Assembly: GCA_044892505.1 (NCBI GenBank)
Contig: CM097882.1
Location: 220,844,001 to 220,908,000 of the forward strand
Reading direction: 5' to 3'
Source of the DNA: Schmidtea nova
Taxonomy: Eukaryota
DNA: 64,000 nucleotides
A model generated the notes under the pieces. The model was not told where the DNA came from and did no database searches. It saw nothing but the letters and a program-made list of their open reading frames with translations. Both the position numbers and the translations under genes were made by a program. Positions 1 to 64,000 of this stretch are shown piece by piece. Numbering within the stretch: position 1 is the stretch's first letter; each line of letters opens with the position of its first letter.

Positions 1-276
1 TTAAATTTTAAAGTGTTATTTTAAAAGGTTCTTTGAATTTCTTTAACATCATAAATCTTGAAAATATTATACATAAATTACGACGTAAGCACACGCTTCA
101 TAGAACAATTTTTCAAAGTTTAATATAATTGCACATTGAAAAATATGTCAAATTGAACAATATTTGCAAATCATTTTATTTAAATAAGAATTTGCAATAT
201 CTATCTTCCTGGTAAAATATTTTCTGTAATAAATGTTATATAATTTTTTTACCTGGAACCCCTAAAAACAACCGAG

Positions 277-886
277 CTCTATCGTCTTAACCCGAAAATA
301 ACACCATGGTGTTGTATTTGAGTTTTTAAAAAATTTGACTTTTTAAAACATTGAATAAAAATTCAAATGTAACACCACTTTAAATATAACACCACGGTTT
401 TTTATTTAATATTTAAACATTAATATAATGCTAATTAACCAAGCATGTGTATCCCAAAATACTGATCAATTTCTATTATTTCCACAGTTTGAATTGGATT
501 TGATACTAAATATTCAAATGAAGTTTTAGTATTTGCATTTTTTATTATAATGTTCCAATTTTCTTTAATGGACACAGCAAAAATCTCGTTTTCAGATGCA
601 GGCATGTCATCATTCTGAATGTTTTCAAAATAATTAGAATCTACTAAATCAGATAATTCATGCAGAGACTGCATAAATAAAATTAATTGATTTTTATACT
701 CCTTCCAGTTATTTTCAGCTTGATTACTATATTTCTTGTGGTGTACACACATATAAAATATATTAAAAAAAGCTATTACATTTAAGTATTTTAAAACACC
801 ATGGTGTTATATTTGAATAAAACACCAGAGTGGTCTTATATTCAAACATAACACCATGGTGTTATTTTCGGGTTAAGACGGTAGTG
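277..886. mobile_element. Non-autonomous TIR DNA transposon, CACTA/EnSpm-like MITE
   Basis: ~40-bp inverted termini (CTCTATCGTCTTAACCCGAAAATAACACCATGGTGTT vs reverse complement CACTACCGTCTTAACCCGAAAATAACACCATGGTGTT). Right end reads CACTA, there is an AG dinucleotide on both flanks, and the palindrome AACACCATGGTGTT recurs subterminally. Confidence 0.6.
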
Positions 887-1837
887 AGCATTTCCGGTTT
901 TTAGCCAGTAGTCTGTTACAATGCAAAATTTTTAATAAAAATAAGGCAACTGATATTTCGGTAAAATTATTTATAAAAATAGCGATATTTTTAAAATAAG
1001 TAATAAATAACAGAGAAAATATTTATTATTCTAAATAGCAATACTTTAATGTTATTAGACATCTACTTTTAAATTTTTATTCATACGTTTGCATATTAAC
1101 ATTAATTATTACCCATTGCAATATTATAACATTGTAAGTTAGGAAGATTAAAGGCGTAGAATACCGCTTATGAAAAATAGTTTTTAGAGCAATTATTAGT
1201 CTGCTAACTATCAAATGGAATTGATCCATTAGAGGTACAATATTATTATTAACAATAGTTGAATATTTCATCTACGGGGACTACTCCTCGTATTTACAAT
1301 TAATACATGAACTATTGTTTGTAGTTTTACTTTTACAATAATATAACATTGATGAAAATTGTGGTTCTTTACTCGGGGCCGCGGACCCCAGCTGTAGGCT
1401 AGATGATGTGAATGAACCATATATAACTAGGGAAATTGTAAATTTCAGAAAATTATTCAAAGCTATCTGTATATAGCAATATACAGATATACAATATACA
1501 GTAATGCCTCGACTATCCGAGCGGTTTGAAAGCAAAATACACCAAGGTGTGTTCGGATAACAAATTATTTACTAAACTATAAAAAGAATGAAATTATAAA
1601 TCAAGCTTCAATTTATTTATTTTGTCTTTTTTTCAGCTAAATCGCGAATCTTTTTTCAATTCATCAATTTCTGATATTCAATTTCATTTTGTTGTTTTGC
1701 CATGTAATTATAAAATGAAATGCTTAAATTGCTTCCGTATCAATTGATATGTTCTTTGATTAAATAAAACAAATACACAAAACTATAACATTTTTAATCA
1801 AAAAAATAACATATATAATTGTATTTAAAACATTTAA

Positions 1838-2071
1838 CCCTTTATCGGGCAAAGGGTGTAGAACCCGTATGAAAAATTTTATATTTAAAATACTGGCTCT
1901 TGGTGACTTAAATATTCTATTTTATATATCCGCGGTGCCCTAATTAGCTTCCCTCGATAGTAGATTGGAGCCATACGTTAACATAACCCTCATTGCTGTA
2001 GAACAATAGGAACCCGAGTTTGAAGGTTTTGAAAATGATGTTACCATATGGTAACAATTCATAATAAAGGG
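1838..2071. mobile_element. piggyBac-type MITE
   Basis: TTAA|CCCTTTAT ... ATAAAGGG|TTAA: TTAA target duplication with CCC/GGG termini. Subterminal palindrome GTTACCATATGGTAAC. Confidence 0.75.
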
Positions 2072-3828
2072 TTAAAAATAATTAAAAAACATTTTTTGGA
2101 TAATCAAGATATTACTTTATTTTCAAAAATAATTCCACGAAATTTTTCATTTAAAATTCTTTTACATCTTTATGATTATTATGCGATGCAATGTCATGTT
2201 TTAAGTTTATTTAATAAATAAATAAATGAATTTATGTTTTTATAGTAAAATAATAAAATAATCGTATTTTTAAAGTTGAGGTTTCAGAATTCACGCTGGT
2301 GACATTAAAAAGTTTCCACGACCGAAAGTATCGAGCTGCTCCAGGCTTTAAATAAATTCTATTGCCTATTTCAAATTTGGATATTAGCGCTTGTGCAGAG
2401 TGTTCAATTGAAAAAAAAGTGTTTTATTTATAATATTAAATAATTAATTAATACTAATACCAAGAAACCACCATATGATATTTATAATAATACTACACTT
2501 AATACTTTTCTCTTGAGTAATAAGAAAATAAACTGTTGTTTGATGCAAATTATAACGCTTACTCAATTTCTTTAAAATTTGACATATTTCACTTTAAAAA
2601 TAAACGGCTCATTTTAATAAATAGACAAAACTTAATTTTTTTTAAATGTTGTCCCCGACAGACATACATACAAAGGGTATTACTATATTAGAAGTGAAGA
2701 TATGTTATTTAGATAATTTTTTATTAAATTTTAAAAAAGTTTAAAAGTGAAGAATCAAAGCATTTTAAAAGATGAAAACTATTATTGCCGCGAGCGGAAT
2801 AATGATTCCTCACAGCAAATTTGTAGAGTTTTGATAGTGAAAAATTTAAACTGTGAAAATATTTTAGTTAAGTAAAATTTTGTAGTTTATTATATCTAAA
2901 TTTACCTGCAAAATTAGTTTTTTTTTAACAATTTTTGCAGTGTACTATTTCTAATTACATATCTTCAACAAGATTAACATTTTACGCGCAAATTAAAATC
3001 CTAAAGATTTATTTTTGGCAATATTTTTACAATTTCTTCAAATTAAACTGACTATAAATTTTTAAATAAAGAAATATTTCTTCTAAATTTTTAAAGATTC
3101 AAGTTTTTAAAAATTAATATTAAATTCAGATGCAATCACAAAATTTAATTTTTTTACATATTTATACACACAAACATATTCATTCATTAACTTCGTGATT
3201 ATTATCAAAATAATCTTTTGGTTTCATCTTTGATCTTTCATTAATTCGATTATTTTCATATTAATATTTGTAAAACTATAGATCAAAATTATATTTTTGG
3301 TTGTTATGTACACAATATTTCAACAAAGCATTTATCAAGTCTGTATATATAAAACAAATTTGATCCATAGAATTTGTAGAATTAATCATTATTGTTAAAT
3401 TTTATATTCAATTAAAATTTCTAAAAAAAAAATTATTTATGGAGTTTAAACTAAATAGATTAAGTGGTTTATGGTAATAATTAAAGAGATATAGTAGATT
3501 TTAAACATTGATATTTCTTCTAAAACATTTGGACTAAATTGAATTTTAAGTGATTTATTATTAATATATTATTATTATTAATAAAATAAAATTTATTATT
3601 AATAAAATTTATTATTAATAAAGTACACACTTGATAAAGGCTGTGCCGAAATATTGTGTACTTGTTTAAAGAAATTTTGATCTATAGTCATTATTGGAAT
3701 TATTGATAATAATATTAATATATATTATTTATATTAAATATAATTTATTATTTAATTAAAAAATATTTATAAAATTATATAACATTATACTTTTCAAAAC
3801 ATATGATTTAAATTAATATTTATTCTAG

Positions 3829-3997
3829 ACCGAAAACGGTCAACCAATCGAGCATGACGACACAGGTCGAATATTAATTCGTTCAAGAACTGATAAAGAG
3901 TTACACAAACGATTAAGAGATTTGGATAATCATTTTATACAGGACGCTCGTTTGGGCTTACGTTATTGGCTGATTGATCCGCCCAAGCCAACTAAAT
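3829..3997 (+). CDS. Probable internal exon of a host gene, product unknown (TENGQPIEHDDTGRILIRSRTDKELHKRLRDLDNHFIQDARLGLRYWLIDPPKPTK)
   Basis: GC-elevated 169-bp island between acceptor tattctag| and donor |gtaagt, with one frame open throughout. Confidence 0.55.
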
Positions 3998-4606
3998 GTA
4001 AGTTAGGCCATTTTCTTTGAAAATTTTACAGAAATATAATTTATTATTAACATTTAATTTGTGAAATTTAGACAAACTTAAACTTTTTATTTACTAAATA
4101 TTATTTAATACTTTTCAACTGATAAAACAGTGTCAAGGAAATTGGTCTATTTTTGATCTATTATTTGAAAATATGAAGCTTGAAAAAGATCAAATTTGAA
4201 GGTTAAAAATTCCAATGTCAAGATTGATTGCAATTAACCATATATTCACAAATTTAATAGAAAAATATATTGAAATCATAAATTTGTTTATTCTTTCAAA
4301 TTTTCAATAGATTCTGTGTCACTAAATTCTTTCAATTTTTTACTTTTGATCTATTTTCATTTAAAATCTTTTCTTTTTTAATTTCAGACAATAGATAAAT
4401 ATTTAGTTTGATATTTAACACAAATCTTTAGTAGAACCTTTCTCAAGTATTTGTTTTATTCAATTTAATTAATTTTAAAGTTAATATTTTAACATTCACA
4501 GCCAGGTACAGGATAACTTGAACATCAGCTCATTGTTGTTACACAAACCCTTGCTATGTTTCTTATTTTGAAGTCTATAAAAATGACGCCATGAGCTCGG
4601 TATGGT

Positions 4607-4608
<2 letters not shown>

Positions 4609-4669
<61 letters not shown>
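4609..4669. repeat. (TA)n microsatellite; similar tracts at ~10720-10766 and ~16114-16162
   Basis: Direct reading. Confidence 0.95.
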
Positions 4670-4672
<3 letters not shown>

Positions 4673-6468
4673 TCATACCACGGCTAACGTTGCCTCGCGC
4701 AAAATTCTTTCGCTGTAACGTCGGTCTACCATTATAATCATACCTCACTGTAACGTCGTGTTGCTTCACTGTAAAGTTGTTTTTTTAAAATCATTTTTCT
4801 ATAATTCTTAGCAGGCGGTGTTATTTGAAAATTTGTTTTTGTACATAGTTTTCATTAGCTTCCCACTGTTGAAGTTTTTGTTTTAATTATTGTTTGTGCA
4901 TAAATGATTTAGCTAGATGTTCCATATATTTTGCTAAATTTTAAATATTTTATTGTTACTTGTAAGTAAAGTATATTTGTTTGTTCAAGTAAGTATATAT
5001 ATTTTCTATAAGTATATTTTGTCGCCACTTTTCAATTTTGTATTTTATTGCCAGTAATATTCACAAAAACAGTTTCGAGATTTTTCGTTGGTTTTCTGAA
5101 TGAGGAAGTTGTTTTTAAAAAGAAAAAAAATTAAATTTTTGACAAATGAATTTTTAAACATACGTATGCAATATGTATGTGATTGTATGCATATTATTTT
5201 TATTTGTTTTTTATATATTTGAAAATATACATTTTTTTCTATGAAATTTTGCTTAAAAATTATTTACATTTTAGTAGGGACCCACTGTACAACCCTATAC
5301 GTGAAATAATTAAAATCCATGTGTTGTAAATTTTTTTCTCTTTCTTTTATAATAACTACCCCCCCCTCCACAACGTTGTTTCACCTCTTGTCTTGCAAAT
5401 ATTAACTAATATTTACCACTGGCTCCGGCTTCCTATTAGCCAATTAACTTTTTATTAATTTATTAATTCTTTTCTTCTGGGACACCCTATCAAATTTATT
5501 TTACCATTTTTGGATTCGTCTCATTATTTATCATACACCAATAGCGTCTTCCCCGCTAAATTTATATTTTTAAGTTTTAATTATTTTTATGGTTCAATTA
5601 TTACTTTTAAAATGTTTATCTTTTTATTGATTTTTATCAGGTTTTTGTGCTTTTTCATTTTTGATTGAGCTTATTTTAATAAACCCCACCAATACTAAAA
5701 AAAATATAAATAAAAATATAAATAAAAAAATATAAAATATTATTTTTTATTTTATATATAACAGAAATTTAAATACAATCTTAGGCAAGTATGTATTCGA
5801 ATCACATATAATGCAAGGGAATATCCGTATAAACGCCCAATGAATCATATGTGATGCATGAACAGTAAAAGTGTTAATAATTCACTTTCACTAATGATTT
5901 CTCTCTGACATGAATTAGAACAATATACTATTTTATTAATTTTAATATTTGATTCTCTTTAAAATAATAATACAGATATTTTTAAACTATTTCTAACTAA
6001 AAATAATAAATATTTTCAATAAATTAAAATTAATTTTATTATTACCACAAATACACATAATAAAACAGTGAAAGTTATTTAGAATTTGTAATCAATTATT
6101 CAACAAAAACGGAAAAGTTAAATGGAAAGTTTTATGGAAAACGGTTAAAGGAAATTTAAATAAATATTTGCATACCTTAAAAAATTTCAATACCATAAAT
6201 TGTATTTATCCAATAATTTATTGCTTACTCAAAAATTTTCTCTTAAGCGTAAAATAATTTTTAAATGGACTTCAAATTCACCTGATTTCTTAATTACCGA
6301 TATTGGTTGTGAAATATTTATTATTTCTATTCATTGTCACGCTCTATTTAACTTTTTACTTTTCAGTGCACTTACCGTTAAAAAATGACAGAAAATAACA
6401 GCAGAATAAGATAAAAAAATTAATTAACAGAAGAAAATAAAATAAAGTTTTCTATCATTCAACCCTTT

Positions 6469-7035
6469 GAGTAGAAAGATATGAGCTATCTAGATCCGTA
6501 TGAGTTATCGCGCGATTTTGTCGTCATTTTGAATTTGTGTTTTATTTTAATTTTTGGATTTTTTATTTATTTTTTAATTAATTAAATTATAATTTATTTA
6601 TTTATTATTTAATATTTATTATTTCTTTATTATTCATTTCTTTATTATTTCTTATTTACATTTCTTTACCTTTCCTTTTTTTTTATTTATTGCTTATTTA
6701 TTATTTTTTTAATTTTTAATTTTTTTCTTTTTTATTACCGTTTAATGATAATTTATATTTCTTAAATTTACTTTATTTCTTAAGACAATATTATTTTATT
6801 TTTTTTTATGTTTTTTTGTTAAATATAATTTTATATACCATACCAATTTCATTTTATTTAATTACCTTATCAATAACATTTTTTGTTTCCTCATAGTATT
6901 TTTTTAGTATTTCCTGTTATTATTTTTATATTAATTTCGGTATTTTCTTTTTATTTAAATATTATTTAATTTCATTATTTATTTAAATTGTATTTAATAA
7001 TTCTATTCATTACATTTTCATTTCTATTTATTTTT
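6469..7035 (+). repeat. Left arm of a diverged ~550-bp inverted repeat pair
   Basis: gatccgtatgagttat...cattttgaattt and the following T-rich block are the reverse complement of 8222-8744. Confidence 0.75.
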
Positions 7036-8221
7036 GTGAAATACAAATATATATAAAATCTAATTTTGTGATTCGAAAATTTATGTTACAGTCTGGTCAG
7101 TATTAAATATTTAGTTCATTTTGAATGCTGTAAACTCTTCCTTTATAAATTTATTATAATTTATATTGTCGTTATTTTCTTGGATTCAAATCTTTTATAA
7201 TCAAGTTGCATGTGTATTAGTGAACAGAATAAAAAATCTGTAAATTATCGATAAAGTTTGGTATGGATCAATGCTAAAATATGAAGAATCATCAGTACTT
7301 GAAAGAAATTCAATAAGTTTTTAACGAATTATTAAGATAATAAAACGATTTATTCTTTGAATAATTATCATTTTGATGAGGTTTATTGTTACTCACTACA
7401 ATGTCTTTAGAAAACAATGTAAAGTATTCAATATATACTGGTAAAACTATAGTAATGAATGTTGATGAAATTTATAGATAAAATTATTATCACAGGATAT
7501 TTCTATGTATTCTTTTCAGTTTTAACAAATGTTAATCCATTATTACATTTTTGCCAATAAGCTATTTTGGAAATTATATTAAAGATTATAAAACTATCAA
7601 CTTTTAAAAAATTATTTAACAAAGTTTTCTTTTATTTGGAATAGTTTATGAAAGAATATTTATAATTTGGTATGAAGTGATCATTTAATAAAGAAATTTA
7701 AGTAAAGAAATTATAAAATTTTATTTTTTTATTATTATTTAACATAATAAATTTATAATAACAATTACATGGTATTTTAGAAACCAGGTTACAGTAAAAT
7801 GCATAAATTTTACGATACCGACAAGGATGAATAATTAAATTAATGCATAAAGTATATAAAAATGTTTCATATTTTTACATGAATATTTGATAATAAATTC
7901 GTTTGAATAAAGTAGTAATTTAATTCATTTTAACAGTGTAAAGATTTGAAATATCTTTTATAATAATATCTGAGTATTATGATCAAAGGATACTTTAAAT
8001 TATTCAGTTAATGATCTGTTATTGTCAGGAAAATGTGGTAAAAAAGAAATGAAAGAGAAAAACACTAAAAACAATGCAAATAATGGAATTATATGATTTC
8101 AATTACCAGGACACAGAAATTTCGCATTAAATTATTATTTTATCCGTCACTCATTGAATAATAATATTAATAATAAAAATAAAGAAATATTAATTATTAT
8201 AAAGAAAGATAATAAAAATGA

Positions 8222-8744
8222 ATAAAAATAAATAGAAATGATAATATAATGAATACAATTATTAAATACAATTTAAATAAATAATGAAATAAAATAATAT
8301 TTAAATAAAAATAAAATAATGAAATTAATATAAAAATAATAATAGGAAATACTAAGAAAAAAACTAAGAGGAAACAAAAAAATGTAATTGATAAGGTAAA
8401 TAAATAAAATGAAATTGGTATAGTATATAAAAAATAAAATAATACTGTCTTAAAAATAAGATAATCAAAAAAAATAAATAGAAATTAGCATTAAAAGTTA
8501 ATNNNNNNNNNNNNNNNNNNNNNNNNNNNNNNNNNNNNNNNNNNNNNNNNNNNNNNNNNNNNNNNNNNNNNNNNNNNNNNNNNNNNNNNNNNNNNNNNNN
8601 NNNNNNNNNNNNNNNNNNNNNNNNNNNNNNNNNNNNNNNNNNNNNNNNNNNAATCCAAAAAGTAACACAAAACAAAAATTCAAAATGGCGCCAAAAAAGG
8701 CGCTATAACTCATACGGATCCAGATTGTTCATATCCTCCTACTC
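8222..8744 (-). repeat. Right arm of the inverted repeat pair, interrupted by an assembly gap
   Basis: ataactcatacggatc, and ataaggtaaataaataaaatgaaattggtat matching ataccaatttcattttatttaattaccttat in the left arm. Confidence 0.75.
8503..8651. other. Assembly gap (N run)
   Basis: 149 N bases. Confidence 1.
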
Positions 8745-9199
8745 CTTTGAACTCGGAATCCTACTTTATCTCATTTGCTTAAATTCTGAAATGTTTGGTT
8801 TATTAATTAATTTAATAAATCTATACGATATTATTTGTTGCTCTCAAAACTATAAATTTTTACTCATATATTATTAGGAGGATACCCAAAAATAAATAAT
8901 AATTAGATTAATAATGATATAAAATAAATAGAAAGCATAATCATTTAAGCAACAAGATTACGTTTATATAGAATAGTTACGTTAAATTAATTCATGAATT
9001 AATTATATAAATTTTAATATATTCTTTTAAAATAAAATAATTAATTGCATAATTTTATATATTTTTTCATTATTTTCACCCCTACCCTACAATTAGACAT
9101 GATTATCGATAGATTTATCTACTTCTAATAAAGTTCCCGGCTCCACACATTTACCTACTTGCCTAGAAATAAAAATTTGAAATTTAGTAATTGGGGCAA

Positions 9200-10028
9200 A
9201 ACAATTACCCCACCTTTTGTTTTTTACGCCGAATTTGAGGCAATCTTACCTACTGATGATAAGTACTTTTAGAAACATGTCCCAATCTCTGCCGGTCTAT
9301 TATTTGTAAATAATTTCACTGGAGAAAAGATTTACAAGAGTTTCTTAGGTCTTGATTGCGTGACTAATTTTCTTACTGAAATTAGTGATATTTCTGAAAC
9401 TATTGTTTATCCTTTTGATAAAACTGTACTGGATTTATCTAAACTTAGGATGTATCAACTCTAGAATGAAGAATTACAAAAATATCGTAATGAATTCAAC
9501 TGTGAGATTGGTATAGTCGCTGGTGATACATATTCTTTCTTCTTGGAAGTTAAGAATTGTAAGTTGGATATTCTTTTGTCTGCTATGGTTAGGGAAAAGT
9601 TATTGGATAATTCGAATTATGACCCAAATCATACCTCTTACTCGAAAAACCTAGATTCCGTCATTGGTAAATTCAAAGACGAGAATAAAGGATTCAAGTA
9701 TAATGAGTGGGTATTTCTTAGGCCAAAGTGTTTAAGTCTTTTAGGGGATAAAGAGAGCATTAATGCTAAGGGTACTGACTTGAAGCATCAGTCGAACCTG
9801 AATTGTTATAATAATAATTTAATAGTTTCTGTTGATCGGTCGAGAATAGTTAGTAAGAATCATCAACTATTTACTAATAAATCTTCTAAGATTGCCTTGA
9901 CTAATATTGATGACAAAAGACTTTGGGCTGGACAAAATATTAGTCTGGCTTATGGACATTATAAGGGAATTGGTGTGGTTATGGGTGTATGTGAAGATGC
10001 TGCTGAATTCGATGAAGAATTTGCGTGA
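9200..10028 (+). pseudogene. Protein-primed family-B DNA polymerase remnant (Polinton/Maverick-adintovirus type)
   Basis: Motifs FYAEFEAIL, IGKFKDE, EWVFLRPK, KIALTNIDDKR and SLAYGHY match the Polinton polB pattern. Interrupted and internally deleted. Confidence 0.7.
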
Positions 10029-10715
10029 AGATCAGAAGATTTATTTAAATAAAGATTTATTTTTAAAATACTTTGTGTTATTTGTTGTTCTTTATAGTTT
10101 ATATGACATTTTTATTGTTAAACGCTAAATTCTGATTATTTTGATGTAAAAGTTATTGATTTCTGACCATTTTTACCTAAGTAAAGTTTTTTCGTGTAAA
10201 ATTGATCGGAGGAGACAAAGTTTTCATATCTTAACTATTTGACCCGTTTTTGTTCGCTATCCAATTCTCAGTAGATTGGTATAAAATTTATTGAATTCCG
10301 AACATTTTTGAAATTTTTGGGACAAATGTTGAAAAAATTAATTAAATTAATATTTTTTTGTAAAAATTTTGAAAAAATAAATAAAAATTATTAAATTTTA
10401 GTATTACATCATCATTTACGTAAGAAATAAACATTTATCTAATTTTTATGTATTATGGAGGAATCACATAATATGTCAAGTGTTATGTAATATTCAAGTA
10501 ATTGTAACATGACACATAATTTTATGATTTTATATTTGGATTTGTCATCCTACGGCATTCACCAATATCATTTTCTTCGGTAAAATATTTATTTTTAATT
10601 TTTCCAGATTTTTAATTGATTTTGTACTTTAATTATTGCATTTTGAATTTTGATGTTTTCAATGATTTGAAATAATTTTTATGCATTTTATTTTATTTCT
10701 TTTTATGTTAAACCC

Positions 10716-10770
<55 letters not shown>

Positions 10771-12872
10771 CTTTAACCTAATCTGATTGAATAAAATTTC
10801 TATGTAAAATACTACGTTATCTATAAAAGTTCACCGCCAGACTTTCATTTTCTTTACTCTGAAATCATATCTAATGGTAAAAGCTCTGACATCTACAGTA
10901 GACATCCATTCTAAAGTTCAGCGTTGGATCAACTCAAAAACACAGAAATTCTTGACTGCTGAATCGATATGCTTCCTGATACATGGACGAGGTTTGTAAA
11001 TAATTATGGCAACATTCTGAATATTTGAATAATAAGGAAGATAAATAGAAAAAACGTTTTTGATGCACATTTTTTCACTATACCATTGTTTGGGAAAATC
11101 ATTTCTGGAGATCCTATATTAGTGTGACCTAGAAATTATTTTAAGATTTTATTTAAGAATATATGATTTTAATTCATTATGTCTAATTTCATATTTTATT
11201 TATTAAAAATTCAATATAAATTTAGATTAAATCTTGCATTTATTGTCAATTATATATTTGTCTCACAAATAAATTGATAATAATTAAATTAAAAATTTCA
11301 TACGTTACATAAAACTAAAACAGTATTAAATGAACAAATAACGCTAATAAATTTCATATAAGAAAATAAATAATAAAAAAATAAAAAAATAAAAAGATTT
11401 ATATATATATATATATATAAATATATATTTATTCCAATTCAAGATTATAATTTATGTGGATTACAAGTTGTGTATAAATTTTTCATTACAACTAACAAAA
11501 GGGAAATTATATGAATTCTTAGAGAAAGTGTCAAATTTATTGACCAACTTCAGTTTCGAACGAGAATATTTTATCTGCAATTTGATGATAAATTAGATAA
11601 TGAAATAGATTTTGACTCGATGACAGAGCATTAAATAACTCTTAAAAAGCAATTTCTAAAACTCTAGTTTGGTGCAATTATAGAAATCTATAAAAAATAT
11701 CCTGTCGTAAATTCTGATATTTAAAACCGGTTTACGAAATCAAATTTGAGCAACTAAAATAATATTTTTTTTGTGAAATTTATTGCTAAGTCTGCTGTTT
11801 AGAAACATAAATTAAATTAAAAAAAAGATGTAATGACAAAATTTGGAAAGTACAATTGAAAATTTACTTTCATATAAATGTTTGATAAAAGATTTTTAAT
11901 ATTTTTTTTATTTAGTTGGACATTATGCTACCGGTGCAAAATATACTTATTATGGCCTTGGTAATGCACCAAGAACTTAATGGAATCTGGGTATTTTAAT
12001 AAAAATGTTATTTAAAAATAAATTTTAAAATTAACTTACATCATTTTGAAATAATTGCGTTTTTGTTAGAATATATAATAAATGAATATTTTGGTTTTCA
12101 TTTTGTTATAATTTTGTATGATAATCGAGTATTTTTTTACTTTTTGTTTAAATAAAGCTTTGCACAATAAAAATACTGCTACCATTATCATGGTCTGAAA
12201 TAACAGTAAATGTTAAAAAGTAGAATATCTATTTTTTATGTAAATAATTTTAAAATATAAAATTCATAATATTGAATTCTCAAAATAAATTTGTTTTAAT
12301 AATCTTAGATTTTTAAATTTTTAAATTTCAAAAATGTGTTATTAAAATAAATATCTATAAGAAATGAATGCTAGTTTATTTAATAATCTACTTAAGAAAA
12401 ACTAATGAAAAAAATTTTAGGTAAATATAAAATAATAAATTATAATAATATTCTAACATGGCCGGTTTTGCGTTTTGAGGAGAACAATTTAATTTTATAT
12501 GAAGGAGCTTACGCAATAAGGTAAAACGAACGCCCTATTTAAGCGATATCCTATGCTACCTTGTTGACCGGTAATTAATATAACCAAAAATTTTATTTTT
12601 CCCTAATTTAAGTTTCAAAATTTCTGTAGTATTTATTTTAAAAATGATATAAAATAATTTTTTACGCAAAGCTTTTTTTTTACAGTCATCCGACAAATAT
12701 TTTTAAACAGATATTTCTAGTTATTGAAATAATAAATAAAGCTAAGGTAGTCGGATGCGCTTGCAAACAGTTTCTTTGTTAAACTATTAGTGTGCAGAGA
12801 TAAATATGATGTTCATACGCTTTGTTTGCAAGAGTACAGATTGTCTGTAAAACCTTTCATATTCAACTGATG

Positions 12873-13604
12873 CAGAGCCGTCTCAAACCTTTCGTAGGCC
12901 CTAGGCACATTACAATATATATATAATGAAAAACAAATTAGTACACCAAAATTATTTTATGAACAGTGTTATTTGGATTTTCAACATTGTATTGGAGATA
13001 AATCTTTATCCAACGAAGAAGCAATATGTAAAGCTTAAGAATTAGTCAACACATATTCATCAGATTTGGAAGAAGAATTTGTAGATGAGTTTATAATGTT
13101 TTTCTTCAATGTATAAAGATAAGAAATCTGTAGCAGATTTAATGAAATCACAAATCCAAGACAAATTACAGACAAGTTTTCCAAATGTAAATATTGCATT
13201 TCGAATTTATCTGTATTATTGGAGTAAATGCAGAAGGAGAACGATCATTTTCAAAGTTGAAGCATATAAAAAATTATATTCGTTCATCTATGAATCAAGA
13301 TCGCCTCTCATCATTGGCTGTTCTTTGCATTGAGAGTAATCTTACTCGTGATATGAATTTTGACTACATTATTGAAGATTTTGCCAAAGGAAAATGGCGA
13401 AAATAAATTATTATTTAAAAATTTTCAGTTCCGTTTTTATATTTGAAATTATTTATTTTCGTTTTTTTATATTTGAATTTATTTAATTTCTTTTTTTAAC
13501 TAAAATTATTTTGTTTTTCTTTGTATATATATGTATGTATTTTATTTTTTCTTCGTAGGCCATAGGAACGGTGCCTATGGTGCCTATTGGATAAGACGGC
13601 TTTG
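12873..13604 (+). mobile_element. hAT deletion derivative retaining the transposase C-terminal dimerisation domain
   Basis: TIRs CAGAGCCGTCT / AGACGGCTTTG, perfect 8-bp TSD AACTGATG (12865-12872 and 13605-13612), and ERSFSKLKHIKNYIRSSMNQDRLSSLAVL at 13194-13406. Confidence 0.92.
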
Positions 13605-13695
13605 AACTGATGTGATATACAATTGTACCAGGAAAAGTGTTTAATAAATTATTTCAACTTATCTGACAAGAAGAGCAGTCTTTGCGTCTCCTTCA

Positions 13696-13737
13696 TAGCA
13701 CTGATGAGAGCCAAAAGCTCGAAACTAGTTTAATATT
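13696..13737 (+). ncRNA. Degenerate minimal hammerhead ribozyme motif
   Basis: CTGATGA-GAGC-caaaa-GCTC-GAAAC-TA-GTT: intact core, stem II and palindromic stem III, but stem I pairing is poor. Confidence 0.45.
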
Positions 13738-14026
13738 GGGGTTTTACTATGCTTATCACAAAGCTTTACTTTTTTGAAAATGTAAATGATTTAATTTTCA
13801 GTAATTTGGGTCTTTCACTTTTGAATTCAGAATATTTTTCTAACGGGGATTTTAGAACAGTGTTTATAATTTCATCACAATTTTATTCTCCATTGATATA
13901 ATACGACTAAATACTATAAAAATTCTTTCTAAGAAGTGAATGAAACTTTAACATTTCGTCTGAAAAAAACAGTTCATTACAGCTTAAAGATAGTTTTATT
14001 GAAAATGCATAAAAATAAAATAAACA

Positions 14027-15154
14027 TTAGATTGGCGCAAAAATAATACAGATTTTGCGTATGTGTAAGTTAAACATTAATAATTCTATGATAAATCTCA
14101 GTGATAATAACTAAGGTTTTATTATCATCATTCTTATTAAACATCTTTTTTAATTATTTTTTTATTTAGTTTTAATAATTTAATATAAAAACATGTCAAT
14201 ACAGAATTTTTACCAAATTTATTATTATGAATTTAAACTGGGCCTTAGTGCATTTTAAACTGCTAAAAACAACAACCAAATTTGGGAAATAATAGTCTTA
14301 ATGCGTGTACAGTCGTTCTTAGGTTTCAAAATTCTCTAAGTGGAGAAATCAACCTTGAAGACAAAGAAGCTTGAAGCCGCCTCTCTGTTGTTTTTTGACT
14401 GCCAATCTATAGCAATAATTGAAGCTGACTTGCTCAAATCAAGATGAAAAGTAGCGGAGGAAAGTCTATGTTCATCGTTCCACTATTTTAAGTAAATTGA
14501 TACAAATCGAAAAGGCAAACAAGCTTGACAAGTGGATGCCACATGAATTGAATGAGAATCAAAGGAAGCACAACTTCAAAGTCTGCACCGTTTAATAACA
14601 ACTCATTTTTGATCGTCTAGTAACTTGTGATAAAAGATGGAATGTTTACAATAACAGTTGTCATTACTATTGATGGGTAAAACATAATATAACATCGAAG
14701 CACTTTTTAAAACGGATATATTTTTAAAAAGAATGTCATAAAAGTGGATATAATGCGTCAGAAACGTTAACTTCATTGTCCAGTATTGGTCAACAGAAAG
14801 AGTCCAAACTTCTTAAATTATAACCTTTAGACATATGTCGATCGAATTCAGCTTTGGGCTATAATACTCATCACCCATCATATTCCCCTTACATATCAGC
14901 AACGGATTAGCACTTTTTAAACCACTTTATTAGTCATAAAATCTTCAAAAACCTGATGCATTCAAAAATGCCATCTAAAGGTTTGTCACTTTCTAAATAC
15001 AGAGTTTTTTATGTTAACGAGATAAACAAACTTTTATCTTGTTGGCACAGGTGTAACACATCTAAATTTTTTATTTTGATGAATAAAAATCAGTATTAAC
15101 CAATGTTTCAAAGGTTATAGTAAAAAACACGGAATTAAATTTGCACCAACCTAA
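14027..15154 (+). mobile_element. Decayed mariner (Hsmar1/cecropia-like) transposon
   Basis: TIRs TTAGATTGGCGCAAAAATAAT and TTTGCACCAACCTAA(TA). Remnant motifs WMPHEL, VTCDKRW and HPSYSP. Confidence 0.85.
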
Positions 15155-16109
15155 TAATAATTTAGTCAACTGAAATAATTAAGTGAAGAATATTTGAAAG
15201 TTACATGGGATACTGTTGATTACCTCAAAAGGCTAGTTAAAGAGGAAACTTAGAAAAGAATAATAATTGTTTAATAAATAATTGTTAAAAATATTAATGG
15301 TAATTGTAAAAAACAATATAGCGAAAATTACAGCAAAAATAATTGGAAAATCATCAAAGATATGGAGATAAAAGTAAGCAAACAATTTAGAAATATTCAA
15401 CATTTAAGTGAATTTGATGTAAATTAAAGACGAAGATAAACAGAAATATAGTATAAAGTTAGTTATGTTTAGATATTCCAATTATAAATAATAGTCGAGC
15501 TATTGCAAATTTCAGTTTTAGTAAAAAGTACTTTTCTTTAATTATCTAATAATTTTGAGCTGTGATTAGTAAAATGGAAATAGATTGTAAGTTTGCTGAT
15601 CAATAAAATTGTACATAATTTGAAATTTGTTATTGTTAGTAAGCACAGCATGCTTTTAGTAAGATTAATAAAGCTTGACTGGCTCTTTTATGTGTGTGAA
15701 ATGTGTTATTTAATGGTTTCGTTCTTACCAAAATAAGATAAAAAAATTGTGGTTCTTTAGTAGCAGCATTTATTAAATATTAAATAATTAATAAATAACA
15801 AGATAAGCCTTTTTTGCAAAGTTTTATTGGGTGATAATCTTGCAGTAAAAACTTATTTCGTTATTAATTAAAAGCTATGATATCGTTAAATATATTAGTG
15901 TTTTAATAATCACTGTTTTTATATATAATAAACATATTGAATTTTGATTGAATGAAATTAAACCCATAATATGCAACCACGCTAAAAGTCATTAATAAAT
16001 TCATTCAGTATGAGTCTAGTGCCTCCGTCATTTATCTATTATTTATATATTAAAAGCAACTAAAATTTAATTAAATATATTTTTTTATTATATAAGATTA
16101 TAAAAGAAA

Positions 16110-16171
<62 letters not shown>

Positions 16172-16379
16172 TAAAAAAGCAATTTTGTTACAAGCACTAA
16201 AAGAGAAGTTAAAAGAAGAAGTACAAAAAATACAAGTTTAAAAGAAGAAGAGCAGTTTTAAATCCTACGAGTTTACAGATAAACAACAAATGAATATTTT
16301 ACTCAAATATATTTTATGTATTGGTTTATTAATTTTTCATTCAGTTACATTCACTAAAAATGGTGTCAGAAGTGGGATT

Positions 16380-17045
16380 CAGATCTTCAGTACAGTTTCA
16401 AAACTCCTACCACGACATTTCAACAAGCATCAGAAACTGAATACTAAAGATCTGAATCGGAAAAGCGCGAAAGCAACAATTACAACAAGCAACCAGCCGA
16501 ATACTCAGTCAATTTCATCTCATCTCCTAAACAATATCTTATTGGTCGCAGATTTACTATGCAATGTAACGTCATTCCGAAATTCGCAAACACCAGATAC
16601 TCATGGTAAAAAAACAGTCAATTAATTAGCTATGATGAGAGCATCACTTTTAAACAATTGAGACGAGAAGATTTATGTTCTTATAAATGCGTTGTTAAAG
16701 GAACTACTGAGACTGGGTCAACAATGGAATTGGAAGCCTCGACATTTCAACAAGCCTCAGAAACTACATTCCGTCAATCAGTAAAAACAGGAAAGCGCGA
16801 AAGTGTCAATTACAACAAGCAATCAGTTGAATACTCAGTCAACATTGTCTCATCACCTGAAAAATATGTCATTGGTCAAAGATTTACCATGAAATGAAAA
16901 ATTTATCCTCAATTCAAAACTGCTAGTTATTCTTGTCCGTTGCGTAAACTCGACCTCGACTCCTATTCCTGTGTGGTTTACGGATTCACTAACAACGGAG
17001 TGGCAATGCAACTGAAAGCGTCTATCTCTCAAAACAATTGCGGCA
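16380..17045 (+). pseudogene. Tandem immunoglobulin-like domain pseudogene (~2 repeats)
   Basis: One frame reads FTMQCNV..RYSW*KNSQL...ITFKQLRREDLCSYKCVVKG, then FTMK*...LRKLDLDSYSCVVYG. This is the Ig C...W...D-x-x-Y-x-C pattern, with in-frame stops. Confidence 0.55.
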
Positions 17046-17559
17046 GTTATTTTGGATTACCTGGCGAGTGGTATTTTAAATCTATTATTTATAATTTTAC
17101 ATTACATAACATATTATATTTATATACATTATTTTTATTCATACTAAATTTTAAAATTATTTATATTATTCTTCTCAAAATTCACAAATACTCTGCCCAG
17201 TTTCTTTTCGACACCTTCAATACAAGTCATGCCCACAACCCTACAGAAAATTTCTTGTACAACAGAGATTAGTCCACAACCACTGACATTTCTCCCCCAA
17301 CATATGTCTTAACATGCTTCAATAACAAAATGACTCAAGTAAATATCACCACAGATCTACACACAGATATAGCTGCGTTTCACCACATTTACAACACATG
17401 TTTTTATTATTCGACCAACGAATTTCGCATTGCTACAACCTCTGAAATCAAACCAAACTCGATCGTAGACGTCCATTTACGTATTCTTGGAGGCGTGCGA
17501 CCTCAAACAGAACCGACTTACTCATCCGCTTCCCGTCCAAATTTGTGTTTTTGGATCGC

Positions 17560-18000
17560 GACGGTACACCCTCGTAGTGATTCCGCATCTTTGAATCACG
17601 TACGTCATCCTTCTTGAAATCACGTGCAGATTACCTACTCGACAGCCTACCCTTGACCCGAAAATAGCCGACGCTATTTATTCAGATAACCCATACGATG
17701 ATTTTAAATCCCTTATAGTATCCAAATATACCTCATCACAGACATAGGCTCTCACAAAACCTTTGGCACCACAAAATTACGCCGGACAACAACCCAGCAT
17801 TTTCTTAGCACAGATTGCTCGCTCCAACGACACAGCAATATCTGATCTGTCTAAAAACACACAGCTCTTAAAACACTAATTTCTTTACGCACTTCCATAC
17901 CATTTACAAACCTCCCTCGCATTGGTAGACTCTGAAGACCCGTACCATCTTGCTAAAATAGCTGATCACATCTACGCACTTCAACTCCATAAACTTTGCA
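17560..18000 (+). pseudogene. Gypsy gag remnant
   Basis: DNPYDDFKSLIVSKY...QPSIFL...FLYALP...LAKIADHIY resembles a PY..LK..LI / KPS.LL / LA.LAD.I gag pattern. Confidence 0.5.
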
Positions 18001-18169
18001 CCGATAATTACACACTACCACCACCATCTCCCATTGTCAACGCAACACATACATCCGATATCCACTACCCTCGCAACGACGAAAGATATGTTTTGAAAGA
18101 TTGGTTTGAATAACTTCCCCCCATTGAATTCAACATTAATACAACTTAGCAGAGCTTCACATAATTTTT

Positions 18170-18480
18170 ACCATTTTAAATAGTATATGGAAAAAAGAAT
18201 TAAAATTCATTTCATATTAAATGGTTAAAAACAAGTAGATCAGAGTTGATTGATAAAGCCAGAATAAATTTAGAGAAAGCGTTAATAAAGAAGAGCCTAT
18301 TTGAAAGTTATAAGCGAATGTCAGGAGACTTTAAAGAGGGAAAGTGGGTTTTAGTTTGTATAGAAATTCACAAAAGGCAGATAAATAATTTTCAGTATGA
18401 AAGGCCATTTCAAATAATTAGATTCTTCTTTCCTCATCAAGTTAAGCTAAAGTGTTCTATCGGGATAAAACAACGAAAAA
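18170..18480 (+). pseudogene. Integrase C-terminal (GPY/F-like) remnant
   Basis: IVYGK ... DFKEGKWVLV ... YERPFQII, immediately upstream of the PPT. Confidence 0.45.
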
Positions 18481-19659
18481 TTAAATGGCTAAAAAATTGG
18501 ACAACCTCTCAAAGAAGGGGAAGTTATGATATCATTAAATATATCAGTGTTTTAATAAACACTGTTTGTTTATATAATAAATATATATTGAATTTTGAAT
18601 GGATGAAATTAAACCCATAACTTTAATAATTTAAGTAGTTAAGATAATTGGTGATTATGACTAATAACTAAATAACTAAACGAATTTCGAAATATTTTGA
18701 ATGAATTGCAAGTAAAAAATTATTTATTCTACAGCAGAATTTCAAATTTTTAATGACTGTGTAAATCTTAGAAAATTTATAATTAATTGTACTTGAGAGT
18801 TTACACCAAAGAAAATTAATTTAGTTAAAACTGGAATTTTATTAAAACTTTACAATGTAAAATAATTAAATTAAATAATTTAATTTGTTAATATATTTCA
18901 TTTGAAAAAAACTTTTTTATACTGTGGATTTTTTTTGATAATGATGTTGGTAAAGAATTGTATAAACAAAATTTAAATGTGCATAGAGCTTTTTACAGTT
19001 GAAATTTAATTAAAATTTTGAACAAGTAAATTAATGAAAAATTAACCGTTAACCTCACACTGCTGTTTTGTCAACCATCCTATGCCTAGCGGCTTGAGAG
19101 GCCGGCATCAATTTTTAGGAAATTTAGAATAGTTAAATGTATTAAAACCATCAATTGTGATATTTTAAATAAATACTTAGATTTCTTACTTATATATGTT
19201 TTTTATTTTCATTAAATAAAAGTGTGTTAGTTAATTAATTAACAGAATAAACTTGATATATTTTTATCACAAAAGAAAACTACTAACCATTCTTCAAATA
19301 AAAAAATTAAAGATCTTAAAAATACAAAATGAGACTTTATAATTTTCAATTGATTTTTATTGATTCAAACATTTATCACAAATAATTGTAGCAAGATTAA
19401 TAAGGTATATACAAAACTGGAATATTTATCATTCCGTTTCACACAAATGTCATTGTTTAGGTCGTTTCTTTTCTGATGAAGTAGATGGTGCTGTAGAATT
19501 TTCGTGCTTGTTTGCAATTGAACAGTTTATAAAAACTAATTGATTCTTTCAAATCTTTGTTACGTTCTTTTTTATATTCCAATTTTTATAAATATTTGTG
19601 TATATAAGATACGCCGCGAATGCATTGATATATAAAATATTCATAAAAATGGAACATAC

Positions 19660-21070
19660 TATCTATTTGAAAAATTAAACGAGTATGGAACACAAATCAA
19701 AAGAAGAAAATAAACACCATCAACAACCACATCAGTTAATTTACTTAAACCGCAAAAAATGAGGCAATCACACGGACTTAAAACTCTCACACTCACATAT
19801 TCACAAACAACGATATGACTGAAAACAACGCTAAATCCCATTAATTGACTCCGCTCTGAAACTCGAATACAGAGAAGACGGGCAGTCTTTTCCAATGTAT
19901 GTGGCATTTCACCCATGACGTTTGAAAATATAAACGAGAACAGAGCAAAGAACAATACAGAAAACTTAGAATCGCCAACAATCACATCAATTAATTCATA
20001 AACAATAGAATAAGAAAAGGAATCAGAACGAGTGTAAACCTCATCATTACTCGTTTAATTTTTCAAATGTCATGAGTGTAATGCTACATACTTTGGAAAG
20101 ACTGACCATCTTTTCTGTACTCGAGTTTTAGAGCATTTTCAATTGGGGATTATGGATTTCGTTTTCAATCATTCTGTTGTTTATAAATATGAAAATATTT
20201 ATATTATATTCTTAAAAAAAATATTTTTTTGTATAAAATTAAAAGAATATTTTATTTTTAAGATTAATTTATTTAAATTTAAAAATTTTTAATCGATTTA
20301 AATTTTTTGACTATAATAGAATTAAATATATATTTTATTTTAAAAATTAATACTAATTTGTTCGAATAAATCAATTTATTTGATTTATATTTGAATGTAA
20401 GATTGGGTAGCACCTGATGAAGAGAATGAAGTTCTCGAAATATATTGTGCAAAATATATATTTGGATTGGCGTTTGTTGTTAATTATATTAGTGCCATGC
20501 TGGTTGTGTTATGTATTAAAGAAAGATAATAATCCGTCAGTTGTTCCGGTATTCTGTGAAAGTTTGTCTAGGAAAATGTTTGTATTTAATTTTAATAATT
20601 CTAAATGTATAGAGTTTTGTCAAATTAGTATTTCGATTTAATGATGATGTTTACACTCGTGCTGATTCCTTCTCTTATTCTATTGTTTATGAATTAATTG
20701 ATGTGATTGTTGGCGATTCTAAGTTTTCTGTATTGTTCTTTGCTCTGTTCTCGTTTATATTTTCAAACGTCATGGGTGAAATGCCACATACATTGGAAAA
20801 GACTGCCCGTCTTCTCTGTATTCGAGTTTCAGAGCGGAGTCAATTAATGGGATTTAGCGTTGGTTTCAGTCATATCGTTGTTTTCAGTCATATCGTTGTT
20901 TGTGAATATGTGAGTGTGAGAGTTTTAAGTCCGTGTGTTTGCCTCATTTTTTGCGGTTTAAGTAAATTAACTGATGTGGTTGTTGATGATGTTTATTTTC
21001 TTTTTTTGATTTGTGTTCTTTACTCGTTTTATTTTTCAAATGTCATGGGCGTAATGCCACATACTATCTA
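19660..21070. mobile_element. Penelope-like element remnant: inverted repeat arms (~19660-20050 and ~20640-21050) with GIY-YIG endonuclease fragments
   Basis: The same ORF appears on both strands (19659-19985 - and 20703-21116 +). Fragment 20061-20138 reads FKCHECNATYFGKTDHLFCTRVLEH and 20752-20835 reads VYIFK.HG*NATYIGK..R, the GIY-YIG YIG-KT-R-EH pattern. A hammerhead lies between the arms. Confidence 0.75.
20410..20450 (+). ncRNA. Minimal type I hammerhead ribozyme (Penelope pLTR type)
   Basis: GCAC-CTGATGA-A-GAGAA-tgaag-TTCTC-GAAA-TATA-TT-GTGC: stem I (GCAC/GTGC), stem II, catalytic core and palindromic stem III all present. Confidence 0.7.
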
Positions 21071-21099
21071 TTTGTCTTCTTTTTACATATGCAAGTGTT

Positions 21100-22330
21100 T
21101 AGCATTTAGTCGATAAGATCAGTACCACCTTTCCTTTTGTTGTAATCAATTATCATTTCCGGTTTGCGTTTATCTTCTTCCACAATCACGTCACTATGGT
21201 GCATTGTGTATATAGTAAAATTACTGCTCTTCCTTTTCGTAGTAAATATGACGCCAAGGTGAGGTTCTTTGTGAAGCCAAATATTGTCGAAAATTCTTCT
21301 TGAGAACGATTTGACTGAAAGTTTTGGGAATAAATGGTTTATTCTTTCGCAATGTTCTAGTTACTTTTCATATTTAGAGCCAATTGCTTTGAGGTAAAGA
21401 AATTGTCGATTGTTATATTTCTATTAGAACCCGTTGTTTTTCCTTTTTCCTAAATATGGAATACTTCATAATGGAAATCCTGTTTGCGAATCATTGATCT
21501 AAAATATATTCATTCCATATTTTTTCCGGTTTTGATGGCATGTATTGTTTGAATGGACACGTTCCATCAAAACCAAACAATTGTTTGTCTACAATGAGAA
21601 TACATGATGGCATGTAATATTTTCCTAAATTATTATTTACTTGTTCCCACAAGTCTCTGATAGGAGCAAGTTTATCATTGGCACGACTTTTATGTCTTGA
21701 TGTTTTGTCATTAAATCTAATAAATCGACAAATTTTATGATAGCTATTTTTGGACATAATCGCTTGAAAAATTGGAGGTCCGTAATTTTTGCTCCATAAT
21801 CCGTCAATACTAACATCTGACAATTTTAGATGACCAACTGTCAACAACAACCCAATGAATGCATCTATCTTAGATTCATCGACAGGTTTCCATTGGTTTT
21901 TATTTTGCGTTTCTGTGTGTACTCTAATGGCCTCCTTATTTGTCATGTCTGTTATTATAGACAATAAATTATTTGGAAAAAGTAAACAAAAAGCGTCTAC
22001 TGGATTCTCAATTGTAGTGTCTGCTGGTAAAATTACTTTGTTAGCGAAACCTCTAATAATATAATGTACATGAGCCCTTCAAGAAATTTGAGGAAAACAA
22101 CACCACACACAATGATCTTTTCCTGGAGGATGAGTGTTGTCATTATAAGGTGAAGCTGATAATTTCTCATTACGTATTAGTAACTCTTCTTCGCTCTCAG
22201 CATCGTTGTGGTATGAATTGACACTCACATGATCTTCTGATTCTTCGTAACTAATGTGTTTATATTCTTCGTCCGAATTTTGGGTTTCTGCTAGTAGACA
22301 ATTTTTTTCATCATTCAAGAAGCGAGACAT
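21100..22330 (-). pseudogene. piggyBac transposase remnant (PGBD4-like)
   Basis: KLAPIRDLWE, IVDKQLFGF.GTCPFKQYMPSKP and KPEMIIDYNKRKGGTD across broken frames. Confidence 0.85.
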
Positions 22331-24137
22331 TTTTAGGAATATTTTTCTAAAAATAATAAATTAAACAATATGATTATTAACATCATATAATAGCAGTTAT
22401 TGATTTAATAAATATAATGCATACCTGTATGCCAAATAAATTCAGCTAAAAATATCAATAACTGATACAAACACTCTTAGCGAAGGACAAATGATAACTA
22501 ATCATCGTCGGTCGTTTGAGAGAATGGCGGAGTTTTTTATAAACATGTGAAAGTCGTAAAATATCTTTTTAAAAATATTTTTTCTTGAGAAGTTTCACAC
22601 CCTTTTATGGACATTGAAAATGTATTGAAAAAAAATTTTTTTTTGTAATTTTCAAAGAGAGAAAACTTTACAAATGGTTGTATAATTTTCCAGTACAGGA
22701 ATTTTTAACTTGTTAATGGGCCACAAAATATCATTTAGTGGACTGCATGCGACCACAGGCCACGAGTTGGACAGCATTGATTTATACTATTCTCTTTTCT
22801 ATCAAATAACATCACTCCTATAATATTATCCCAAATTTAGTGACTATTAGATAAAAATCCAAAATAATAAGTTAAATTTATTTATAATTAATTAACTATC
22901 AATTTTAATATTTGATGTTATAACAATCTGATATAAAATGCTTTATTTTTCTTGGATAAAGTATGCATATTCAGTAGAGAAAAATTGATTTTCAGATAAC
23001 ATTCAAATAAAAATGTCATTGTCAAAGTTTTATATATAAATTATCAATGAAAATCAAAATATTTTTCTTTAAAACAATCATAATTTCCAAATCGCAAGTG
23101 TCGTAATGATTTGAATTTCACAGAATTTTCTCAAATGATTTTGTTTTCCACATGCTTGAAATTAATTAATACTCAAGGACTTTTCTAATTTGGATTAAAT
23201 TTAATCGGAAAATGCAAAATGAATACGAAATTAAATAAAAAATATTCTGCTTAATTGCTAAGTTAATTTCACAAATATTATTTTACAAAACAATCAAATA
23301 TAAAATTATATTTAACTATAGTCATAAATAAAGTTGACTGTCACCACTTTGGTCGCTTGTGAACAACACTAGCCTTCTTTTTAGAGTCTCAGTGGACGTC
23401 CCTAACCAGAGATTCTATCATTTTTAATAAGATAAGAAATTGTAAACAATTTAAAAATAACTCTTTTTTGGCTCCCATAGCAAAACATATGAAACATACA
23501 TATTAAGTTTATCATTAAATTATTTTTATTTGATTTCTTTATTTTATGTCAATTTGTTCTGATAGAAACTGCTGCCAATTGAAAATGATAAAAAACAGCC
23601 GTTATAAAAATCCTTCATTGATCGTCCACTGTTGAAAAACTTAAAGTCCTAAAAACTTTTTCTTTTTAAAATTTTTTTTTCGTCTACTTGATTTTTAAAG
23701 TAACATCTACGATTTTACTGTACCAAAAACAGAAAAAGGTTTAATGTAATAACCTTCAAAACAGGTATAAAACAAGATAGTCTGCTGCTGCATCAAGATC
23801 GTTGAGTTGAAAAAATCTGATAGTTCTTAGATTTGGTTAGTTCAGTGCTTCCAAACACATGATTCACAACCTTTTTTGAAGTCTAGCAGTGGTGAGGTAT
23901 AAAAATTTTAAAAAGGGGAAACAAAAATTCTTTAGAAAAATTTTGAAATTTTTTTATGTTCGATGTTTTTGGCCAATGTTTGTTTTAGTGATCATGGAAA
24001 CTTTTGTGAAAATTAATATTCTTCCATTGTTTTCAATGCCACATACATTTGATGTTAATTCTTGAGTTTTATAACTTTTTTATGATATACTGATTGCAGT
24101 GATATTTATTTTACAAATTTATTTGCTGTTCCACACG

Positions 24138-24329
24138 TCAAAATGAAACTAAAGTTTTTATGTTTTTGAATTCAAACATACTAAATATGATCTGAATAAA
24201 TGGAAGGTTAATCATATCAAAAAAAGAAATTATAACAGACCTTTCAGAACACGATGCAACTACTACTAGAACAACGGTAAAGACAATTTTAAGACTATTA
24301 AGAATGAATGAAATAAAATTTGTATACAA
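24138..24329 (-). pseudogene. Second hAT dimerisation-domain remnant
   Basis: VVVASCSERS resembles the hAT (T/V)ASCERSFS motif. Charlie-like end fragments lie nearby (~22750-22778, ~23847). Confidence 0.35.
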
Positions 24330-25900
24330 TTTTTATGTTCTTTCTCTAGCATCAAATTCATAAAGTCAATTTTAATTTCATAAAAATAAAATTTTTAATT
24401 AAAATTTTTAAAAATATTTTTCATATTTTATTTTTAAAATTAAATTTACAATTTTATAAACAATTCCAAGTGTCAGGGTGAAAACATTCAATTGTTACAG
24501 ATTCTCCATAAAATAATTCTTAATTCTTTTCATATTTCACTCTCATTCCGTGTTGAGAACTTGGCGTAACAATTATTTCATTTGTTTGTCCGAATTTGTT
24601 TATATAATTTCCGATCATCTCTCTACTGACCTTATTCCGATTCAAAACAAAAGGTCCCATCTAAATCAAATATGGATCGAGTACATAAATTTGTTCGATT
24701 TCATTCCTATTTTCAATATTATCAATGGATAATGTCGCTCTTTGCACAATTGCAAATTTTAACTTTTCATGCGAATTAGGTGATTTTATTTTTAATTTTT
24801 CTTCTTGTTTTTCATTGTTTTTTCGCATATTGTGATTTCTGTCATGTTGGTTCTCATTGTTTCATGGCCGCAAATTATGCAACATTTATGACGGCAACTG
24901 CCTATGGACATAAGCAGACTACACATTCAACGTTTTCCATTTTATTTTTGTTTTTGACTTTATCAATTAATAAATTCTAAGTTAAAACAATTTCAAAATA
25001 AATACTAATTCTTTCAATTTTGATTGGATAAAATTTATATATTACAATTAGATATAATAAAATTTTAAATAACGTATACTCTGATTCTTTAAAAATTATA
25101 TCTTTGAGTTCGAAATTTTCATATCTTATAAAGACTTAAAAATTTCTTTCTTTGAGTCTTTTTGTTCGAGTTTTTTTGTAGTTCTATCATGTCTACGTTG
25201 TTAATATGAATGAAAAATAGTCTATCTAAATTTTTGAAAATTGTTTACCTCAAATATTTTCTGACAGACAAAATAGATCTTTTTTATGGGGGATGCCTGA
25301 GGTTTTCTGACAATGATAGTAACATAATATTTTATAATTGGTTTTATTATTCTATTTTAGGTTATACTATTCTTTTGAAAGTTATTAATGACTCTCGTTT
25401 ACTTCTTCCCAAATGTTGCACATGTTATCTGTGCTGGGTTCATGGAGGGGTTAGATGAAAAATGTTCTAACAATGACTAGGGATCCCTCATCCATGATCA
25501 TACATAAAATTGCAATTATACACTCAAGCGCCCTTGATTATTTCCCTATATAATCAAGTTGGTGATGCGCAGGGTGGTTAAACAATGATGGGAAGGTGAG
25601 CACTATCACTAGTACTACTCCCCATTTATGTTTACGGGTTCATTGCTGCCGTTAGAAGGACTTATGCTTTAATCATCCGCTTATTTATTCCGCAATAATC
25701 TTTCAGAAAATTTATCTTTAACATTGCTTATTCTGCATGAAGTGTGTTAACAAAATGCTCGCTTAATTATTTATTTGCCTTTATTAGGTATTTTGTGAGA
25801 TGAGTTTATATTTTTTTCCTACAGTTATCTAATTATTTGTTAAGCTAACTAAATCAATTTAAATGAACAATAACAATTTTAAGATGACACGAAACTTTAT

Positions 25901-26497
25901 TCAATCTTTAATTAGTTCAGTGAAAACTCCGGCTGGGGGAAAGATTTCCGTTAATAATTCCGCTTCGGTCATTTGATGCAGGCCATCTACTTGGCTCTGT
26001 AATCGTTGGGCAAACAGCTTTCTTTGCCGTCGTCTTTTCTGCCCGATGCGCTTGCGTTTCTGGTGCGCATTTACAGTTGGAGTGGCTGGAGTAATTTCTG
26101 GAACTGGCTTATTGCGTTCGTCAATGAGATCATCGACATCGGTACCAATCGAGTTGACGCTTTTCTTTTCCGATGTCCATTCCTGATATGTAATAGGACG
26201 GATTTGATCTCGCAGTTCCTTCTCGATGTACGAGGCAGTTACGGAATGGAGGCATTTTCGAAGCTTTATTTTTGTAGCCTCCCATTCCATTTTATACTCT
26301 GTTGCAGTTTGCTGGGCACGTTCGGTTTTACTGATTTGCTCCTTCATCCTAGCCGGAGCAAACCAGCTTTTGCGTAAATATGTGACTTGCGCCTCGGCTT
26401 TAATTAATTGTGCTTTGAGGAGACCCAATTCCTTGTCCTGGGCTCTCCGGATTCGCCACATTTTTTCCAACTCCCTGTGTGCCACATCGGTATTCAT
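25901..26497 (-). CDS. Unknown 198-aa coiled-coil protein with a basic NLS-like stretch (KRKRIGQKRRRQRK); probable retroelement accessory ORF
   Basis: Intact ORF, GC well above the flanks, ttctag|aATG acceptor context. Confidence 0.55.
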   Translation of the reverse strand: MNTDVAHRELEKMWRIRRAQDKELGLLKAQLIKAEAQVTYLRKSWFAPARMKEQISKTERAQQTATEYKMEWEATKIKLRKCLHSVTASYIEKELRDQIRPITYQEWTSEKKSVNSIGTDVDDLIDERNKPVPEITPATPTVNAHQKRKRIGQKRRRQRKLFAQRLQSQVDGLHQMTEAELLTEIFPPAGVFTELIKD

Positions 26498-26687
26498 TCT
26501 AGAATTGATTTACGATAATTACTTTTGTCACTTTATGGTTCAATTATGTGTAAAATTAAAAATCTGAATACATGATTATTAGGTTAAGAACGTGATCGAT
26601 TTAATAATACAAAACAAAAACTCAAAACAAAAACCACTGATGAACATTAATATTTTTACTCATAAACAAATTATCGTCAAAAATTTC

Positions 26688-27167
26688 TTATCGCCGAAAT
26701 AGGCTGTGCATCTCGTTGTTTATCGGCAGCTGACGAAGGCGAGCCCAAGAAAACGAGGGTTGTCCTTTCTGGCATTCCTTGCCGAACGGTTTCCGCGGCA
26801 GAAACTCGTGCAGGCCCAATCGACACAATTCTCGGCGAGGGATATGTCCCCAATAAATTATGCGGCTCGCTCGTCCTTCTGCGTCCTTTATTACCACGAT
26901 CATTCGACCAAATTTGTTCGAGTAAGGCCTTTGGTTAATTGGCCAGTTCGGTCCTCCACGATAGAGTACTTGGTCACTTCCTCCTGCCCAAATTGAAAAC
27001 GGGCATTTCCGACCAAACCCATGTCTCCACTTATACATTTGGGCATTGAGGGTCCGTAATATCGGTGTAGGCAGCTCTTTGAGTTGAGAGACCATTCCAT
27101 TTTCTGCATTCCATTGTTCCAAGTTCCGCATTTGAGTCAATTGGTTCATAATCTCGGCAGTCGACAT
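26688..27167 (-). CDS. Unknown 159-aa basic protein; probable retroelement accessory ORF
   Basis: Intact ORF in a GC-elevated island, aatttag|ATG context. Confidence 0.5.
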   Translation of the reverse strand: MSTAEIMNQLTQMRNLEQWNAENGMVSQLKELPTPILRTLNAQMYKWRHGFGRKCPFSIWAGGSDQVLYRGGPNWPINQRPYSNKFGRMIVVIKDAEGRASRIIYWGHIPRRELCRLGLHEFLPRKPFGKECQKGQPSFSWARLRQLPINNEMHSLFRR

Positions 27168-27215
27168 CTAAATTACTTTATTGAATATGAAACATAGGAT
27201 TTAACGGAGGAAATT

Positions 27216-28617
27216 TGTTGGGAGAATTATTGATACCGCGTATAATCACAAAATTTAGTTTAAAATAAGATTTAATTTATTTATCTTCGCCGCGATATAC
27301 CACGGTCGGAATTACGTTTTTATAATTACATGGCCTTACGCTAGCTAAAGCGTTCAAGAAAAATAAAAGTTAAAAATCTCCGCGCTATGTACAGCGATCG
27401 GTCTATAAATCAGGGAATTCCGCGCCATGTATGGCGATCGGTCTAAGATTATTTTTAGCAGTTGTATAAATTATTTAACAGGAATGTAGTGACGTATTTT
27501 TGTCTGTAATCTCTAAGTAAATCTTATCGAGTCGCACTTTGACCCGTAATGAAATTCGAAATTTGATCGAGTGGAATACCATTTTCTCTCATTCGTATCA
27601 TCTCGCATATGCTCCAGAACCTCAAATTTTTACCCTAAATTCTTAATACTTGGGAGGCTAATACCTGACTTTCATTTTGTGCTGCATACCTTCTGGTAGC
27701 TCTTTCCGCCTTTCCTACTGCGCTCCACACTATGCCCTCTGTGCAACCGACTGTGCGATATTTTAATTTTAGTTCGAAATTCGTCGAAAATTTTTACAAT
27801 TCATTATGAAAATATTTATCAAATAACTAAGTGTGAATCGAAAATCATTAGTAATAAATTAGCATCTATGCCCGTTCTCGAATTATGCTCACAAAATTAA
27901 AGGAATAAAAAGGTTGAACCGCCATGTGAGACCGTGAGGCCCCACAACGACGACTCGGACTCCCTCGTCGCGTGAGCAGCCTAGGAAGTATAATTATATG
28001 CATTAAAATATCAAAAATAAAGTAAATTTGAAATATAAAATTATAATTGAATAAAAATCATGGGTACATTAACATCATAAAAGAAACAAAAATAAAATAT
28101 TACGTTCCGTACTTGAATGTATTATTGAATGTTTCCTTGGATTTGAAGTAAATCTGGTTCTCGAAAAATCGTTCGGTTAAATAGAAAAATAGTTCTTAGA
28201 ATCAAAGTTTAGTCTTGATTGTAAGTTTTGATAGCAGTTTTTTTTAACAGTTGAGTTGTGATTTTTGGATCGGTATTTATACTGATCCGTCTGGTTGGAT
28301 TGACCAATCAGGATCAGACCGTCCATCAAAGTATTTTTATTATTTTATTCTAACCTAAACATTATTTTGTTTCCTTTTCCGGTTTCTCGCACTATTATTT
28401 TATTTAATTCTATCTTTTCTTATTTCAGGCCCCCTATTGCTGTTGTTTACCGGTTTATTTTCAAAATTTCCTTTTACTGAAAATTTATCAAATATTATTT
28501 GTCATTTTATTCTTGTTTTTAATTTGTTTTTATTGTTATTTTTATTTTTATCATTTCCTTATTGTTTCATGTTTTCGTTCTTTTATTGTGTTTTTAGGTG
28601 ATTTGGCGGGCCCAACA
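27216..28617 (-). repeat. Candidate 3' LTR of the giant element (unconfirmed)
   Basis: On the - strand it starts TGTTGGG and ends CCCAACA, like the inner element's LTR termini. It is non-coding and follows an AGGGG-containing tract. The partner LTR is not in the window. Confidence 0.3.
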
Positions 28618-28819
28618 TCACCCGGGGACCCCTAAAATTGCGTCCCGCAATTAATTATACATAAATACTTATATTCATCATCCATAAAAAGTTTTATAAA
28701 GTTATACATGCAAAGAAAAATCACATAAGGTGATCGAATTTATACATATCATAAAGTTTGTCATTAAATAGTCAAAATATAATGATTTGTCACAATAGTT
28801 CGATAAGTTATCATAATGT

Positions 28820-29389
28820 TTATACAATTTGTTCGATCGTCTGGCTCGCTTGGGGTTGAGTTCGGGTCCTCTCGTTGATTATTTGTAGCTCGTAGTGGGT
28901 TTGGATGTGGTTGAGATGGCTCCTTATTCGTCTTTGAGCTCGGTTATCTCGTCTGGAGGTTTGGTTGAAGATTTTCTGCTTTTGATTTAGGATTTTTATT
29001 CTATACGAGGCAAGCAAGATTGTGATTGCGATGATAGTTGTGCTGACTGATAGGATTATGATGATTGCTATGATCCATTTCTCTTGATATTCTATTTCAG
29101 CTTGGGATAGGCTTTTTATGGGTTCTCTACCTTCTTTCAGGATTTTTCGGGTTTCTTTTAATTTAAGTTGTTGGTTATCGAAGATTTGTTGGATTTGATG
29201 ATCTTGATTGTGGGGGTATTTCTGTCGGAATTCGTTGATTTCTTTAATTACTTCTTCGATTAGGCTGTCTACTTTTTGGTAGGTTTTGTCGGGTAGAACT
29301 CGTAATTGGGTTTCGGTTAGTTGTAAATCTTCTTTCTGTAGGGTAATGGTTGTTAATCATAGGAGTGTTGCTATTGCGAGCTTTCTCAT
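28820..29389 (-). pseudogene. Type I membrane protein (signal peptide, helical ectodomain, TM, basic tail) with one premature TGA at 29357-29359
   Basis: MRKLAIATLL*LTTITLQ...EKWIIAIIIILSVSTTIIAITILLASYRIK, in frame with the listed 28820-29017 ORF. Confidence 0.6.
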
Positions 29390-29464
29390 CTCTTTTATAC
29401 ATCGGTCAAAACAGCTTGACACTTTTTATTTTACATAATTTATTTACACTTGGTTTCCGCACAT

Positions 29465-30511
29465 TTATACAAGGGTTTCGTTGGGTTCGTGAAAACCTTC
29501 GTCTTGAGGTTCCACCTGGTTTATGGGGAGTGGCATCCATATTATCGTGCTTCTCCACATTTCGACTTCTTCTCGGTATGTGTGGGATATTTGGATCTCT
29601 TCGTCTAACAAGTATTCCAGATAGTTTGCTTGTTCTGTTAGGGTTTCTATTTGTTTTTCTAATTCCGTTAATTTTTTCTCTCTCTCTTCCTTCTCCATCA
29701 TTTCTGCTACTGCTGCTGTGATACTTGTTTCTTTTGTTGGTATTGGTTTTTCTGCCAGCTTCTTTCTCAGTTCTTCGTTTTCTTTTGTCAAATTTGTTAT
29801 GTTCTCTTCATAACTCTGCCTCGTTTCTTCCAGTCTTTCTTTAGTTCTTTTTAATTCTATTTTCTTCTGGGTAATCACTCCTTGATATCCATTTATGTCT
29901 CTTTTCATGTTTTCTTCCTTGTGATTCCACATACCTTTTTATTGTTCTTGATTGGCTAAGTCTTCTCCCATTCTTTGTCCTCGATAAGTTAATTCTTTAA
30001 TTTTCTTGGCTTGTTCCCTGATGAATTGTTGTCTTTTCTTACTCCATACTTTATTTGACGCTTCTTGACTGATCTTTTGCCCTAATTCCTCTTTTAATTC
30101 ATCGATCTCTTTAAACAGTTTCCAATCATCGCTGTACGCTGTTCGTTCTATTATCTCCCTTGCTTCCTTGTAAGAGTCTTTTGCCTCTTTTTTCCAATAT
30201 CTTGCTTGTTCTGTGATTGACTGAATCTTATGGTCTGTTTTTATCTGTTGTCTATCCCTATCCTCTCGTCGCTCTTTCATCATTTCTTTGTAGTATTCAT
30301 TTTGTTGCCTCAGCAATTTGTAGACTTCTATTTTCTCTCGACTTCTTTGATTCGTTTTCTCGGCTTCTCTTAATACTTCGGTTTGTCTTTCCAATTCCTC
30401 CTGTTTTCGATAATAGGCATGGATCCATAATCCAATCCGTTCCATATGATTGCTGATAACTTCGTCTTGATGTACGGTTACTTCTTGTAAGGTTACTTCT
30501 ATATTTCCCAT
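29465..30511 (-). pseudogene. ~348-aa E/K/R/Q-rich coiled-coil protein split by one in-frame TAA (29939-29941)
   Basis: ORFs 29939-30511 and 29465-29932 share a frame and are 6 nt apart. Heptad-like composition. Confidence 0.6.
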
Positions 30512-30624
30512 TTCTATAATTACAGATAAAAAGAATATTTAATCAGTTTTTATTTTTATTGTTTTTGATTATTTGTTATTTCATATTGTTTCTATACATT
30601 TTATTTACATGGTCACTTCCTTCA

Positions 30625-32001
30625 TTACGCCAACCATCCTTTTCTATCCGTTTTCTCATGTCTCTCCATTTCTATGTATAACGTGTCCTCGTATAGTCGC
30701 TCCCATAGGTTTTCTTTCCTTATAAACATTGGTTCTCCTGCTGCTAGTCCGCATTCTGTTGTTGGTTTTTCGCTCGTACTCGTATGTTTGTCGGTTTCAA
30801 AGAATTTTTCTACCGGTTTTCCCATACTTCTGATTCTTATAATGACTCCTACTTTCAAGGGCCATTCTATTAGGTCATCGTATTCTCCTTTACATAGCGA
30901 GAAAAATATTGACACGTGTGTTCCTTGTCCTCTTCCGTCTCCATTTGGGTATACCTTCAATCTTATCTTAACCCCATTTTTCCATAAATAAAATGGTGGG
31001 CTTATTACTGCTGTTTTAGTCATATTTCGAGCTTCTGTTAGTTTGTCTCGGAAATCTGTTATTTTCCATAAGTAAGGTGCAATTGGTAAGTCCCTTCTTT
31101 CGTCAATTTCTCGTATTAATTGATTATATTGTATTTCCATTCCTTTTCCCAATTCTTCTATGACTATTATTTTTTCTTCCATTCTTTCGCGAGTTAGTTC
31201 AAACTGCTCTCTCGTTTCTAGTAGTAAACTCATCATTATTTTATGTGATTCTACTTCCTTTTCCAATTTCTGGATTGTCTGTTCCGTTTCTTTTGCCGCT
31301 TCGTTTGTCATCTCCACATGCATTAATGCTGCTTCTTCTAGATGCTGTTTCATGGTTTGCCGCGTCCGCTTCTCCTCGCATCCCTGTTTGTTATATGGGC
31401 ATTCTCTTGGTCTTTCGGTACATACTTTCCAATGTTCATGTAACTTTATTTCTTCTGTTATTTCACAATTGTTTAGACATTTGCTTACATATTTTCCGCA
31501 TACTTTCTCCTCTGTTATATTCAAGTGTTCTTCTTCGATTTTTCTCCTCGTTTCTCGAGTTTCCCAATACTCGCATGCGATTTCTTCTTCTTTACATTTG
31601 TCCTTGTGTTGTTCTCTCTTCTTTAGAATTATTGTCTGTTGGCACTTCTCGCATTCGGCTCTTTTCTCCTCGCACTTTTCCATATGATTTTCTATATTAC
31701 TTATTTGCCCTTGCCATGTACAAGGTGTATTTATACACTCCGTTATGGTGCTCATAATTTCTCTCTGGGTTGCTTTGTCCGTTCTGGTTTCGTCCAACAC
31801 TATTCTTCCTTCTTTACATTCTGGGCATGTTGTTATTCCTGTTGCATCTAATTCTTGCATACATTTTGTACATATTCTACATCCACATATCGTTTGTCTG
31901 GGTTCTCGTAATAAATTGTTACATTTCCCGCATGTGAGCCTCTTGCTCCATTTTCTGTTTTCTAGTCTCAAAATTTCGATTACTCGTTCTTCTCTTTCCA
32001 T
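30625..32001 (-). CDS. Intronless full-length TRAF-family protein (RING, TRAF zinc fingers, coiled coil, MATH/TRAF-C), most like TRAF2/3/5
   Basis: CGKCNNLLREPRQTICGCRICTKC..CPEC RING; repeated C..C/H..C fingers; YLWKITDF..SPPFY..LKVYPNGDGRGQGTHVSIFFSLCKGEYDDLIEWP MATH motif. Confidence 0.93.
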   Translation of the reverse strand: MEREERVIEILRLENRKWSKRLTCGKCNNLLREPRQTICGCRICTKCMQELDATGITTCPECKEGRIVLDETRTDKATQREIMSTITECINTPCTWQGQISNIENHMEKCEEKRAECEKCQQTIILKKREQHKDKCKEEEIACEYWETRETRRKIEEEHLNITEEKVCGKYVSKCLNNCEITEEIKLHEHWKVCTERPRECPYNKQGCEEKRTRQTMKQHLEEAALMHVEMTNEAAKETEQTIQKLEKEVESHKIMMSLLLETREQFELTRERMEEKIIVIEELGKGMEIQYNQLIREIDERRDLPIAPYLWKITDFRDKLTEARNMTKTAVISPPFYLWKNGVKIRLKVYPNGDGRGQGTHVSIFFSLCKGEYDDLIEWPLKVGVIIRIRSMGKPVEKFFETDKHTSTSEKPTTECGLAAGEPMFIRKENLWERLYEDTLYIEMERHEKTDRKGWLA

Positions 32002-32093
32002 TTTCTACAATAATATATACACTCGACTTGTCATTTATTTTTGATTTATCTTGTTTTTATTTTTACATATTTACAATTTTCCGCTTTATTTAT

Positions 32094-32450
32094 CTATGGC
32101 TCATTCGTTGAATCTGGTTCCGTTTCGTTGTTTAATCTATTTATTACCCAACTCATCCATCCTTCTTCGGATTCCTCTCCTTCTCCTCGTGTTAAATGGT
32201 TTATTTCTATTGCTTGTCTTTGATTGGTGTTGCTTATCGTTTGATTTTCTCTGGTGAGTTCGGTTATCACTCTTTGTTGTTCTTCTATTCTGTGTAATTG
32301 TTCGAAACAGTTGTTATAACTTTCTGATAGTAACATTTGTTTTTCCGCTAATTGGTTCTGTAATGAGTTGACTGTTCGTACTCATAAATCGCATTGTGCT
32401 TTCCATCTCATAGCCATAGTTATTTCCGTTGTTTCGTCTTGTTCGGTCAT
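32094..32450 (-). pseudogene. 118-aa coiled-coil accessory ORF with one in-frame TGA
   Basis: MTEQDETT...CDL*VRTVNSLQNQLAEKQMLL..., with tttag|aaaATG context. Confidence 0.5.
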
Positions 32451-32575
32451 TTTCTAAATTATATACATCGTTTACTTTGCTTTTCTATCTTTTTACAATT
32501 TTTATAATATCAATACCCATACTAGTACGGTAATGCTTTGTTATTTACACTTTTATTTACAGTCATAATCCGCCC

Positions 32576-35500
32576 CTATACATTCATTACTATCCCTTCG
32601 TCGTATCTTTCTTCGTCTTCTATTTGTTTCCAGAATTCTTTACCTTTCGTTCTTCTTTGAAATTCTTTCTGTATCTCTTCTGGTATTTCTATTCCTTGTT
32701 TCATAATTTTGATATCTGGCCATTGTAAGGCTGTCGCTTTGTTTCTCTTCCTGTATTTCCAGTATACTATCATGCTGGTCGTCAGTATTCCATACGCTAT
32801 TAATATTCCCATACTGATCAATCCTATTACTGCTTTTCCCATGTTTGTTTCTTTGTTTTTATTCTGATTTACTTTTATCTCATTTTGCGTTTGAGCCTCT
32901 GGCCTCTTCTCCTTCTGCACTTGACTCTTGACTTTGTTCATTACTTCTTGTGTAGACCAATGGCGATTTAGTAGTTGTTTGACGTCGTTTTCCGTTGTCT
33001 GGTTTTCTACGCCTCCTGGTTCGATCCGTTGCTGTATTTTCTCTGAGATCTGATATAATCCGCATTCTGGTTCTTCTGAACCTTTTCTGGTAAAGGTACA
33101 TATCGCGTATGTCTTATTTACTTCCATTTTCTTTAATTCGATTTTTTCGTTATTCCTTGTTTCTTTACAGTGGGTTAAGTTGTTTTCTTCTACTTCTAGG
33201 TTATACTTTGTCCAACATATTCCCTTTACTGTCTGATCAAGTCCTGTTAATGTCAGAGTTCTTTCTGTTTTAGTTGTTGGTTCCTTTGTTAACCCTTCTT
33301 CATCGAATTTCAGTATCTCTCCTTTTTGGAATGTCTTGCAATTCTCTATTCCTGGTTGACTTTCTTGGGTTCCTTTCTCCCATATACATATACTTCCTTC
33401 TCCGTTCATTTGTATTTCTTGTATTTCGGTTTCCTGGTTTGTTCGTGATTCGTCGCTTGTCTGAACTTGGTATTCCCTTGGTTCGTTGTACCATCCCCAG
33501 CATATTTTGTTGCTACTCTGGCCTTTTCTCCTTATTGTCATAGCCATCTGTTCTATTGTTATTCCTTTATCAATACGTTTGGACATTGCTATTATTAACG
33601 CTATGCATACGAAGTCCTGTTGGGGTGATACTCCTTCTCTCGTATTATTTGTGCTTCTCTCCCCTTCTCTTGGTTTGTCCGTTATGTTTTTCATCTGAGT
33701 TGCTGGTTGATCTATTGTGTTTTTAATTTCTTTCTTTGTTGGTTTTACTTTATACCATTCAAGTCTAGGCGTTTCATATTTTTGACATACGACTGTCTTA
33801 GGTAGCCCCGACTTCTTTTCCCTTTCTATTATGCATATCCGATGCATGGTTCCTCCATCCATTTCTTCTATTCGTACTATATCCTGGTCGGATTTTCTGA
33901 TTATGCATTTTAGTGGGTTATTTTCTCCAATTGGTTCATCTTCTCTATACCAACATATTTTCTCGGCTTCCTGGACATTTATTACTTTTATCCCTGTCTG
34001 TGGGTTTATTGCTTCTTCCCTATTGATCAATGTCAATATTATTGTTAGACCCAACCATTTTGAACTCTGCGGTAGGCTTCTGGTTCGTTTTTCATATTTC
34101 GTCTCTTTGCCTTTAATCTCTTTTATTTCTTTGTCTTCGTTGTTCATTCCTAGTTTTCCGATTTTTGCTTCTTTCTCATTCCTGGTCGATTTTGGTTCTT
34201 CTCGTGCTTTTTCTTCTAGTATTTCAACTCCATGGCTTGTATTATCTATATTTAGCCATTGGGTTGCCGATTTTCTTGGGTTTATCTTGCGTATCCATAT
34301 AGCTGATAATGCGATTATTACTGGTATGGTCGCTGTTAATATTCCTAAGCCAATTAATTCTTTAATTTGTTTATTCTCGTCTGTTTGTATAGATTCGCTT
34401 TGGTTGAACATTATTCCATATTGTCCTTTTAGTTTTCTCCTTAGTTGTTCTCGTTCCTCCTGCTTTCTTTTGACTTCTTTGATAACTTCTTCAGGTGTCC
34501 ATTTTGCTTGAGGGTCGGTTATTATTTTTTCTGCGTCCATTTGTTCATTAGTTTGGCTTAGTTCCTTGAATTCGATTTTCCTTGCTACTCCTTTTGATGT
34601 CGCGTTTGCTGGTGTATAGTAGGTTTCGCATCTTTCTTGTTGGTTTCCTAGTGCGTCCATTTTTTCTATTGCGCATACTTCGTACTCGCTATTAAATTGT
34701 AGTTTTTCGATCTTGATTTCTTTATTTGTTTTTCTGCACTCTCTTGATTGTCTTCTTATATGTTTCTGGACTATTATCCAACATATTTCTAATGTTTTAT
34801 TCTCTATTTTCCATAGTGTCAGGGTTGCTGAGGTCTTTTTCTCGGGTTTTGTCGTAACTTCTTGGCTTATCAGTTGTTTATTGTTTTTAAAGGTAGTGGT
34901 GTACTTCGGTTTTCCTTTGTTTCGTTGTCTTCTTTTATTTTTCCGTATTAACGTTTTGGTTCTTGTTCCGGATGAAGTTGTATATATTCCGCATTCTAGG
35001 TCGTTTATCGTTATTTGATCACCTTTCTTTATCAGACATATTTCGTAGGTTTGCTTACTTTCTAAACCTTTTATTTGTATCGTCGTTGCTCCTGTGCTTG
35101 TTCGGCATTGTGGTGTCATTCTTTTATTTGTTTCCTTTTCGTACCTCCTCCAGCATACTCCTTTCACATTTGGTTCTATCTCTTTTATTTCTAATGTTAT
35201 GTTTACTTTCTGCTTGATTTGTTTATTTCTCTTCCTCGTTCTCCTTCTGAACTTTATTACTTCTCCAGGTTGGAATGTTTTACATTTTGTGGTACCTTTC
35301 TTGTTTCTCTCTTTTTCTAGTAGGCATAGTTTGTACATCTTGTCTGCTCTTACTTCGGATACTTTAATTACTTTATTTGTTGTTGGTTTTCAACTTTTCC
35401 TTATTTCGTTTACGCCGATTTCTTCGTCATTCCTCGCCCAACATTTTATGTTAGTATTCTGTATATCTTCCACTTCTGTTATTGTCATAGTTTCAATTTC

Positions 35501-36796
35501 CATCCCTTCCTCTAGTCGTTTTATTATTATTAGTATGAGTGCTAAGCATAATACTTCCATTTGGTAAGACACTCTTTCGGTTTCGTTTGTGGTAACTCTT
35601 GCTTCGGGCCTCTCTATTGTAATTCGTATAGTTGGTGTTGTTTGCTTATCTATTGCCTGGGGTTTTTTGTTTTCTGTTCCCTGTGTCTCTGTTCTTCCAC
35701 ATTTTCCGACGATGTAATCTCCTTTGGGTGACTGTTGTACTGTCATGGTTGCTTTAGGTGTTTGGTAGTTTGCACATGCGATTGTGTTGTGTGATCTTGG
35801 ATGCTTTTGTTTTCTAACGGTGCATATTTTGTACCAGGTATTTAGATCTAAGTCATCGATCTCTATGATCTCTTGCTCGTGTTTTGAGATTCTGCAATCC
35901 ATCGGACTATTTTGTTCCGTGATTTTGTCCTTTTTTGACCAACATACTCGTTCGATTCCTTTTGCGTTTTTTATTTGTATTATTGCCCTTTCTTCACATG
36001 TCATTCTTTGACTTGGGTTAATTAACGTTAAAATCACTGTTAATAATAGTAACTCTGGTTTGAAGAATGGTTTTATGGTTGATTTGTAACCTGTTCGTTG
36101 GGTGTCATTTTTATCTCCTTTGTCTCTTTGTTCTCCCTCTTCATTTCTTTGTTTTTCGTCTTCATTTTTCTTTTCTTCTTTGTCTCGTTTCTTGTCTTTT
36201 CTCTCGTTTTCCTCTTTATCGGGTGGTTCGTGATCGTTCGAATTTTCTGAGTTGTTATCGTCGTCACTATCTGTATTGTCATCTCCCCCTGGCTCGTCGA
36301 AAATGTCGTCCTCGACATTGATTTCTTCTATTAGTTTCGCATACGCTAATGTCGTTAGATTGCTTGCCTCAAACTCTTGTGTTTCTACATGTTCTGGTAT
36401 TACTTTGTTAGTGGATTTATATTCCAAGATTTCCTTTTTGGCCTTGATCCAATTGTTGATGTATGTCTTCATCAATTCTTTCCATTTGCCTATGTATTTT
36501 TCTTCTTTCGGGCTGGTTGTGATTCTTAGATCTTTTCTTTCCATAAACATTTTCAATATCTCTGGCCATTTATACGTTATTAAGGCACTTCTTATACACC
36601 AGTTTTGGTTATGTTCTGTAAACTCATTGATCCTGAATGCTGGTTCGTTAGTATTCGGATTTATCCACGTAAGAATTGCTTCTGTTAGTTCGACATTATG
36701 CATCATTGTTAGTACACTGGGTTTCTTGACCGTATCAGTTAGGTAATCTATTTCTTCCTGATTGGAGATTGTAATATGAAGTTGACCATTTCCCAA
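32576..36796 (-). pseudogene. C-terminal polyprotein segment: acidic linker, then two duplicated modules of signal-like segments + Cys-containing FN3-like repeats + TM
   Basis: ORFs 35390-36796 and 32576-35338 share a frame (TGA at a conserved Cys position). Repeats follow ICW..C..I.I..L....Y.IC..C..Y.TP. TM segments IGLGILTATIPVIIALSAIW and IGLISMGILIAYGILTTSMIVYW. Confidence 0.7.
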
Positions 36797-37956
36797 TTAT
36801 GTGTTAGTAATGCTACATCCAAAATTGAATTATCTTTATCTGTCTTTCCTGTAAGTCCTGCACCTGCTTTGTATAGTTCTTCCAACACCTTTGTTTTTGT
36901 TTTAGCCCTTGCTGCAAATACCATAAGTGTATCTCCTTTCTCGTCTACCATATTCATGTTGCTTCCGCAGTTTAGCATTACTCTTGCAATTTCCATTACT
37001 TTTCTATCTTTGCCATTTCGTAGAGCTCTATGTATGGGCATTATTCCGTCCTTTGGTAGTAAAAATGTTACTGGCATCTCTTTTTTTATAGTCGTTATAT
37101 CGTTACCATTGTATGTTCCTTTTGCGTATGCGTGTACTTTTTCAACTAATGCGCCGAGTATTTCCAGTGCATGTTTACTATTCTCGAATTCCAAAAACAA
37201 TTCTTTTGCTTTTTCTTGTATCGCATCTAGTCTAGCTTGGTATGGTGCTTCTGCTTTGAAGAGTGGTGTGAGTTTCTTGTTACTTTCTCTTTCCTTTTTC
37301 TCCAAAACCTGTTTGCATTTTTCGGGATGGTTTAAGATTTTTACTAATTCCTCATACTCACTTACTATCGTCTGGTATTTCTCGTTAAAATTGTTTATGT
37401 CTTTGTATGTTATTAGTTTATCAAGTGGTTTCGCACACCATTTCCTAATCTTGTTGAATAAGGCCTCCTTCTCTTTATCGAATTTGTATTCTTCTTCATT
37501 CTTTGTGATGTTTATGTTTCCTCTGTCTAATAAGGTTAGTAATGTCTTTTGATCGCAAGTAAATTTCAAAAGATATCTTAACAGCGCGTTTTGTGCTTCG
37601 CTGTATACTTCGTTAATGTCTAAGACCCATGTATCATCTTCTGGTCGTTTCCATTTGATTAACTTACGGATCGTGTTGCATTTACCAATTTTTATTGCTT
37701 CTTTGATAATGTCTCCTTTTATTAATTCGTCTATTTCCCACGTGGAGCTAGCTATTATGTATTTCAGCATTGGTTGGTGAGAACTCCATATTACGTGATT
37801 GAGCACTGTTTTGTCTTCTCTATCTCGTTCTGTCCAACTGAAACGGGCTTTTATCAATAAATCTACCATTTCTTTATCTGCTTGGTGGATTGCGGCTGTC
37901 ATTAATGGAGTTTCTTGTTCACGATTCCCCACGTCCAAGTTTTGGTTTGTTTCTTT
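36748..37956 (-). pseudogene. Ankyrin-repeat segment, 3' part (after the nested insertion)
   Basis: ETPLMTAA, KTVLNHVI, GIMPIHRAL, GDTLMVFAA and NSILDVAL ankyrin cores. Probable 1-nt frameshift near 36770 into the next segment. Confidence 0.85.
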
Positions 37957-39009
37957 TGTTGAGGTTGTTAAATTAAAATTATCGTAAATTAAATTAGAAT
38001 TATTTTGAATCAAAAGAAAATTGAAGTGAAACGAAAGAGAATCGAAATCGAAGCTGGAAAACGGAATAGGTGTAGATCAGGGATTGGCGAAGAAGATAGT
38101 GAGCAAGAAATTGTCAGAAAAGGTCTTGAAAGGGTTGAAAATAGGTAAAAAAGGTTAAAACAGAAATCATTAATTAATTAATTAATTGGCTAATGGAAAA
38201 CCCGGGCTAATGGGAAGTCCGAGCCAATGGAGAACCCGAGAGATGAAGAAACCTCGAGCACGGGTATTAGGGAAAATAAACAAACTGAACGTTGGAGAAC
38301 GATTATCAAAACAAACAAAACGACTTTTGGAGAGACATTATTTGAACAACCGAGCGCGGCAATCGAGAAAAATAAACAGTTTAACTTTTAGAGAACCATT
38401 ATGGAATCAACAGGATAAGTGAGGGTAAATAAAAAAAAAGATCGGAAATAACATGAAGGAACGGTAGAAGTGATTAATTACAGTTATTTTATCATAATAT
38501 CAAAGGAAACCGCTGGTAATCAAAATGATTATTGGAGTATATAAGGAGACTCCAAATTCAGAAAAGGCGGCGTTAGCCTTAGGTAGGGAAGAAGAAATCG
38601 ACAATAGGTTTTGGAGATTGTGAGAAGAAGTGAAATTGGGAGAAGTGGAAAATTAAGGAATCAAAGAAGTCAGATCAAGAAAATTAAAGGATATCAAAAG
38701 TGAATCAAAGAGTTGAGTGAATTAAATTCAAAATAGTCAAACACATCGAATCAAAGGCAAGGAGTCGAATAAAGGAATTAAAAGGTGATATTTACTTTCA
38801 GATCGCACAGGGTCGAGACTTCCGAGGCGAGGCTTGATCGAGTAGATAAAAAGTTTGATTATTAATTTATTGTTGTGAAATCGGTTGTGATTGAGAAGTG
38901 TAAAGTGTGATAACAAATATACGTTGGGAAATCGGAGTTTATTGATTTGTCTGAACACGAGGAGTCAGAGTAACCAACGATCAATCTTTTGTTATTAGAA
39001 AACCCAACA
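37957..39009 (+). repeat. 5' LTR (1053 bp, TGTTG...CAACA)
   Basis: Differs from 50764-51835 by 3 substitutions I could see, two 1-nt A-run indels and a 17-bp duplication. Confidence 0.97.
38538..38544 (+). promoter_or_regulatory. Candidate LTR TATA box (TATATAA), with an Inr-like TTCAG ~20 nt downstream
   Basis: Motif and mid-LTR position only. Confidence 0.45.
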
Positions 39010-39017
39010 TATATTAT

Positions 39018-39035
39018 TGGTGAGCCCGACGTGAT
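39018..39035 (+). promoter_or_regulatory. Primer-binding site complementary to the tRNA-Trp 3' end
   Basis: TGGTGAGCCCGACGTGAT; reverse complement ATCACGTCGGGCTCACCA vs eukaryotic tRNA-Trp ...ATCACGTCGGGGTCACCA. Confidence 0.85.
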
Positions 39036-39227
39036 CTAACGTTGGTGAAAGATTATTGAAAATAGATATTTGCGACTCGATATAAAGTGATAGAGAAGTA
39101 TTGAAAATTTGAAGTTGAGTTTGAAAGTTTGAAAGTTGGCTGAGGACAAGTAAATTTAATTTGTTTTTATTTTGAATTTTAGATCAAAGTGAGTCGATAT
39201 AACCTCAGAAGTTTGAAACAAACACAA

Positions 39228-40262
39228 ATGGCAAATGATAATGCTGTTATGCCTCTCAATAGAGAGATGATTGATTTTGCAAGCTGTCAAAAATTACCGG
39301 TGAATCAGTATGGTGGAGATCCGGTTGAGTTTGCAGACTTCATGGGAGATTATTATATGTATGCCAAAGCTTATGGATGGTCACAAGCAATAATGGTACA
39401 AAGATTTCCGTTATACTTAAAGGGAGCCGCAAGAGAAGCTTGGCAACAAGTGGACAAAAGGACAGTTGGAAATGATTGGGCAAAATTGAAGGATGCAATG
39501 GCAACGAAATTGGTAGGTTGAGATATCAAAAGGATAATGCGACAGAGATTTTACAACAGAGTTCAAAATCCAACGGAATCGGTAAGTGAGTTTGCATATC
39601 ATCTAAATACTTTAGCAGATAAAGCCTTTGAAGCAAAGCCTGAGCAAGTTGATATGGTGAAGCAGGTTAAAGAACTGCTTCAAGATCAATTCATAACTGG
39701 AGCTCATCCCGAAATAAAGAAGGCATTATGTTATGTAGATTTTGCAAATTTTGATGAACTTGTGAAGAAAGCAATGAAAATTGAACTGAATTTAAAAAGC
39801 ACCAGAAAATCTGAAGCATTCGCAGCAAATGTTGAAAGGAGAGAAAGGTCGATAACACCTGTCAGAAATCAATGGGAATCCAAGAGACCAATCCAAACAA
39901 TCAGTTCTCCCAGATTAGGTACTAAGATAGAAACTAACAAAGCAGCTTTTGGTAGCCAGCTAACCGAGAGATCAAATAGTGTCGTATGCGAGCACTGCAA
40001 AAAAATCGGACATTATTCGAACCAATGTTGGTTCAAATATGGCAGAAATAGTAGTCCTAAAAGAATATTTGTGGAAAACAAACCAAACAATAGCAACTTG
40101 GAATGTTATCGATGTGGGAAAACGGGTCACATTAGCAGAAATTGCTTTTCTAAAAATCGATCACCATCAACATCTCCGTCACCGCAACGAGATAAAGTAA
40201 ATACAAATGGACAAATTCAATGTCATTCATGCAAAGGTTATGGCCACATGGCTCGATCATGC
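39228..40262 (+). CDS. gag: Gag region: capsid-like domain plus three CCHC zinc knuckles
   Basis: RFPLYLKGAAREAW, then CEHCKKIGHYSNQC, CYRCGKTGHISRNC and CHSCKGYGHMARSC. Confidence 0.93.
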
Positions 40263-40789
40263 CCAAAGAATGCAGAAAGATTCAGCAGACCAATACTGAA
40301 GAGATCTATTAGATTTCAGGATGAATCATCCAACGCTAATGTAGCTTATGCTCAAAAGGACGAGTTTAAGGAGAAAATGGAAAATGAATTCCGGGAAATG
40401 AGACAGAAATTAAACAAACTAATGTCAAAATTCGAATCAGATGAGGAAATTGATTCTTGTATGGTGTACGAAAAAGAAACCGATGAAAAAGAAAGTCTTG
40501 GAGATAAAGCGAAAAACGACTTGTCAAACGAAAAAGCTATATTATTGATAAATAAAATAGAAAGATGGTATACGAGGATGGAAACAAATAATCCAAAATT
40601 GAAAGAGTGGATTAGCGAACTATCTCAAATGCAACTCAGCCAAAGAAAGTTGAAAAATATTTTAAATTTATGTTCAAAGTTCTACAATAAATCTCAAGAT
40701 GATGAAATTGCCAAACTGATGAAAATATTTGGAAAAGCTTTGAGATTGACAAAAGGTCTGCCTGATATTTTTGTAGAAACCACCGATGG

Positions 40790-41465
40790 AGATGACGTAA
40801 AATTTCACTTTTCTATTAAACCAGATGGGCAGATAAAAGATTTGAGAAAGCTTATTATGTCAAAATACCAAGGAAATGAAGTACAAATAAAATTTATACA
40901 ACGTCAAATTGGTCAATTAGCGGATGAGGAATTCTTGGTCGATTATGGTCTAATTCCTGGATATAAAAACGAGGTAAAAATTTTAAATGTCATTAATTAT
41001 TCAAATTTAGCTGACAAAAGTTGGAAAAAAAAATTACAGGATTTGCGAGATATGCTATATGTCGGAGATGAAGATGAAATTAATAAATGCCTTGATTATA
41101 TAATGAATTCAGAAATTGATCAAAAATCAAAAGAACAATTATTTGAAAATATTTTACCTTATATTCATAAAACAACAAACTATCAAGTTAAATTGAAGGA
41201 AGTAATACGAATGCTAGGTCATGGTTACCGAGTATCAGATCATACTTCAAAATCCTTAGTAATAGCTCTAAATATGAATGGAAAAGTAGAATACCTACAA
41301 GAGCACTGGAGCATAAAGGTGGCGAAATTACGACGGAAAGCTGCAGAAACATTGGGCACCGATGGAATCATCATACTGATTTTCAAAGGAGTGGAATTAG
41401 ATGATGACGAATATTTTGTCAATTGCGGAGGCAGCCCGAACTATATAAATAATGTCTATGCCACA
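40790..41465 (+). CDS. Two ubiquitin-like domains within the polyprotein
   Basis: IKDLRKLI...LADEEFLVDYGL and VAKLRRKA...LIFKGVELDDDEYF resemble the ubiquitin V..LK..I / LIF.GK.L.D...L.DY.I pattern. Confidence 0.55.
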
Positions 41466-41909
41466 ACACAAATGAATATTTATGAGGATGGAACTCATTG
41501 GCCCTTTATCGTAAAAGAAGATGATAACAATACTGTGATCAAAACTGAATTATCTGAGGAACCGAACGAAAACGAGTGTGAAAATTATAAAAGCAAATTA
41601 ACGGAGGAACCAAGAGAAGCCGAGTGTGACGAGTGCGAATCAAAACAAACAGATTTGAGTGAAGTGCAAAACGAGAATATTAGTAATGAAGCAGATAAAA
41701 TTTGTGCAGTAAATCAAGAGATTAGCAATGTAATTGAAGAGATGTTAATTGCAGAGAGAATGAAATGCGAATCGAATTTTGTAGAAACAGAAGACGGTGG
41801 TCAATCGAACAACCGGAAGCGAAGAAAATACAAGTTAAACAATAAAGAGGAACTAAACGATCTAGATAAAACGGAGTCCAGTGATGTGGAAAAATTAGAC
41901 TTAAATGAT

Positions 41910-42280
41910 GTAAAGCAAACAAAATTAATTCTTAAAGGGTTGGCATCGGAATTATATGCACTGGATGAAAAGAATATATGTAACGATAAATTCATACAAC
42001 AACTTGCCAGAGAACTGAAAGGACGACTTCCTGTAGCACTTAAAAAAATTAGTAAAGAAGACATATTTTGCGACGAAACAGTAATCAAAGAGCTAATTAA
42101 AAACGGTTTGAATAAAGATGTGGTATTATCAGTCCTTGCTTATATTGTTTTCGAAATTGGTATCTACCGTTGGCTGGAATCTGATGAATCGGAAAAGTGG
42201 ATAGAACAAGCAGCAAAAGTGGTAAATACGTATGTGAATAGTTGGATCAAATGTAATGGTGGATGGAAAAATTTGACACC
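41910..42280 (+). CDS. Bcl-2-like domain within the polyprotein
   Basis: VVLSVLAYIVFE (BH1/alpha5-like) and YVNSWIKCNGGWKNL (BH2 WI..NGGW), followed by a hydrophobic segment. Confidence 0.7.
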
Positions 42281-42326
42281 AAAACCAGAAAATTTGGAAA
42301 GGGTGTATGAGCCAAAAAAGGGGAAA

Positions 42327-44190
42327 ATGATAGTTCCATGGGTATCTATGTTTATTATCATAATATTAGGATTTATCAATACTACAACGTCATTGGTAGC
42401 TTATGATTGTTCTCAAACAGAAATGGGAAAAGTATACTCGCTAGTAGATGTAGCTGAATGTCTGGATGCATATCCGAGACATTTAAAATGGGCAAGTGAG
42501 ATGAAATATCATGTTTATCAAGAATCAGGATTTAGACGAGTAAAAGTGAGAGAGTGTACGGCAAAAAGGACCACATTTACATTTTATTGTGGCAAATGGA
42601 GTCATTCGTCGTTAATAAAAATGCATTCAATCCCTAGAGTAATTGAGATAACTCGCGAAAACTGTTTAGCAGCGTTTCAAACAGGAGAATTAAAAATAAA
42701 TGCGGAAATTAAGTTAAAAGCGAAATTGAATCACAAAATTCGCGAAACAATTGCAATAAAAGGGGTGATCAAAGCAAATGGCGATTGCGAAGGTGAATCG
42801 CACAAGGTGGGTGAACAGGTTATTGATAAAGTCGTTGTTATAGAAGAGTACGAATCAGAGTTGAGATATTTTGATGGATCGTTCGATGATGACACGGGAA
42901 AATTACAAACGCATCCATTTTGCAATATGAGAGAAACCAGTTGTAATACAGGTGAATCAATTTTAGTGTACGACGTGAATGTGAAAAAGTGTAACTTAGC
43001 GCATTTAAAATCGATGCCTTTCAAAGAGATAACAGGAGAGCAAATTCAAGAGAGACCAGAAAGTACAATTCTAAATTCAGTGATGAATACAACGATTAGA
43101 ATTACTCCTTTGCGAATGAAGGATACTCCAACGGTATTAATGGCAATATCCCCGAATGATGGGATGAGATTTCTCAGAAAAGGTATAAATACCAAGTGTG
43201 GACAAACAGTATATGAAACAAATTATAAAGGAATTTACGTATCAAAAAGAATTGTCGAGGAAGCTCAAACGAAGTTATATTCAGAGGAAATTAAACTAAC
43301 GAATTATTTCAATAACAAAATTGATTATCTGTTTCATTTTAGCCAAGATACGGTTGAAAGTGTGTATCGAGAAATTATATTAAATGATTGCAAGTTAAAT
43401 AAGGAAATTTTGCGAAACAGAATGGCGATGGCTATTACAAATCCGAATTTAGTTGCTCCAATGCTAATATCAGAGAACGGAGTATTTGCTCGAATTTTTG
43501 GCGAAGCGTTGTATAGCTATAAATGCAAAGCTGTACCTATCAAATTGATGAAATTCGATCAATGTACAAATGAATTGCCAGTGAATTTTAACGGGAAATT
43601 GCGATTCATGGAACCGGTGACACGCATCCTACTGGAAGAGGACGTGAAGCCTAAAGTGTTGCAATGTAATAGATTATTGGCTCCACTGTATCGCTTGACG
43701 TCTGAATCATGGATTGCACTACCCGATCACAGAGGAGTGAAAGTTCCAGAGAAATTGGAGTTAACCAAATTAGAGTATTTGATTAATTTTACATCGCTAG
43801 ATAGTATGACGCAAAGTGGGATGTATTCAAGTGATGATATTGAAGCGGCCCGGAGAAATTTATTATTTCCATCAAAAAAGGAAAGGGTGATTATGGAAAT
43901 GGTGGACACTATTCTCCCGAGTGGAACTGGGAAAGCAAATTACGACTACTTGTTAACACCTGATCATTACAAAAGAGCAACATATAACACGATGAAAAAG
44001 ATATGGGGAAAGTTCATGTTTATTGGTCAAGCGTGTGCTGGATTAATTGGAATCTACGTAATAGGAATCGTGATTAAAGTAATAATCTCGCAGGTGTTGT
44101 CAACACACAGATTGTATACTATTACGGGATTGTCTTGGAAATTAGTCATGGGATGCGTTCCATTGCTAGCCAGATTTTTTATCACACATC
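42327..44190 (+). CDS. env: Internal signal peptide + viral-type class III fusion glycoprotein (chuvirus G / gB-like) + TM
   Basis: MFIIIILGFINTTTSLV-AYDC; YSLVDVAEC; FYCGKWSHSS; DCKLNKEIL..MA.TNP; GEALYSYKC; CTNELPV; C-terminal hydrophobic segments. Confidence 0.8.
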
Positions 44191-44599
44191 ACCAGTATAA
44201 AGAGATGGAAACTTTGAAAACACGACTGATGAAAAAGAAAAAGGTAAGTTATATCGATTTGACTACTACTTCTAACGATGACAAAAATGATGACGAAAAT
44301 ATCAATGAATCCGCCCCGTTATACTCGGAGGAACGAATGCAAAGTAACACATTGAAAAACTATCAACTGCTAAAAGAATCGCTGTCCAATAATGATAATC
44401 AGGATACCTTTTCTAGATTGTGTATACCAAAATCGTTTATCCAACCACTACCAGCATATCCAGTCGAAAAATTGAGGGAAATGAAACCAGTCGAAAATAT
44501 TGCTTTACAATGTGAGAGAATCGAACCAACAAGTGCCGAAATCGAAAGACGAAACCGGTTAGGTTTACCCGGAAATTATGTATTGATGACGTTAGCAAA

Positions 44600-44940
44600 A
44601 ATTGGCAAACAACCACGAATATTAATCCAACTAAATAAAAAGAGAGTGGAGGCTGTGGTGGATTCAGGATCAAGTCATACAATTATATCAGAAGAGATAT
44701 TGTCGGCAAAGGAAAAAAGACAAATAAAACCATCAAATAGCATAATCAGATCACTGTCTAAAAACGTATTGAGAATAATTGGAGAAATAGAAGTGGTACT
44801 TCTAATTGGTGACAGAAAGATTACACATAACGTACAGATTATGGAAAAAAGCCCTGTATTGTGTTTGATTGGAATGGATGTACTGGAGCAGTTAGACGGA
44901 ATTTCACTGGATTTCAAAACTGGAAATTTGATCGTGGGAA
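44600..44940 (+). CDS. Retropepsin aspartic protease
   Basis: AVVDSGSSHTII (DSG at 44661) and CLIGMDVL. Confidence 0.92.
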
Positions 44941-45349
44941 AAAGTGGCGAAGTCATTCATAATTTAGGAGAAGTATTTCTCAGTCAAGCGTTAACCATCC
45001 CACCTCAAACAGAAATAATATATTATGCGAACGCTGCTGGCGTAGACGATGACGAATTTATATTTGAACCGAATCAAACGTTAATAGAAAAATACGAGAC
45101 CCCGATGTGTGACGAAATTGTGAAAGTGGAAAATCAATTATTACCAGTGCGAATAGCTAATTATGGTGACAAGTCAATTCGGCTAAAACCAAAGACGAAA
45201 CTAGGAAAATTGTCTAATATGTTGATAGAAGCGGAAAGGAAGATTCCTAGAAACGTAAAAATTTATAAAGAACCTGAAGTAGTAAGTACTGATTTGACCG
45301 AAGAGCAAAGGCAAAAGTTTACAGAATTGTTGAGGAGATACCGGGATAT

Positions 45350-46650
45350 TTTTGCGAGACACGAATATGACTTGGGGTTAACAAATATAATTGAACATGA
45401 AATTCCGTTGTTGGATGAAACCCCGGTGAAAATAAAACCGTACAGAATACCATATATTCATCAAACCGAAAGTGATCGACAAATTCAAGCAATGAAAGAT
45501 TTTGGAATAATCAGAGATAGCTCATCACCGTTTTCGGCGTCCATTGTAATTGTAAAGAAAAAAGACGGAGATTTACGATTTTGTGTGGATTACAGAAAAC
45601 TGAACCAGGTAACAAGAAAGGATACATATCCAATTCCTGTACCCCAGGAAATGTTCGATCAGATGGGAGAAGCTCAATATTTTACTGTGATTGATTTGAA
45701 TAAAGGGTATAATCAATTTAAAGTCAAGGAAGAGGATAGAAAGAAGACAGCCTTTTCAGATGGCAAAGGGTTATTTGAGTTCAATGTTCTACCGTTCGGT
45801 TTGACGGGAGCCCCGGCTACATTTCAAAGAGGTATGAATTTTGTATCAGGAGGCTTAAAACACGCGTTAGTTTATATTGATGATATTATTATATTTTCAA
45901 ATAGCTTTGATGAACATCTCGATGATGTTGAGGTAGTATTTAAACGACTAAAAGGAGCAAAATTGAAAATAAAACCATCGAAGTGTGAATGGGGAAAGTC
46001 CGAAGTGGTGTATGTTGGTCACATAATATCAAGACGAGGTCTACAAACAAATCCTGACAACATTAAAAAGGTGGAGGTGTATCCAATTCCAAAGAATGCG
46101 GATAATGTGAGGCAATTCTTAGGATTAGCAAGCTATTATAGAAAGTTTATAAAGAATTTCTCGCATATAGCTCAACCGTTAAATTCATTATTGAAGAAGA
46201 ATAACAAGTTCATATGGAACAAAACTCAACAAGAAGCTTTTGACGCACTGAAGCAAAAATTAATAACGACACCTATTTTGCGATGCCCGGATTTTACAAA
46301 ATTGTTCTTATTAATGACGGATGCCAGTAACGTTGCATTGGGCGCAGTGTTGGGTCAGAAAGTAGATGGGGAAAAGGATCACGTGATAGCGTATGCAAGC
46401 AGGTCACTGAGACCACACGAAAAAAATTATTCAACAATTGAAAAAGAAACCTTAGCGTTAGTTTACGGAATCGCTACGTTTAGACAATACTTGCTGGGAC
46501 GGAAATTTATCGTATACACTGATCACAATCCTCTTCAATGGTTGATGAAGCATAGAGATTCAGCTAGTAAATTAATTAGGTGGTCAATAGCTCTTTAAGA
46601 GTATGATTTCGAAATTAAATACAGAGCAGGGAAAGCTAATGCAAATGCCG
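45350..46650 (+). CDS. pol: Reverse transcriptase and RNase H
   Basis: VKKKDGDLRFCVDYRKLN, LPFGLTGAPATFQR and YIDD (45873); TDASNVALGAVL, YSTIEKETLA and TDHNPL. Confidence 0.97.
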
Positions 46651-46949
46651 ATACAATGTCCAGAATTCCCAATGGAGGCAGTGAAAGTGAAGGTAGTACA
46701 GAAACGATTGAAGGCACGATATTTGCCGCAATTAAAGCCGTTAACAATATGATAGAGTTACAAAATGAACAGAAAAAGGACAATCAACTTAAACAGTTTT
46801 TTGAACGAGCAATTACAGTCGAAAAAGAGAGAAATTTAAAGCAAATAATCAATGAAAATCACAAATATATAATTCACGAAGGAATATTAAAATGTGTAAA
46901 AAACGGTGAGATACTAATCGTGATTCCTGAAAAACAGAGAGATTCATTA

Positions 46950-47990
46950 CTAATGCAATATCACGATGGAGCTTTAGGAGGGCACTTATCTGCTAGAAAA
47001 ACTTTATCGAGACTAAAACTAAAATATTATTGGCCATTAATGGAGCAAGATGTGAAAGATTGGTGCAAGAAATGTAAAATATGTATTACAAGGAGAAATA
47101 CAGGAAATAAAATTAAAGTACGTTTAAAACCAATGCCTGTACCAACTACACCAATGGAGATGACTGCAATGGACATTGTGGGACCATTACCTGAAACAAT
47201 AAAAGGAAATAAATGTATCGTAGTATTCTGTGATTATTTGACGAGATGGCCGGAAGCTTACGCCATACCAAATCAAAAGGCCGATACGGTAGCCAAAATA
47301 TTCGTAGAGAATATTGTCTTTAGATATGGCACTCCAAAAAAATTACTAACTGATCAGGGCTCAAACTTTCAAAGCGAATAATTTAAATCAGTTACTGAGT
47401 TATTTGGAATCTGGAAGCTGAACACTTCTCCTTATCATCCACAAACCGATGGCTTAGTTGAGAGATTTAACGGTACATTGATAAATATGATTTCTTCGTA
47501 TGTTAATAGTAAGCAAAGGGATTGGGATGAATATATAAAGCCTTGCTTGTTTGCTTACCGAAATGCAATAAACCCAAGCACGGGTGAGACACCTTTTTAT
47601 TTGATGTATTTAAGAAGAAATAATATGCCGATAGATTTAAACTTCCAATTGCCGGTAACACAATATATGGAAATACCAGACTATAAAGCATTAATGCAAG
47701 AAAGAGTGCAGTCTGTGTGGGCAAAAGCTGGTTTAACGGTAAAACACAATCAAGAAAAGTATAAAGAAGCCTATGATAAAAAGGCACATCCACATGGAAT
47801 CAAAATTGGAGACTTGGTATATCTCAATAGACCTGAACCGCTCAAAGGAATGTCACCAAAATTACAGACACCGTTTAAAGGGCCATATAAAGTATGTGAC
47901 ACAACTGAAACAAATTTGAAACTACTACCATTCAGGAGTAAAAAAGCTAATCCTATAATAGTTCATGCAAATCGATGCAAATTAATGCCA
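46950..47990 (+). CDS. Integrase (HHCC, DDE, GPY)
   Basis: HDGALGGH...CKKC; MDIVGP; TDQGSNF; PYHPQTDGLVERFN; FKGPYKV. Confidence 0.95.
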
Positions 47991-48109
47991 GAAGACGATG
48001 AAACAAGATATCCACTTCGATCAAAACAAAACAAAGAAAAAGTGGATGCCATAGTTCAACAAAAATTTACCAAAAACCCAGTCCCAATCAGTTACATTAC
48101 AAAAATGTT

Positions 48110-49220
48110 GTTTATAATGATTGCTCTGTTAACACTGACAAGTGTTAAGGGTGGGAAGGTCGATTTACCGTATGCAGTGACAAAAATACCCTTATGGGAA
48201 AAGATCAATATATACTCTACGTATACGAATATTGTCTGGATCTATCATTGTGAGGTATCGGAACAGATAGAAATTAACAACCTCTTAGATCCATTCACGC
48301 CGGTCAGTATTCTTAATTACGATAGAAATATGTATGTGGCACAAGAATTAAAGGCGAACTTCAAGTATCCGTGGTTTATAAAACAAAATGAGACAAATTC
48401 GTCGGTAAAGTTTGATAGTCAAATTCGAGTCATAATACAAACAAAAGAATTACGACATACAGTCGAAATAGAGCCGGTATTAAATGGAGTAAATGTGTAT
48501 TGGATAGCAAGTGAACGGGTGAAAGCACAAGTGATATTTCAAAACTTTGTTGATACATTAAATACACGTAAATCGTATTCTCGATATTATAACCTAAAAA
48601 TGAATGCCAATTATACCATATTAACAAACTATTATGAAAATATGCTATACGATAACGGGACAATAATGAGCAATAGATGGGCATTGTTTAAAACCGAAAA
48701 GCAGAGTATTTACCTAAGAAATGTATCGAATATGGTGATTTTCAAAGTGCAGAATGAAGCGATAGTAATATACAGAAAATCAATGATCAATGAAAGAGTA
48801 ATTATTAGTGAGAGTCAAAGAATTATCGTTTTGTTGGATGTGGGTAAAAGTTACTTTTTATTTAATACTTCTAATGTAGGAGATAATTACCTGATAAAAA
48901 TCAAATACCAGCGGTGGATGGACAAACCATATCGTTGGCAAACAGTTTTGGTAGAAACAAAACTGATCAAAAGGCCAGAGTTGATCCTAACAGCCACACA
49001 TCAAACACAGATGATAGTAGCAACCACGGGCCCACCCCTGAATCGAAATAAATTTAATCGAACTCAAATGAGCAAGCTAGTTTTAAAAGAAACGAACCAA
49101 ACATTAATCATCTGTGAATACTTACTCTATCTTATGATAACAGCATTTTTCATATTATCCATAGTGTTTCTAATAATAACAATCGTATTATGTAAAAGGA
49201 CACCTAACTATGATCATTGA
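48110..49220 (+). CDS. Integrase-fused membrane protein: signal-like segment, beta-rich FN3-like repeats, TM
   Basis: MLFIMIALLTLTSVKG; VNVYW..Y.LKMNANYTI..FKT; TM YLLYLMITAFFILSIVFLIITIVLC. Confidence 0.6.
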
Positions 49221-49428
49221 CAATGAGTTTATATTGCATGCATGTATATATATAAAAAAAATATATATGTATATAATTATTGATAATCTGTATGGTTAAA
49301 AGTAAATTAGAAATGTGTGACCTGAATGAAAAATATTTTGGTTGATCGAGTGTTGCTGAGGAGGGTCTGTCCTTGTGCGATGGAAGGAGAGATGTATTTA
49401 AAGTATTAATTATCTTTAACTTTAGGAA

Positions 49429-49672
49429 ATGCAGGAAGAAGAATCACTAAAAGAATGCCTTAACACCATGAAAGAGATGAGAAAAAAAAATGAAGGCAAT
49501 GGAGAAACGAATTTTCGATCTGGAACAAGAGAATTTGGTGGTCAAAAGACGATTTGAAAAAATGGAAATTCTTCTCTTCAGATATGAAGCCGAAGTGGTT
49601 CTATGGCGAATGAAACTACAGGAGCAGGAAGACGAAACTATGGAGGAGGGAGAAATGAATAACTTGGACTAA
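49429..49672 (+). pseudogene. Small coiled-coil accessory ORF with a slip in an A-run
   Basis: tttag|gaaATG QEEESLKECLNTMKEMRKK / MKAMEKRIFDLEQENL. Confidence 0.4.
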
Positions 49673-50751
49673 AACTGTGAGAATTAATAAAAATATTAAG
49701 AAATAACCTTTTTTTTAAATTTTCGTCCTTGAAATAGTAATGGTGAAAACTAAAACTAAAAATAAGGCAAATTTATTATAAATAACACCATAAATAAGAA
49801 TTAGGTGAATCAAAGTCAATCATCGTCGTCCAAAATAATAAAACTTTGGACGACTAAGTCATCCCGAACCCCGTGGGGAGGGTCATTTTCAAAGCGGAGA
49901 GTTTTTGCAAAGCCTTCCATAACCCCAAAGGTCCTTTTGAGGCCCCGACGTCGCGGAAGGGCGACCGGTAACCAAACTAATGCTTCGGACTTAGGAGCCT
50001 AAAATAACGAATATTAAAAAAATTTCAATTGCTTAGGGATATATGTAGTACAAGTTATATAATAATAATAAAACAGTAATAATGATTATGATAATAATAG
50101 TAATAATATAATAATGTATATATATAGTAATAACGTAAATAATATAAAATATGATAAAATAAATAATAATATAATAAATAAGAACTATAATAACAAAACT
50201 TACCTTCATTTTTTTGGGAATTTGAGAAAAAATGAAAATGAGATAAAAATATCTCTTTATATAGAATAATAATTAAAGAGTTATCTAAAATGATAACTTT
50301 AGTAAATAAATAATTAAATTTTTCGATTTTGGAATCGAATAATTTTTTTTCATTTTAATTTATTTAGAACTGAATGAAAAAAAATTTTAAATGTAAAAAT
50401 TCGTATAAAATAAATAATAAATAAAAATAATCAAATAAAATATGATAAAATTAAATGGTAAATTTATTATATTTAAAACAAAAAATTATTTTAATAATTA
50501 AATTTAGAAATAAATCAAAAAAATAGTAACAAATATAGAAAATACTTAATTGAAATTCAGCTAGGATCTTAATCTCTGAAACACGGTATATTCGAATATG
50601 TAAAATAAAATAATAATAATAATAAAATTATAAAATTATGTAAATGTGAAAATATATTTATATAGATATGTGTGTGTGTGTAAGTATATGTATATATAAA
50701 TAAGTACAAAATAACTTTCAAAACATCTGTTTCGAGGACGAAATTTTTTTT

Positions 50752-50761
50752 AAAGGGGAGA
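50752..50761 (+). promoter_or_regulatory. Polypurine tract
   Basis: AAAGGGGAGA, 2 nt before the 3' LTR. Confidence 0.85.
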
Positions 50762-50763
50762 TA

Positions 50764-51835
50764 TGTTGAGGTTGTTAAATTAAAATTATCGTAAATTAAA
50801 TTAGAATTATTTTGAATCAAAAGAAAATTGAAGTGAAACGAAAGAGAATCGAAATCGAAGCTGGAAAACGGAATAGGTGTAGATCAGGGATTGGCGAAGA
50901 AGATAGTGAGCAAGAAATTGTCAGAAAAGGTCTTGAAAGGGTTGAAAATAGGTAAAAAAAGGTTAAAACAGAAATCATTAATTAATTAATTAATTGGCTA
51001 ATGGAAAACCCGGGCTAATGGAAAACCCGGGCTAATGGGAAGTCCGAGCCAATGGAGAACCCGAGAGATGAAGAAACCTCGAGCACGGGTATTAGGGAAA
51101 ATAAAAAAACTGAACGTTGGAGAACGATTATCAAAACAAACAAAACGACTTTTGGAGAGACATTATTTGAACAACCGAGCGCGGCAATCGAGAAAAATAA
51201 ACAGTTTAACTTTTAGAGAACCATTATGGAATCAACAGGATAAGTGAGGGTAAATAAAAAAAAAAGATCGGAAATAACATGAAGGAACGGTAGAAGTGAT
51301 TAATTACAGTTATTTTATCATAATATCAAAGGAAACCGCTGGTAATCAAAATGATTATTGGAGTATATAAGGAGACTCCAAATTCAGAAAAGGCGGCGTT
51401 AGCCTTAGGTAGGGAAGAAGAAATCGACAATAGGTTTTGGAGATTGTGAGAAGAAGTGAAATTGGGAGAAGTGGAAAATTAAGGAATCAAAGAAGTCAGA
51501 TAAAGAAAATTAAAGGATATCAAAAGTGAATCAAAGAGTTGAGTGAATTAAATTCAAAATAGTCAAACACATCGAATCAAAGGCAAGGAGTCGAATAAAG
51601 GAATTAAAAGGTGATATTTACTTTCAGATCGCACAGGGTCGAGACTTCCGAGGCGAGGCTTGATCGAGTAGATAAAAAGTTTGATTATTAATTTATTGTT
51701 GTGAAATTGGTTGTGATTGAGAAGTGTAAAGTGTGATAACAAATATACGTTGGGAAATCGGAGTTTATTGATTTGTCTGAACACGAGGAGTCAGAGTAAC
51801 CAACGATCAATCTTTTGTTATTAGAAAACCCAACA
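50764..51835 (+). repeat. 3' LTR (1072 bp)
   Basis: Copy of 37957-39009. Confidence 0.97.
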
Positions 51836-52193
51836 CTTTTGCGATTTTTAAGAATTCTTTTACTCTTTCAATGTTTTTACACTGTATCGCATTGTGTAAG
51901 GCTGGTTGTCCTCCTATATCTTTCAATAAGAGTATTTCAGGGATTTTTCTCAATAATTCGGAAATAATTGGTTCGGTTGGTAATCCTTGTGCGTAACGGC
52001 TAATTATATGTCTGATGTCCCTTGATATGCCTACTTCGTCTCTAACATGCCATCTTCCCATTATCTCTCTCGCCTTCAATATGATTTCTTTATTTCTGAT
52101 TTCCTTTTGCCTTATTTCCGCTTTGTCGTCTTCGCTTGTGTTTGCTCTGAGCATATTTATCCTGGCTGTTTGTGATCTGGTTATTATTCGATA
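51836..52193 (-). pseudogene. Ankyrin-repeat segment, 5' part, in frame with the upstream integrase
   Basis: GGQPALHNAIQCKNIERVKEFLKIAK joins ETNQNLDVGNREQETPLM in frame once the insert and one TSD copy are removed. Confidence 0.85.
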
Positions 52194-53540
52194 TTATGGT
52201 GTTGTAGTTATCGTTTTAGGCACTTTCTTACATCTGCAGGTGTTTACATATATGGGTCGTACTAAAGGTTGATTTACTAGCTTGACTTTGACATTATTGT
52301 CTTTTTTGTATATAATTTCATAAGGTCCTCTTCCAGGTCTTTGGCGTTTCTTAACAGTTCCTGGTATTATTTCGGGAGTTTCTATTATCACCCAGTCTCC
52401 TGGTTTTAGATCGTTTGCTTTTACATTTTTCTTTTGGTCGTGTAAGTCCTTATAACTTTCCTGATAAAATTTAATGTTGAGTTCTGCCGTTTTCCATATT
52501 TCCTGCATTCTTTCTTTGAATTTGGTTACGTAATCGTCGTCTTCCATTTATTGCAATAATGGTGGTTGATACTCTAAATCTATGGGCATGTTGCATTCTC
52601 TTCCATACATAAGTTGAAACGGGCTTAGTTTTGTTGCCGCATGTATCGACATTCGGTATGCCATTAAGCATAATTTTATGTATTCGTCCCAATCAGTTTG
52701 GTGTCTGCTGACGTAATTGGATAGCATTCTGATCAATGTGCCGTTGAATCTCTCTGTTTGTCCATTCGTTTGCGGGTGATATGGTGAAGTTCTCAATTTT
52801 GCTATTCTGAAATAGTTTGTCACCTCGTTCAATAACTCACTCATAAAATTAGTTCCTTGGTCTGTGAGTATTTGTTTTGGAGTTCCGTATCTGCAACATA
52901 TTTCTTCTACCAAAATTTTTGCTACTGTTTTTGCTTTTTGGTCTTGCATGGCAAATGCTTCCAGGAATTTTGTCAGATAATTTGTTATCACCAATATATA
53001 AATATTTCCGTTTAGACTTTCCGGTAATGGTCCTATTACGTCCATTGCTATAGTTGTCATTGGCTCTGCTGGTATCGGCATTGGTTGTAGCGGGTTCTTC
53101 CATTTCTTCCCACTATCCTTTCTGGTTGCGCAAGTTAGACAATTTTTAATCCATTCTTTAATATCTTCTTCCATTGTTCGCCAATAATATTTTTGTCTCA
53201 TACGATTTTTTGTCTTTTTCTCGGACATATGACCTCCTAATTTCCCATCATGGTACTGGATCATTATCTCTTTCCTTCTGTTTTCCGGTAAACACATCAA
53301 TCTCTTTTCACCGTCTTGTATCAACAACCATCCTTTGTTTAATATATAGCGATGTTGATATTTTCCTATATGTTCCTTTAGTTCCTTATTATCCTTGAAT
53401 ACCTCCATGTTTCGAGATGTTAGGAACTCTATGATCTGTCCTAATTCTTTGTCTTCCTGTTGATCTTTCTTTAACTCACTAAAATCTAACTCTTCTGCTA
53501 TTAATACACAGATTCGTTGTACATCAGGATCGGTTAATTC
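52194..53540 (-). pseudogene. Integrase of the giant element, with in-frame TAA at 52548 and 52194
   Basis: HDGKLGGH..CLTC; MDVIGP; TDQGTNF; PYHPQTNGQTERFN; GRGPYEI. Confidence 0.93.
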
Positions 53541-53601
53541 CGGAAATGTCAGTCTTTTCTTTTGCCCAATCGCATTTGGATGGCTTGAGTTTTAACTTCC
53601 A

Positions 53602-56600
53602 TTATCTAAGTCTAACGAATACATCTCGCATATCCTGTATGTGTTGTTCGAATGTACTGGAGTAAATTAATAAGTCGTCGATGTAGACCATGCACTGCTT
53701 TATTCCGTGGGTGACGAAATTCATGCATCTCTGAAATGATGCTGGTGCGTTTGTTAGTCCAAATGGCATCTTTCGAAATTGATATAGGTCTCTACCGATG
53801 GTAAAGACAGTTTTCTCTTTATCTTCTTCCTTCATTTTTATTTGCCAATATCCGCTTTTCAGATCTAACGACGTAAAATATGCTGCTCCTTGTAGTGTTA
53901 GTAGCATTTCGTTGATGTCCGGTAATGGGTAAGTATCTCGTTTTGTCACTGTATTCAATCTTCGATAATCTATGCAGAATCTCTGTGTTCCGTCTTTCTT
54001 CTTTACCATTACCACTGGAAATTGCCAGGGTGAACAACTTGGTTCAATTACTTCTGCATCCAACATTTTCTTCACTTCTGCTTCCGCTACTGCTTTCTGT
54101 GCTTCCGCTAGTTTGTACGGCCTTAATGCAATTGGTGTTTCATCTGTTAATGGTATTGTATGTAGTGTGACATCACATGTTCCTAGATCTAAATCGGATG
54201 CTGCAAATATATCCTTATACTCCATCAGCAGTTTTTCTAACTGCTTCTTTTGATCCTCATTTAATAATTCACTATCGATATTCCAGGTTGGTTCTTTATC
54301 TTTCTCTGCTACTTCTATTGGTAGTTCGATATCCATCATTGGGGTTAATTTACCTAATCTTTCGTTTTCGTAGATTATTTTATCCTCCTCGTCGAAATTT
54401 ACCACGTTTATTGGGATTTCTCCATTATCATTTATGTTGACTAGTCCTCTTGCCATTGGCAACGCTTTTCTTTTCTCGAATCTTTTACTTGGTTCGAAAA
54501 TCATATCCCCTTGGATTGTCGGATCTATTTTTACGTAACATATTTTTTCCTTTCTTGCGGGTATTATCATTTGCTTTGAACTTGTCACTTTGGCTTCTAT
54601 TGCGCATATTTGTCCGGTGCGATCTTTTAGTCTCATTGTTCCGAGATCGATTACAATCTCTTTAAATAATGCTGGCATCAAATCTGTTCCGATAATGCAA
54701 GGCACGCTTAATGCTGGTATAACTGCTACGTACGTATCAATTTCCGTGTTTAAATGGCGTATTTTTACCCACCATCTTCCTGCTACTTCCACGATTTCTT
54801 TGCTACATGCAATTACGTGGACGTTTGTCCTGTCTATATCTCGTCTTTGTTCTTGTGGTATCCATTTGATATCGATGGCGGAGATATTTGCTCCAGTGTC
54901 GATCATTGCTTCGATTTCTCTTCCGTTAATTTCTATTGTCGTGGTTAGTACTGGACCTGTGTTTGATGACATTACGGCGATCGTATGTGCGTCTCCTTGT
55001 GGATCTACACTTCTACATCTTCTCATTTTATAATCTTCTGGTATCATGGGGTATACATTTGTCATTGGCATCATTTGCATCGTGGTCGTTCTTCCTCCTT
55101 GTAGTGGTTCTTGATACATGGTTGGTAGAGGTGCGTAACATTTCCATGCGTCGACTGGATTCTTTTCGATGTATTGTGGTGCTTGGTTCTTATACACTTG
55201 TCCTCCCTTATAGTCGTCATCGTCATCATCGTCGTCACTCGAATCATTTTGGGTTTTATATCCTTTCATCCTCTCCCATAAACCTTTTCTTTCTCTCTTG
55301 AGCTGTTGTCTTGCTTGTTCGTCATTCATTATCTTTTTAAATTTTCGTCCCACTTCTTCATCTGTTCCCTTCATTTTTGCGAGTATCTTCAACAATCTCT
55401 TTATTCGATGTATGTCCTTTGAGTGTCCGTGTAACACCATCGTTTTCGCAAGGAATGGTAAAAACCCTACTACCATTTTCCAATTCACTTTCTTTTCTCT
55501 CTTGTAGATATCGAAACACGCTAACATTTGTGTTATTATCACTCTGACGATTTGGATTATTAATATGACCCCCAGTATTCCAGCCATCATTTGTCCGAAT
55601 ATCAGAAATCTTCCCCACATTGCTTTCATCATATTTTCCTTGGCTTTCTTGAAATGTGCTGGTGACAACAACAGTTCATAATTTGGTCCTTCTCGATAAT
55701 TCGTTCCTCCCGTTATCGTTACGATATTTGACAGTAATGCTTCTCTTCTCGCTGGGAATAATATATTCTGCCTTGCTGCTTCTAAGTCCTTTGGACTATA
55801 TATTCCGTTGTTTGAGACATCTAGGTGGCTGAATTGCCTATCCTTTGACAACTGCATTAGCTCGAATTCTCTTGGTGCTATCACTTCGGCTCTTCCTGGG
55901 AACATAACCCATTTACCATCTGGTTTCTGATAAAGCGGTCCGTACGCATTACTACAGTTGAATGGATTTGGTTCAAACCCTTGTGGATTGATGATTCTCG
56001 TCACCGGTTGAACGTATCGTACTTTTCCTTTGTAATCGATTTCTAACTCATTTGTACAGGTTCCAGGTTTCAACTGCGTTGGTGCTGCTAGCGACTCGTG
56101 TGTCTTTTCGCAAATGTATACATACATTGCTTCTCCAACCACTCTTCCGAAATGTCCTTCTCTCAGTGGTAATAATGGCATCGCGCTATCTGGATTCGTA
56201 ATCGCTACGGCCAACTTTGTCTTTAATATTTCTCGATTCAGTATACAATCATTGTTTATCAGATCGTAGTACACTTTTTGTAATGAGGCTTGTCCTCTAT
56301 GGAATAAGAAATCCATTTTATTATTCACATACAGGTGTAGTTTGATATCCATTGTGTCGATTTTGGGTTTCGCATTTGGCACTTCTTGTTTTGACACATA
56401 TATTCCTGGATAATTTGTTTCGTATACCGTTGTACTACACTTAAGGGTTGCTTTCCCTTTTATGAATCTCATTCCTACATCCTGATTTGTGGTTATCAAC
56501 ACTGTTGGTGTGGCTCTCATCTCTATCCGTTTTTCTCTATGATCTGGTTTCAGTTGTTTTTTATTCTCTAAAGCTTCCTTGAGATGCTTTGCTCTAGCTT

Positions 56601-59600
56601 TGTCGTCATCTTCTTCTTCCTGGAACGTTTTTCCTTGAATTTCGTCGAACTTTGCTCCTTGTAGTAGTTGTAATTGACATTCGTTCACCTTTGGTTTGTA
56701 TACTAATGTTGACATTCCCGTTTGACACATGCTCCTGTCGATTTTACACATGGATAACGTTTTCATTTCTCCCGTTGTGGGTTCGAAGAATGCCTCGTAG
56801 CTTTTTAGTTCGACTATGTACGTATCCATCACTACTAAGTTGGTTGCGAGTGTTCCGAATATCGGGTAGGTTTCTCCTTGACAATATCCTTCTCCTCCCG
56901 TAATCCGTCCTGCTACATAGTACGTCTGTTGCAGCATCATTCCTGGCTTTCCTTTTATCTTGATTTTATCTCTTGTTGTTACTTCTCCATGTTTAAACAG
57001 TGCTTCGCAGTCTTCTCCTTGTAACACGATTGGTTCTCTTTCCGTTCCTGGCATGACAATTGCTGAATAATGTCCTCTCCCGCAGTAGAATGCGAATCTC
57101 GTCTTCTGCACTTTGCATTCATTCACCAGTGTCTTTATGAGTTCTGCTTCTTGATACACGTGGTACCATTGTTCCTTTTTAATCTTTTGCAACTCTACTG
57201 GAGTTGCATCTTTGCATTGCTCCGTACCTCTCAATGAATACTTTTCTCCTAACTTCATTTGGTCGCAATCAAACACTTCGAATGCTGTTGCGCTATCGGT
57301 GCTAATCATCCATATCAACATCATCATTATTATAGAACTCAAATTCATTGATGACTTCGCGTTTCCTGTTCCTGCTTGTTCTTTTTCTAACTCTTCCAAT
57401 ATTTTTTCGAATTTCTTTTTCATATTCTTCGCTTGCGTTTTCTTCTGGTCAGTTTTTATAAATGTTTCCCATCCTCCTTTGTTAATGACGTAAGGTTCTA
57501 TTTCTCTAGCTATAATCTTTGCGGTATTTTTTATATGTCTCTCTAATGCAGTGGGTTTTGGTCGACCTCTACTCAGTGTCAACAGATGGTAGATCGTGTA
57601 TGCAATGGCTATTACGTATTTATTATCCGTTTCCGCTCCTTCTGTCAATTTCTTTATTAACGTAGTGGTTCCTTGCCAGTCTAAATGATTTGACTTCGTC
57701 TTTTCTTTTATGAATTCCGGTAAGATGGGTGCGATTGCGCTGTGTAGTGACTTCGCCTTTTCGCTTATTTCGGTTATACGCCAGTATTTTCTCAATTCTG
57801 GATCAATTATTGCCAATATTTCCATTATTGTTTTCGATATCCATTCCTCCCCTTGACATATTGGTGTTGTCTCTTTTTCTTTTATCTCCGCGATTTTATT
57901 TAATTTCCTTAGACACAATTCCCATTGATCTTGTCTCTTTTCATCCTTATTTCTGATGACTACATTCGCTGGATCTGTCTTGGGTCTACCTCGAGGTCGT
58001 CTATCCATTCCTGTACCTGTTTCCACAAACCTTGTTGCCCGTCCGGTTTCTTCCGTGACATCTCTTGGTTCGTTAGCTCTTTCTTCTAACCATCTTTCCA
58101 TTTCCTGGGTTAATTGTACATTTTCGACATTCGCTCTTCTCGTTTCGTCTTCTGTCAAATCGTTTATTTCTTCTATTATTATCTCTTCTTCGACTTCTGT
58201 TTCTCCGGTATTGGTTACTTGTATTGTCGTAGGTAGTTCTTGTATTCTTTCGAAAATGTTGTCGTCTTTTTCCTTTGTTAATTCGGTTAGCTCTTCTATC
58301 ATATCGTCGCTATCCGTTAAAATTTCGTCCACGTCGTATGGTTGTGGTGGAGTCATTTCTCTATTCCCTCTGGGTGTTGTCTCAGATCGTCTTGAACTTG
58401 TCCCTGGCGTTAGTACTGATTTCATCGGGCTCGGCGTATTTATACTTCCGTGTATTTTATGGTTTTCTTCCTTACGTTTCAATGGTTGACCCGCTATTGC
58501 TTCTATTGTCAGGGTATTCATGAGATCTAGTTGTGCTGGCGTTATTCCAATTTCCAAACTGTTATCTAATGATCGTCCTTGGTGTTGTAAATGGAATGGT
58601 GGTTCGTATCTCAATTTCTTTTTAATATCTCGAATTTTTTCTGCTATTCCTACCCACAACTCTTCCTTATCCTTGTTTGGGTATATTATTCTTAAATGTA
58701 CTTTTTGTGGAATTTCTTGCGAGAATTCTTGATTTCTCCATTTCCTAATTACGTGGTCTAGTTGTTCCGGACACCACTCGTTAACTCTTTTATATTCTGC
58801 TATTGCTTTTGCTACTTTACGCAAGCATGTTATATCTTCTCCATTGACCACGAAAAAATCTGCGAGACCTTTTATTAATTTTCTCTTACCGTGTGCATTG
58901 GTTTTTAATATTTTGACAAATTCTTCCGTTTTTTGCTTTTCCCTTTCTAGCCACATAGCCGCGGTTTCTGGTCCATCTAGATCTATCGGTGTAGCTTTCC
59001 TTGTCACCATGCAAACCCTTCCCATTTCTGGTTCGCAGTCATCTTCCATTCCTCTTTCATATTCTTCTTCATATTCCCCTTCTTTTGGTTCCCAACATTT
59101 TCCTTTCTCGTTCCATTGTTTTTCTACGGGTGTTCGTATTCGTCTGTTGAGATTGAGTTCTTCTAATACATTTTCCCACTCTGGCCAAATTCGCCAATTT
59201 CGATAGATATCTACTATTTGTTGTAATTTGCGCACAACTTCTTTTTGTCGTTCTCGTTCTCTTTGCTCATCTTTAGCAGTTTCCCTTGGTGTATCGTCCA
59301 TTCTGATAACGTGGATTGTTTGGTAATTATCCCATATGCCAATCTTATATAGACGTCTCTCATCGTGATCCCATAATACATGTTCGTTATATTTCATGAT
59401 TATGTCGTCTTCCCATTCGTCTTCTGGTTCTCTTTGCACTAGTGTCTCGTTTATGACCTTTACTAATTCTCTTATGGTACAATCTGCTACCACTTCAATT
59501 TCTTTGGTATCCTCATTAGGTAACTTTACTGAAATTTTTAGATCCGTTATTTTCCCTTGTCTGAACATTGTTTTCCCCATTTTTGCAATTAATTTGTCGT

Positions 59601-60912
59601 GTGAGATCTGTGACCATCTCGTGTGACTTGTGTCGCGTATGCACTCAATACATCGTTTCAATTTCTCGTATTCGCTTCTTATTAACTCCTTTCTATGTTT
59701 TTTGACTTGTGGTATGATTTGTTCTATCAGGGAATTTAGATTCTTTCGTAAGACTCGTCCTTTCTCGTATTCTAATCGAGGTTTTATTCTCCTTTCGAAG
59801 CACGTGTTTGCCTCCTTTGCAACTTCTTGTAGGTTCTCTTCTTCCTTTTCATCACATATTGATAACAGGGTTACTTCTCCTGGCCATATACCTGTTTCTA
59901 CTAAGTGCGTTCTTTTCTTTACGAGTCTGTTCTGTGAATAGATGAATTTGTTTTTATATGAGCTACCTAGTCTATCCTCTACCCATCTGTAGATATCGTC
60001 CGTAAATGGAGTTTTGATCCAGATTCTTGGTGTAGATGTATTTATTATTATTGAGATGGTGTAATTGAGGAGTGGTTCCTCTATTAATTTCCCTACGTAT
60101 CGATTTAACATGTCTACTTCCCGGTCTTGTAACCATTCTTTGTAGTTCGTTTGTAATAATGCTTTCATGAATTTCCGATATTGTTTCTTGTCCATGAACT
60201 CTTCTTTATATATTACTTCTAGCGAGTTATCTAGTAATTTCTGGATTTCATCTACTTTTATCTGTGTAGGTTCTGAGGTCTTTATTACTTCTCTCTCTTT
60301 ATTTTCGTCTTCGGGTTCGTTTAATATGTCTCCTGCTAGGCTACTGATGTCGCTATCTCCTTCCTCATCGGAGAACTCTCTGGTGGTATTTCTTAACATA
60401 TTAATCTGTGCTATTTGGTTCGTTTCCCCCTGTATATTCTCCGTTGGTTTTGTTTCGTTTTTGCTAATTTCTGGTGTTTGTTCATTTTTGTCCTCTATTA
60501 CTTCGACTTTTCTCATTTTCTTTTCCAACTCATCTATTTCTTTTAAACGTCTTCTTATCATTTTTCCTTTAAATATTCGACTGATTCGGGTTTCGTGACG
60601 CACTGGTGGTGGAATTTCTTCTGGTTCTATTTCTTTAATAATCATCACGTTTCTTTTTGTTTCTACTACTCCCATGTTTTCCCATATATCCGTTAATTCC
60701 AACTTTACCTTTGGCGCACCTTCTATTTGTAGGAACGCTTCTCTGGGCAGTTTCGTTACTCCTGGAACCATCTGGTTTACTTTGTTGAATAATATTCTCA
60801 CTTCTTCTTTTACGTTATACTGGAATCTAAACACGGATTTGTTGGGCATGATTACCATCATTCCTCTTTTCCAAATCTCCCTCCTCTCTTCCTGGTTTAT
60901 CTCAGTTTCCAC
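53602..60912 (-). CDS. pol: Giant-element polyprotein core: 2-4 UBL-like domains, Bcl-2-like domain (~57460-57850), signal + class III glycoprotein + TM (~55430-57350), protease (DTG 54892-54900), RT (YIDD 53674-53685); RNase H deleted
   Basis: YVINKGGWETF; IIMMMLIWMISTDSATA-FEVFDC; NDCILNREIL..A.TNP; GEAMYVYIC; AMIDTGANIS; VKKKDGTQRFCIDYRRLN. Confidence 0.92.
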   Translation of the reverse strand: METEINQEERREIWKRGMMVIMPNKSVFRFQYNVKEEVRILFNKVNQMVPGVTKLPREAFLQIEGAPKVKLELTDIWENMGVVETKRNVMIIKEIEPEEIPPPVRHETRISRIFKGKMIRRRLKEIDELEKKMRKVEVIEDKNEQTPEISKNETKPTENIQGETNQIAQINMLRNTTREFSDEEGDSDISSLAGDILNEPEDENKEREVIKTSEPTQIKVDEIQKLLDNSLEVIYKEEFMDKKQYRKFMKALLQTNYKEWLQDREVDMLNRYVGKLIEEPLLNYTISIIINTSTPRIWIKTPFTDDIYRWVEDRLGSSYKNKFIYSQNRLVKKRTHLVETGIWPGEVTLLSICDEKEEENLQEVAKEANTCFERRIKPRLEYEKGRVLRKNLNSLIEQIIPQVKKHRKELIRSEYEKLKRCIECIRDTSHTRWSQISHDKLIAKMGKTMFRQGKITDLKISVKLPNEDTKEIEVVADCTIRELVKVINETLVQREPEDEWEDDIIMKYNEHVLWDHDERRLYKIGIWDNYQTIHVIRMDDTPRETAKDEQRERERQKEVVRKLQQIVDIYRNWRIWPEWENVLEELNLNRRIRTPVEKQWNEKGKCWEPKEGEYEEEYERGMEDDCEPEMGRVCMVTRKATPIDLDGPETAAMWLEREKQKTEEFVKILKTNAHGKRKLIKGLADFFVVNGEDITCLRKVAKAIAEYKRVNEWCPEQLDHVIRKWRNQEFSQEIPQKVHLRIIYPNKDKEELWVGIAEKIRDIKKKLRYEPPFHLQHQGRSLDNSLEIGITPAQLDLMNTLTIEAIAGQPLKRKEENHKIHGSINTPSPMKSVLTPGTSSRRSETTPRGNREMTPPQPYDVDEILTDSDDMIEELTELTKEKDDNIFERIQELPTTIQVTNTGETEVEEEIIIEEINDLTEDETRRANVENVQLTQEMERWLEERANEPRDVTEETGRATRFVETGTGMDRRPRGRPKTDPANVVIRNKDEKRQDQWELCLRKLNKIAEIKEKETTPICQGEEWISKTIMEILAIIDPELRKYWRITEISEKAKSLHSAIAPILPEFIKEKTKSNHLDWQGTTTLIKKLTEGAETDNKYVIAIAYTIYHLLTLSRGRPKPTALERHIKNTAKIIAREIEPYVINKGGWETFIKTDQKKTQAKNMKKKFEKILEELEKEQAGTGNAKSSMNLSSIIMMMLIWMISTDSATAFEVFDCDQMKLGEKYSLRGTEQCKDATPVELQKIKKEQWYHVYQEAELIKTLVNECKVQKTRFAFYCGRGHYSAIVMPGTEREPIVLQGEDCEALFKHGEVTTRDKIKIKGKPGMMLQQTYYVAGRITGGEGYCQGETYPIFGTLATNLVVMDTYIVELKSYEAFFEPTTGEMKTLSMCKIDRSMCQTGMSTLVYKPKVNECQLQLLQGAKFDEIQGKTFQEEEDDDKARAKHLKEALENKKQLKPDHREKRIEMRATPTVLITTNQDVGMRFIKGKATLKCSTTVYETNYPGIYVSKQEVPNAKPKIDTMDIKLHLYVNNKMDFLFHRGQASLQKVYYDLINNDCILNREILKTKLAVAITNPDSAMPLLPLREGHFGRVVGEAMYVYICEKTHESLAAPTQLKPGTCTNELEIDYKGKVRYVQPVTRIINPQGFEPNPFNCSNAYGPLYQKPDGKWVMFPGRAEVIAPREFELMQLSKDRQFSHLDVSNNGIYSPKDLEAARQNILFPARREALLSNIVTITGGTNYREGPNYELLLSPAHFKKAKENMMKAMWGRFLIFGQMMAGILGVILIIQIVRVIITQMLACFDIYKREKKVNWKMVVGFLPFLAKTMVLHGHSKDIHRIKRLLKILAKMKGTDEEVGRKFKKIMNDEQARQQLKRERKGLWERMKGYKTQNDSSDDDDDDDDYKGGQVYKNQAPQYIEKNPVDAWKCYAPLPTMYQEPLQGGRTTTMQMMPMTNVYPMIPEDYKMRRCRSVDPQGDAHTIAVMSSNTGPVLTTTIEINGREIEAMIDTGANISAIDIKWIPQEQRRDIDRTNVHVIACSKEIVEVAGRWWVKIRHLNTEIDTYVAVIPALSVPCIIGTDLMPALFKEIVIDLGTMRLKDRTGQICAIEAKVTSSKQMIIPARKEKICYVKIDPTIQGDMIFEPSKRFEKRKALPMARGLVNINDNGEIPINVVNFDEEDKIIYENERLGKLTPMMDIELPIEVAEKDKEPTWNIDSELLNEDQKKQLEKLLMEYKDIFAASDLDLGTCDVTLHTIPLTDETPIALRPYKLAEAQKAVAEAEVKKMLDAEVIEPSCSPWQFPVVMVKKKDGTQRFCIDYRRLNTVTKRDTYPLPDINEMLLTLQGAAYFTSLDLKSGYWQIKMKEEDKEKTVFTIGRDLYQFRKMPFGLTNAPASFQRCMNFVTHGIKQCMVYIDDLLIYSSTFEQHIQDMRDVFVRLR

Positions 60913-61086
60913 TCCCTTTTCTGCTTCTTTTTCTACTTCCTCATCTTTTTGTACTATCTATTTTCGACTTTCGTTGTCGGCTGGATTCGGGTCTATCGAA
61001 TTTATTTCCGGTGTGGTTTCTTTCTCGTGGTTATCTGTTTGCTTTGTTGCTCTCATCATGTTAATTCTTAGAGGTTGTCGTTCTCT

Positions 61087-62793
61087 TTATTTCTGTTTTT
61101 GTTCATCCTCTCTTTGTATTCTCGCCCATTCCTGAGCGTGTCGTGCTTGACTTTCTCGATTCAATCGTTCGTTTTCGCTTTCTATTTTTCTCATCATGCT
61201 AATTTGCTGTTGATTGGTTTGCGGATTTCCTCTCGTCGTATTGTTTATAAGTTCCGTCAACCTTTGAACTTCTTGCATCAAATGTATTTCTTTGGTGGTA
61301 GTTTTGTTCTGACTATTGTTATTATTGACTTGTTGGTTCCCATAATCTTGTCGGTTTACGGTATTTGTTTGATTTCCGTAATTTTGTCGGTTCCCATTAC
61401 TCTGCCAGTTTCCTCGTTGATTACTTTTTTGTCCGCAATTTCTTGAATAGTGACCAGGTCGTCCGCAATTAAAACAGATTATCGTAGAACATCTACTCTC
61501 CGAATGTCCTTTAACTCCACATTTTCCGCAATTCAAATTTTGATAGCATTCTTGCTGCCAGTGTCCCAATTTTCCACATGTTTTACATTGTTTTGTTTGT
61601 CCTTGAGGGTTGTAATTGTTTTGGTTTCCAAAGTTCTGCACTTTATTTCCTTCATTCCTTCGTTGAGGGGGTGGTCGGTTTAATTGTTGCGAATTTGGAA
61701 TGTGATTGTTAAGATTTACCTCTGGTTCGGTTTGCGCTGTGTCCATGGCTAAATAAATTCTGCCCTCACTTCCTATCATATGCAATTCGAATCGGTTAGC
61801 TGTTTCTAACGCTTGATCAATGGTCTTGCATCCTTGGCATCCAACTTGCGCTCTTATGTCAGGTCTTCTTAATCCTCCTATGAAGATGGCTGCCATTAAC
61901 TCCTCGTTTATTGGACCTCCATCCTTGAATACTGATTTTGCTAATTTTTTCAGTTCACTCGCGTATACCGCATTAGATTCATTCATCTTTTGTTTCCTCA
62001 TTGAAAATTCTATGAATGCCTCGCTTAGCACTTTATTTATTCCAAATGTTTGTTGGAAAAAGTCCTTTATCGCTGTCCAATTTGTAGGTGGATTGGTACC
62101 GTTTTTCGCTTCCAAATATAGGTCCAATGCACTATCTTTTAGATATAGCTGAATTCTGCTTACCGTTGTTTCAGCTTTCCATTTGCATACTTCCACGAAT
62201 ATGCCAAATTCCTTTAAGAAGGTTTCTAATTTACTCGCATCTCCGTTAAACGGTTCTCCTGAAAATTTATCCTTTATTTCTTCTCTTGGTTCACCCATTT
62301 CAATTCCACTGTCTTGAGTTATTTTACTTTCGTTTCCTCTTGTTTCTAGTTCGTTGTTATGTTCGTCTTCTGTTTCACTCGAGCTTGAATCGCTTTCTGT
62401 TTCTCTTATTACTTCGTTATTCGATATTATACTTTCGTTATCACTCTCGTTGATTTCTACCTCTGGTTCTACCTCGTTTTCTACTTCTTCGATATTATCG
62501 TTGTTAGTTTTGTCGATTTCTATTTCACTTGTTTGGTTCTCCTTGGGTTCCGCTTGGTTTTCTTTGTTACTTGAGCTGTTGCTTACTACTGAAAATTTAT
62601 CGTTTTCGATAATCGATTTATCTCTTATTATTTTCCTTGCTTTACTCCCTTGTGGGTTTTTGTGGTTATCTTTGCCGGCTTTCTGCTTTTTTGCTGATTT
62701 TGTTGTAGTACTAGTTTTGTCTTTTTTGTTGCTCTCACTGCCGACTTTCTTTTCTGTTGGCTTTATTACAACACTCTTTACTCCTGTTCTCAA
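61087..62793 (-). CDS. gag: Gag of the giant element (acidic/low-complexity N-terminus, capsid-like domain, three CCHC knuckles), same frame as pol
   Basis: PFNGDASKLETFL..QLYLKDSALDLY; CKTCGKLGHWQQEC, CGKCGVKGHSESRC and CFNCGRPGHYSRNC. Confidence 0.93.
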   Translation of the reverse strand: MRTGVKSVVIKPTEKKVGSESNKKDKTSTTTKSAKKQKAGKDNHKNPQGSKARKIIRDKSIIENDKFSVVSNSSSNKENQAEPKENQTSEIEIDKTNNDNIEEVENEVEPEVEINESDNESIISNNEVIRETESDSSSSETEDEHNNELETRGNESKITQDSGIEMGEPREEIKDKFSGEPFNGDASKLETFLKEFGIFVEVCKWKAETTVSRIQLYLKDSALDLYLEAKNGTNPPTNWTAIKDFFQQTFGINKVLSEAFIEFSMRKQKMNESNAVYASELKKLAKSVFKDGGPINEELMAAIFIGGLRRPDIRAQVGCQGCKTIDQALETANRFELHMIGSEGRIYLAMDTAQTEPEVNLNNHIPNSQQLNRPPPQRRNEGNKVQNFGNQNNYNPQGQTKQCKTCGKLGHWQQECYQNLNCGKCGVKGHSESRCSTIICFNCGRPGHYSRNCGQKSNQRGNWQSNGNRQNYGNQTNTVNRQDYGNQQVNNNNSQNKTTTKEIHLMQEVQRLTELINNTTRGNPQTNQQQISMMRKIESENERLNRESQARHAQEWARIQREDEQKQK

Positions 62794-63403
62794 CGGGATT
62801 ACTTTTGTATACTCAATTTTCCTGTCCTATTTCTTATCGTGTTCTGATTCTTCTTGCTTGATTGATTGATTTGATTGATTTGTATATCTAAAATACAAAG
62901 GTTCTCAACGATACATTATTGTTATCGTCGCGCTTTTATTCCCTTTTTTTCGGGATTACTTATTACTGGGTTTTCATTATTTCCCAATTCCCAGATTCCC
63001 CTTTATTTTTAGTCTATTTAAATTATCTATAGACTGGTCACAATTATCTATTTAGGTCGTAATAATTATCTATGTTTTATCAAATCAATTACTTTTCCCA
63101 CAGTTTCCCAATTTATTGGTCGCTCGAGCGCTCTAATTCCCTGAGTCTTTCTGACTCACTTATTATTATTTATCATTTCTCTTCATTATTCCCTGCTAGC
63201 AATCATTTTACTCATTCTGCCGGTTGCTCCGGTCAGCCCAAATTTTTACTATTCTCCTTGCATGCTTTACTTAAGGTTGCATAATCAGCTTTACTCGCAT
63301 TCTCTTAACTACTGGTGCGCACTACTCTAAATCTCGTCGACGATTATACTATGGGTCTATATTCCCTCTGTTACTATTTATCCGGATATCTCTATAATTC
63401 ACT

Positions 63404-63755
63404 ATGGCTCTTCTGGCCTCAATTTTATATCTCGCATGGCTCTATTGGCCTCAATTTAATCTCTCAAATGGCTCTATTGGCCTCAATTTAATCTCTCAAA
63501 TGGCTCTATTGGCCTCAATTTAATCTCTCAAATGGCTCTATTGGCCTCAATTTAATCTCTCAAATGGCTCTATTGGCCTCAATTTAATCTCTCAAATGGC
63601 TCTATTGGCCTCAATTTAATCTCTCAAATGGCTCTATTGGCCTCAATTTAATCTCTCAAATGGCTCTATTGGCCTCAATTTAATCTCTCAAATGGCTCTA
63701 TTGGCCTCAATTTAATCTCTCAAATGGCTCTATTGGCCTCAATTTAATTTCTCCA
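63404..63755. repeat. Tandem array, ~11 x 32 bp (ATGGCTCTATTGGCCTCAATTTAATCTCTCAA)
   Basis: Direct reading; units start every 32 nt from 63436 to 63724. Confidence 0.95.
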
Positions 63756-63795
63756 TAACGCCTAGCTAGGTCATTCAATATGGCTCATTGGCCTC

Positions 63796-64000
63796 AACCC
63801 TTTGTTTCAAGGGACAAACCGCTGATAACCCTTTGTTTCAACGGACAACTCTAATAACCCTTTGTTTCAAGGGACAAACCGCTAATAACCCTTTGTTTCA
63901 AGGGACAAATCGCTACTAACCCTTTGTTTCAAGGGACAAACCTCGTATAACCCTTTGTTTCAAGGGACAAACCTCGTATAACCCTTTGTTTCAAGGGACA
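63796..64000. repeat. Tandem array, >=7 x ~31 bp (AACCCTTTGTTTCAAGGGACAA + variable 7-9 nt), running off the window
   Basis: Direct reading; each unit has a CCCTT/AAGGG inverted core. Confidence 0.95.

Follow-up and report, generated by a model that had tools for sequence, protein, structure and literature searches.

How a giant retroelement carrying a row of separate genes might obtain one translatable message per gene is the question raised by a 64,000-nt stretch of the Schmidtea nova genome (contig CM097882.1, positions 220,844,001 to 220,908,000; hereafter the window). From the predicted splice sites observed, their enrichment and conservation and the pattern of ATGs around them, we infer promoter use, splicing, donor-acceptor pairing and roles for an RNA hairpin block and a spacer motif, and we propose, at a probability of roughly 55%, that a leader from the long terminal repeat (LTR) is cis-spliced onto many acceptors, giving one mRNA per gene.

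A Burro-type element and its genes

Judged by architecture and domains, set against the published description of Burro elements, the region 25901..32460 represents the 3' end of a gypsy element of the Burro type (Table 1). Burro and GYPSM1 are giant gypsy-like elements of planarians (PMC6431247). LTR-to-LTR spacing is ~26.7 kb in many copies, within the ~25-30 kb of this type, and the 5' and 3' LTRs are 98.5% identical. Pfam places Gag (CCHC), a mononegavirus-type fusion glycoprotein, protease, reverse transcriptase, integrase and ankyrin in the polyprotein, with the fusion glycoprotein (env) between gag and pol; in the present copy the polyprotein is broken and interrupted by an inner element, and in another copy its frame is continuous. 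The cargo comprises TRAF/MATH, ankyrin and RING or BIR domains, BIR in a second family only. Common to Burro/GYPSM1 are the size of ~30 kb, the long LTRs, one very large polyprotein, the position of the mononegavirus-like glycoprotein, the ankyrin, TRAF/MATH and RING or BIR cargo and tandem repeats, and TRAF has an ORF to itself, as it does in the element of D. tigrina; unlike those elements, the present one has TRAF on the 3' side of the polyprotein, ankyrin after integrase and two ORFs in the LTR (PMC6431247). The section of that paper on Burro is silent about expression of the accessory ORFs.

Table 1. Features of the element, in coordinates of the window unless a locus is named.
Feature	Position	Strand	Evidence or remark
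3' LTR, 3.19 kb, TG...CA, 4-bp target duplication	25432..28617	-	LTR pair and flanks
LTR ORF B, 198 aa, conserved arginine-rich motif	25901..26497	-	
Acceptor of LTR ORF B	26499..26501	-	TAG 1 nt before ATG, 72/74 LTR loci
LTR ORF A, 159 aa, no known family	26688..27167	-	frame open in the majority of 150 genomic matches
Acceptor of LTR ORF A	27168..27170	-	AG abuts ATG, 74/74 LTR loci
Two-hairpin RNA element, conserved	27919..27989	-	inside predicted first intron
Predicted major splice donor (GTAA), then T-rich tract	28098..28103	-	74/74 LTR loci
Predicted leader exon, without ATG	28104..28255	-	ATG in 0/74 LTR loci
TATA box, predicted promoter	28274..28281	-	motif in 30/30 aligned LTRs
Accessory ORF 4, stop near its start in present copy	28820..29389	-	weak acceptor 29390-29393
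75-nt spacer	29390..29464	-	UGUAAAUA at 29448
Accessory ORF 3, coiled-coil-like, frameshift-split in present copy	29465..30511	-	acceptor AG 30514-30515
113-nt spacer	30512..30624	-	UGUAAAUA at 30609
TRAF-like ORF (RING, zf-TRAF, MATH), 458 aa	30625..32001	-	Pfam; acceptor AG 32005-32006
92-nt spacer	32002..32093	-	UGUAHAUA at 32075 and 32021
Accessory ORF 1, frameshifted in present copy	32094..32450	-	acceptor AG 32454-32455
125-nt spacer after polyprotein stop	32451..32575	-	UGUAHAUA at 32561, 32549, 32467
Polyprotein gene	32576..62298	-	Pfam; continuity in another copy
Nested second gypsy element, 1.07-kb LTRs	37957..51835	+	in ankyrin segment of polyprotein
UGUAUAUA	49243 and 49268	+	in spacer of inner element's small 3' ORF
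Acceptor and start of inner element's small 3' ORF	49423..49431	+	AG in 20/20 copies
Polyprotein acceptor (AG 62888-62889) and 589-nt ATG-free stretch	62299..62889	-	
5' LTR	L013:1375-4594, outside window		partner of 3' LTR

The sequence-only reading had placed the ORFs at 27167 and 26497 in one array with the four others; both sit in the LTR, recur in the 5' LTR and have to be set apart. Pfam gave no match for either, and a protein search for LTR ORF A found no relative at 87-279 aa. The arginine-rich motif of LTR ORF B is retained in a 57%-identical LTR subfamily and is a lead, and only that, towards an element-encoded export or splicing regulator. Several genes are decayed in the present copy: accessory ORF 1 is 22 aa here and 118 aa in 22/24 others, accessory ORF 3 reaches 353 aa in 16/25 other copies (the ORF at 29932 is its tail), and accessory ORF 4 is 10 aa here, 189 aa in 13/14 covering loci (L060-L078) and 134 aa in L023, loci L002-L011 being cut by the locus edge. 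The small 3' ORF of the inner element has 42 aa here and mostly 80 aa elsewhere.

Predicted acceptor sites ahead of the genes

All seven splice-acceptor contexts picked out in the sequence-only reading are present, and its claim that nearly every accessory ORF has an AG at its start holds and can be extended to every stand-alone ORF, because the ORFs without one (29932, 35338, 36706, 37902 and 52154) are not stand-alone genes, the last four being fragments of the one polyprotein. The background comparison that it proposed was run on the 544 ATGs that the window contains on the sense strand of the element; of these, 34% have an AG and 13% a YAG ending 0-3 nt upstream. The six minus-strand sites, whose P values are to be read with their choice after inspection in mind, have AG in 6/6 (P=1.5e-3) and YAG in 5/6 (P=2e-4), and YAG precedes 6/7 stand-alone ORFs (P=3e-5). 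In the held-out second family (B), a YAG lies within 7 nt of 7/8 stand-alone ORFs against a background of 24%, the TRAF site being counted, after inspection, at its second Met; among family-B ORFs without a homologue in the present element the figure is 3/4 (P=0.046). The third family (C), also held out and of ~66% DNA identity, gave 4/4.

The sites are retained from copy to copy, in two LTR subfamilies and in two further families. Accessory ORF 1 is preceded by TAG in 24/24 other loci, accessory ORF 3 in 25/25 (L023, where the site is unmapped, was left out) and the TRAF exon by AG in 117/117 genomic matches. The RING ORF on the 5' side, a held-out site outside the window, has AG in 11/12 copies, with CAG as acceptor. 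At 29389, GAG or AAG stands in 17/25 copies and TAG, 2-3 nt before the ATG, in 8/25, with AAG only in one further copy, which bears out the earlier grading of this site as weaker. In the inner element the ATG at 49429 is ACG in 9/20 copies while the AG is kept, and the AG is present in 4/4 aligned relatives at 66% identity. LTR ORF A uses CAG in 53, TAG in 19 and GAG in 2 of the 74 LTR loci, and the exceptions at LTR ORF B are one locus without AG and one without ATG. Out of 60 non-coding AGs of the LTR only 4 are kept in 28/28 other LTRs, both ORF acceptors among them. Orthologous acceptors exchange TAG and CAG and move by 1-4 nt, standing 0-7 nt from the ATG, as is expected of splice acceptors and not of stop codons. 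These locus counts overstate independence, since copies are related and include LTR pairs, and invariance within spacers is weak evidence because spacers differ little among close copies; several acceptors have no clear pyrimidine tract.

Around the polyprotein acceptor the pattern of ATGs changes at the site itself, where in 12/13 copies the preceding 400 nt contain 6-9 ATGs and the following 520-652 nt contain 0 (L234, whose gag ATG lies beyond the tile, was left out); in one sequence 8.1 would be expected downstream (P(0)=2e-4). The ATG-free stretch holds a conserved in-frame extension of Gag by 176 codons, and the frame of this extension opens directly after TAG in 11/13 copies and TAA in 2/13, the TAG standing in a purine-rich context. 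Taken together, the enrichment, the conservation, the exchange of TAG and CAG and a stretch purged of ATGs from exactly one AG onwards give good support to the view that the listed AGs have been selected as 3' splice acceptors.

A proposed route from LTR promoter to message

The two routes offered by the sequence-only reading fared differently. A common leader from the LTR gained support from the TATA box, the ATG-free exon and the conserved donor, while trans-splicing of the host spliced leader (SL) is the less probable of the two and would concern the four 3' cistrons. Positions 28300-28260 are 99% identical among LTRs, and the TATA copy within the 5' LTR is predicted to drive transcription. 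The lack of ATGs in the leader is to be read against shuffles of one sequence, ATG-free 14% of the time, and the relatedness of the LTR copies (L159, without the TATA motif, was left out of the LTR counts). The donor GT is constant despite a variable exon side, and it follows the preceding 14-mer in 140/140 genomic matches. The two-hairpin element has folding z-scores of -2.8 to -3.8, and a diverged LTR builds similar hairpins from different sequence (z -3.6), consistent with a packaging or export signal. Rfam has no match at this site, and the idea that the block contains a small RNA resembling U1 or SL was dropped for want of Rfam support. A second LTR exon starting at 27980 was rejected because its AG is missing in a whole LTR subtype.

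We propose that the conserved GT behind the ATG-free LTR stretch would be joined to the conserved YAG before each of eight genes. The polyprotein, too, would come from a spliced mRNA, because ~6 kb and three ORFs separate the promoter from its first ATG, and only unspliced RNA would retain the two hairpins together with the primer-binding site and would serve as the genome for packaging and copying. The motif UGUAHAUA, of Pumilio type, stands 14-18 nt past the upstream stop in 12/15 spacers and is stop-anchored in three families; a Pumilio-type protein would likely bind it, exerting control over each message or making it more stable. In the first four genes the distance from donor to acceptor is ordinary (~0.9, 1.6, 3.0 and 5.2 kb). 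Against the LTR leader stand the four 3' acceptors, which need introns of 22-25 kb and the skipping of several earlier acceptors, and the 3' spacers of 75-125 nt, which match flatworm operon spacing. Nor does the leader explain the conserved ATG-less Gag extension, as it has no ATG to offer.

These difficulties are what a hybrid scheme would meet, in which the LTR leader serves the first acceptors and the four 3' cistrons form an operon whose RNA is cut after each cistron and receives the host SL; we regard it as possible, though unlikely. An SL may end in AUG, and such an AUG could start the Gag extension directly behind its TAG. This is opposed by the TAA copies and the purine-rich context, and the frame is not preserved for an SL-supplied AUG, because AG-to-ATG distances of orthologous genes are out of phase between families. 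The spacers speak for the scheme: in three families they measure 73-274 nt between same-strand genes with an acceptor near the ATG, which fits Macrostomum operons, with a spacing peak near 100 bp (PMC8629364), and those of parasitic flatworms, spaced by 300 bp or less and with rare cis-splicing at operon-internal sites (PMC12582326). In C. elegans, moreover, the subgenomic RNA of a gypsy element is SL1 trans-spliced (PMC3315495). AAUAAA occurs in all four 3' spacers here (9 in 405 nt, P=0.002), but is not enriched in those of families B and C (P=0.81 and 0.33). A role of UGUA as CFIm poly(A) element was also considered, and is weakened by a report that poly(A) signals of planarians lack UGUA on their upstream side (PMC5068929); with AAUAAA unenriched in two of three families, inter-cistron cleavage is thus not evident. 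An upstream donor is, further, said to outcompete the SL for an acceptor (PMC4558846), and pattern searches of the genome gave no SL-type join to the TRAF exon. Only tentatively, and as a rather unlikely arrangement, can one picture a host-SL operon of the four 3' cistrons, perhaps with the polyprotein through an SL-supplied AUG, in which the Pumilio-type sites would tune the cistrons and the arginine-rich LTR protein and intronic hairpin would guard the unspliced genome.

Searches for traces of splicing bear on both routes. Patterns for processed genomic copies at two donors and three exon starts, which miss donor and start variants outside them, returned only unrelated DNA (five matches), and none of four inspected internal deletions had GT-AG ends. 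In four read runs of unrecorded kind, whose even depth resembles genomic DNA, no predicted acceptor was marked as a splice (15 of 45 joints, 24 of 1,589 loose ends). The joint 27402-27892 in read contigs lies where the LTR subtypes differ from one another, and its GT is not conserved.

A local promoter in each spacer, with the AG as start region or part of a very short local intron, seems to us improbable. The spacer motif resembles a Forkhead DNA site, but in the 3' cluster it occurs on the sense strand only, accepts A or T as its fifth base and keeps a constant distance from the upstream stop. TATA-like words lie merely 13-20 nt ahead of the ATG, further ATGs stand up to 58 nt upstream of the acceptor AG in 41/74 (LTR ORF A) and 27/72 (LTR ORF B) LTR loci, and the TAG/CAG switching is left unexplained; such a promoter does have a precedent in Oikopleura, where env of Tor3b/4b is expressed from an internal one (PMC4402516). 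About as hard to credit is one long unspliced RNA read by stop and restart, TAG being the stop of a short upstream ORF. TAG does close a frame of 4-5 codons at 32450 and 32001, and the spacer motif is anchored to the stop before it; yet most copies of LTR ORF A, the RING ORF and the orthologous sites in families B and C have CAG in place of TAG, and the TAA or TGA expected of a stop is found only in isolated copies. Chance or start-codon context on a purine-rich strand, although one ATG in three there has an AG 0-3 nt upstream and spacers of close copies are nearly alike, is scarcely credible in view of the YAG enrichment, the results in the held-out families and the abrupt change in ATG content at 62888.

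Relation to known systems

Complex retroviruses (HIV-1, HTLV-1, foamy viruses) have a major splice donor, many acceptors and a packaging signal behind the donor. Like them the present element has, in its sequence features, a predicted LTR promoter, a short leader with one conserved putative major donor, a putative acceptor per gene, structured RNA that would be confined to the unspliced RNA and a small arginine-rich protein. Unlike them it is of gypsy type and ~3x longer, with predicted introns of up to 25 kb, its gag polyprotein itself lies behind an acceptor, and spacers with a common motif keep its non-overlapping ORFs apart. Closer in class is the gypsy element Cer1 of C. elegans, whose spliced subgenomic RNA can carry the host SL and whose full-length RNA skips the sites, but which has a single SL site, one subgenomic mRNA and no cistron array (PMC3315495). 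In Oikopleura, the env RNA of Tor3a arises by splicing from the 5' LTR, as proposed here (PMC4402516), and in solo LTRs of tapeworm ta-TRIM a transcript begun in the LTR undergoes cis-splicing at a site which a sister species uses for trans-splicing (PMC4558846); both differ in having a single acceptor. SL-resolved operons of flatworms and nematodes share same-strand genes ~100 nt apart with acceptors near the ATG, but consist of host genes, whereas here a retroelement has a predicted upstream donor and inconsistent inter-cistron poly(A) signals (PMC8629364, PMC12582326). In the literature consulted, neither route was found described for Burro; the text or supplements of Grohme 2018 and Rossi 2014 may already cover Burro transcripts or SL targets.

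In conclusion, splicing at these sites would explain how a 30-kb retroelement expresses eight genes, among them regulators of host signalling and cell death that resemble TRAF and IAP, and the exact junction coordinates can now be tested with planarian RNA data. The stop-anchored UGUAHAUA, common to three families, provides a second testable feature. If the LTR leader is used, a gypsy element would employ splicing in the style of complex retroviruses across 25 kb; if the SL is used, a mobile element would resolve its operon through trans-splicing by the host.

Identity and setting of the retroelement

The main element, which lies in an animal genome of 1.25 Gb, encodes a series of Pfam-identified domains, namely Gag with CCHC knuckles, a mononegavirus-type fusion glycoprotein, protease, RT, integrase and ankyrin, followed by a TRAF-like ORF. 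Planarian Burro elements share this make-up (PMC6431247), so that the element is a Burro-type retrotransposon and its host probably a planarian. Burro1 RNA reportedly rises upon PIWI knockdown (PMC8532177). The family is multicopy, with 650 candidates in the genome, 40 of them scored, and has an LTR-to-LTR length of about 26.7 kb.

Coordinates of the main features in the window
Feature	Position	Strand	Remark
Main LTR element	from beyond 64000 down to 25432	-	one element
3' LTR	28617-25432	-	5' LTR in neighbouring DNA; pair 98.5% alike
Second gypsy element	37957-51835	+	nested
Gag in-frame extension	62299-62826	-	153-197 codons; conserved; inside ATG-free stretch

Several further observations concern the surroundings. 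At 47487-49220 (+), the polyprotein of the nested element includes a fusion glycoprotein, and beyond the integrase lies an extra unannotated region with a hydrophobic end. Tandem repeat arrays of 32-nt and 31-nt units occupy 63340-64000, where they separate the RING ORF from the polyprotein acceptor. The flank of the main element contains long MITE-type inverted repeats together with part of a piggyBac-type transposase (Pfam DDE_Tnp_1_7), at 19665-21946 and 6829-8432. Another copy holds a nested ORF run with a P-loop ATPase-like gene and an integrase-like gene (L018:3939-9775, +), presumably akin to Maverick/Polinton. At about 405-455 Mb of G000:C2 (L193-L222), MATH/TRAF genes of host-like type are densely clustered, some of them with one long coding exon each; they are a possible origin of the element's TRAF.

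Probable acceptor sites ahead of the ORFs

All the splice-acceptor contexts listed by the sequence-only reading are present in the sequence. Measured against 544 ATGs on the purine-rich element strand, where AG occurs 0-3 nt upstream of 34% and YAG of 13%, the six sites exceed background with 6/6 AG (P=1.5e-3) and 5/6 YAG (P=2e-4). Other copies reveal which ORFs are genes: the ORF at 32450 spans 118 aa in 22/24 other copies, those at 30511 and 29932 form a single 353-aa ORF in 16/25, that at 29389 reaches 189 aa in 13/14 covering loci (L060-L078 set), and the stretch from 62298 to 32576 holds ORFs that are pieces of one polyprotein. The proposal that nearly every accessory ORF follows an AG can thus be extended to every stand-alone ORF, with 29389 as a weak case; the idea of a single ORF array gives way in part, 27167 and 26497 being LTR genes rather than internal ORFs.

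Further loci and families served as held-out tests. LTR ORF A is directly abutted by AG in 74/74 LTR loci (CAG 53, TAG 19, GAG 2) and LTR ORF B has TAG in 72/74, in a set of 75 loci examined, with L159 dropped, that includes LTR pairs as well as the two LTRs of the window's element. This conservation spans two LTR subfamilies whose ORF proteins are merely 38% and 57% identical. The RING ORF between 5' LTR and gag has a CAG 3 nt ahead of its ATG, the AG being kept in 11/12 copies. In a second family, bearing a BIR-RING gene, YAG lies ≤7 nt from the ATG at 7/8 stand-alone ORFs against a 24% background, with the TRAF site scored at the second Met, and at 3/4 of the ORFs without a homologue in the main family (P=0.046). 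In a third family, about 66% identical in DNA, 4/4 sites persist with TAG/CAG switches and AG-ATG distances of 1-7 nt. The AG of the nested element stands in 20/20 copies and in 4/4 aligned relatives of 66% identity; one closer copy has lost it. Such TAG/CAG switching fits 3' splice sites, not stop codons. The acceptors are very probably real features under selection.

Two observations concern the LTRs themselves. L020/L023 and the window are 94-95% alike internally, but their LTR ORFs are just 38% and 57% identical, a contrast that suggests LTR exchange between subfamilies. The second family's LTR (L027:6720-7330, +; repeated in L029) carries part of an RRM gene, intron included and antisense to the element, with a putative likeness to Y14/RBM8A.

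The polyprotein acceptor at 62888 is a T-rich YAG, invariant in all 12 aligned sequences, and the second family has a CAG 6 nt ahead of its polyprotein ATG. The 400 nt before 62888 contain 6-9 ATGs, while the 520-652 nt behind it contain 0 in 12/13 copies (8.1 expected); such a boundary would be the expected trace of a ribosome-scanned spliced 5' end. The Gag extension shows a crude pN/pS of about 0.24 and is devoid of ATG in every copy read, and a non-AUG start or a leader-supplied AUG would be needed for its translation.

Predicted RNA signals in the spacers and the LTR

Across three families, UGUAHAUA, which matches the Pumilio element, is present 20 times over 1,953 nt of spacer sequence versus once in 22.0 kb of coding sequence, with 0 of 5,000 shuffles as high as the observed counts. 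It starts 14-18 nt past the upstream stop in 12/15 spacers and is retained in 97/98 site-copies checked, in spacers that vary little overall. AAUAAA is enriched in the spacers of the main family alone (P=0.002; P=0.81 and 0.33 in the two others), and planarian poly(A) signals reportedly have no UGUA upstream (PMC5068929). The spacers thus hold a predicted RNA signal placed relative to the stop codon, and inter-cistron cleavage stays a tentative reading.

In the LTR, a conserved TATA box is followed by 115-170 nt free of ATG and then by GTAA with a T-rich tract, both in 74/74 LTR loci, the latter despite a variable exon side. All 140/140 genomic matches to the 14-mer preceding this predicted donor continue with GT, a weak count alone, the copies being young. 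Downstream of the donor, both LTR subfamilies preserve an RNA of two hairpins, for which an Rfam scan returned no match. The hairpin pairs at 27919-27989 (-) and L020:6648-6722 (+) have similar loops followed by a U-tract, within the predicted first intron. Retroviruses place the donor first and a structured RNA within the intron, an order shared by the predicted layout of this LTR. LTR ORF B (25901-26497, -) has an arginine-rich motif, kept across subfamilies amid an otherwise diverged part, which we presume may resemble Rev/Tat RNA-binding motifs.

Expression of the cistrons

We propose, with a probability of roughly 55% and on the basis of sequence, that a common LTR leader would be joined to each acceptor by cis-splicing. 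The donor-to-acceptor distance is 0.9-5.2 kb for the first four acceptors and 22-25 kb for the last four, and no processed genomic copies were found in the genome for the motifs tried. The main rival, less likely by our estimate, is a hybrid model in which the 3' cluster (acceptors at 32454, 32005, 30514 and 29390) receives a spliced leader in trans. It is viable for this cluster because SL trans-splicing is known in planarians, the operons of flatworms are spaced similarly (PMC12582326, PMC8629364) and, as Cer1 shows, a gypsy RNA is able to accept a host SL (PMC3315495). Internal promoters, for which Tor elements offer a precedent (PMC4402516), match the spacers seen here poorly. The passages used from PMC6880638, PMC2770079 and PMC11410931 contain nothing further bearing on the expression question. 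Under the most likely reading, leader cis-splicing, the main element would work in the manner of a complex retrovirus, although it does not belong to that family.

Follow-up and report, generated by a model that had tools for sequence, protein, structure and literature searches.

A broken Burro-type giant Ty3/Gypsy element in Schmidtea nova with a fusion glycoprotein, FN3-like membrane proteins and likely spliced accessory genes

Few known LTR elements are as large as the Burro elements. Burro/GYPSM1 (Jurka 2007; Grohme 2018) is about 30 kb long, with an internal region of up to 25 kb and a polyprotein of ~5,000 aa (PMC6431247), and it carries Gag, a Ubi2/SUMO-like domain ahead of BCL2, an env that follows BCL2 and joins gag to pol in one frame, ankyrin repeats and MATH/TRAF (PMC6431247, section 7). 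Its env is related to mononegavirus-type fusion glycoproteins, and a provirus that interferes with apoptosis and ubiquitination has been proposed in print (PMC6431247). Passages of PMC13465017 (citing Lee et al. 2026, Dev Cell) report that the B-IAP of Burro1 protects stem cells. Errantiviruses with GAG-ENV-POL order and an HSV/gB-type env that has the C1a cysteine pattern, including Smed_errantivirus_1-6, are described in passages of PMC13524379, and passages of PMC6211748 describe the planarian nidovirus PSCNV, whose giant polyprotein has captured ankyrin and fibronectin-type modules with a proposed role in host modulation.

In the window analysed here, a stretch of 64,000 nucleotides of Schmidtea nova DNA, lies a damaged copy of a ~30-kb Ty3/Gypsy element (the outer element) with 3.2-kb LTRs and a 4-bp target duplication, into which another such element has inserted (Table 1). 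TG...CA LTRs, the target duplication and the order PR-RT-RH-IN identify the outer element as Ty3/Gypsy, the RNase H region being seen in the frame of a second copy and, in the nested element, by Pfam. Taking the 13.9-kb nested element from the 43.2-kb span and adding back a deletion of ~0.64 kb gives a size of about 29.9 kb. The RING gene, the primer site and the 5' LTR all lie past the window end, beyond 64000. At the other end, the first-pass annotation had set the boundary at 27216; the 3' LTR in fact occupies 28617-25432 and has two ORFs inside it.

Table 1. Coordinates of the outer element's features and of the nested element in the window
Feature	Position	Strand	Remarks
Tandem arrays, 32-bp and 31-bp, in leader	63404..64000	-	
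ATG-less open stretch ahead of Gag	62299..62826	-	176 codons
Gag: capsid-like region and CCHC knuckles	61087..62298	-	counted from first ATG
Ubiquitin-like (UBL) domains, up to four	58483..60876	-	each weak alone; dN/dS 0.02-0.14
Bcl-2-like helical domain	57433..57945	-	BH2-type GGW retained, BH1 NWGR absent
Fusion glycoprotein (PF24664) with signal-like stretch and TM	55300..57342	-	Pfam 5e-70; block swapped with sister family
Protease (DTGA), spacer, reverse transcriptase (YIDD)	53544..54960	-	RNase H deleted in window copy
Integrase and start of ankyrin region	51836..53591	-	Pfam Integrase_H2C2 1e-20, rve 8e-11; two stops
Nested second-family element	37957..51835	+	LTRs ~1.05 kb: 37957-39009, 50764-51835; target duplication CTTT
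Ankyrin repeats and helical region	36059..37956	-	Pfam Ank_2 3e-14; frame change near 36770
First surface unit: signal-like stretch, four FN3-like modules, stalk, TM, tail	34059..36058	-	one module broken by stop
Second surface unit: signal-like stretch, three FN3-like modules, stalk, TM, 61-aa tail	32576..34058	-	
118-aa gene, no family named	32094..32450	-	stop-broken here; open in two other copies; 116-aa sister homologue
TRAF gene (RING, zinc fingers, coiled coil, MATH)	30625..32001	-	intronless, full-length; E 6.5e-24
Coiled-coil gene	29465..30511	-	362-aa frame in other copies; stop-split here; dN/dS 0.06
Small membrane-protein gene, N-terminal hydrophobic stretch, one TM	28820..29389	-	stop-broken here; dN/dS 0.23; 33% identical in sister family
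3' LTR, outer element	25432..28617	-	3,186 bp, TG...CA; 98.5% identity to 5' LTR beyond window end
LTR ORF1, 159 aa, no known family	26688..27167	-	YAG abuts ATG; dN/dS 0.19
LTR ORF2, 198 aa, no known family	25901..26497	-	dN/dS 0.15; sister homologue 31% identical
Target duplication CAGA	25431-25428		after 3' LTR of outer element

As had been proposed at first pass, one interrupted minus-strand frame of ~5,400 codons runs through the outer element, in the pieces 62826-61087, 60957-53602, 53591-52548, 52547-52194, 52193-~51840, ~37950-36748, 36796-35390 and 35389-32576. It opens at 62826, not 62793, with its first ATG at 62298, and is interrupted by six isolated stops and by frame changes near 36770 and near 53550, where a deletion of ~640 bp, relative to the second copy, has taken out RNase H. 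Twenty-four of the 121 top-scoring genomic copies keep one stop-free frame of ~5,650 codons (5,641-5,736) from Gag to the last tail, and ~5,400 codons fits that intact length minus the deletion. All five fetched copies are colinear, and the genes of a sister family follow one another in the same order. Among copies, dN/dS across domains is 0.00-0.35, i.e., purifying selection on all cargo tested (ankyrin 0.07, TRAF 0.03-0.12, stalks and tails 0.15-0.35). The cargo is therefore inherited and selected in a giant env-bearing Gypsy lineage. In four of the five fetched copies, and in the sister copy, the two LTRs match at 99.9-100% identity; the outer family is recently active.

The order of domains also stands as first annotated, with Pfam matches for the CCHC knuckles, PF24664, protease, reverse transcriptase, integrase, ankyrin and the separate TRAF; the UBL and Bcl-2 calls come solely from family-pooled profiles, and the FN3 call from the fold match of one module. 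Burro/GYPSM1 has a dUTPase-like domain between protease and reverse transcriptase; a spacer of that size is kept there in three families here and has no Pfam or PDB match. The nested insert is present (37957-51835), but it is an element in its own right of the Gag-UBL-Bcl-2-like-env-pol kind, reading Gag-UBL-Bcl-2-like-fusogen-PR-RT-RH-IN with a C-terminal membrane glycoprotein, and its empty site is visible in the second copy of the outer family. TRAF, coiled-coil and membrane-protein genes do follow the polyprotein; the two coiled-coil ORFs listed at first correspond to one 362-aa gene in other copies, and the 118-aa gene at 32450 had been overlooked.

The suggested link to Burro holds. Like Burro/GYPSM1, the outer element is ~30 kb long, has a polyprotein of the ~5,000-aa class and tandem repeats, and carries Gag with CCHC, UBL, BCL2-like, ankyrin and MATH/TRAF domains, PR-RT-RH-IN, and an env that keeps the reading frame from gag into pol. 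The core architecture is therefore not new, having been published for Burro/GYPSM1 (PMC6431247, section 7). The TRAF gene here is separate and downstream of the polyprotein, whereas the MATH of GYPSM1 lies within the polyprotein and that of a D. tigrina element is an upstream ORF. Section 7 of PMC6431247 says nothing of accessory genes led by acceptor sites, of ORFs within the LTR, of an FN3/TM cassette or of an exchange of env, and the predicted FN3-fold membrane proteins, the seven accessory genes and the env swap apparently, and provisionally, go beyond the Burro core. Burro1, in the passages of PMC13465017, is likewise a planarian giant Gypsy with death-pathway cargo that includes a RING, but its B-IAP has a BIR. 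Pfam found no BIR in the 17 window ORFs scanned (the broken 118-aa gene lay outside the scan) or in the upstream RING ORF. Because the outer element's RING gene (C3HC4_3, 6e-11) has no BIR partner, the Burro1 mechanism is not directly transferable. The errantiviruses in the passages of PMC13524379 share the Gag-env-pol order and probably a gB-type env, and env motifs matched by eye pair the outer element with Smed_5 (e.g., PGTERE), the nested element with Smed_2 and a third family with Smed_1; the passages and supplement rows of that paper treat gag, pol and env only, and its main text contains neither 'Bcl' nor 'Burro'. PSCNV resembles the outer element in its polyprotein and captured modules but, in the passages of PMC6211748, is an RNA virus with fibronectin type II, not type III, and no TRAF or Bcl-2.

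The ATG-less leader ahead of Gag is open in seven of seven copies of the outer family, with no stops, where each of the two other frames has 18, and with length changes that are multiples of three; its dN/dS is 0.53. A spliced-on AUG that opens it at a conserved TAG (7/7 copies) is unsupported, because the corresponding site of the sister family is out of phase, and an acceptor guessed at the first Gag ATG proved wrong. Single UBL domains fall below Pfam cut-offs, and a pooled nine-row profile matches ubiquitin-fold chains (best single-domain E 2e-6). Similarly, the window's Bcl-2-like domain alone has no Pfam Bcl-2 match, two sister families score 0.007 and 0.0006, and the 60 best PDB matches of the pooled profile (best E 3e-4) are all Bcl-2-family entries. 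The domain has a dN/dS of 0.08 and an all-helical predicted model (pLDDT 58). The BH1 NWGR motif of canonical anti-apoptotic Bcl-2 proteins has given way to other residues in each of the three families aligned (outer, nested and third), and this loss weakens the idea that the domain might suppress apoptosis.

The fusion glycoprotein, which sits between the Bcl-2-like domain and the protease, is among the most conserved parts of the element (dN/dS 0.03), and its signal-like and TM stretches are kept in three families; two other families in the genome have a fusogen of the same type at 37-39% identity. Between the window and sister families, env DNA identity is 0.90-0.94, against 0.65-0.79 in the flanks, and the change is abrupt at both ends, near 57300 and 55300. 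Fusogen pS is 0.24-0.32 at 97% amino-acid identity, while in all 12 other regions pS is 0.66-0.86, with synonymous sites at or near saturation. The env block has been exchanged between the two families. Searches for homologues of the fusogen, the Bcl-2 region and the FN3 cassette came back blank, which is weak evidence because the databases have length and word limits. In a metagenome scan, two of at least 597 pattern matches listed were confirmed; metagenome sequence L085 reads Gag-UBL-Bcl-2-like-env, and L086 reads gag-env-pol and has no UBL or Bcl-2-like matches.

We consider it probable that the recently active Burro-type Ty3/Gypsy element whose broken copy lies in the window is endogenous-retrovirus-like, with a fusogen, surface FN3 proteins and spliced accessory genes. 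The fusion glycoprotein would let particles enter other cells; support for infectivity of this giant env-bearing lineage is indirect. The same anatomy could instead serve an element that replicates only inside cells, its fusogen and FN3 proteins acting on host membranes and its cargo aiding survival of the stem cells that carry it, as reported for Burro1. The reported protection of stem cells by B-IAP (in passages of PMC13465017) and the very many copies (2,520 and 1,088 first-look candidates) fit such a life; the strong conservation of the fusogen, its retained signal-like and TM stretches, its exchange as an exact block and the missing BIR domain speak against it, and we regard it as possible but rather unlikely.

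The enveloped, endogenous-retrovirus-like reading that we prefer draws also on the surface units, which, like the fusogen, are each flanked by hydrophobic stretches. For the module at 34964-35212, the AlphaFold prediction (pLDDT 83) is an FN3 beta-sandwich, and its 50 best VIA matches are nearly all FN3-type domains. By sequence there is no Pfam match, an hhalign score of 15.1 against a shuffled maximum of 15.5, and contactin-4 at E 1.2. The FN3 regions have a dN/dS of 0.13-0.27. The 61-aa tail of the second unit has an invariant W-P-D-[IV]-K motif and 24 invariant columns in nine of nine rows. The predicted FN3-fold membrane proteins likely function on the surface of the cell or of the particle.

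The element TRAF is nearest to TRAF3/5/2 among solved structures, and full-length TRAFs are element-borne in at least two families. Element TRAFs and sampled genomic MATH domains form separate groups (8 vs 9 rows, support 100/99) in a tree that left out nine of the 18 genomic MATH matches (<100 aa); judging by clustering and short frames, the remaining genomic MATH domains are probably host genes. In TNFR mimics of the LMP1 type, the cytosolic tail carries a canonical motif for TRAF binding. The first-pass model has the Bcl-2-like domain blocking apoptosis via BH3 proteins and the FN3 receptors signalling through the element's own TRAF, thereby rewiring NF-kB. A complete TRAF2/3-like gene adjoining receptor-like units in both families, the invariant last tail and the uniformly Bcl-2-family profile matches would suit it. 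Yet BH1 NWGR is replaced in every family aligned, a canonical motif for TRAF binding is absent from the last tail and represented in the first by no more than a weak AREE, the sister family has one surface unit only, and the nested family has neither these modules nor a Pfam TRAF match. The TRAF gene is the one feature that points to TNFR/NF-kB rewiring, and we think the full model improbable, slightly more so than purely intracellular replication. The view that a single decayed copy has by chance become a mosaic of nested repeats and pieces of host genes, which the broken, nested window copy and another large insertion in the second copy might suggest, is ruled out by intact frames from Gag to the last tail, colinear copies, a sister gene order kept at saturated synonymous distance and the separate grouping of element TRAFs.

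Returning to the endogenous-retrovirus-like reading, seven separate accessory genes (RING, TRAF, 118-aa, coiled-coil, membrane and two in the LTR) accompany the polyprotein. An acceptor-like YAG lies 0-4 nt ahead of the ATG at 13 of 17 accessory starts, compared with 80 of 476 other ATGs (17%), and the gaps between genes are 79-125 nt (copy L013). According to passages of PMC12582326, planarians have SL trans-splicing and flatworm operons have gaps of 300 bp or less between same-strand genes, a range that includes these gaps. It is likely that the accessory genes are read from separately spliced messages. No splice-like joint appeared among the matches listed (15 of 66) from four runs of unrecorded kind; these runs covered all 30 bins and are uninformative. 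The pattern of poly(A) hexamers downstream of stops is mixed (6/8) in this A-rich DNA and carries no weight here. Complex retroviruses make subgenomic spliced messages. C. elegans Cer1, in passages of PMC3315495, has an SL1-trans-spliced subgenomic mRNA, and it shares with them and with our element accessory ORFs that overlap the LTR; what differs here is a row of seven candidate cistrons with flatworm-operon-like spacing, known from DNA.

We suggest that the polyprotein would thread the ER membrane, with Gag/UBL/Bcl-2-like, Pol/ankyrin and the tails cytosolic and the fusogen and FN3-like modules lumenal, and that its parts may be freed by signal peptidase and the element's own protease. Each accessory gene would receive its own mRNA via the acceptor-like site before its ATG, joined either to a donor close to where the LTR begins or, in trans, to a spliced leader. 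The FN3 cassette, which evolves faster, most likely serves to bind extracellular partners of the host, as attachment factor or decoy, and the most likely role of the TRAF, RING, UBL, ankyrin and Bcl-2-like parts is to dampen stress and death signalling that depends on ubiquitin in the producing cell. More speculative is the combined proposal, which we hold only tentatively, that the accessory genes are a spliced-leader operon giving seven mRNAs via host trans-splicing, that captured, strand-truncated FN3 receptors serve as decoys or in attachment, that env is traded as a cassette, and that a complex retrovirus thus evolved independently in flatworms.

Should the FN3 membrane cassette and the row of acceptor-led genes prove correct, this would be a Gypsy element that reaches large-virus accessory complexity via host RNA processing. 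The env swap is a natural test of selection on the envelope. Element-borne full-length TRAFs may inflate host TRAF gene counts; TRAF genes are reported as expanded in planarians in passages of PMC6109357, and if the operon, decoy and cassette proposal is true, element TRAF genes would also explain part of that expansion. One Burro element has been reported to aid regeneration, and since many copies of the family analysed here have unbroken frames and near-identical LTRs, the infectivity of such elements is testable in an RNAi-tractable animal.

Judged by published descriptions, the outer element is like Burro in its build and its working. Burro/GYPSM1 carries Gag, MATH, Ubi2/SUMO-like, BCL2, an in-frame env, dUTPase-like, ankyrin and BIR (PMC6431247, section 7), and the proposal that it is a provirus with effects on both apoptosis and ubiquitination is already in print (PMC6431247). 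This architecture bears out the first-pass annotation in taking Burro as the nearest precedent; the novelty of the combined core cargo was overstated, since PMC6431247 already gives most of it. Six gag-env-pol elements of S. mediterranea are catalogued in PMC13524379, and by eye their env motifs resemble those of the three families here. A 2026 study, as cited in PMC13465017, reports that stem cells are protected by Burro1 B-IAP, and the present element might likewise replicate inside cells with benefit to stem cells, which we consider rather unlikely. Burro1 has B-IAP, whereas a Pfam scan of the window ORFs and the upstream RING ORF found no BIR, and therefore the element here is not Burro1.

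In the window copy, within a 1.25-Gb host genome judged planarian by the match to elements described from planarians, one minus-strand polyprotein was assembled from eight frame pieces, broken by six isolated stops, two frame changes and the nested element, and a deletion of ~640 bp takes out RNase H. The eight joined pieces confirm the single interrupted frame, with its isolated stops and RNase H deletion, that had been described at first pass. The 5' LTR sits just past the window end, a target duplication (CAGA) flanks the LTR pair, and the element measures ~29.9 kb, minus the nested insert and plus the deleted segment. We take its primer site to resemble a tRNA-Pro end. An ATG-less open stretch of 155-197 codons lies ahead of Gag in all copies examined. 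Outside the element are long inverted repeats and a transposase-like ORF, piggyBac-like by eye, which together mark DNA-transposon remnants.

Features located in the window and in fetched loci
Feature	Position	Strand	Remarks
Polyprotein, window copy	62826-32576	-	
3' LTR	28617-25432	-	98.5% identical to 5' LTR
RING gene, 153 aa	L001:2584-3042	-	region past window end; C-terminal C3HC4 RING, Pfam 6e-11
Nested element	37957-51835		target duplication CTTT; empty site present in second copy
C-terminal membrane protein of nested element	48093-49220	+	signal-like stretch, ~320-aa domain, TM
Inverted repeats	19659-22078; 6829-8432		
Transposase-like ORF	21491-22078		
Gene after polyprotein, third env-bearing family	L028:3950-4942	+	YAG ahead
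971-aa frame of diverged relative	L019:606-3518	-	UBL-protease-ankyrin-FN3-like

Other copies were sought with the last 331 residues of the polyprotein, and 121 of 2,520 candidates were scored; among these best-scoring matches, which are not a random sample, 24 have stop-free frames of 5,641-5,736 codons. Five intact-frame copies keep colinearity with the window, TRAF, coiled-coil and membrane genes included, and both the layout and selection on it are directly observed. Among these five, pooled pairwise dN/dS came to 0.00-0.01 (PR/RT/IN), 0.03 (fusogen), 0.02-0.14 (UBLs), 0.08 (Bcl-2-like domain), 0.07 (ankyrin), 0.13-0.27 (FN3-like regions), 0.15-0.35 (stalks and tails), 0.03-0.12 (TRAF) and 0.15-0.19 (LTR ORFs). 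The cargo is present in other copies, as the first-pass reading expected, with dN/dS of 0.02-0.35 on its parts; the circuit proposed with it, of specific Bcl-2 action and receptor-TRAF signalling, seems to us improbable. A chance mosaic can be dismissed, given the 24 long frames, the five colinear copies, dN/dS of 0.00-0.35 across the parts and a sister family that keeps the gene order. In four of the five colinear copies, and in one sister-family copy, the two LTRs share 99.9-100% identity, so transposition is recent and the family has been recently active.

In two of the five (L011/L014 and L007/L010), internal regions ~94% identical are joined to a divergent type of LTR whose identity to the window LTR is only ~68% over 0.4 kb, which suggests that LTRs may have been exchanged as well; two ORFs of this LTR type still resemble the window LTR ORFs. 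The 971-aa frame of a diverged relative has fusogen, RT and integrase all missing between its domains and is possibly an internally deleted, non-autonomous form. In the second copy an ~18-kb insertion splits the fusogen, and its ORFs (one of 1,357 aa, one ATPase-like and one capsid-like, by eye) suggest a Polinton/Maverick.

The nested element follows the same Gag-UBL-Bcl-2-like-fusogen-pol plan, with a C-terminal membrane protein of its own that matched neither Pfam nor the FN3-like profile. The third family carries a homologue of this protein, and also a separate gene without a Pfam match whose motifs, by eye, are presumably those of a DEDDh exonuclease. The same class of fusogen occurs on two metagenome contigs: L085 has UBL and Bcl-2-like cargo as well, and L086 is gag-env-pol without those matches.

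The sister family has one FN3 unit (37-39% identical to the window family) rather than two, and its TRAF is 52% identical. At synonymous sites the two families are saturated, or nearly so, in each of the 12 non-fusogen regions, RT included, but the fusogen is unsaturated (pS 0.24-0.32). In one pair of copies, DNA identity is 0.90-0.94 across 57300-55300, but 0.81 in RT and 0.65-0.79 on either side of the block. On the evidence of this pair, env was exchanged between the two families and subsequently conserved.

Seven accessory genes were found: the upstream RING gene, a 118-aa gene, TRAF, coiled-coil, membrane and two inside the LTR. The RING gene lies between the primer site and tandem arrays, and the sister family has one too. 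The host assembly also holds ~50 short-frame MATH loci clustered on contig C2 (405-455 Mb) and many dispersed 476-aa MATH frames, the single one checked being a sister-element TRAF. The four gaps from polyprotein through membrane gene are 79-125 nt in one window-family copy (L013). A YAG stands 0-4 nt ahead of the ATG in 6/7 window-family, 4/7 sister and 3/3 other starts, or 13/17 against 80/476 control ATGs, the starts not being independent and the control imperfect. In both LTR types, sites resembling splice donors come after the TATA box (by eye). Planarians have SL trans-splicing, by which flatworm operons are resolved (PMC12582326), and Cer1 produces an SL1-spliced message (PMC3315495). 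The accessory genes may be expressed from messages spliced in cis or in trans.

The element is real. Its FN3/TM cassette, acceptor-led gene row, LTR ORFs and env swap were not found in the literature compared, which did not extend to Grohme 2018, Lee 2026 or the supplements of either, and are provisionally new. We consider it probable that this is an endogenous retrovirus-like element, whose polyprotein, presumably threaded through the membrane and processed, would give capsid, enzymes, fusogen and FN3 surface proteins, perhaps of particles, and whose spliced messages would supply modulators with predicted targets in the ubiquitin pathway.

Follow-up and report, generated by a model that had tools for sequence, protein, structure and literature searches.

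Giant gypsy-like retroelements of planarians, the Burro elements, have been listed with MATH_TRAF_C, BIR, ankyrin and BCL2-like motifs, and in an element of D. tigrina the MATH domain is found in an accessory ORF lying upstream; it was already proposed in the same source that Burro meddles with host apoptosis and ubiquitination (PMC6431247). One such product, the Burro1 B-IAP, shields stem cells against death mediated by caspases (Lee et al. 2026 Dev Cell, as cited in PMC13465017). On the host side, RNAi of planarian TRAF-like genes raises caspase-3 (PMC7586133), and an expansion of planarian TRAFs has been described without a link to elements in the passages concerned (PMC6109357, PMC7586133). 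Transcripts with TRAF fingers and transcripts with ankyrins are, in turn, enriched among piRNA targets (PMC6824462, also PMC11663942). Among viruses, ORF111L of the Megalocytivirus ISKNV is a viral TRAF that is pro-apoptotic through TRADD and caspase 8 (PMC3352826).

We analysed a 64,000-nt stretch of the Schmidtea nova genome (hereafter the window; assembly GCA_044892505.1, contig CM097882.1, positions 220,844,001 to 220,908,000), in which a first-pass annotation had pointed to an intronless TRAF gene carried by a retroelement. Its placement was borne out, because the TRAF ORF lies about 2 kb internal to the 3' LTR of a minus-strand LTR element and within the LTR pair of that element, which measures about 29 kb once a nested insertion is subtracted (Table 1). 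The 5' LTR is located just beyond the window end (L031:2375-5592) and differs from the 3' LTR by 12 mismatches in 3,218 columns; the element is flanked by the target duplication TCTG and contains a PBS-like site. Its env is an in-frame fusion glycoprotein (Pfam PF24664) within the polyprotein, which is followed by four short ORFs in the order ORF a, TRAF, coiled-coil ORF and hydrophobic ORF. The window copy is broken: its polyprotein contains stops and a frameshift, has a deletion in RT/RNase H and is split by the nested insertion; sister copies contain long open polyprotein frames in pieces, which were left unjoined. We call the element Burro-like by its described architecture, not by sequence against the named Burro1-4 consensus: it shares with Burro a size of about 30 kb, long LTRs (~3 kb), a single giant polyprotein, an env in frame between gag and pol, and ankyrins thereafter. 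As for the BIR, MATH and BCL2-like motifs, MATH is present, BIR occurs in one related family only (family E, see below), and no Pfam match to a Bcl-2 domain was obtained in the scanned stretch of the family A polyprotein.

Table 1. Features of the TRAF-bearing element and their positions in the window
Feature	Position	Strand	Remarks
3' LTR	25432..28618	-	3.2 kb; TG...CA ends; two ORFs inside
Accessory ORF with hydrophobic segment	28820..29389	-	5' part disrupted in window copy
Accessory coiled-coil ORF	29465..30511	-	~350 aa; one stop in window copy
TRAF accessory ORF (family A)	30625..32001	-	458 aa; intronless
MATH/TRAF-C domain, aa 310-446	30664..31074	-	receptor groove partly altered versus TRAF3
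Predicted coiled-coil helix, aa 225-301	31099..31329	-	AlphaFold model
Five TRAF-type zinc fingers, aa 89-228	31318..31737	-	PF02176 and five ligand sets
Trp146 codon (CEYW)	31564..31566	-	private to window copy
RING, aa 24-62	31816..31932	-	eight Cys ligands; the fourth is Cys (CGC), as in planarian host TRAFs
Splice-acceptor-like TTATTGTAG	32005..32013	-	3 nt before TRAF ATG
Accessory ORF a	32094..32450	-	118 aa, matching no family; one stop in window copy
Element polyprotein	32576..62826	-	gag - env (PF24664) - protease - RT - IN - ankyrin - membrane tail
Nested smaller env-bearing gypsy-like LTR element	37957..51835	+	13.9 kb; TSD CTTT; no TRAF

Several further features of the region were recorded. 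The LTR contains two ORFs (26688-27167 and 25901-26497), each with a YAG ahead of it, and the 5' leader of the element includes tandem arrays of 32 and 31 nt (63340-64000). Most sister copies share the internal region (~94%) but differ in their LTR, a pattern suggestive of LTR exchange; sister copies also contain an additional unannotated ORF of about 170-180 aa between the LTR and gag. The nested element has its own in-frame fusion glycoprotein, LTRs of 1.07 kb and an ORF extension after the integrase. Elsewhere in the window we found a minus-strand remnant of a piggyBac-type transposase (DDE_Tnp_1_7; 21106-22360) and two long inverted-repeat pairs (19665-21041 and 6829-8432), probably MITE-like or TIR elements.

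The assignment of the 458-aa product to the TRAF family, with a RING, zinc fingers, a coiled coil and MATH in a single uninterrupted frame, was confirmed by Pfam, PDB and AlphaFold/Foldseek. Pfam recovered MATH_2 (5e-22), TRAF-mep_MATH (3e-19), zf-TRAF (1e-7) and, weakly, TRAF3_RING (0.004). The C-terminal MATH/TRAF-C domain scored above the cut-off for PF22486/PF21355 and matched TRAF3 in the PDB (6e-24); overall, the C-terminus aligned with TRAF3, TRAF5 and TRAF2, and the N-terminus with the RINGs of TRAF5, TRAF6 and TRAF2. The AlphaFold model (pLDDT 82.9) predicts the RING, the fingers, the helix 225-301 and the MATH sandwich, and its top Foldseek matches were TRAF3, TRAF1 and TRAF2. The ORF thus combines a MATH/TRAF-C domain, a coiled coil preceding it, TRAF-type fingers and an eight-ligand N-terminal RING; finger 3 has a long His-to-Cys spacer common to the host planarian TRAFs. 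Word-indexed protein searches returned just non-flatworm or unnamed TRAFs, at 24-27% identity, and no element-type TRAF was among the best 150 matches of a full HMMER protein search.

The open frame, two unusual motifs and a codon style rich in A had also attracted attention in the first-pass annotation. Outside TRAF, the window copy contains 8 stops in about 5,930 aligned codons, a rate at which a frame of 458 codons would escape stops with a probability of about 0.54; the intact frame is therefore expected by chance. Likewise, across 30 copies there were 7 stops in 13,723 codons of TRAF and 3 in 10,313 codons of the polyprotein tail, so that the rate per codon in TRAF was not below that of the tail. 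The CEYW motif, which removes one Cys from finger 3, is indeed present, but it is restricted to the window copy: residue 146 is Cys in 29 of 30 family A copies and Trp in one, and Trp was again found once among the 27 copies of a set chosen by flanking DNA, from which three of the 30 copies had been dropped as not gap-free. The private changes of the window copy, seven non-synonymous and two synonymous, are in a neutral ratio, indicating that, to judge from its substitutions, this TRAF has drifted neutrally since insertion, and CEYW was not confirmed as a meaningful loss. Similarly, the canonical C3HC4 His at the fourth RING ligand is absent, as had been noticed, and replaced by Cys. This CGC gives no support for degeneration, since it occurs in 30 of 30 family A copies (all of which keep the eight RING Cys) and 22 of 22 family B copies, as well as in most host TRAFs of the Schmidtea nova genome and in TRAF-2, -4 and -5 of Dendrocoelum. 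Among 101 motif-matching database proteins the fourth ligand was His in 83 and Cys in 11. As judged from these alignments, the substitution preserves a zinc ligand and CGC is a planarian host trait.

Genome searches defined five families of element TRAFs, with copy numbers that are lower bounds throughout. Family A, that of the window, gave 92 scored matches, all of them full-length and 93-100% identical. The remaining families showed amino acid identities to the window protein of 76% (D; 87 of 92 scored), 51% (B; 73 of 82 scored loci, 23 of them retrieved), 44% (C; 10 of 88 matches) and 36% (E; 144 of 144 scored). In all five, TRAF occupies the same slot downstream of the polyprotein. It was present in all 30 family A copies (window included) of a set picked by 161 nt of upstream DNA, and open in 21 of them. 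In 39 other sister copies, picked by the DNA just 3' of the integrase, TRAF was found at most 10 kb downstream in 33; three of the others have it 20-24 kb away, a placement that was left unchecked, and three break off before the slot. These results are contrary to an absence of TRAF from sister copies, which had been considered at the outset. Four of the six family C copies examined lack RT-RNase H-integrase and retain TRAF. Family E, which numbers at least 144 copies (at 97-99%), is an element of about 16 kb that lacks RT, integrase and env and in which a BIR-RING IAP comes immediately after TRAF (L222:7007-9886, L227:7437-10000); family A has no IAP. In one E-related copy (L102:7332-8786), the TRAF-IAP block is replaced by an unrelated ORF of 484 aa with a signal-peptide-like start and no Pfam match, so TRAF is dispensable in that element, and the accessory slot looks modular. 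As a separate observation, the family C copies that share the loss of RT-RNase H-integrase have near-identical LTRs (L166-L168, L188-L190, L191-L193, L197-L198).

We examined codon usage and substitution patterns in these TRAFs. The A-rich style noted at first was that of the element: the frequency of A at four-fold sites was 0.66 in the window TRAF, 0.56-0.66 in element TRAFs and 0.59 in the polyprotein, versus 0.30-0.39 in six host TRAFs. For variants common to at least four copies, pN/pS was 0.10 in family A and 0.13 in family B, in sets picked by protein score (L018, with a 6-nt deletion, and two identical rows were dropped), and 0.12 in the set chosen by flanking DNA, where singletons gave 0.58. 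Between families A and D, dN/dS was 0.11 for TRAF, 0.07-0.22 for other accessory regions and 0.005 for RT; by domain, MATH was the most conserved (89%) and the RING the least (60% identity, dN/dS 0.25). A codon model returned omega values of 0.087-0.096 across element families, although dS is saturated between distant families, and we rely only on the A-D and within-family values; the host omega of 0.03 is likewise saturated. All 28 zinc ligands were invariant in 22 family B copies, and the RING and five fingers keep invariant ligands across families only 36-76% identical. These values indicate that TRAF evolves under purifying selection in the elements, with an omega of about 0.1 as estimated from the alignments. 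Such selection means a benefit to the element and does not imply the nature of that benefit. A neutral passenger, or an independent host retrocopy fallen into this one element, could account for the neutral private changes of the window copy, and host TRAFs are single-exon too; nevertheless, the same slot in five families, hundreds of copies, the low omega and the element codon style leave this reading with a negligible probability, and at the family level it is already refuted. The view of TRAF as a captured gene, which stems from the first-pass annotation, was instead upheld, and TRAF is a stable gene of the element, given its presence in sister copies, its purifying selection and its relationship to planarian host TRAFs.

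The host TRAFs that we found are single-exon genes, mostly clustered on C2 and C3 and most with a CGC RING (L087-L094, L110, L111, L122, L235), in an inventory that is non-exhaustive and finds multi-exon TRAFs poorly. A genome search with PF21363 gave three matches and added one host locus. One host TRAF is 70% identical to Dugesia japonica TRAF2-like A. A further host TRAF, at C2:416.82M, was considered as lying inside an element and rejected, as the LTR pair of the neighbouring element ends before it.

In phylogenies, the element TRAFs formed one clade (support 100/99), included with the planarian host TRAFs in a group separate from those of other animals (100/97 and 100/100; host_C2_452.98 and host_C3_43.80 were dropped from the second tree). 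Within this group, one host subgroup was placed with weak support (88/80) as the sister of the element clade, and monophyly of host TRAFs was not rejected (AU p=0.43); for this reason we only infer the nesting and the direction of transfer, the latter, from host to element, from the ordinary composition of the host genes and from the occurrence of related genes in other triclads. Since Dendrocoelum proteins fall in both host subgroups, either the capture is old or the donor is unsampled. The branching E,(C,(B,(A,D))) of TRAF is the same in the protease and in the downstream ORF, whereas the ankyrin-region tree differs, joining B weakly with C (71/74). Together, the trees suggest that the element TRAF was likely captured once from the TRAF group of the planarian host, a capture that would have proceeded via a host mRNA.

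The first-pass annotation had also raised the possibility that some reported host TRAF expansions are partly element-borne. In the Schmidtea nova genome, at least 406 element copies stand against 10 host loci found plus two duplicates on small contigs (both counts being lower bounds), a ratio of at least 40:1, so TRAF counts can indeed be inflated by elements. Conversely, some host paralogs are independent of the element and have relatives in Dendrocoelum and Dugesia, indicating that the host expansion is also partly genuine.

A putative expression signal precedes the TRAF frame. Families A-D keep the motif TTGTAG 1-3 nt upstream of the TRAF start codon, and family E has TTTTAG ahead of a second in-frame TRAF ATG. 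The acceptor pattern matched 23 of 30 copies and missed seven. Of 16 accessory starts, 12 had a YAG 0-3 nt ahead of them, as compared with 64 of 475 control ATGs; the 16 starts are not fully independent, and family E was scored as negative on the basis of its first ATG. Within family A alone, five of six accessory starts had a YAG (p=2e-4). These signals suggest a spliced RNA, joined at the AG that precedes the ATG, as the likely route of TRAF expression; as sequence signals, they fit cis-splicing and spliced-leader trans-splicing indistinguishably. Contigs from four runs, of unknown kind, showed no joint or loose end at the acceptor among the rows listed, which is uninformative about splicing.

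Because the RING, fingers, coil and MATH are all retained under purifying selection, we argue that the element encodes a working TRAF. The explanation that we favour, and consider somewhat probable, is that this conserved full-length TRAF, which a Burro-like giant LTR element likely captured a single time, acts in the cells that support replication of the element, as an adaptor and ubiquitin ligase favouring survival. Translated from the spliced RNA, the protein would form trimers through its coiled coil, its MATH domain would bind host receptor tails or adaptors with a shifted specificity, and RING-dependent or IAP-assisted ubiquitination would lower caspase-driven death. Vertebrate TRAF2 works with cIAPs. 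We favour a pro-survival role from the retained domains, the effect of RNAi on host TRAF-like genes, the Burro1 IAP, the TRAF-IAP tandem of family E and the TRAF2-cIAP parallel. Against it stand the lack of an IAP in family A, the altered receptor hot spots of that family and a RING that is less conserved than any other domain in the A-D comparison.

The latter two points bear on a different proposal, a dominant negative, which the first-pass annotation had put forward together with a mimic. Here, the element TRAF would join or out-compete host trimers and damp innate-immune or stress signalling without signalling itself. Mapped by motif, via the TRAF3 alignment, onto TRAF2 residues named in PMC6125299, family A keeps Y395, F410 and F447 but changes R393 to K, L432 to I, S453-455 from SSS to TST, F456 to S and C469 to E, and thus departs from the conserved TRAF1/2/3/5-type hot-spot set. 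The receptor groove, unlike that of TRAF3, also varies among element families, the A-D comparison shows faster evolution of the RING than of MATH, and copy number is very high, all of which would suit a decoy. However, host planarian TRAFs likewise deviate at these hot spots, and the RING and five fingers keep their ligands under purifying selection. Engineered dominant-negative TRAFs usually lack the RING. The two motifs noted at first, CEYW and CGC, are copy-private drift and a planarian host trait, respectively, and so leave the dominant-negative role without positive support; we regard it as unlikely, while placing it first among the alternatives to a pro-survival TRAF.

Slightly less credible is a ligase directed at the element itself, in which TRAF would ubiquitinate a protein of the element or a restriction factor of the host for particle assembly or escape from silencing, with no role in death signalling. 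TRAF is kept in copies without RT, integrase and env, it co-diverges with the element, and its MATH domain is strongly conserved within A and D (89%) and differs between families, as might be expected of such a ligase. Nonetheless, nothing points to a substrate, TRAF is missing from both the nested env-bearing element and the E-related copy, and the IAP and ankyrin cargo points to death or immune signalling. A further possibility is that TRAF promotes cell death and particle release, as would be suggested by analogy with the iridovirus ORF111L (PMC3352826). Viral TRAFs were among the top matches in a BFVD fold search, and the element has an env-like gene; but in family E the adjacent cargo is an IAP, and an element transmitted through the germ line would presumably gain from survival of the host cell, making a pro-apoptotic mimic quite improbable. 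We therefore retain the pro-survival reading.

A broader proposal, which we advance tentatively and hold as doubtful, is that Burro-like elements carry a spliced, co-evolving survival kit of the TNF-receptor type. A TRAF captured once in early triclad history would work with the element IAP, be kept by families shedding RT, integrase and env, and supply much of the TRAF activity of planarian stem cells, and likewise much of the reported 'TRAF expansion' and of the piRNA-targeted 'traf' transcripts. The enrichment of piRNA targets matches both cargo types found here and is a lead, not a test.

MATH and IAP cargo in Burro is already in print, and the complete stand-alone TRAF extends that cargo. 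Our literature searches returned no account of a full-length TRAF borne by an element as a stand-alone gene, although Grohme 2018, Jurka 2007 and Lee 2026 may show it (for Grohme and Lee, also in figures or supplements); the main text of PMC8532177 does not contain 'TRAF', nor that of PMC11410931 'MATH' or 'TNF'. What had been a listed domain motif becomes a complete signalling gene under purifying selection in a retroelement lineage, reminiscent of host manipulation by viruses. After the Burro1 IAP, TRAF is a second candidate for survival functions supplied by an element in a tractable regeneration model. Host genes and element cargo may also be intermingled in planarian TRAF/MATH counts, in RNAi reagents and in lists of piRNA targets.

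Among known systems, the element TRAF resembles the Megalocytivirus ORF111L in being a TRAF captured by a mobile parasite, with a RING, a coil and MATH; ORF111L, however, comprises 296 aa, is encoded by a large DNA virus, is pro-apoptotic, has its nearest relatives among fish TRAFs and originated independently. With Dugesia japonica TRAF2-like A, Dendrocoelum lacteum TRAF-2/-4/-5 and Smed-TRAF-2A/B (PMC7586133) it shares the domain order, the finger-3 spacer and one clade, and with the three Dendrocoelum proteins and the Schmidtea nova host genes also the CGC RING (the D. japonica entry is without the RING part). Unlike the element genes, planarian host TRAFs are only 26-29% identical to the window protein, have the host codon style and lie in low-copy clusters outside LTRs. 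The Burro1 B-IAP is a captured cell-death regulator in the same kind of element, and the BIR-RING IAP of family E adjoins TRAF; function has been shown for B-IAP, whereas the element TRAF is known here from sequence and family A has no IAP. The closest likeness in architecture is to Burro1-4/GYPSM1 as described in PMC6431247, with a size of ~30 kb, long LTRs, a huge polyprotein with in-frame env, ankyrins, and TRAF-related and IAP-related cargo. In that description, Burro1-4 have only a MATH_TRAF_C motif, placed in the polyprotein (S. mediterranea) or in an upstream ORF (D. tigrina), whereas the window element contains a complete TRAF, from RING and fingers to coil and MATH, as a separate ORF downstream and behind an acceptor-like AG.

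Follow-up and report, generated by a model that had tools for sequence, protein, structure and literature searches.

On sequence grounds, the two long elements in the window (the whole 64,000-nucleotide stretch of Schmidtea nova DNA analysed here) are quite probably Ty3/gypsy LTR elements of the flatworm GAG-ENV-POL kind, in which a predicted herpesvirus gB-type envelope (env) stands in frame with Gag and Pol, likely within a single membrane-threaded polyprotein. They are marked by two long, purine-rich open frames, 39522-46598 (+) in element 1 and 60957-53602 (-) in element 2. The order along the frame is gag, ubiquitin-like region, BCL2-like domain, signal, ectodomain, transmembrane helix (TM), amphipathic helix, linker, protease, RT, RNase H and integrase, and the element 1 family adds a terminal second signal/TM protein. 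The gag-env-pol layout is already known; support for the topology is what the present work adds.

Two nested elements and their frames

Element 1 spans 37957-51835 on the plus strand (13.9 kb; LTRs of 1.05-1.07 kb). Its 5' LTR (37957-39009) has TG...CA ends and is 97.9% identical to the 3' LTR (50764-51835), which with its polypurine tract occupies 50745-51835. A primer-binding-site-like sequence (39018-39035) starts with TGG 8 nt past the LTR, and one search pattern matched no cognate primer tRNA gene for it. Gag (39228-40262) contains Retrotrans_gag and three CCHC knuckles, and the open frame of 2358 aa takes in the Gag zinc knuckles, env, protease, RT and RNase H. Between Gag and env lie a weakly matched ubiquitin-like region (40740-41519; Pfam ubiquitin at E 0.0047, below the cut-off) and a BCL2-like domain (41898-42290) that ends in a BH2-like GGW word. 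Downstream of env, Pfam identifies the protease (VDSGS at 44658), RT and RNase H in 44607-46595, a part that includes a putative dUTPase-like spacer, so named after PMC6431247, and then an integrase with H2C2, rve and GPY/F (46923-47900). In-frame stops at 39519, 46596 and 47379 break this copy.

Element 2 lies on the minus strand and measures ~29 kb after subtraction of the nested insert. Its Gag (61087-62826), with CCHC knuckles, shares the frame of env-pol, with two stops between them in this copy, and the open frame of 2451 aa contains env, protease and RT. The BCL2-like domain is at 57448-57840, and protease, RT and integrase fall in 51840-54942, where RT is cut by a deletion of ~650 nt at the RT end/RNase H. 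Past the nested insertion, the 3' part (28620-37952) encodes ankyrin repeats, membrane-protein ORFs and TRAF (RING/zf/MATH); two of its ORFs, 468 and 937 aa long, contain TM segments and repeated units of Cys/Trp and matched no Pfam family. The 3' LTR (25432-28619, at least 3.2 kb) matches the neighbouring stretch L082 at 98.5%, which is also the identity of the element 2 LTR pair, the 5' partner lying just outside the window. Element 1 is nested between the integrase and ankyrin-coding parts of element 2 and is flanked by a 4-bp target duplication, CTTT (37953-37956 and 51836-51839). A sister copy of element 2 aligns along 59900-51836 and then resumes at 37958, straight across the insertion. 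Upstream of element 2 gag, units of 32 nt and 31 nt are arrayed in tandem at 63340-64000, and a figure legend for the planarian Burro element mentions tandem repeats (PMC6431247). Elsewhere in the window are long inverted-repeat pairs at 19665-21041 (96-98%) and 6899-8360 (93%), which are probably MITE-like DNA elements.

Sister copies carry single uninterrupted frames, unlike both copies in the window. Env queries gave 2600-3400 first-look candidates each in the host genome (G000). Among the 150 best matches to the element 1 env core, 39 sit in open frames of at least 3200 aa (3232, 3345 and 3442 recurring), and 31 of the 150 best matches to element 2 env sit in frames of at least 5600 aa (family frames, 5640-5740 aa), both tallies being biased to young copies by the choice of best matches. 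Further families have frames of 3393 and 3401 aa. Sixty loci were fetched, and 56 held the BH2 word, env start, env TM and protease; all of these share one frame in 46 of the 56, which bears out the conserved layout proposed in the earlier note. The 10 out-of-frame loci split 2/5/3 over three junctions. A programmed frameshift between env and pol was rejected because the breaks are scattered over these junctions in a decay-like manner. An assembly artefact or chance fusion was rejected as well, given the many copies, the presence of at least five families and the occurrence of the arrangement in outside proteins, several of which likewise fuse env to protease or RT.

The env is under purifying selection: its ectodomain shows pN of 0.16-0.17 and pS of 0.76-0.79 (saturated) against three sister families. 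Identity to the sister families is 72% for the env ectodomain, 81-86% for RT, 75-79% for integrase and 56-59% for protease. In some related polyproteins (P0008, P0009, P0010, P0012 and P0020), env is followed by not one but two or three aspartic protease domains. A recurring cleavage word gave 2 and 3 loose matches only and was set aside. Another gag-env-pol polyprotein, P0013, is entered at NCBI as a Flavobacteriaceae MAG protein and probably derives from animal DNA binned with bacteria.

The envelope segment and its predicted fold

The earlier note had described a signal, a Cys-rich ectodomain starting with AYDC or VFDC and a TM in frame upstream of the protease of both elements, and all three were found at these places. 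In element 1, the internal signal (42327-42398) starts with Met at 42327, and its core lies 26 aa after the GGW word, preceded by three basic residues. The predicted class III (gB/chuvirus-type) fusogen ectodomain (42399-43979), with AYDC at 42399 and NKIDYLFH at 43314, is followed by the TM helix (44031-44087; KD 2.5) and by a second hydrophobic segment (44127-44183), which is amphipathic and Pro-kinked and whose predicted place is the cytosolic face of the membrane. The env of element 2 (55432-57348) has its signal from Met 57348, VFDC at 57276, NKMDFLFH at 56322, the TM at 55590-55534 and the amphipathic segment at 55488-55432, upstream of the protease word IDTGA at 54903. The two env copies, with 16 and 15 Cys in elements 1 and 2, respectively, are 36-37% identical, homologous yet diverged as had been noted.

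Both segments match Pfam PF24664 (Monjiviricetes_fusion), with 295 bits and E 1.1e-87 for element 1 and 237 bits and E 5.1e-70 for element 2, against a Pfam cut-off of 27 bits. An AlphaFold env model built on a 116-row alignment (pLDDT 89.9, pTM 0.67) shows a long central helix at residues 324-371 and helix breaks at residues 601-603 and 611. Foldseek gave 122 PDB matches to this model at E<=0.001; among the matches listed, all are herpesvirus gB, the best at E 6e-15 with a TM-score of ~0.4, and neither rhabdovirus G nor gp64 is present among them. An env profile search points weakly in the same direction, with herpes gB at E 0.012. A single-sequence PDB search with env gave centrin noise only, and a search of a phage collection gave no match.

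Outside the host genome, 1481 proteins match env at E<=0.001. The best of them are polyproteins with env ahead of protease or RT, and most others are free-standing proteins of ~650 aa; 2 of the 10 free-standing homologues looked up are named chuvirus glycoproteins. Together with the PF24664 scores, these named homologues agree with the chuvirus-type family suggested in the earlier note, and the gB matches supply the class III fusogen fold whose absence that note had held to count against its reading. We therefore predict, on the model and the profile matches, that the env of both elements is a captured class III envelope of the gB/chuvirus type.

Signal, linker and membrane topology

The BCL2-like domain stands directly ahead of the env signal in both elements. 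Bcl-2 is the sole Pfam family that every one of the five aligned copies matches (best E 1.8e-4, below the cut-off), and a profile of the domain finds BCL-xL at E 0.001, ranked behind two designed helical proteins. A BH2-like GGW word occurs in 9 of 17 polyproteins, with the signal core 26-58 residues downstream, and is missing from the other 8. BCL2 proteins bear a tail anchor at that same place, after BH2. To judge from this arrangement, the env signal is likely to serve the BCL2-like domain as its tail anchor as well.

In each of the five G000 sequences, a Met lies 4-6 residues ahead of the signal core; it could serve as a second start, reached by splicing or internally, that yields Env-Pol without Gag and uncouples the amounts of Gag, Env and Pol. 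Splicing is conceivable since T-rich acceptor-like sites lie ahead of element 1 gag and of one element 2 accessory ORF. The strongest such site of element 1 (39164-39182, +) is 45 nt upstream of the ATG of gag, which hints that the leader region may be spliced. However, 4 of the 5 G000 sequences are close kin, and no Met is present within 25 aa ahead of the signal core in 6 of 12 outside polyproteins. In addition, a crude scan (T-rich defined as at least 9 T of 16), which detects no acceptor anywhere in the gag-pol part of element 2, turned up no T-rich acceptor in any of five elements, whether ahead of the env signal or of the protease; the 400 nt ahead of the env Met reach only 5-8 T of 16 at best in all five. 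We regard a second start as quite improbable. The coupling of Env to Pol stoichiometry put forward in the earlier note is a conjecture. Within env, one T-rich acceptor-like site (43342; also in L042 and L044) overlaps conserved Tyr/Phe codons and was set aside as a coding by-product. One raw-read RNA run gave zero reads on element 1 env, with partial, low-identity reads only elsewhere. The RNA alignments list no GT..AG joint, and the contig runs may be DNA, so that they speak neither for nor against splicing.

The second hydrophobic segment decides on which side of the membrane Pol would lie. By an insertion score that is our own Gaussian-weighted approximation and that puts no more than 44 of the 86 free-standing TMs below 1, the TM has -0.07 in element 1 and -0.24 in element 2, and the second segment has +3.4 and +4.0, respectively, with a high hydrophobic moment (1.2 in element 1). 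Among the 118 rows of the topology alignment, 4 were dropped (gaps or short tails), 9 were unclassified and 86 were free-standing; the scripted polyprotein group of 19 held three long-tailed free-standing proteins, leaving 16. In each of these 16 polyprotein or G000 rows, the TM is the more hydrophobic of the two and the second segment has a score from +2.1 to +5.9, consistent with the amphipathic, not membrane-spanning, character that the earlier note had assigned to it. That note had required such a segment for Pol to stay cytosolic; it is no special adaptation to the polyprotein, as the anchor Gly is present in 80 of the 86 free-standing homologues and the second segment scores above the TM in 77. 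Since the free-standing homologues share the post-TM amphipathic helix, it is an inheritance from the viral family.

If the second segment did span the membrane, the full-length product would have a luminal Pol, and working Pol would come from an env-skipping message. Its KD of 1.3-1.4 over 19 aa and the scores of 0.8-0.9 at this place in two long-tailed free-standing homologues lean that way. In contrast, Lys/Arg and Pro inside the segment, the high moment and the positive scores of the polyprotein rows argue against spanning, as do the late-domain-like words that follow the segment and the lack of an acceptor ahead of the protease in the crude scan. Spanning is, in our estimate, very improbable.

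The late-domain-like words (YPxnL, PT/SAP, PPxY and LPxY) are represented in the env-protease linker of element 1 by LPxY and YPx3L (44448-44474). Of 16 env-protease linkers, 4 of them close kin, 12 contain such words, against 2.2 expected from shuffling. They are also frequent in free-standing chuvirus-like tails (P0026-P0155), where YPxL or PT/SAP is found in 53 of 96 against 7.4 expected. Since late-domain words act in the cytosol, a cytosolic linker and Pol fit their presence.

The element 1 family encodes a further membrane protein in frame after the integrase (48105-49217, +), with a second signal, a glycosylated beta-rich ectodomain carrying 8 sequons, and a TM; the KD values are 1.9 and 3.0. 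Homologues in sister families are 45-50% identical, with 34-35% over the full length, and the L040 family has a shorter version. A PDZ-type ETFV word closes the protein in L042 and L044 and is lacking in the family in the window. By eye, the ectodomain has a fibronectin-like look. The searches returned no Pfam family, no PDB match and no homologue of 209-674 aa, and the model of the protein has a pLDDT of 39. The polyproteins P0010, P0013 and P0021 have post-integrase hydrophobic pairs with no detectable homology to it.

In the membrane-threaded polyprotein that we favour, Gag and the cargo would be made in the cytosol, and the internal signal would then insert N-in/C-out, with signal peptidase cutting just ahead of AYDC. 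After cleavage, the signal may tether the Gag-BCL2 side as a tail anchor does for BCL2 proteins. The ectodomain would fold in the ER lumen, the TM would bring the chain back to the cytosol, and the second helix would lie on the membrane, so that Pol stays cytosolic and the protease of the element releases it. In the Env tail, the YPxL/PTAP words could recruit ESCRT, whereupon enveloped particles would bud. For the compact families, we tentatively extend this to a ~3300-aa protein with four ER crossings (signal 1, Env TM, signal 2 and the TM of the second glycoprotein), in which the Env signal is the BCL2 anchor tethering Gag, the Env tail carries Pol, and Env, not Gag, holds the budding signals. 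Such a protein might support flavivirus-like membrane assembly and enveloped cell-to-cell spread, a reading that we hold possible and somewhat short of even.

Env might instead be retained without infectious particles, as a cell-surface fusogen or as a membrane tether for intracellular assembly, and the linker of element 2, which has no late-domain word at all, would suit such a use. On the other hand, the ectodomain is constrained about like the integrase, and late-domain words are found in 4 of 4 compact families. We consider a non-particle role unlikely; it agrees with the membrane-threaded topology proposed above. Whichever use Env has, a single membrane-threaded Gag-Env-Pol must handle topology, protease release and Gag excess unlike retroviruses.

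Relation to known elements

The env between Gag and protease, which the earlier note had implied to be new, is already in print, both for the planarian Burro (PMC6431247) and for gB-type elements of three phyla (PMC13524379). Arkhipova and Yushenova described Burro/GYPSM1 in 2019 as giant planarian gypsy elements with in-frame gag-env-pol (PMC6431247), and Chary and Hayashi described GAG-ENV-POL gB-type errantiviruses of Platyhelminthes, Nematoda and Bryozoa, listing six elements of Schmidtea mediterranea, Smed_errantivirus_1-6 (PMC13524379). Smed_errantivirus_1 and 2 have ~14.8-kb spans with 45 and 215 copies, respectively (PMC13524379). Env ahead of pol in a metavirus is also reported for the nematode non-canonical ERVs of Sacco et al. 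2022 (cited in PMC13524379), and mosquito BEL/Pao elements are reported to carry a chuvirus env (PMC7642597). The available text of PMC12801592 and PMC8532177 does not mention env.

Our elements show these features of GAG-ENV-POL gB-type errantiviruses: the order PR-RT-RH-IN between LTRs, with RNase H lost by deletion in the element 2 copy, an env between gag and pol that is of gB type with a signal and a TM, and many near-identical open-frame copies. The gene order, gB-type env and multicopy state are those of the GAG-ENV-POL gB-type errantiviruses as described in the accessible part of that work. Compared by eye, 70 of the first 100 positions of the Smed_errantivirus_1 env are identical to the element 1 env, the level seen for sister families within G000. 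One polyprotein, its topology, the BCL2 anchor, the late-domain words and a second C-terminal glycoprotein are not discussed in the accessible part of PMC13524379. In a literature search with incomplete coverage of the relevant papers and supplements, we found no paper on membrane topology, a signal serving as BCL2 anchor or a second C-terminal glycoprotein.

The glycoproteins of Wufeng shrew chuvirus 2 and Tacheng tick virus 4 belong to the same Pfam family as the window env, at ~24-25% identity, and have in common with it the scaffold of Cys residues, the TM and the amphipathic helix that comes after the TM. Unlike the window env, chuvirus glycoproteins stand alone as proteins of ~650 aa whose signal is N-terminal and whose tail is short.

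A supporting role for Burro1 in planarian stem cells is reported (cited in PMC13465017). Given this role and the great abundance of the elements, particle passage between cells becomes a testable question in a laboratory animal. Matched against the published description of Burro, element 2 resembles it in size (~29 kb against about 30 kb), in its long LTRs and in its ORF (5640-5740 against near 5000 aa). The cargo is similar too, with BCL2-like, env, ankyrin and MATH/TRAF parts, TRAF being a 3' ORF in element 2; no BIR/IAP cargo of the kind found in Burro was seen among 15 ORFs scanned. HHpred had connected the Burro env with the fusion proteins of mononegaviruses and with gypsy Env (PMC6431247), whereas the window env is of the predicted gB-type class III. 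Element 1 differs from Burro in its 13.9 kb and its LTRs of about 1 kb and shares with it the order gag-Ub-BCL2-env-pol. Element 2 thus resembles Burro, and the catalogued flatworm GAG-ENV-POL elements have a compact relative in element 1.
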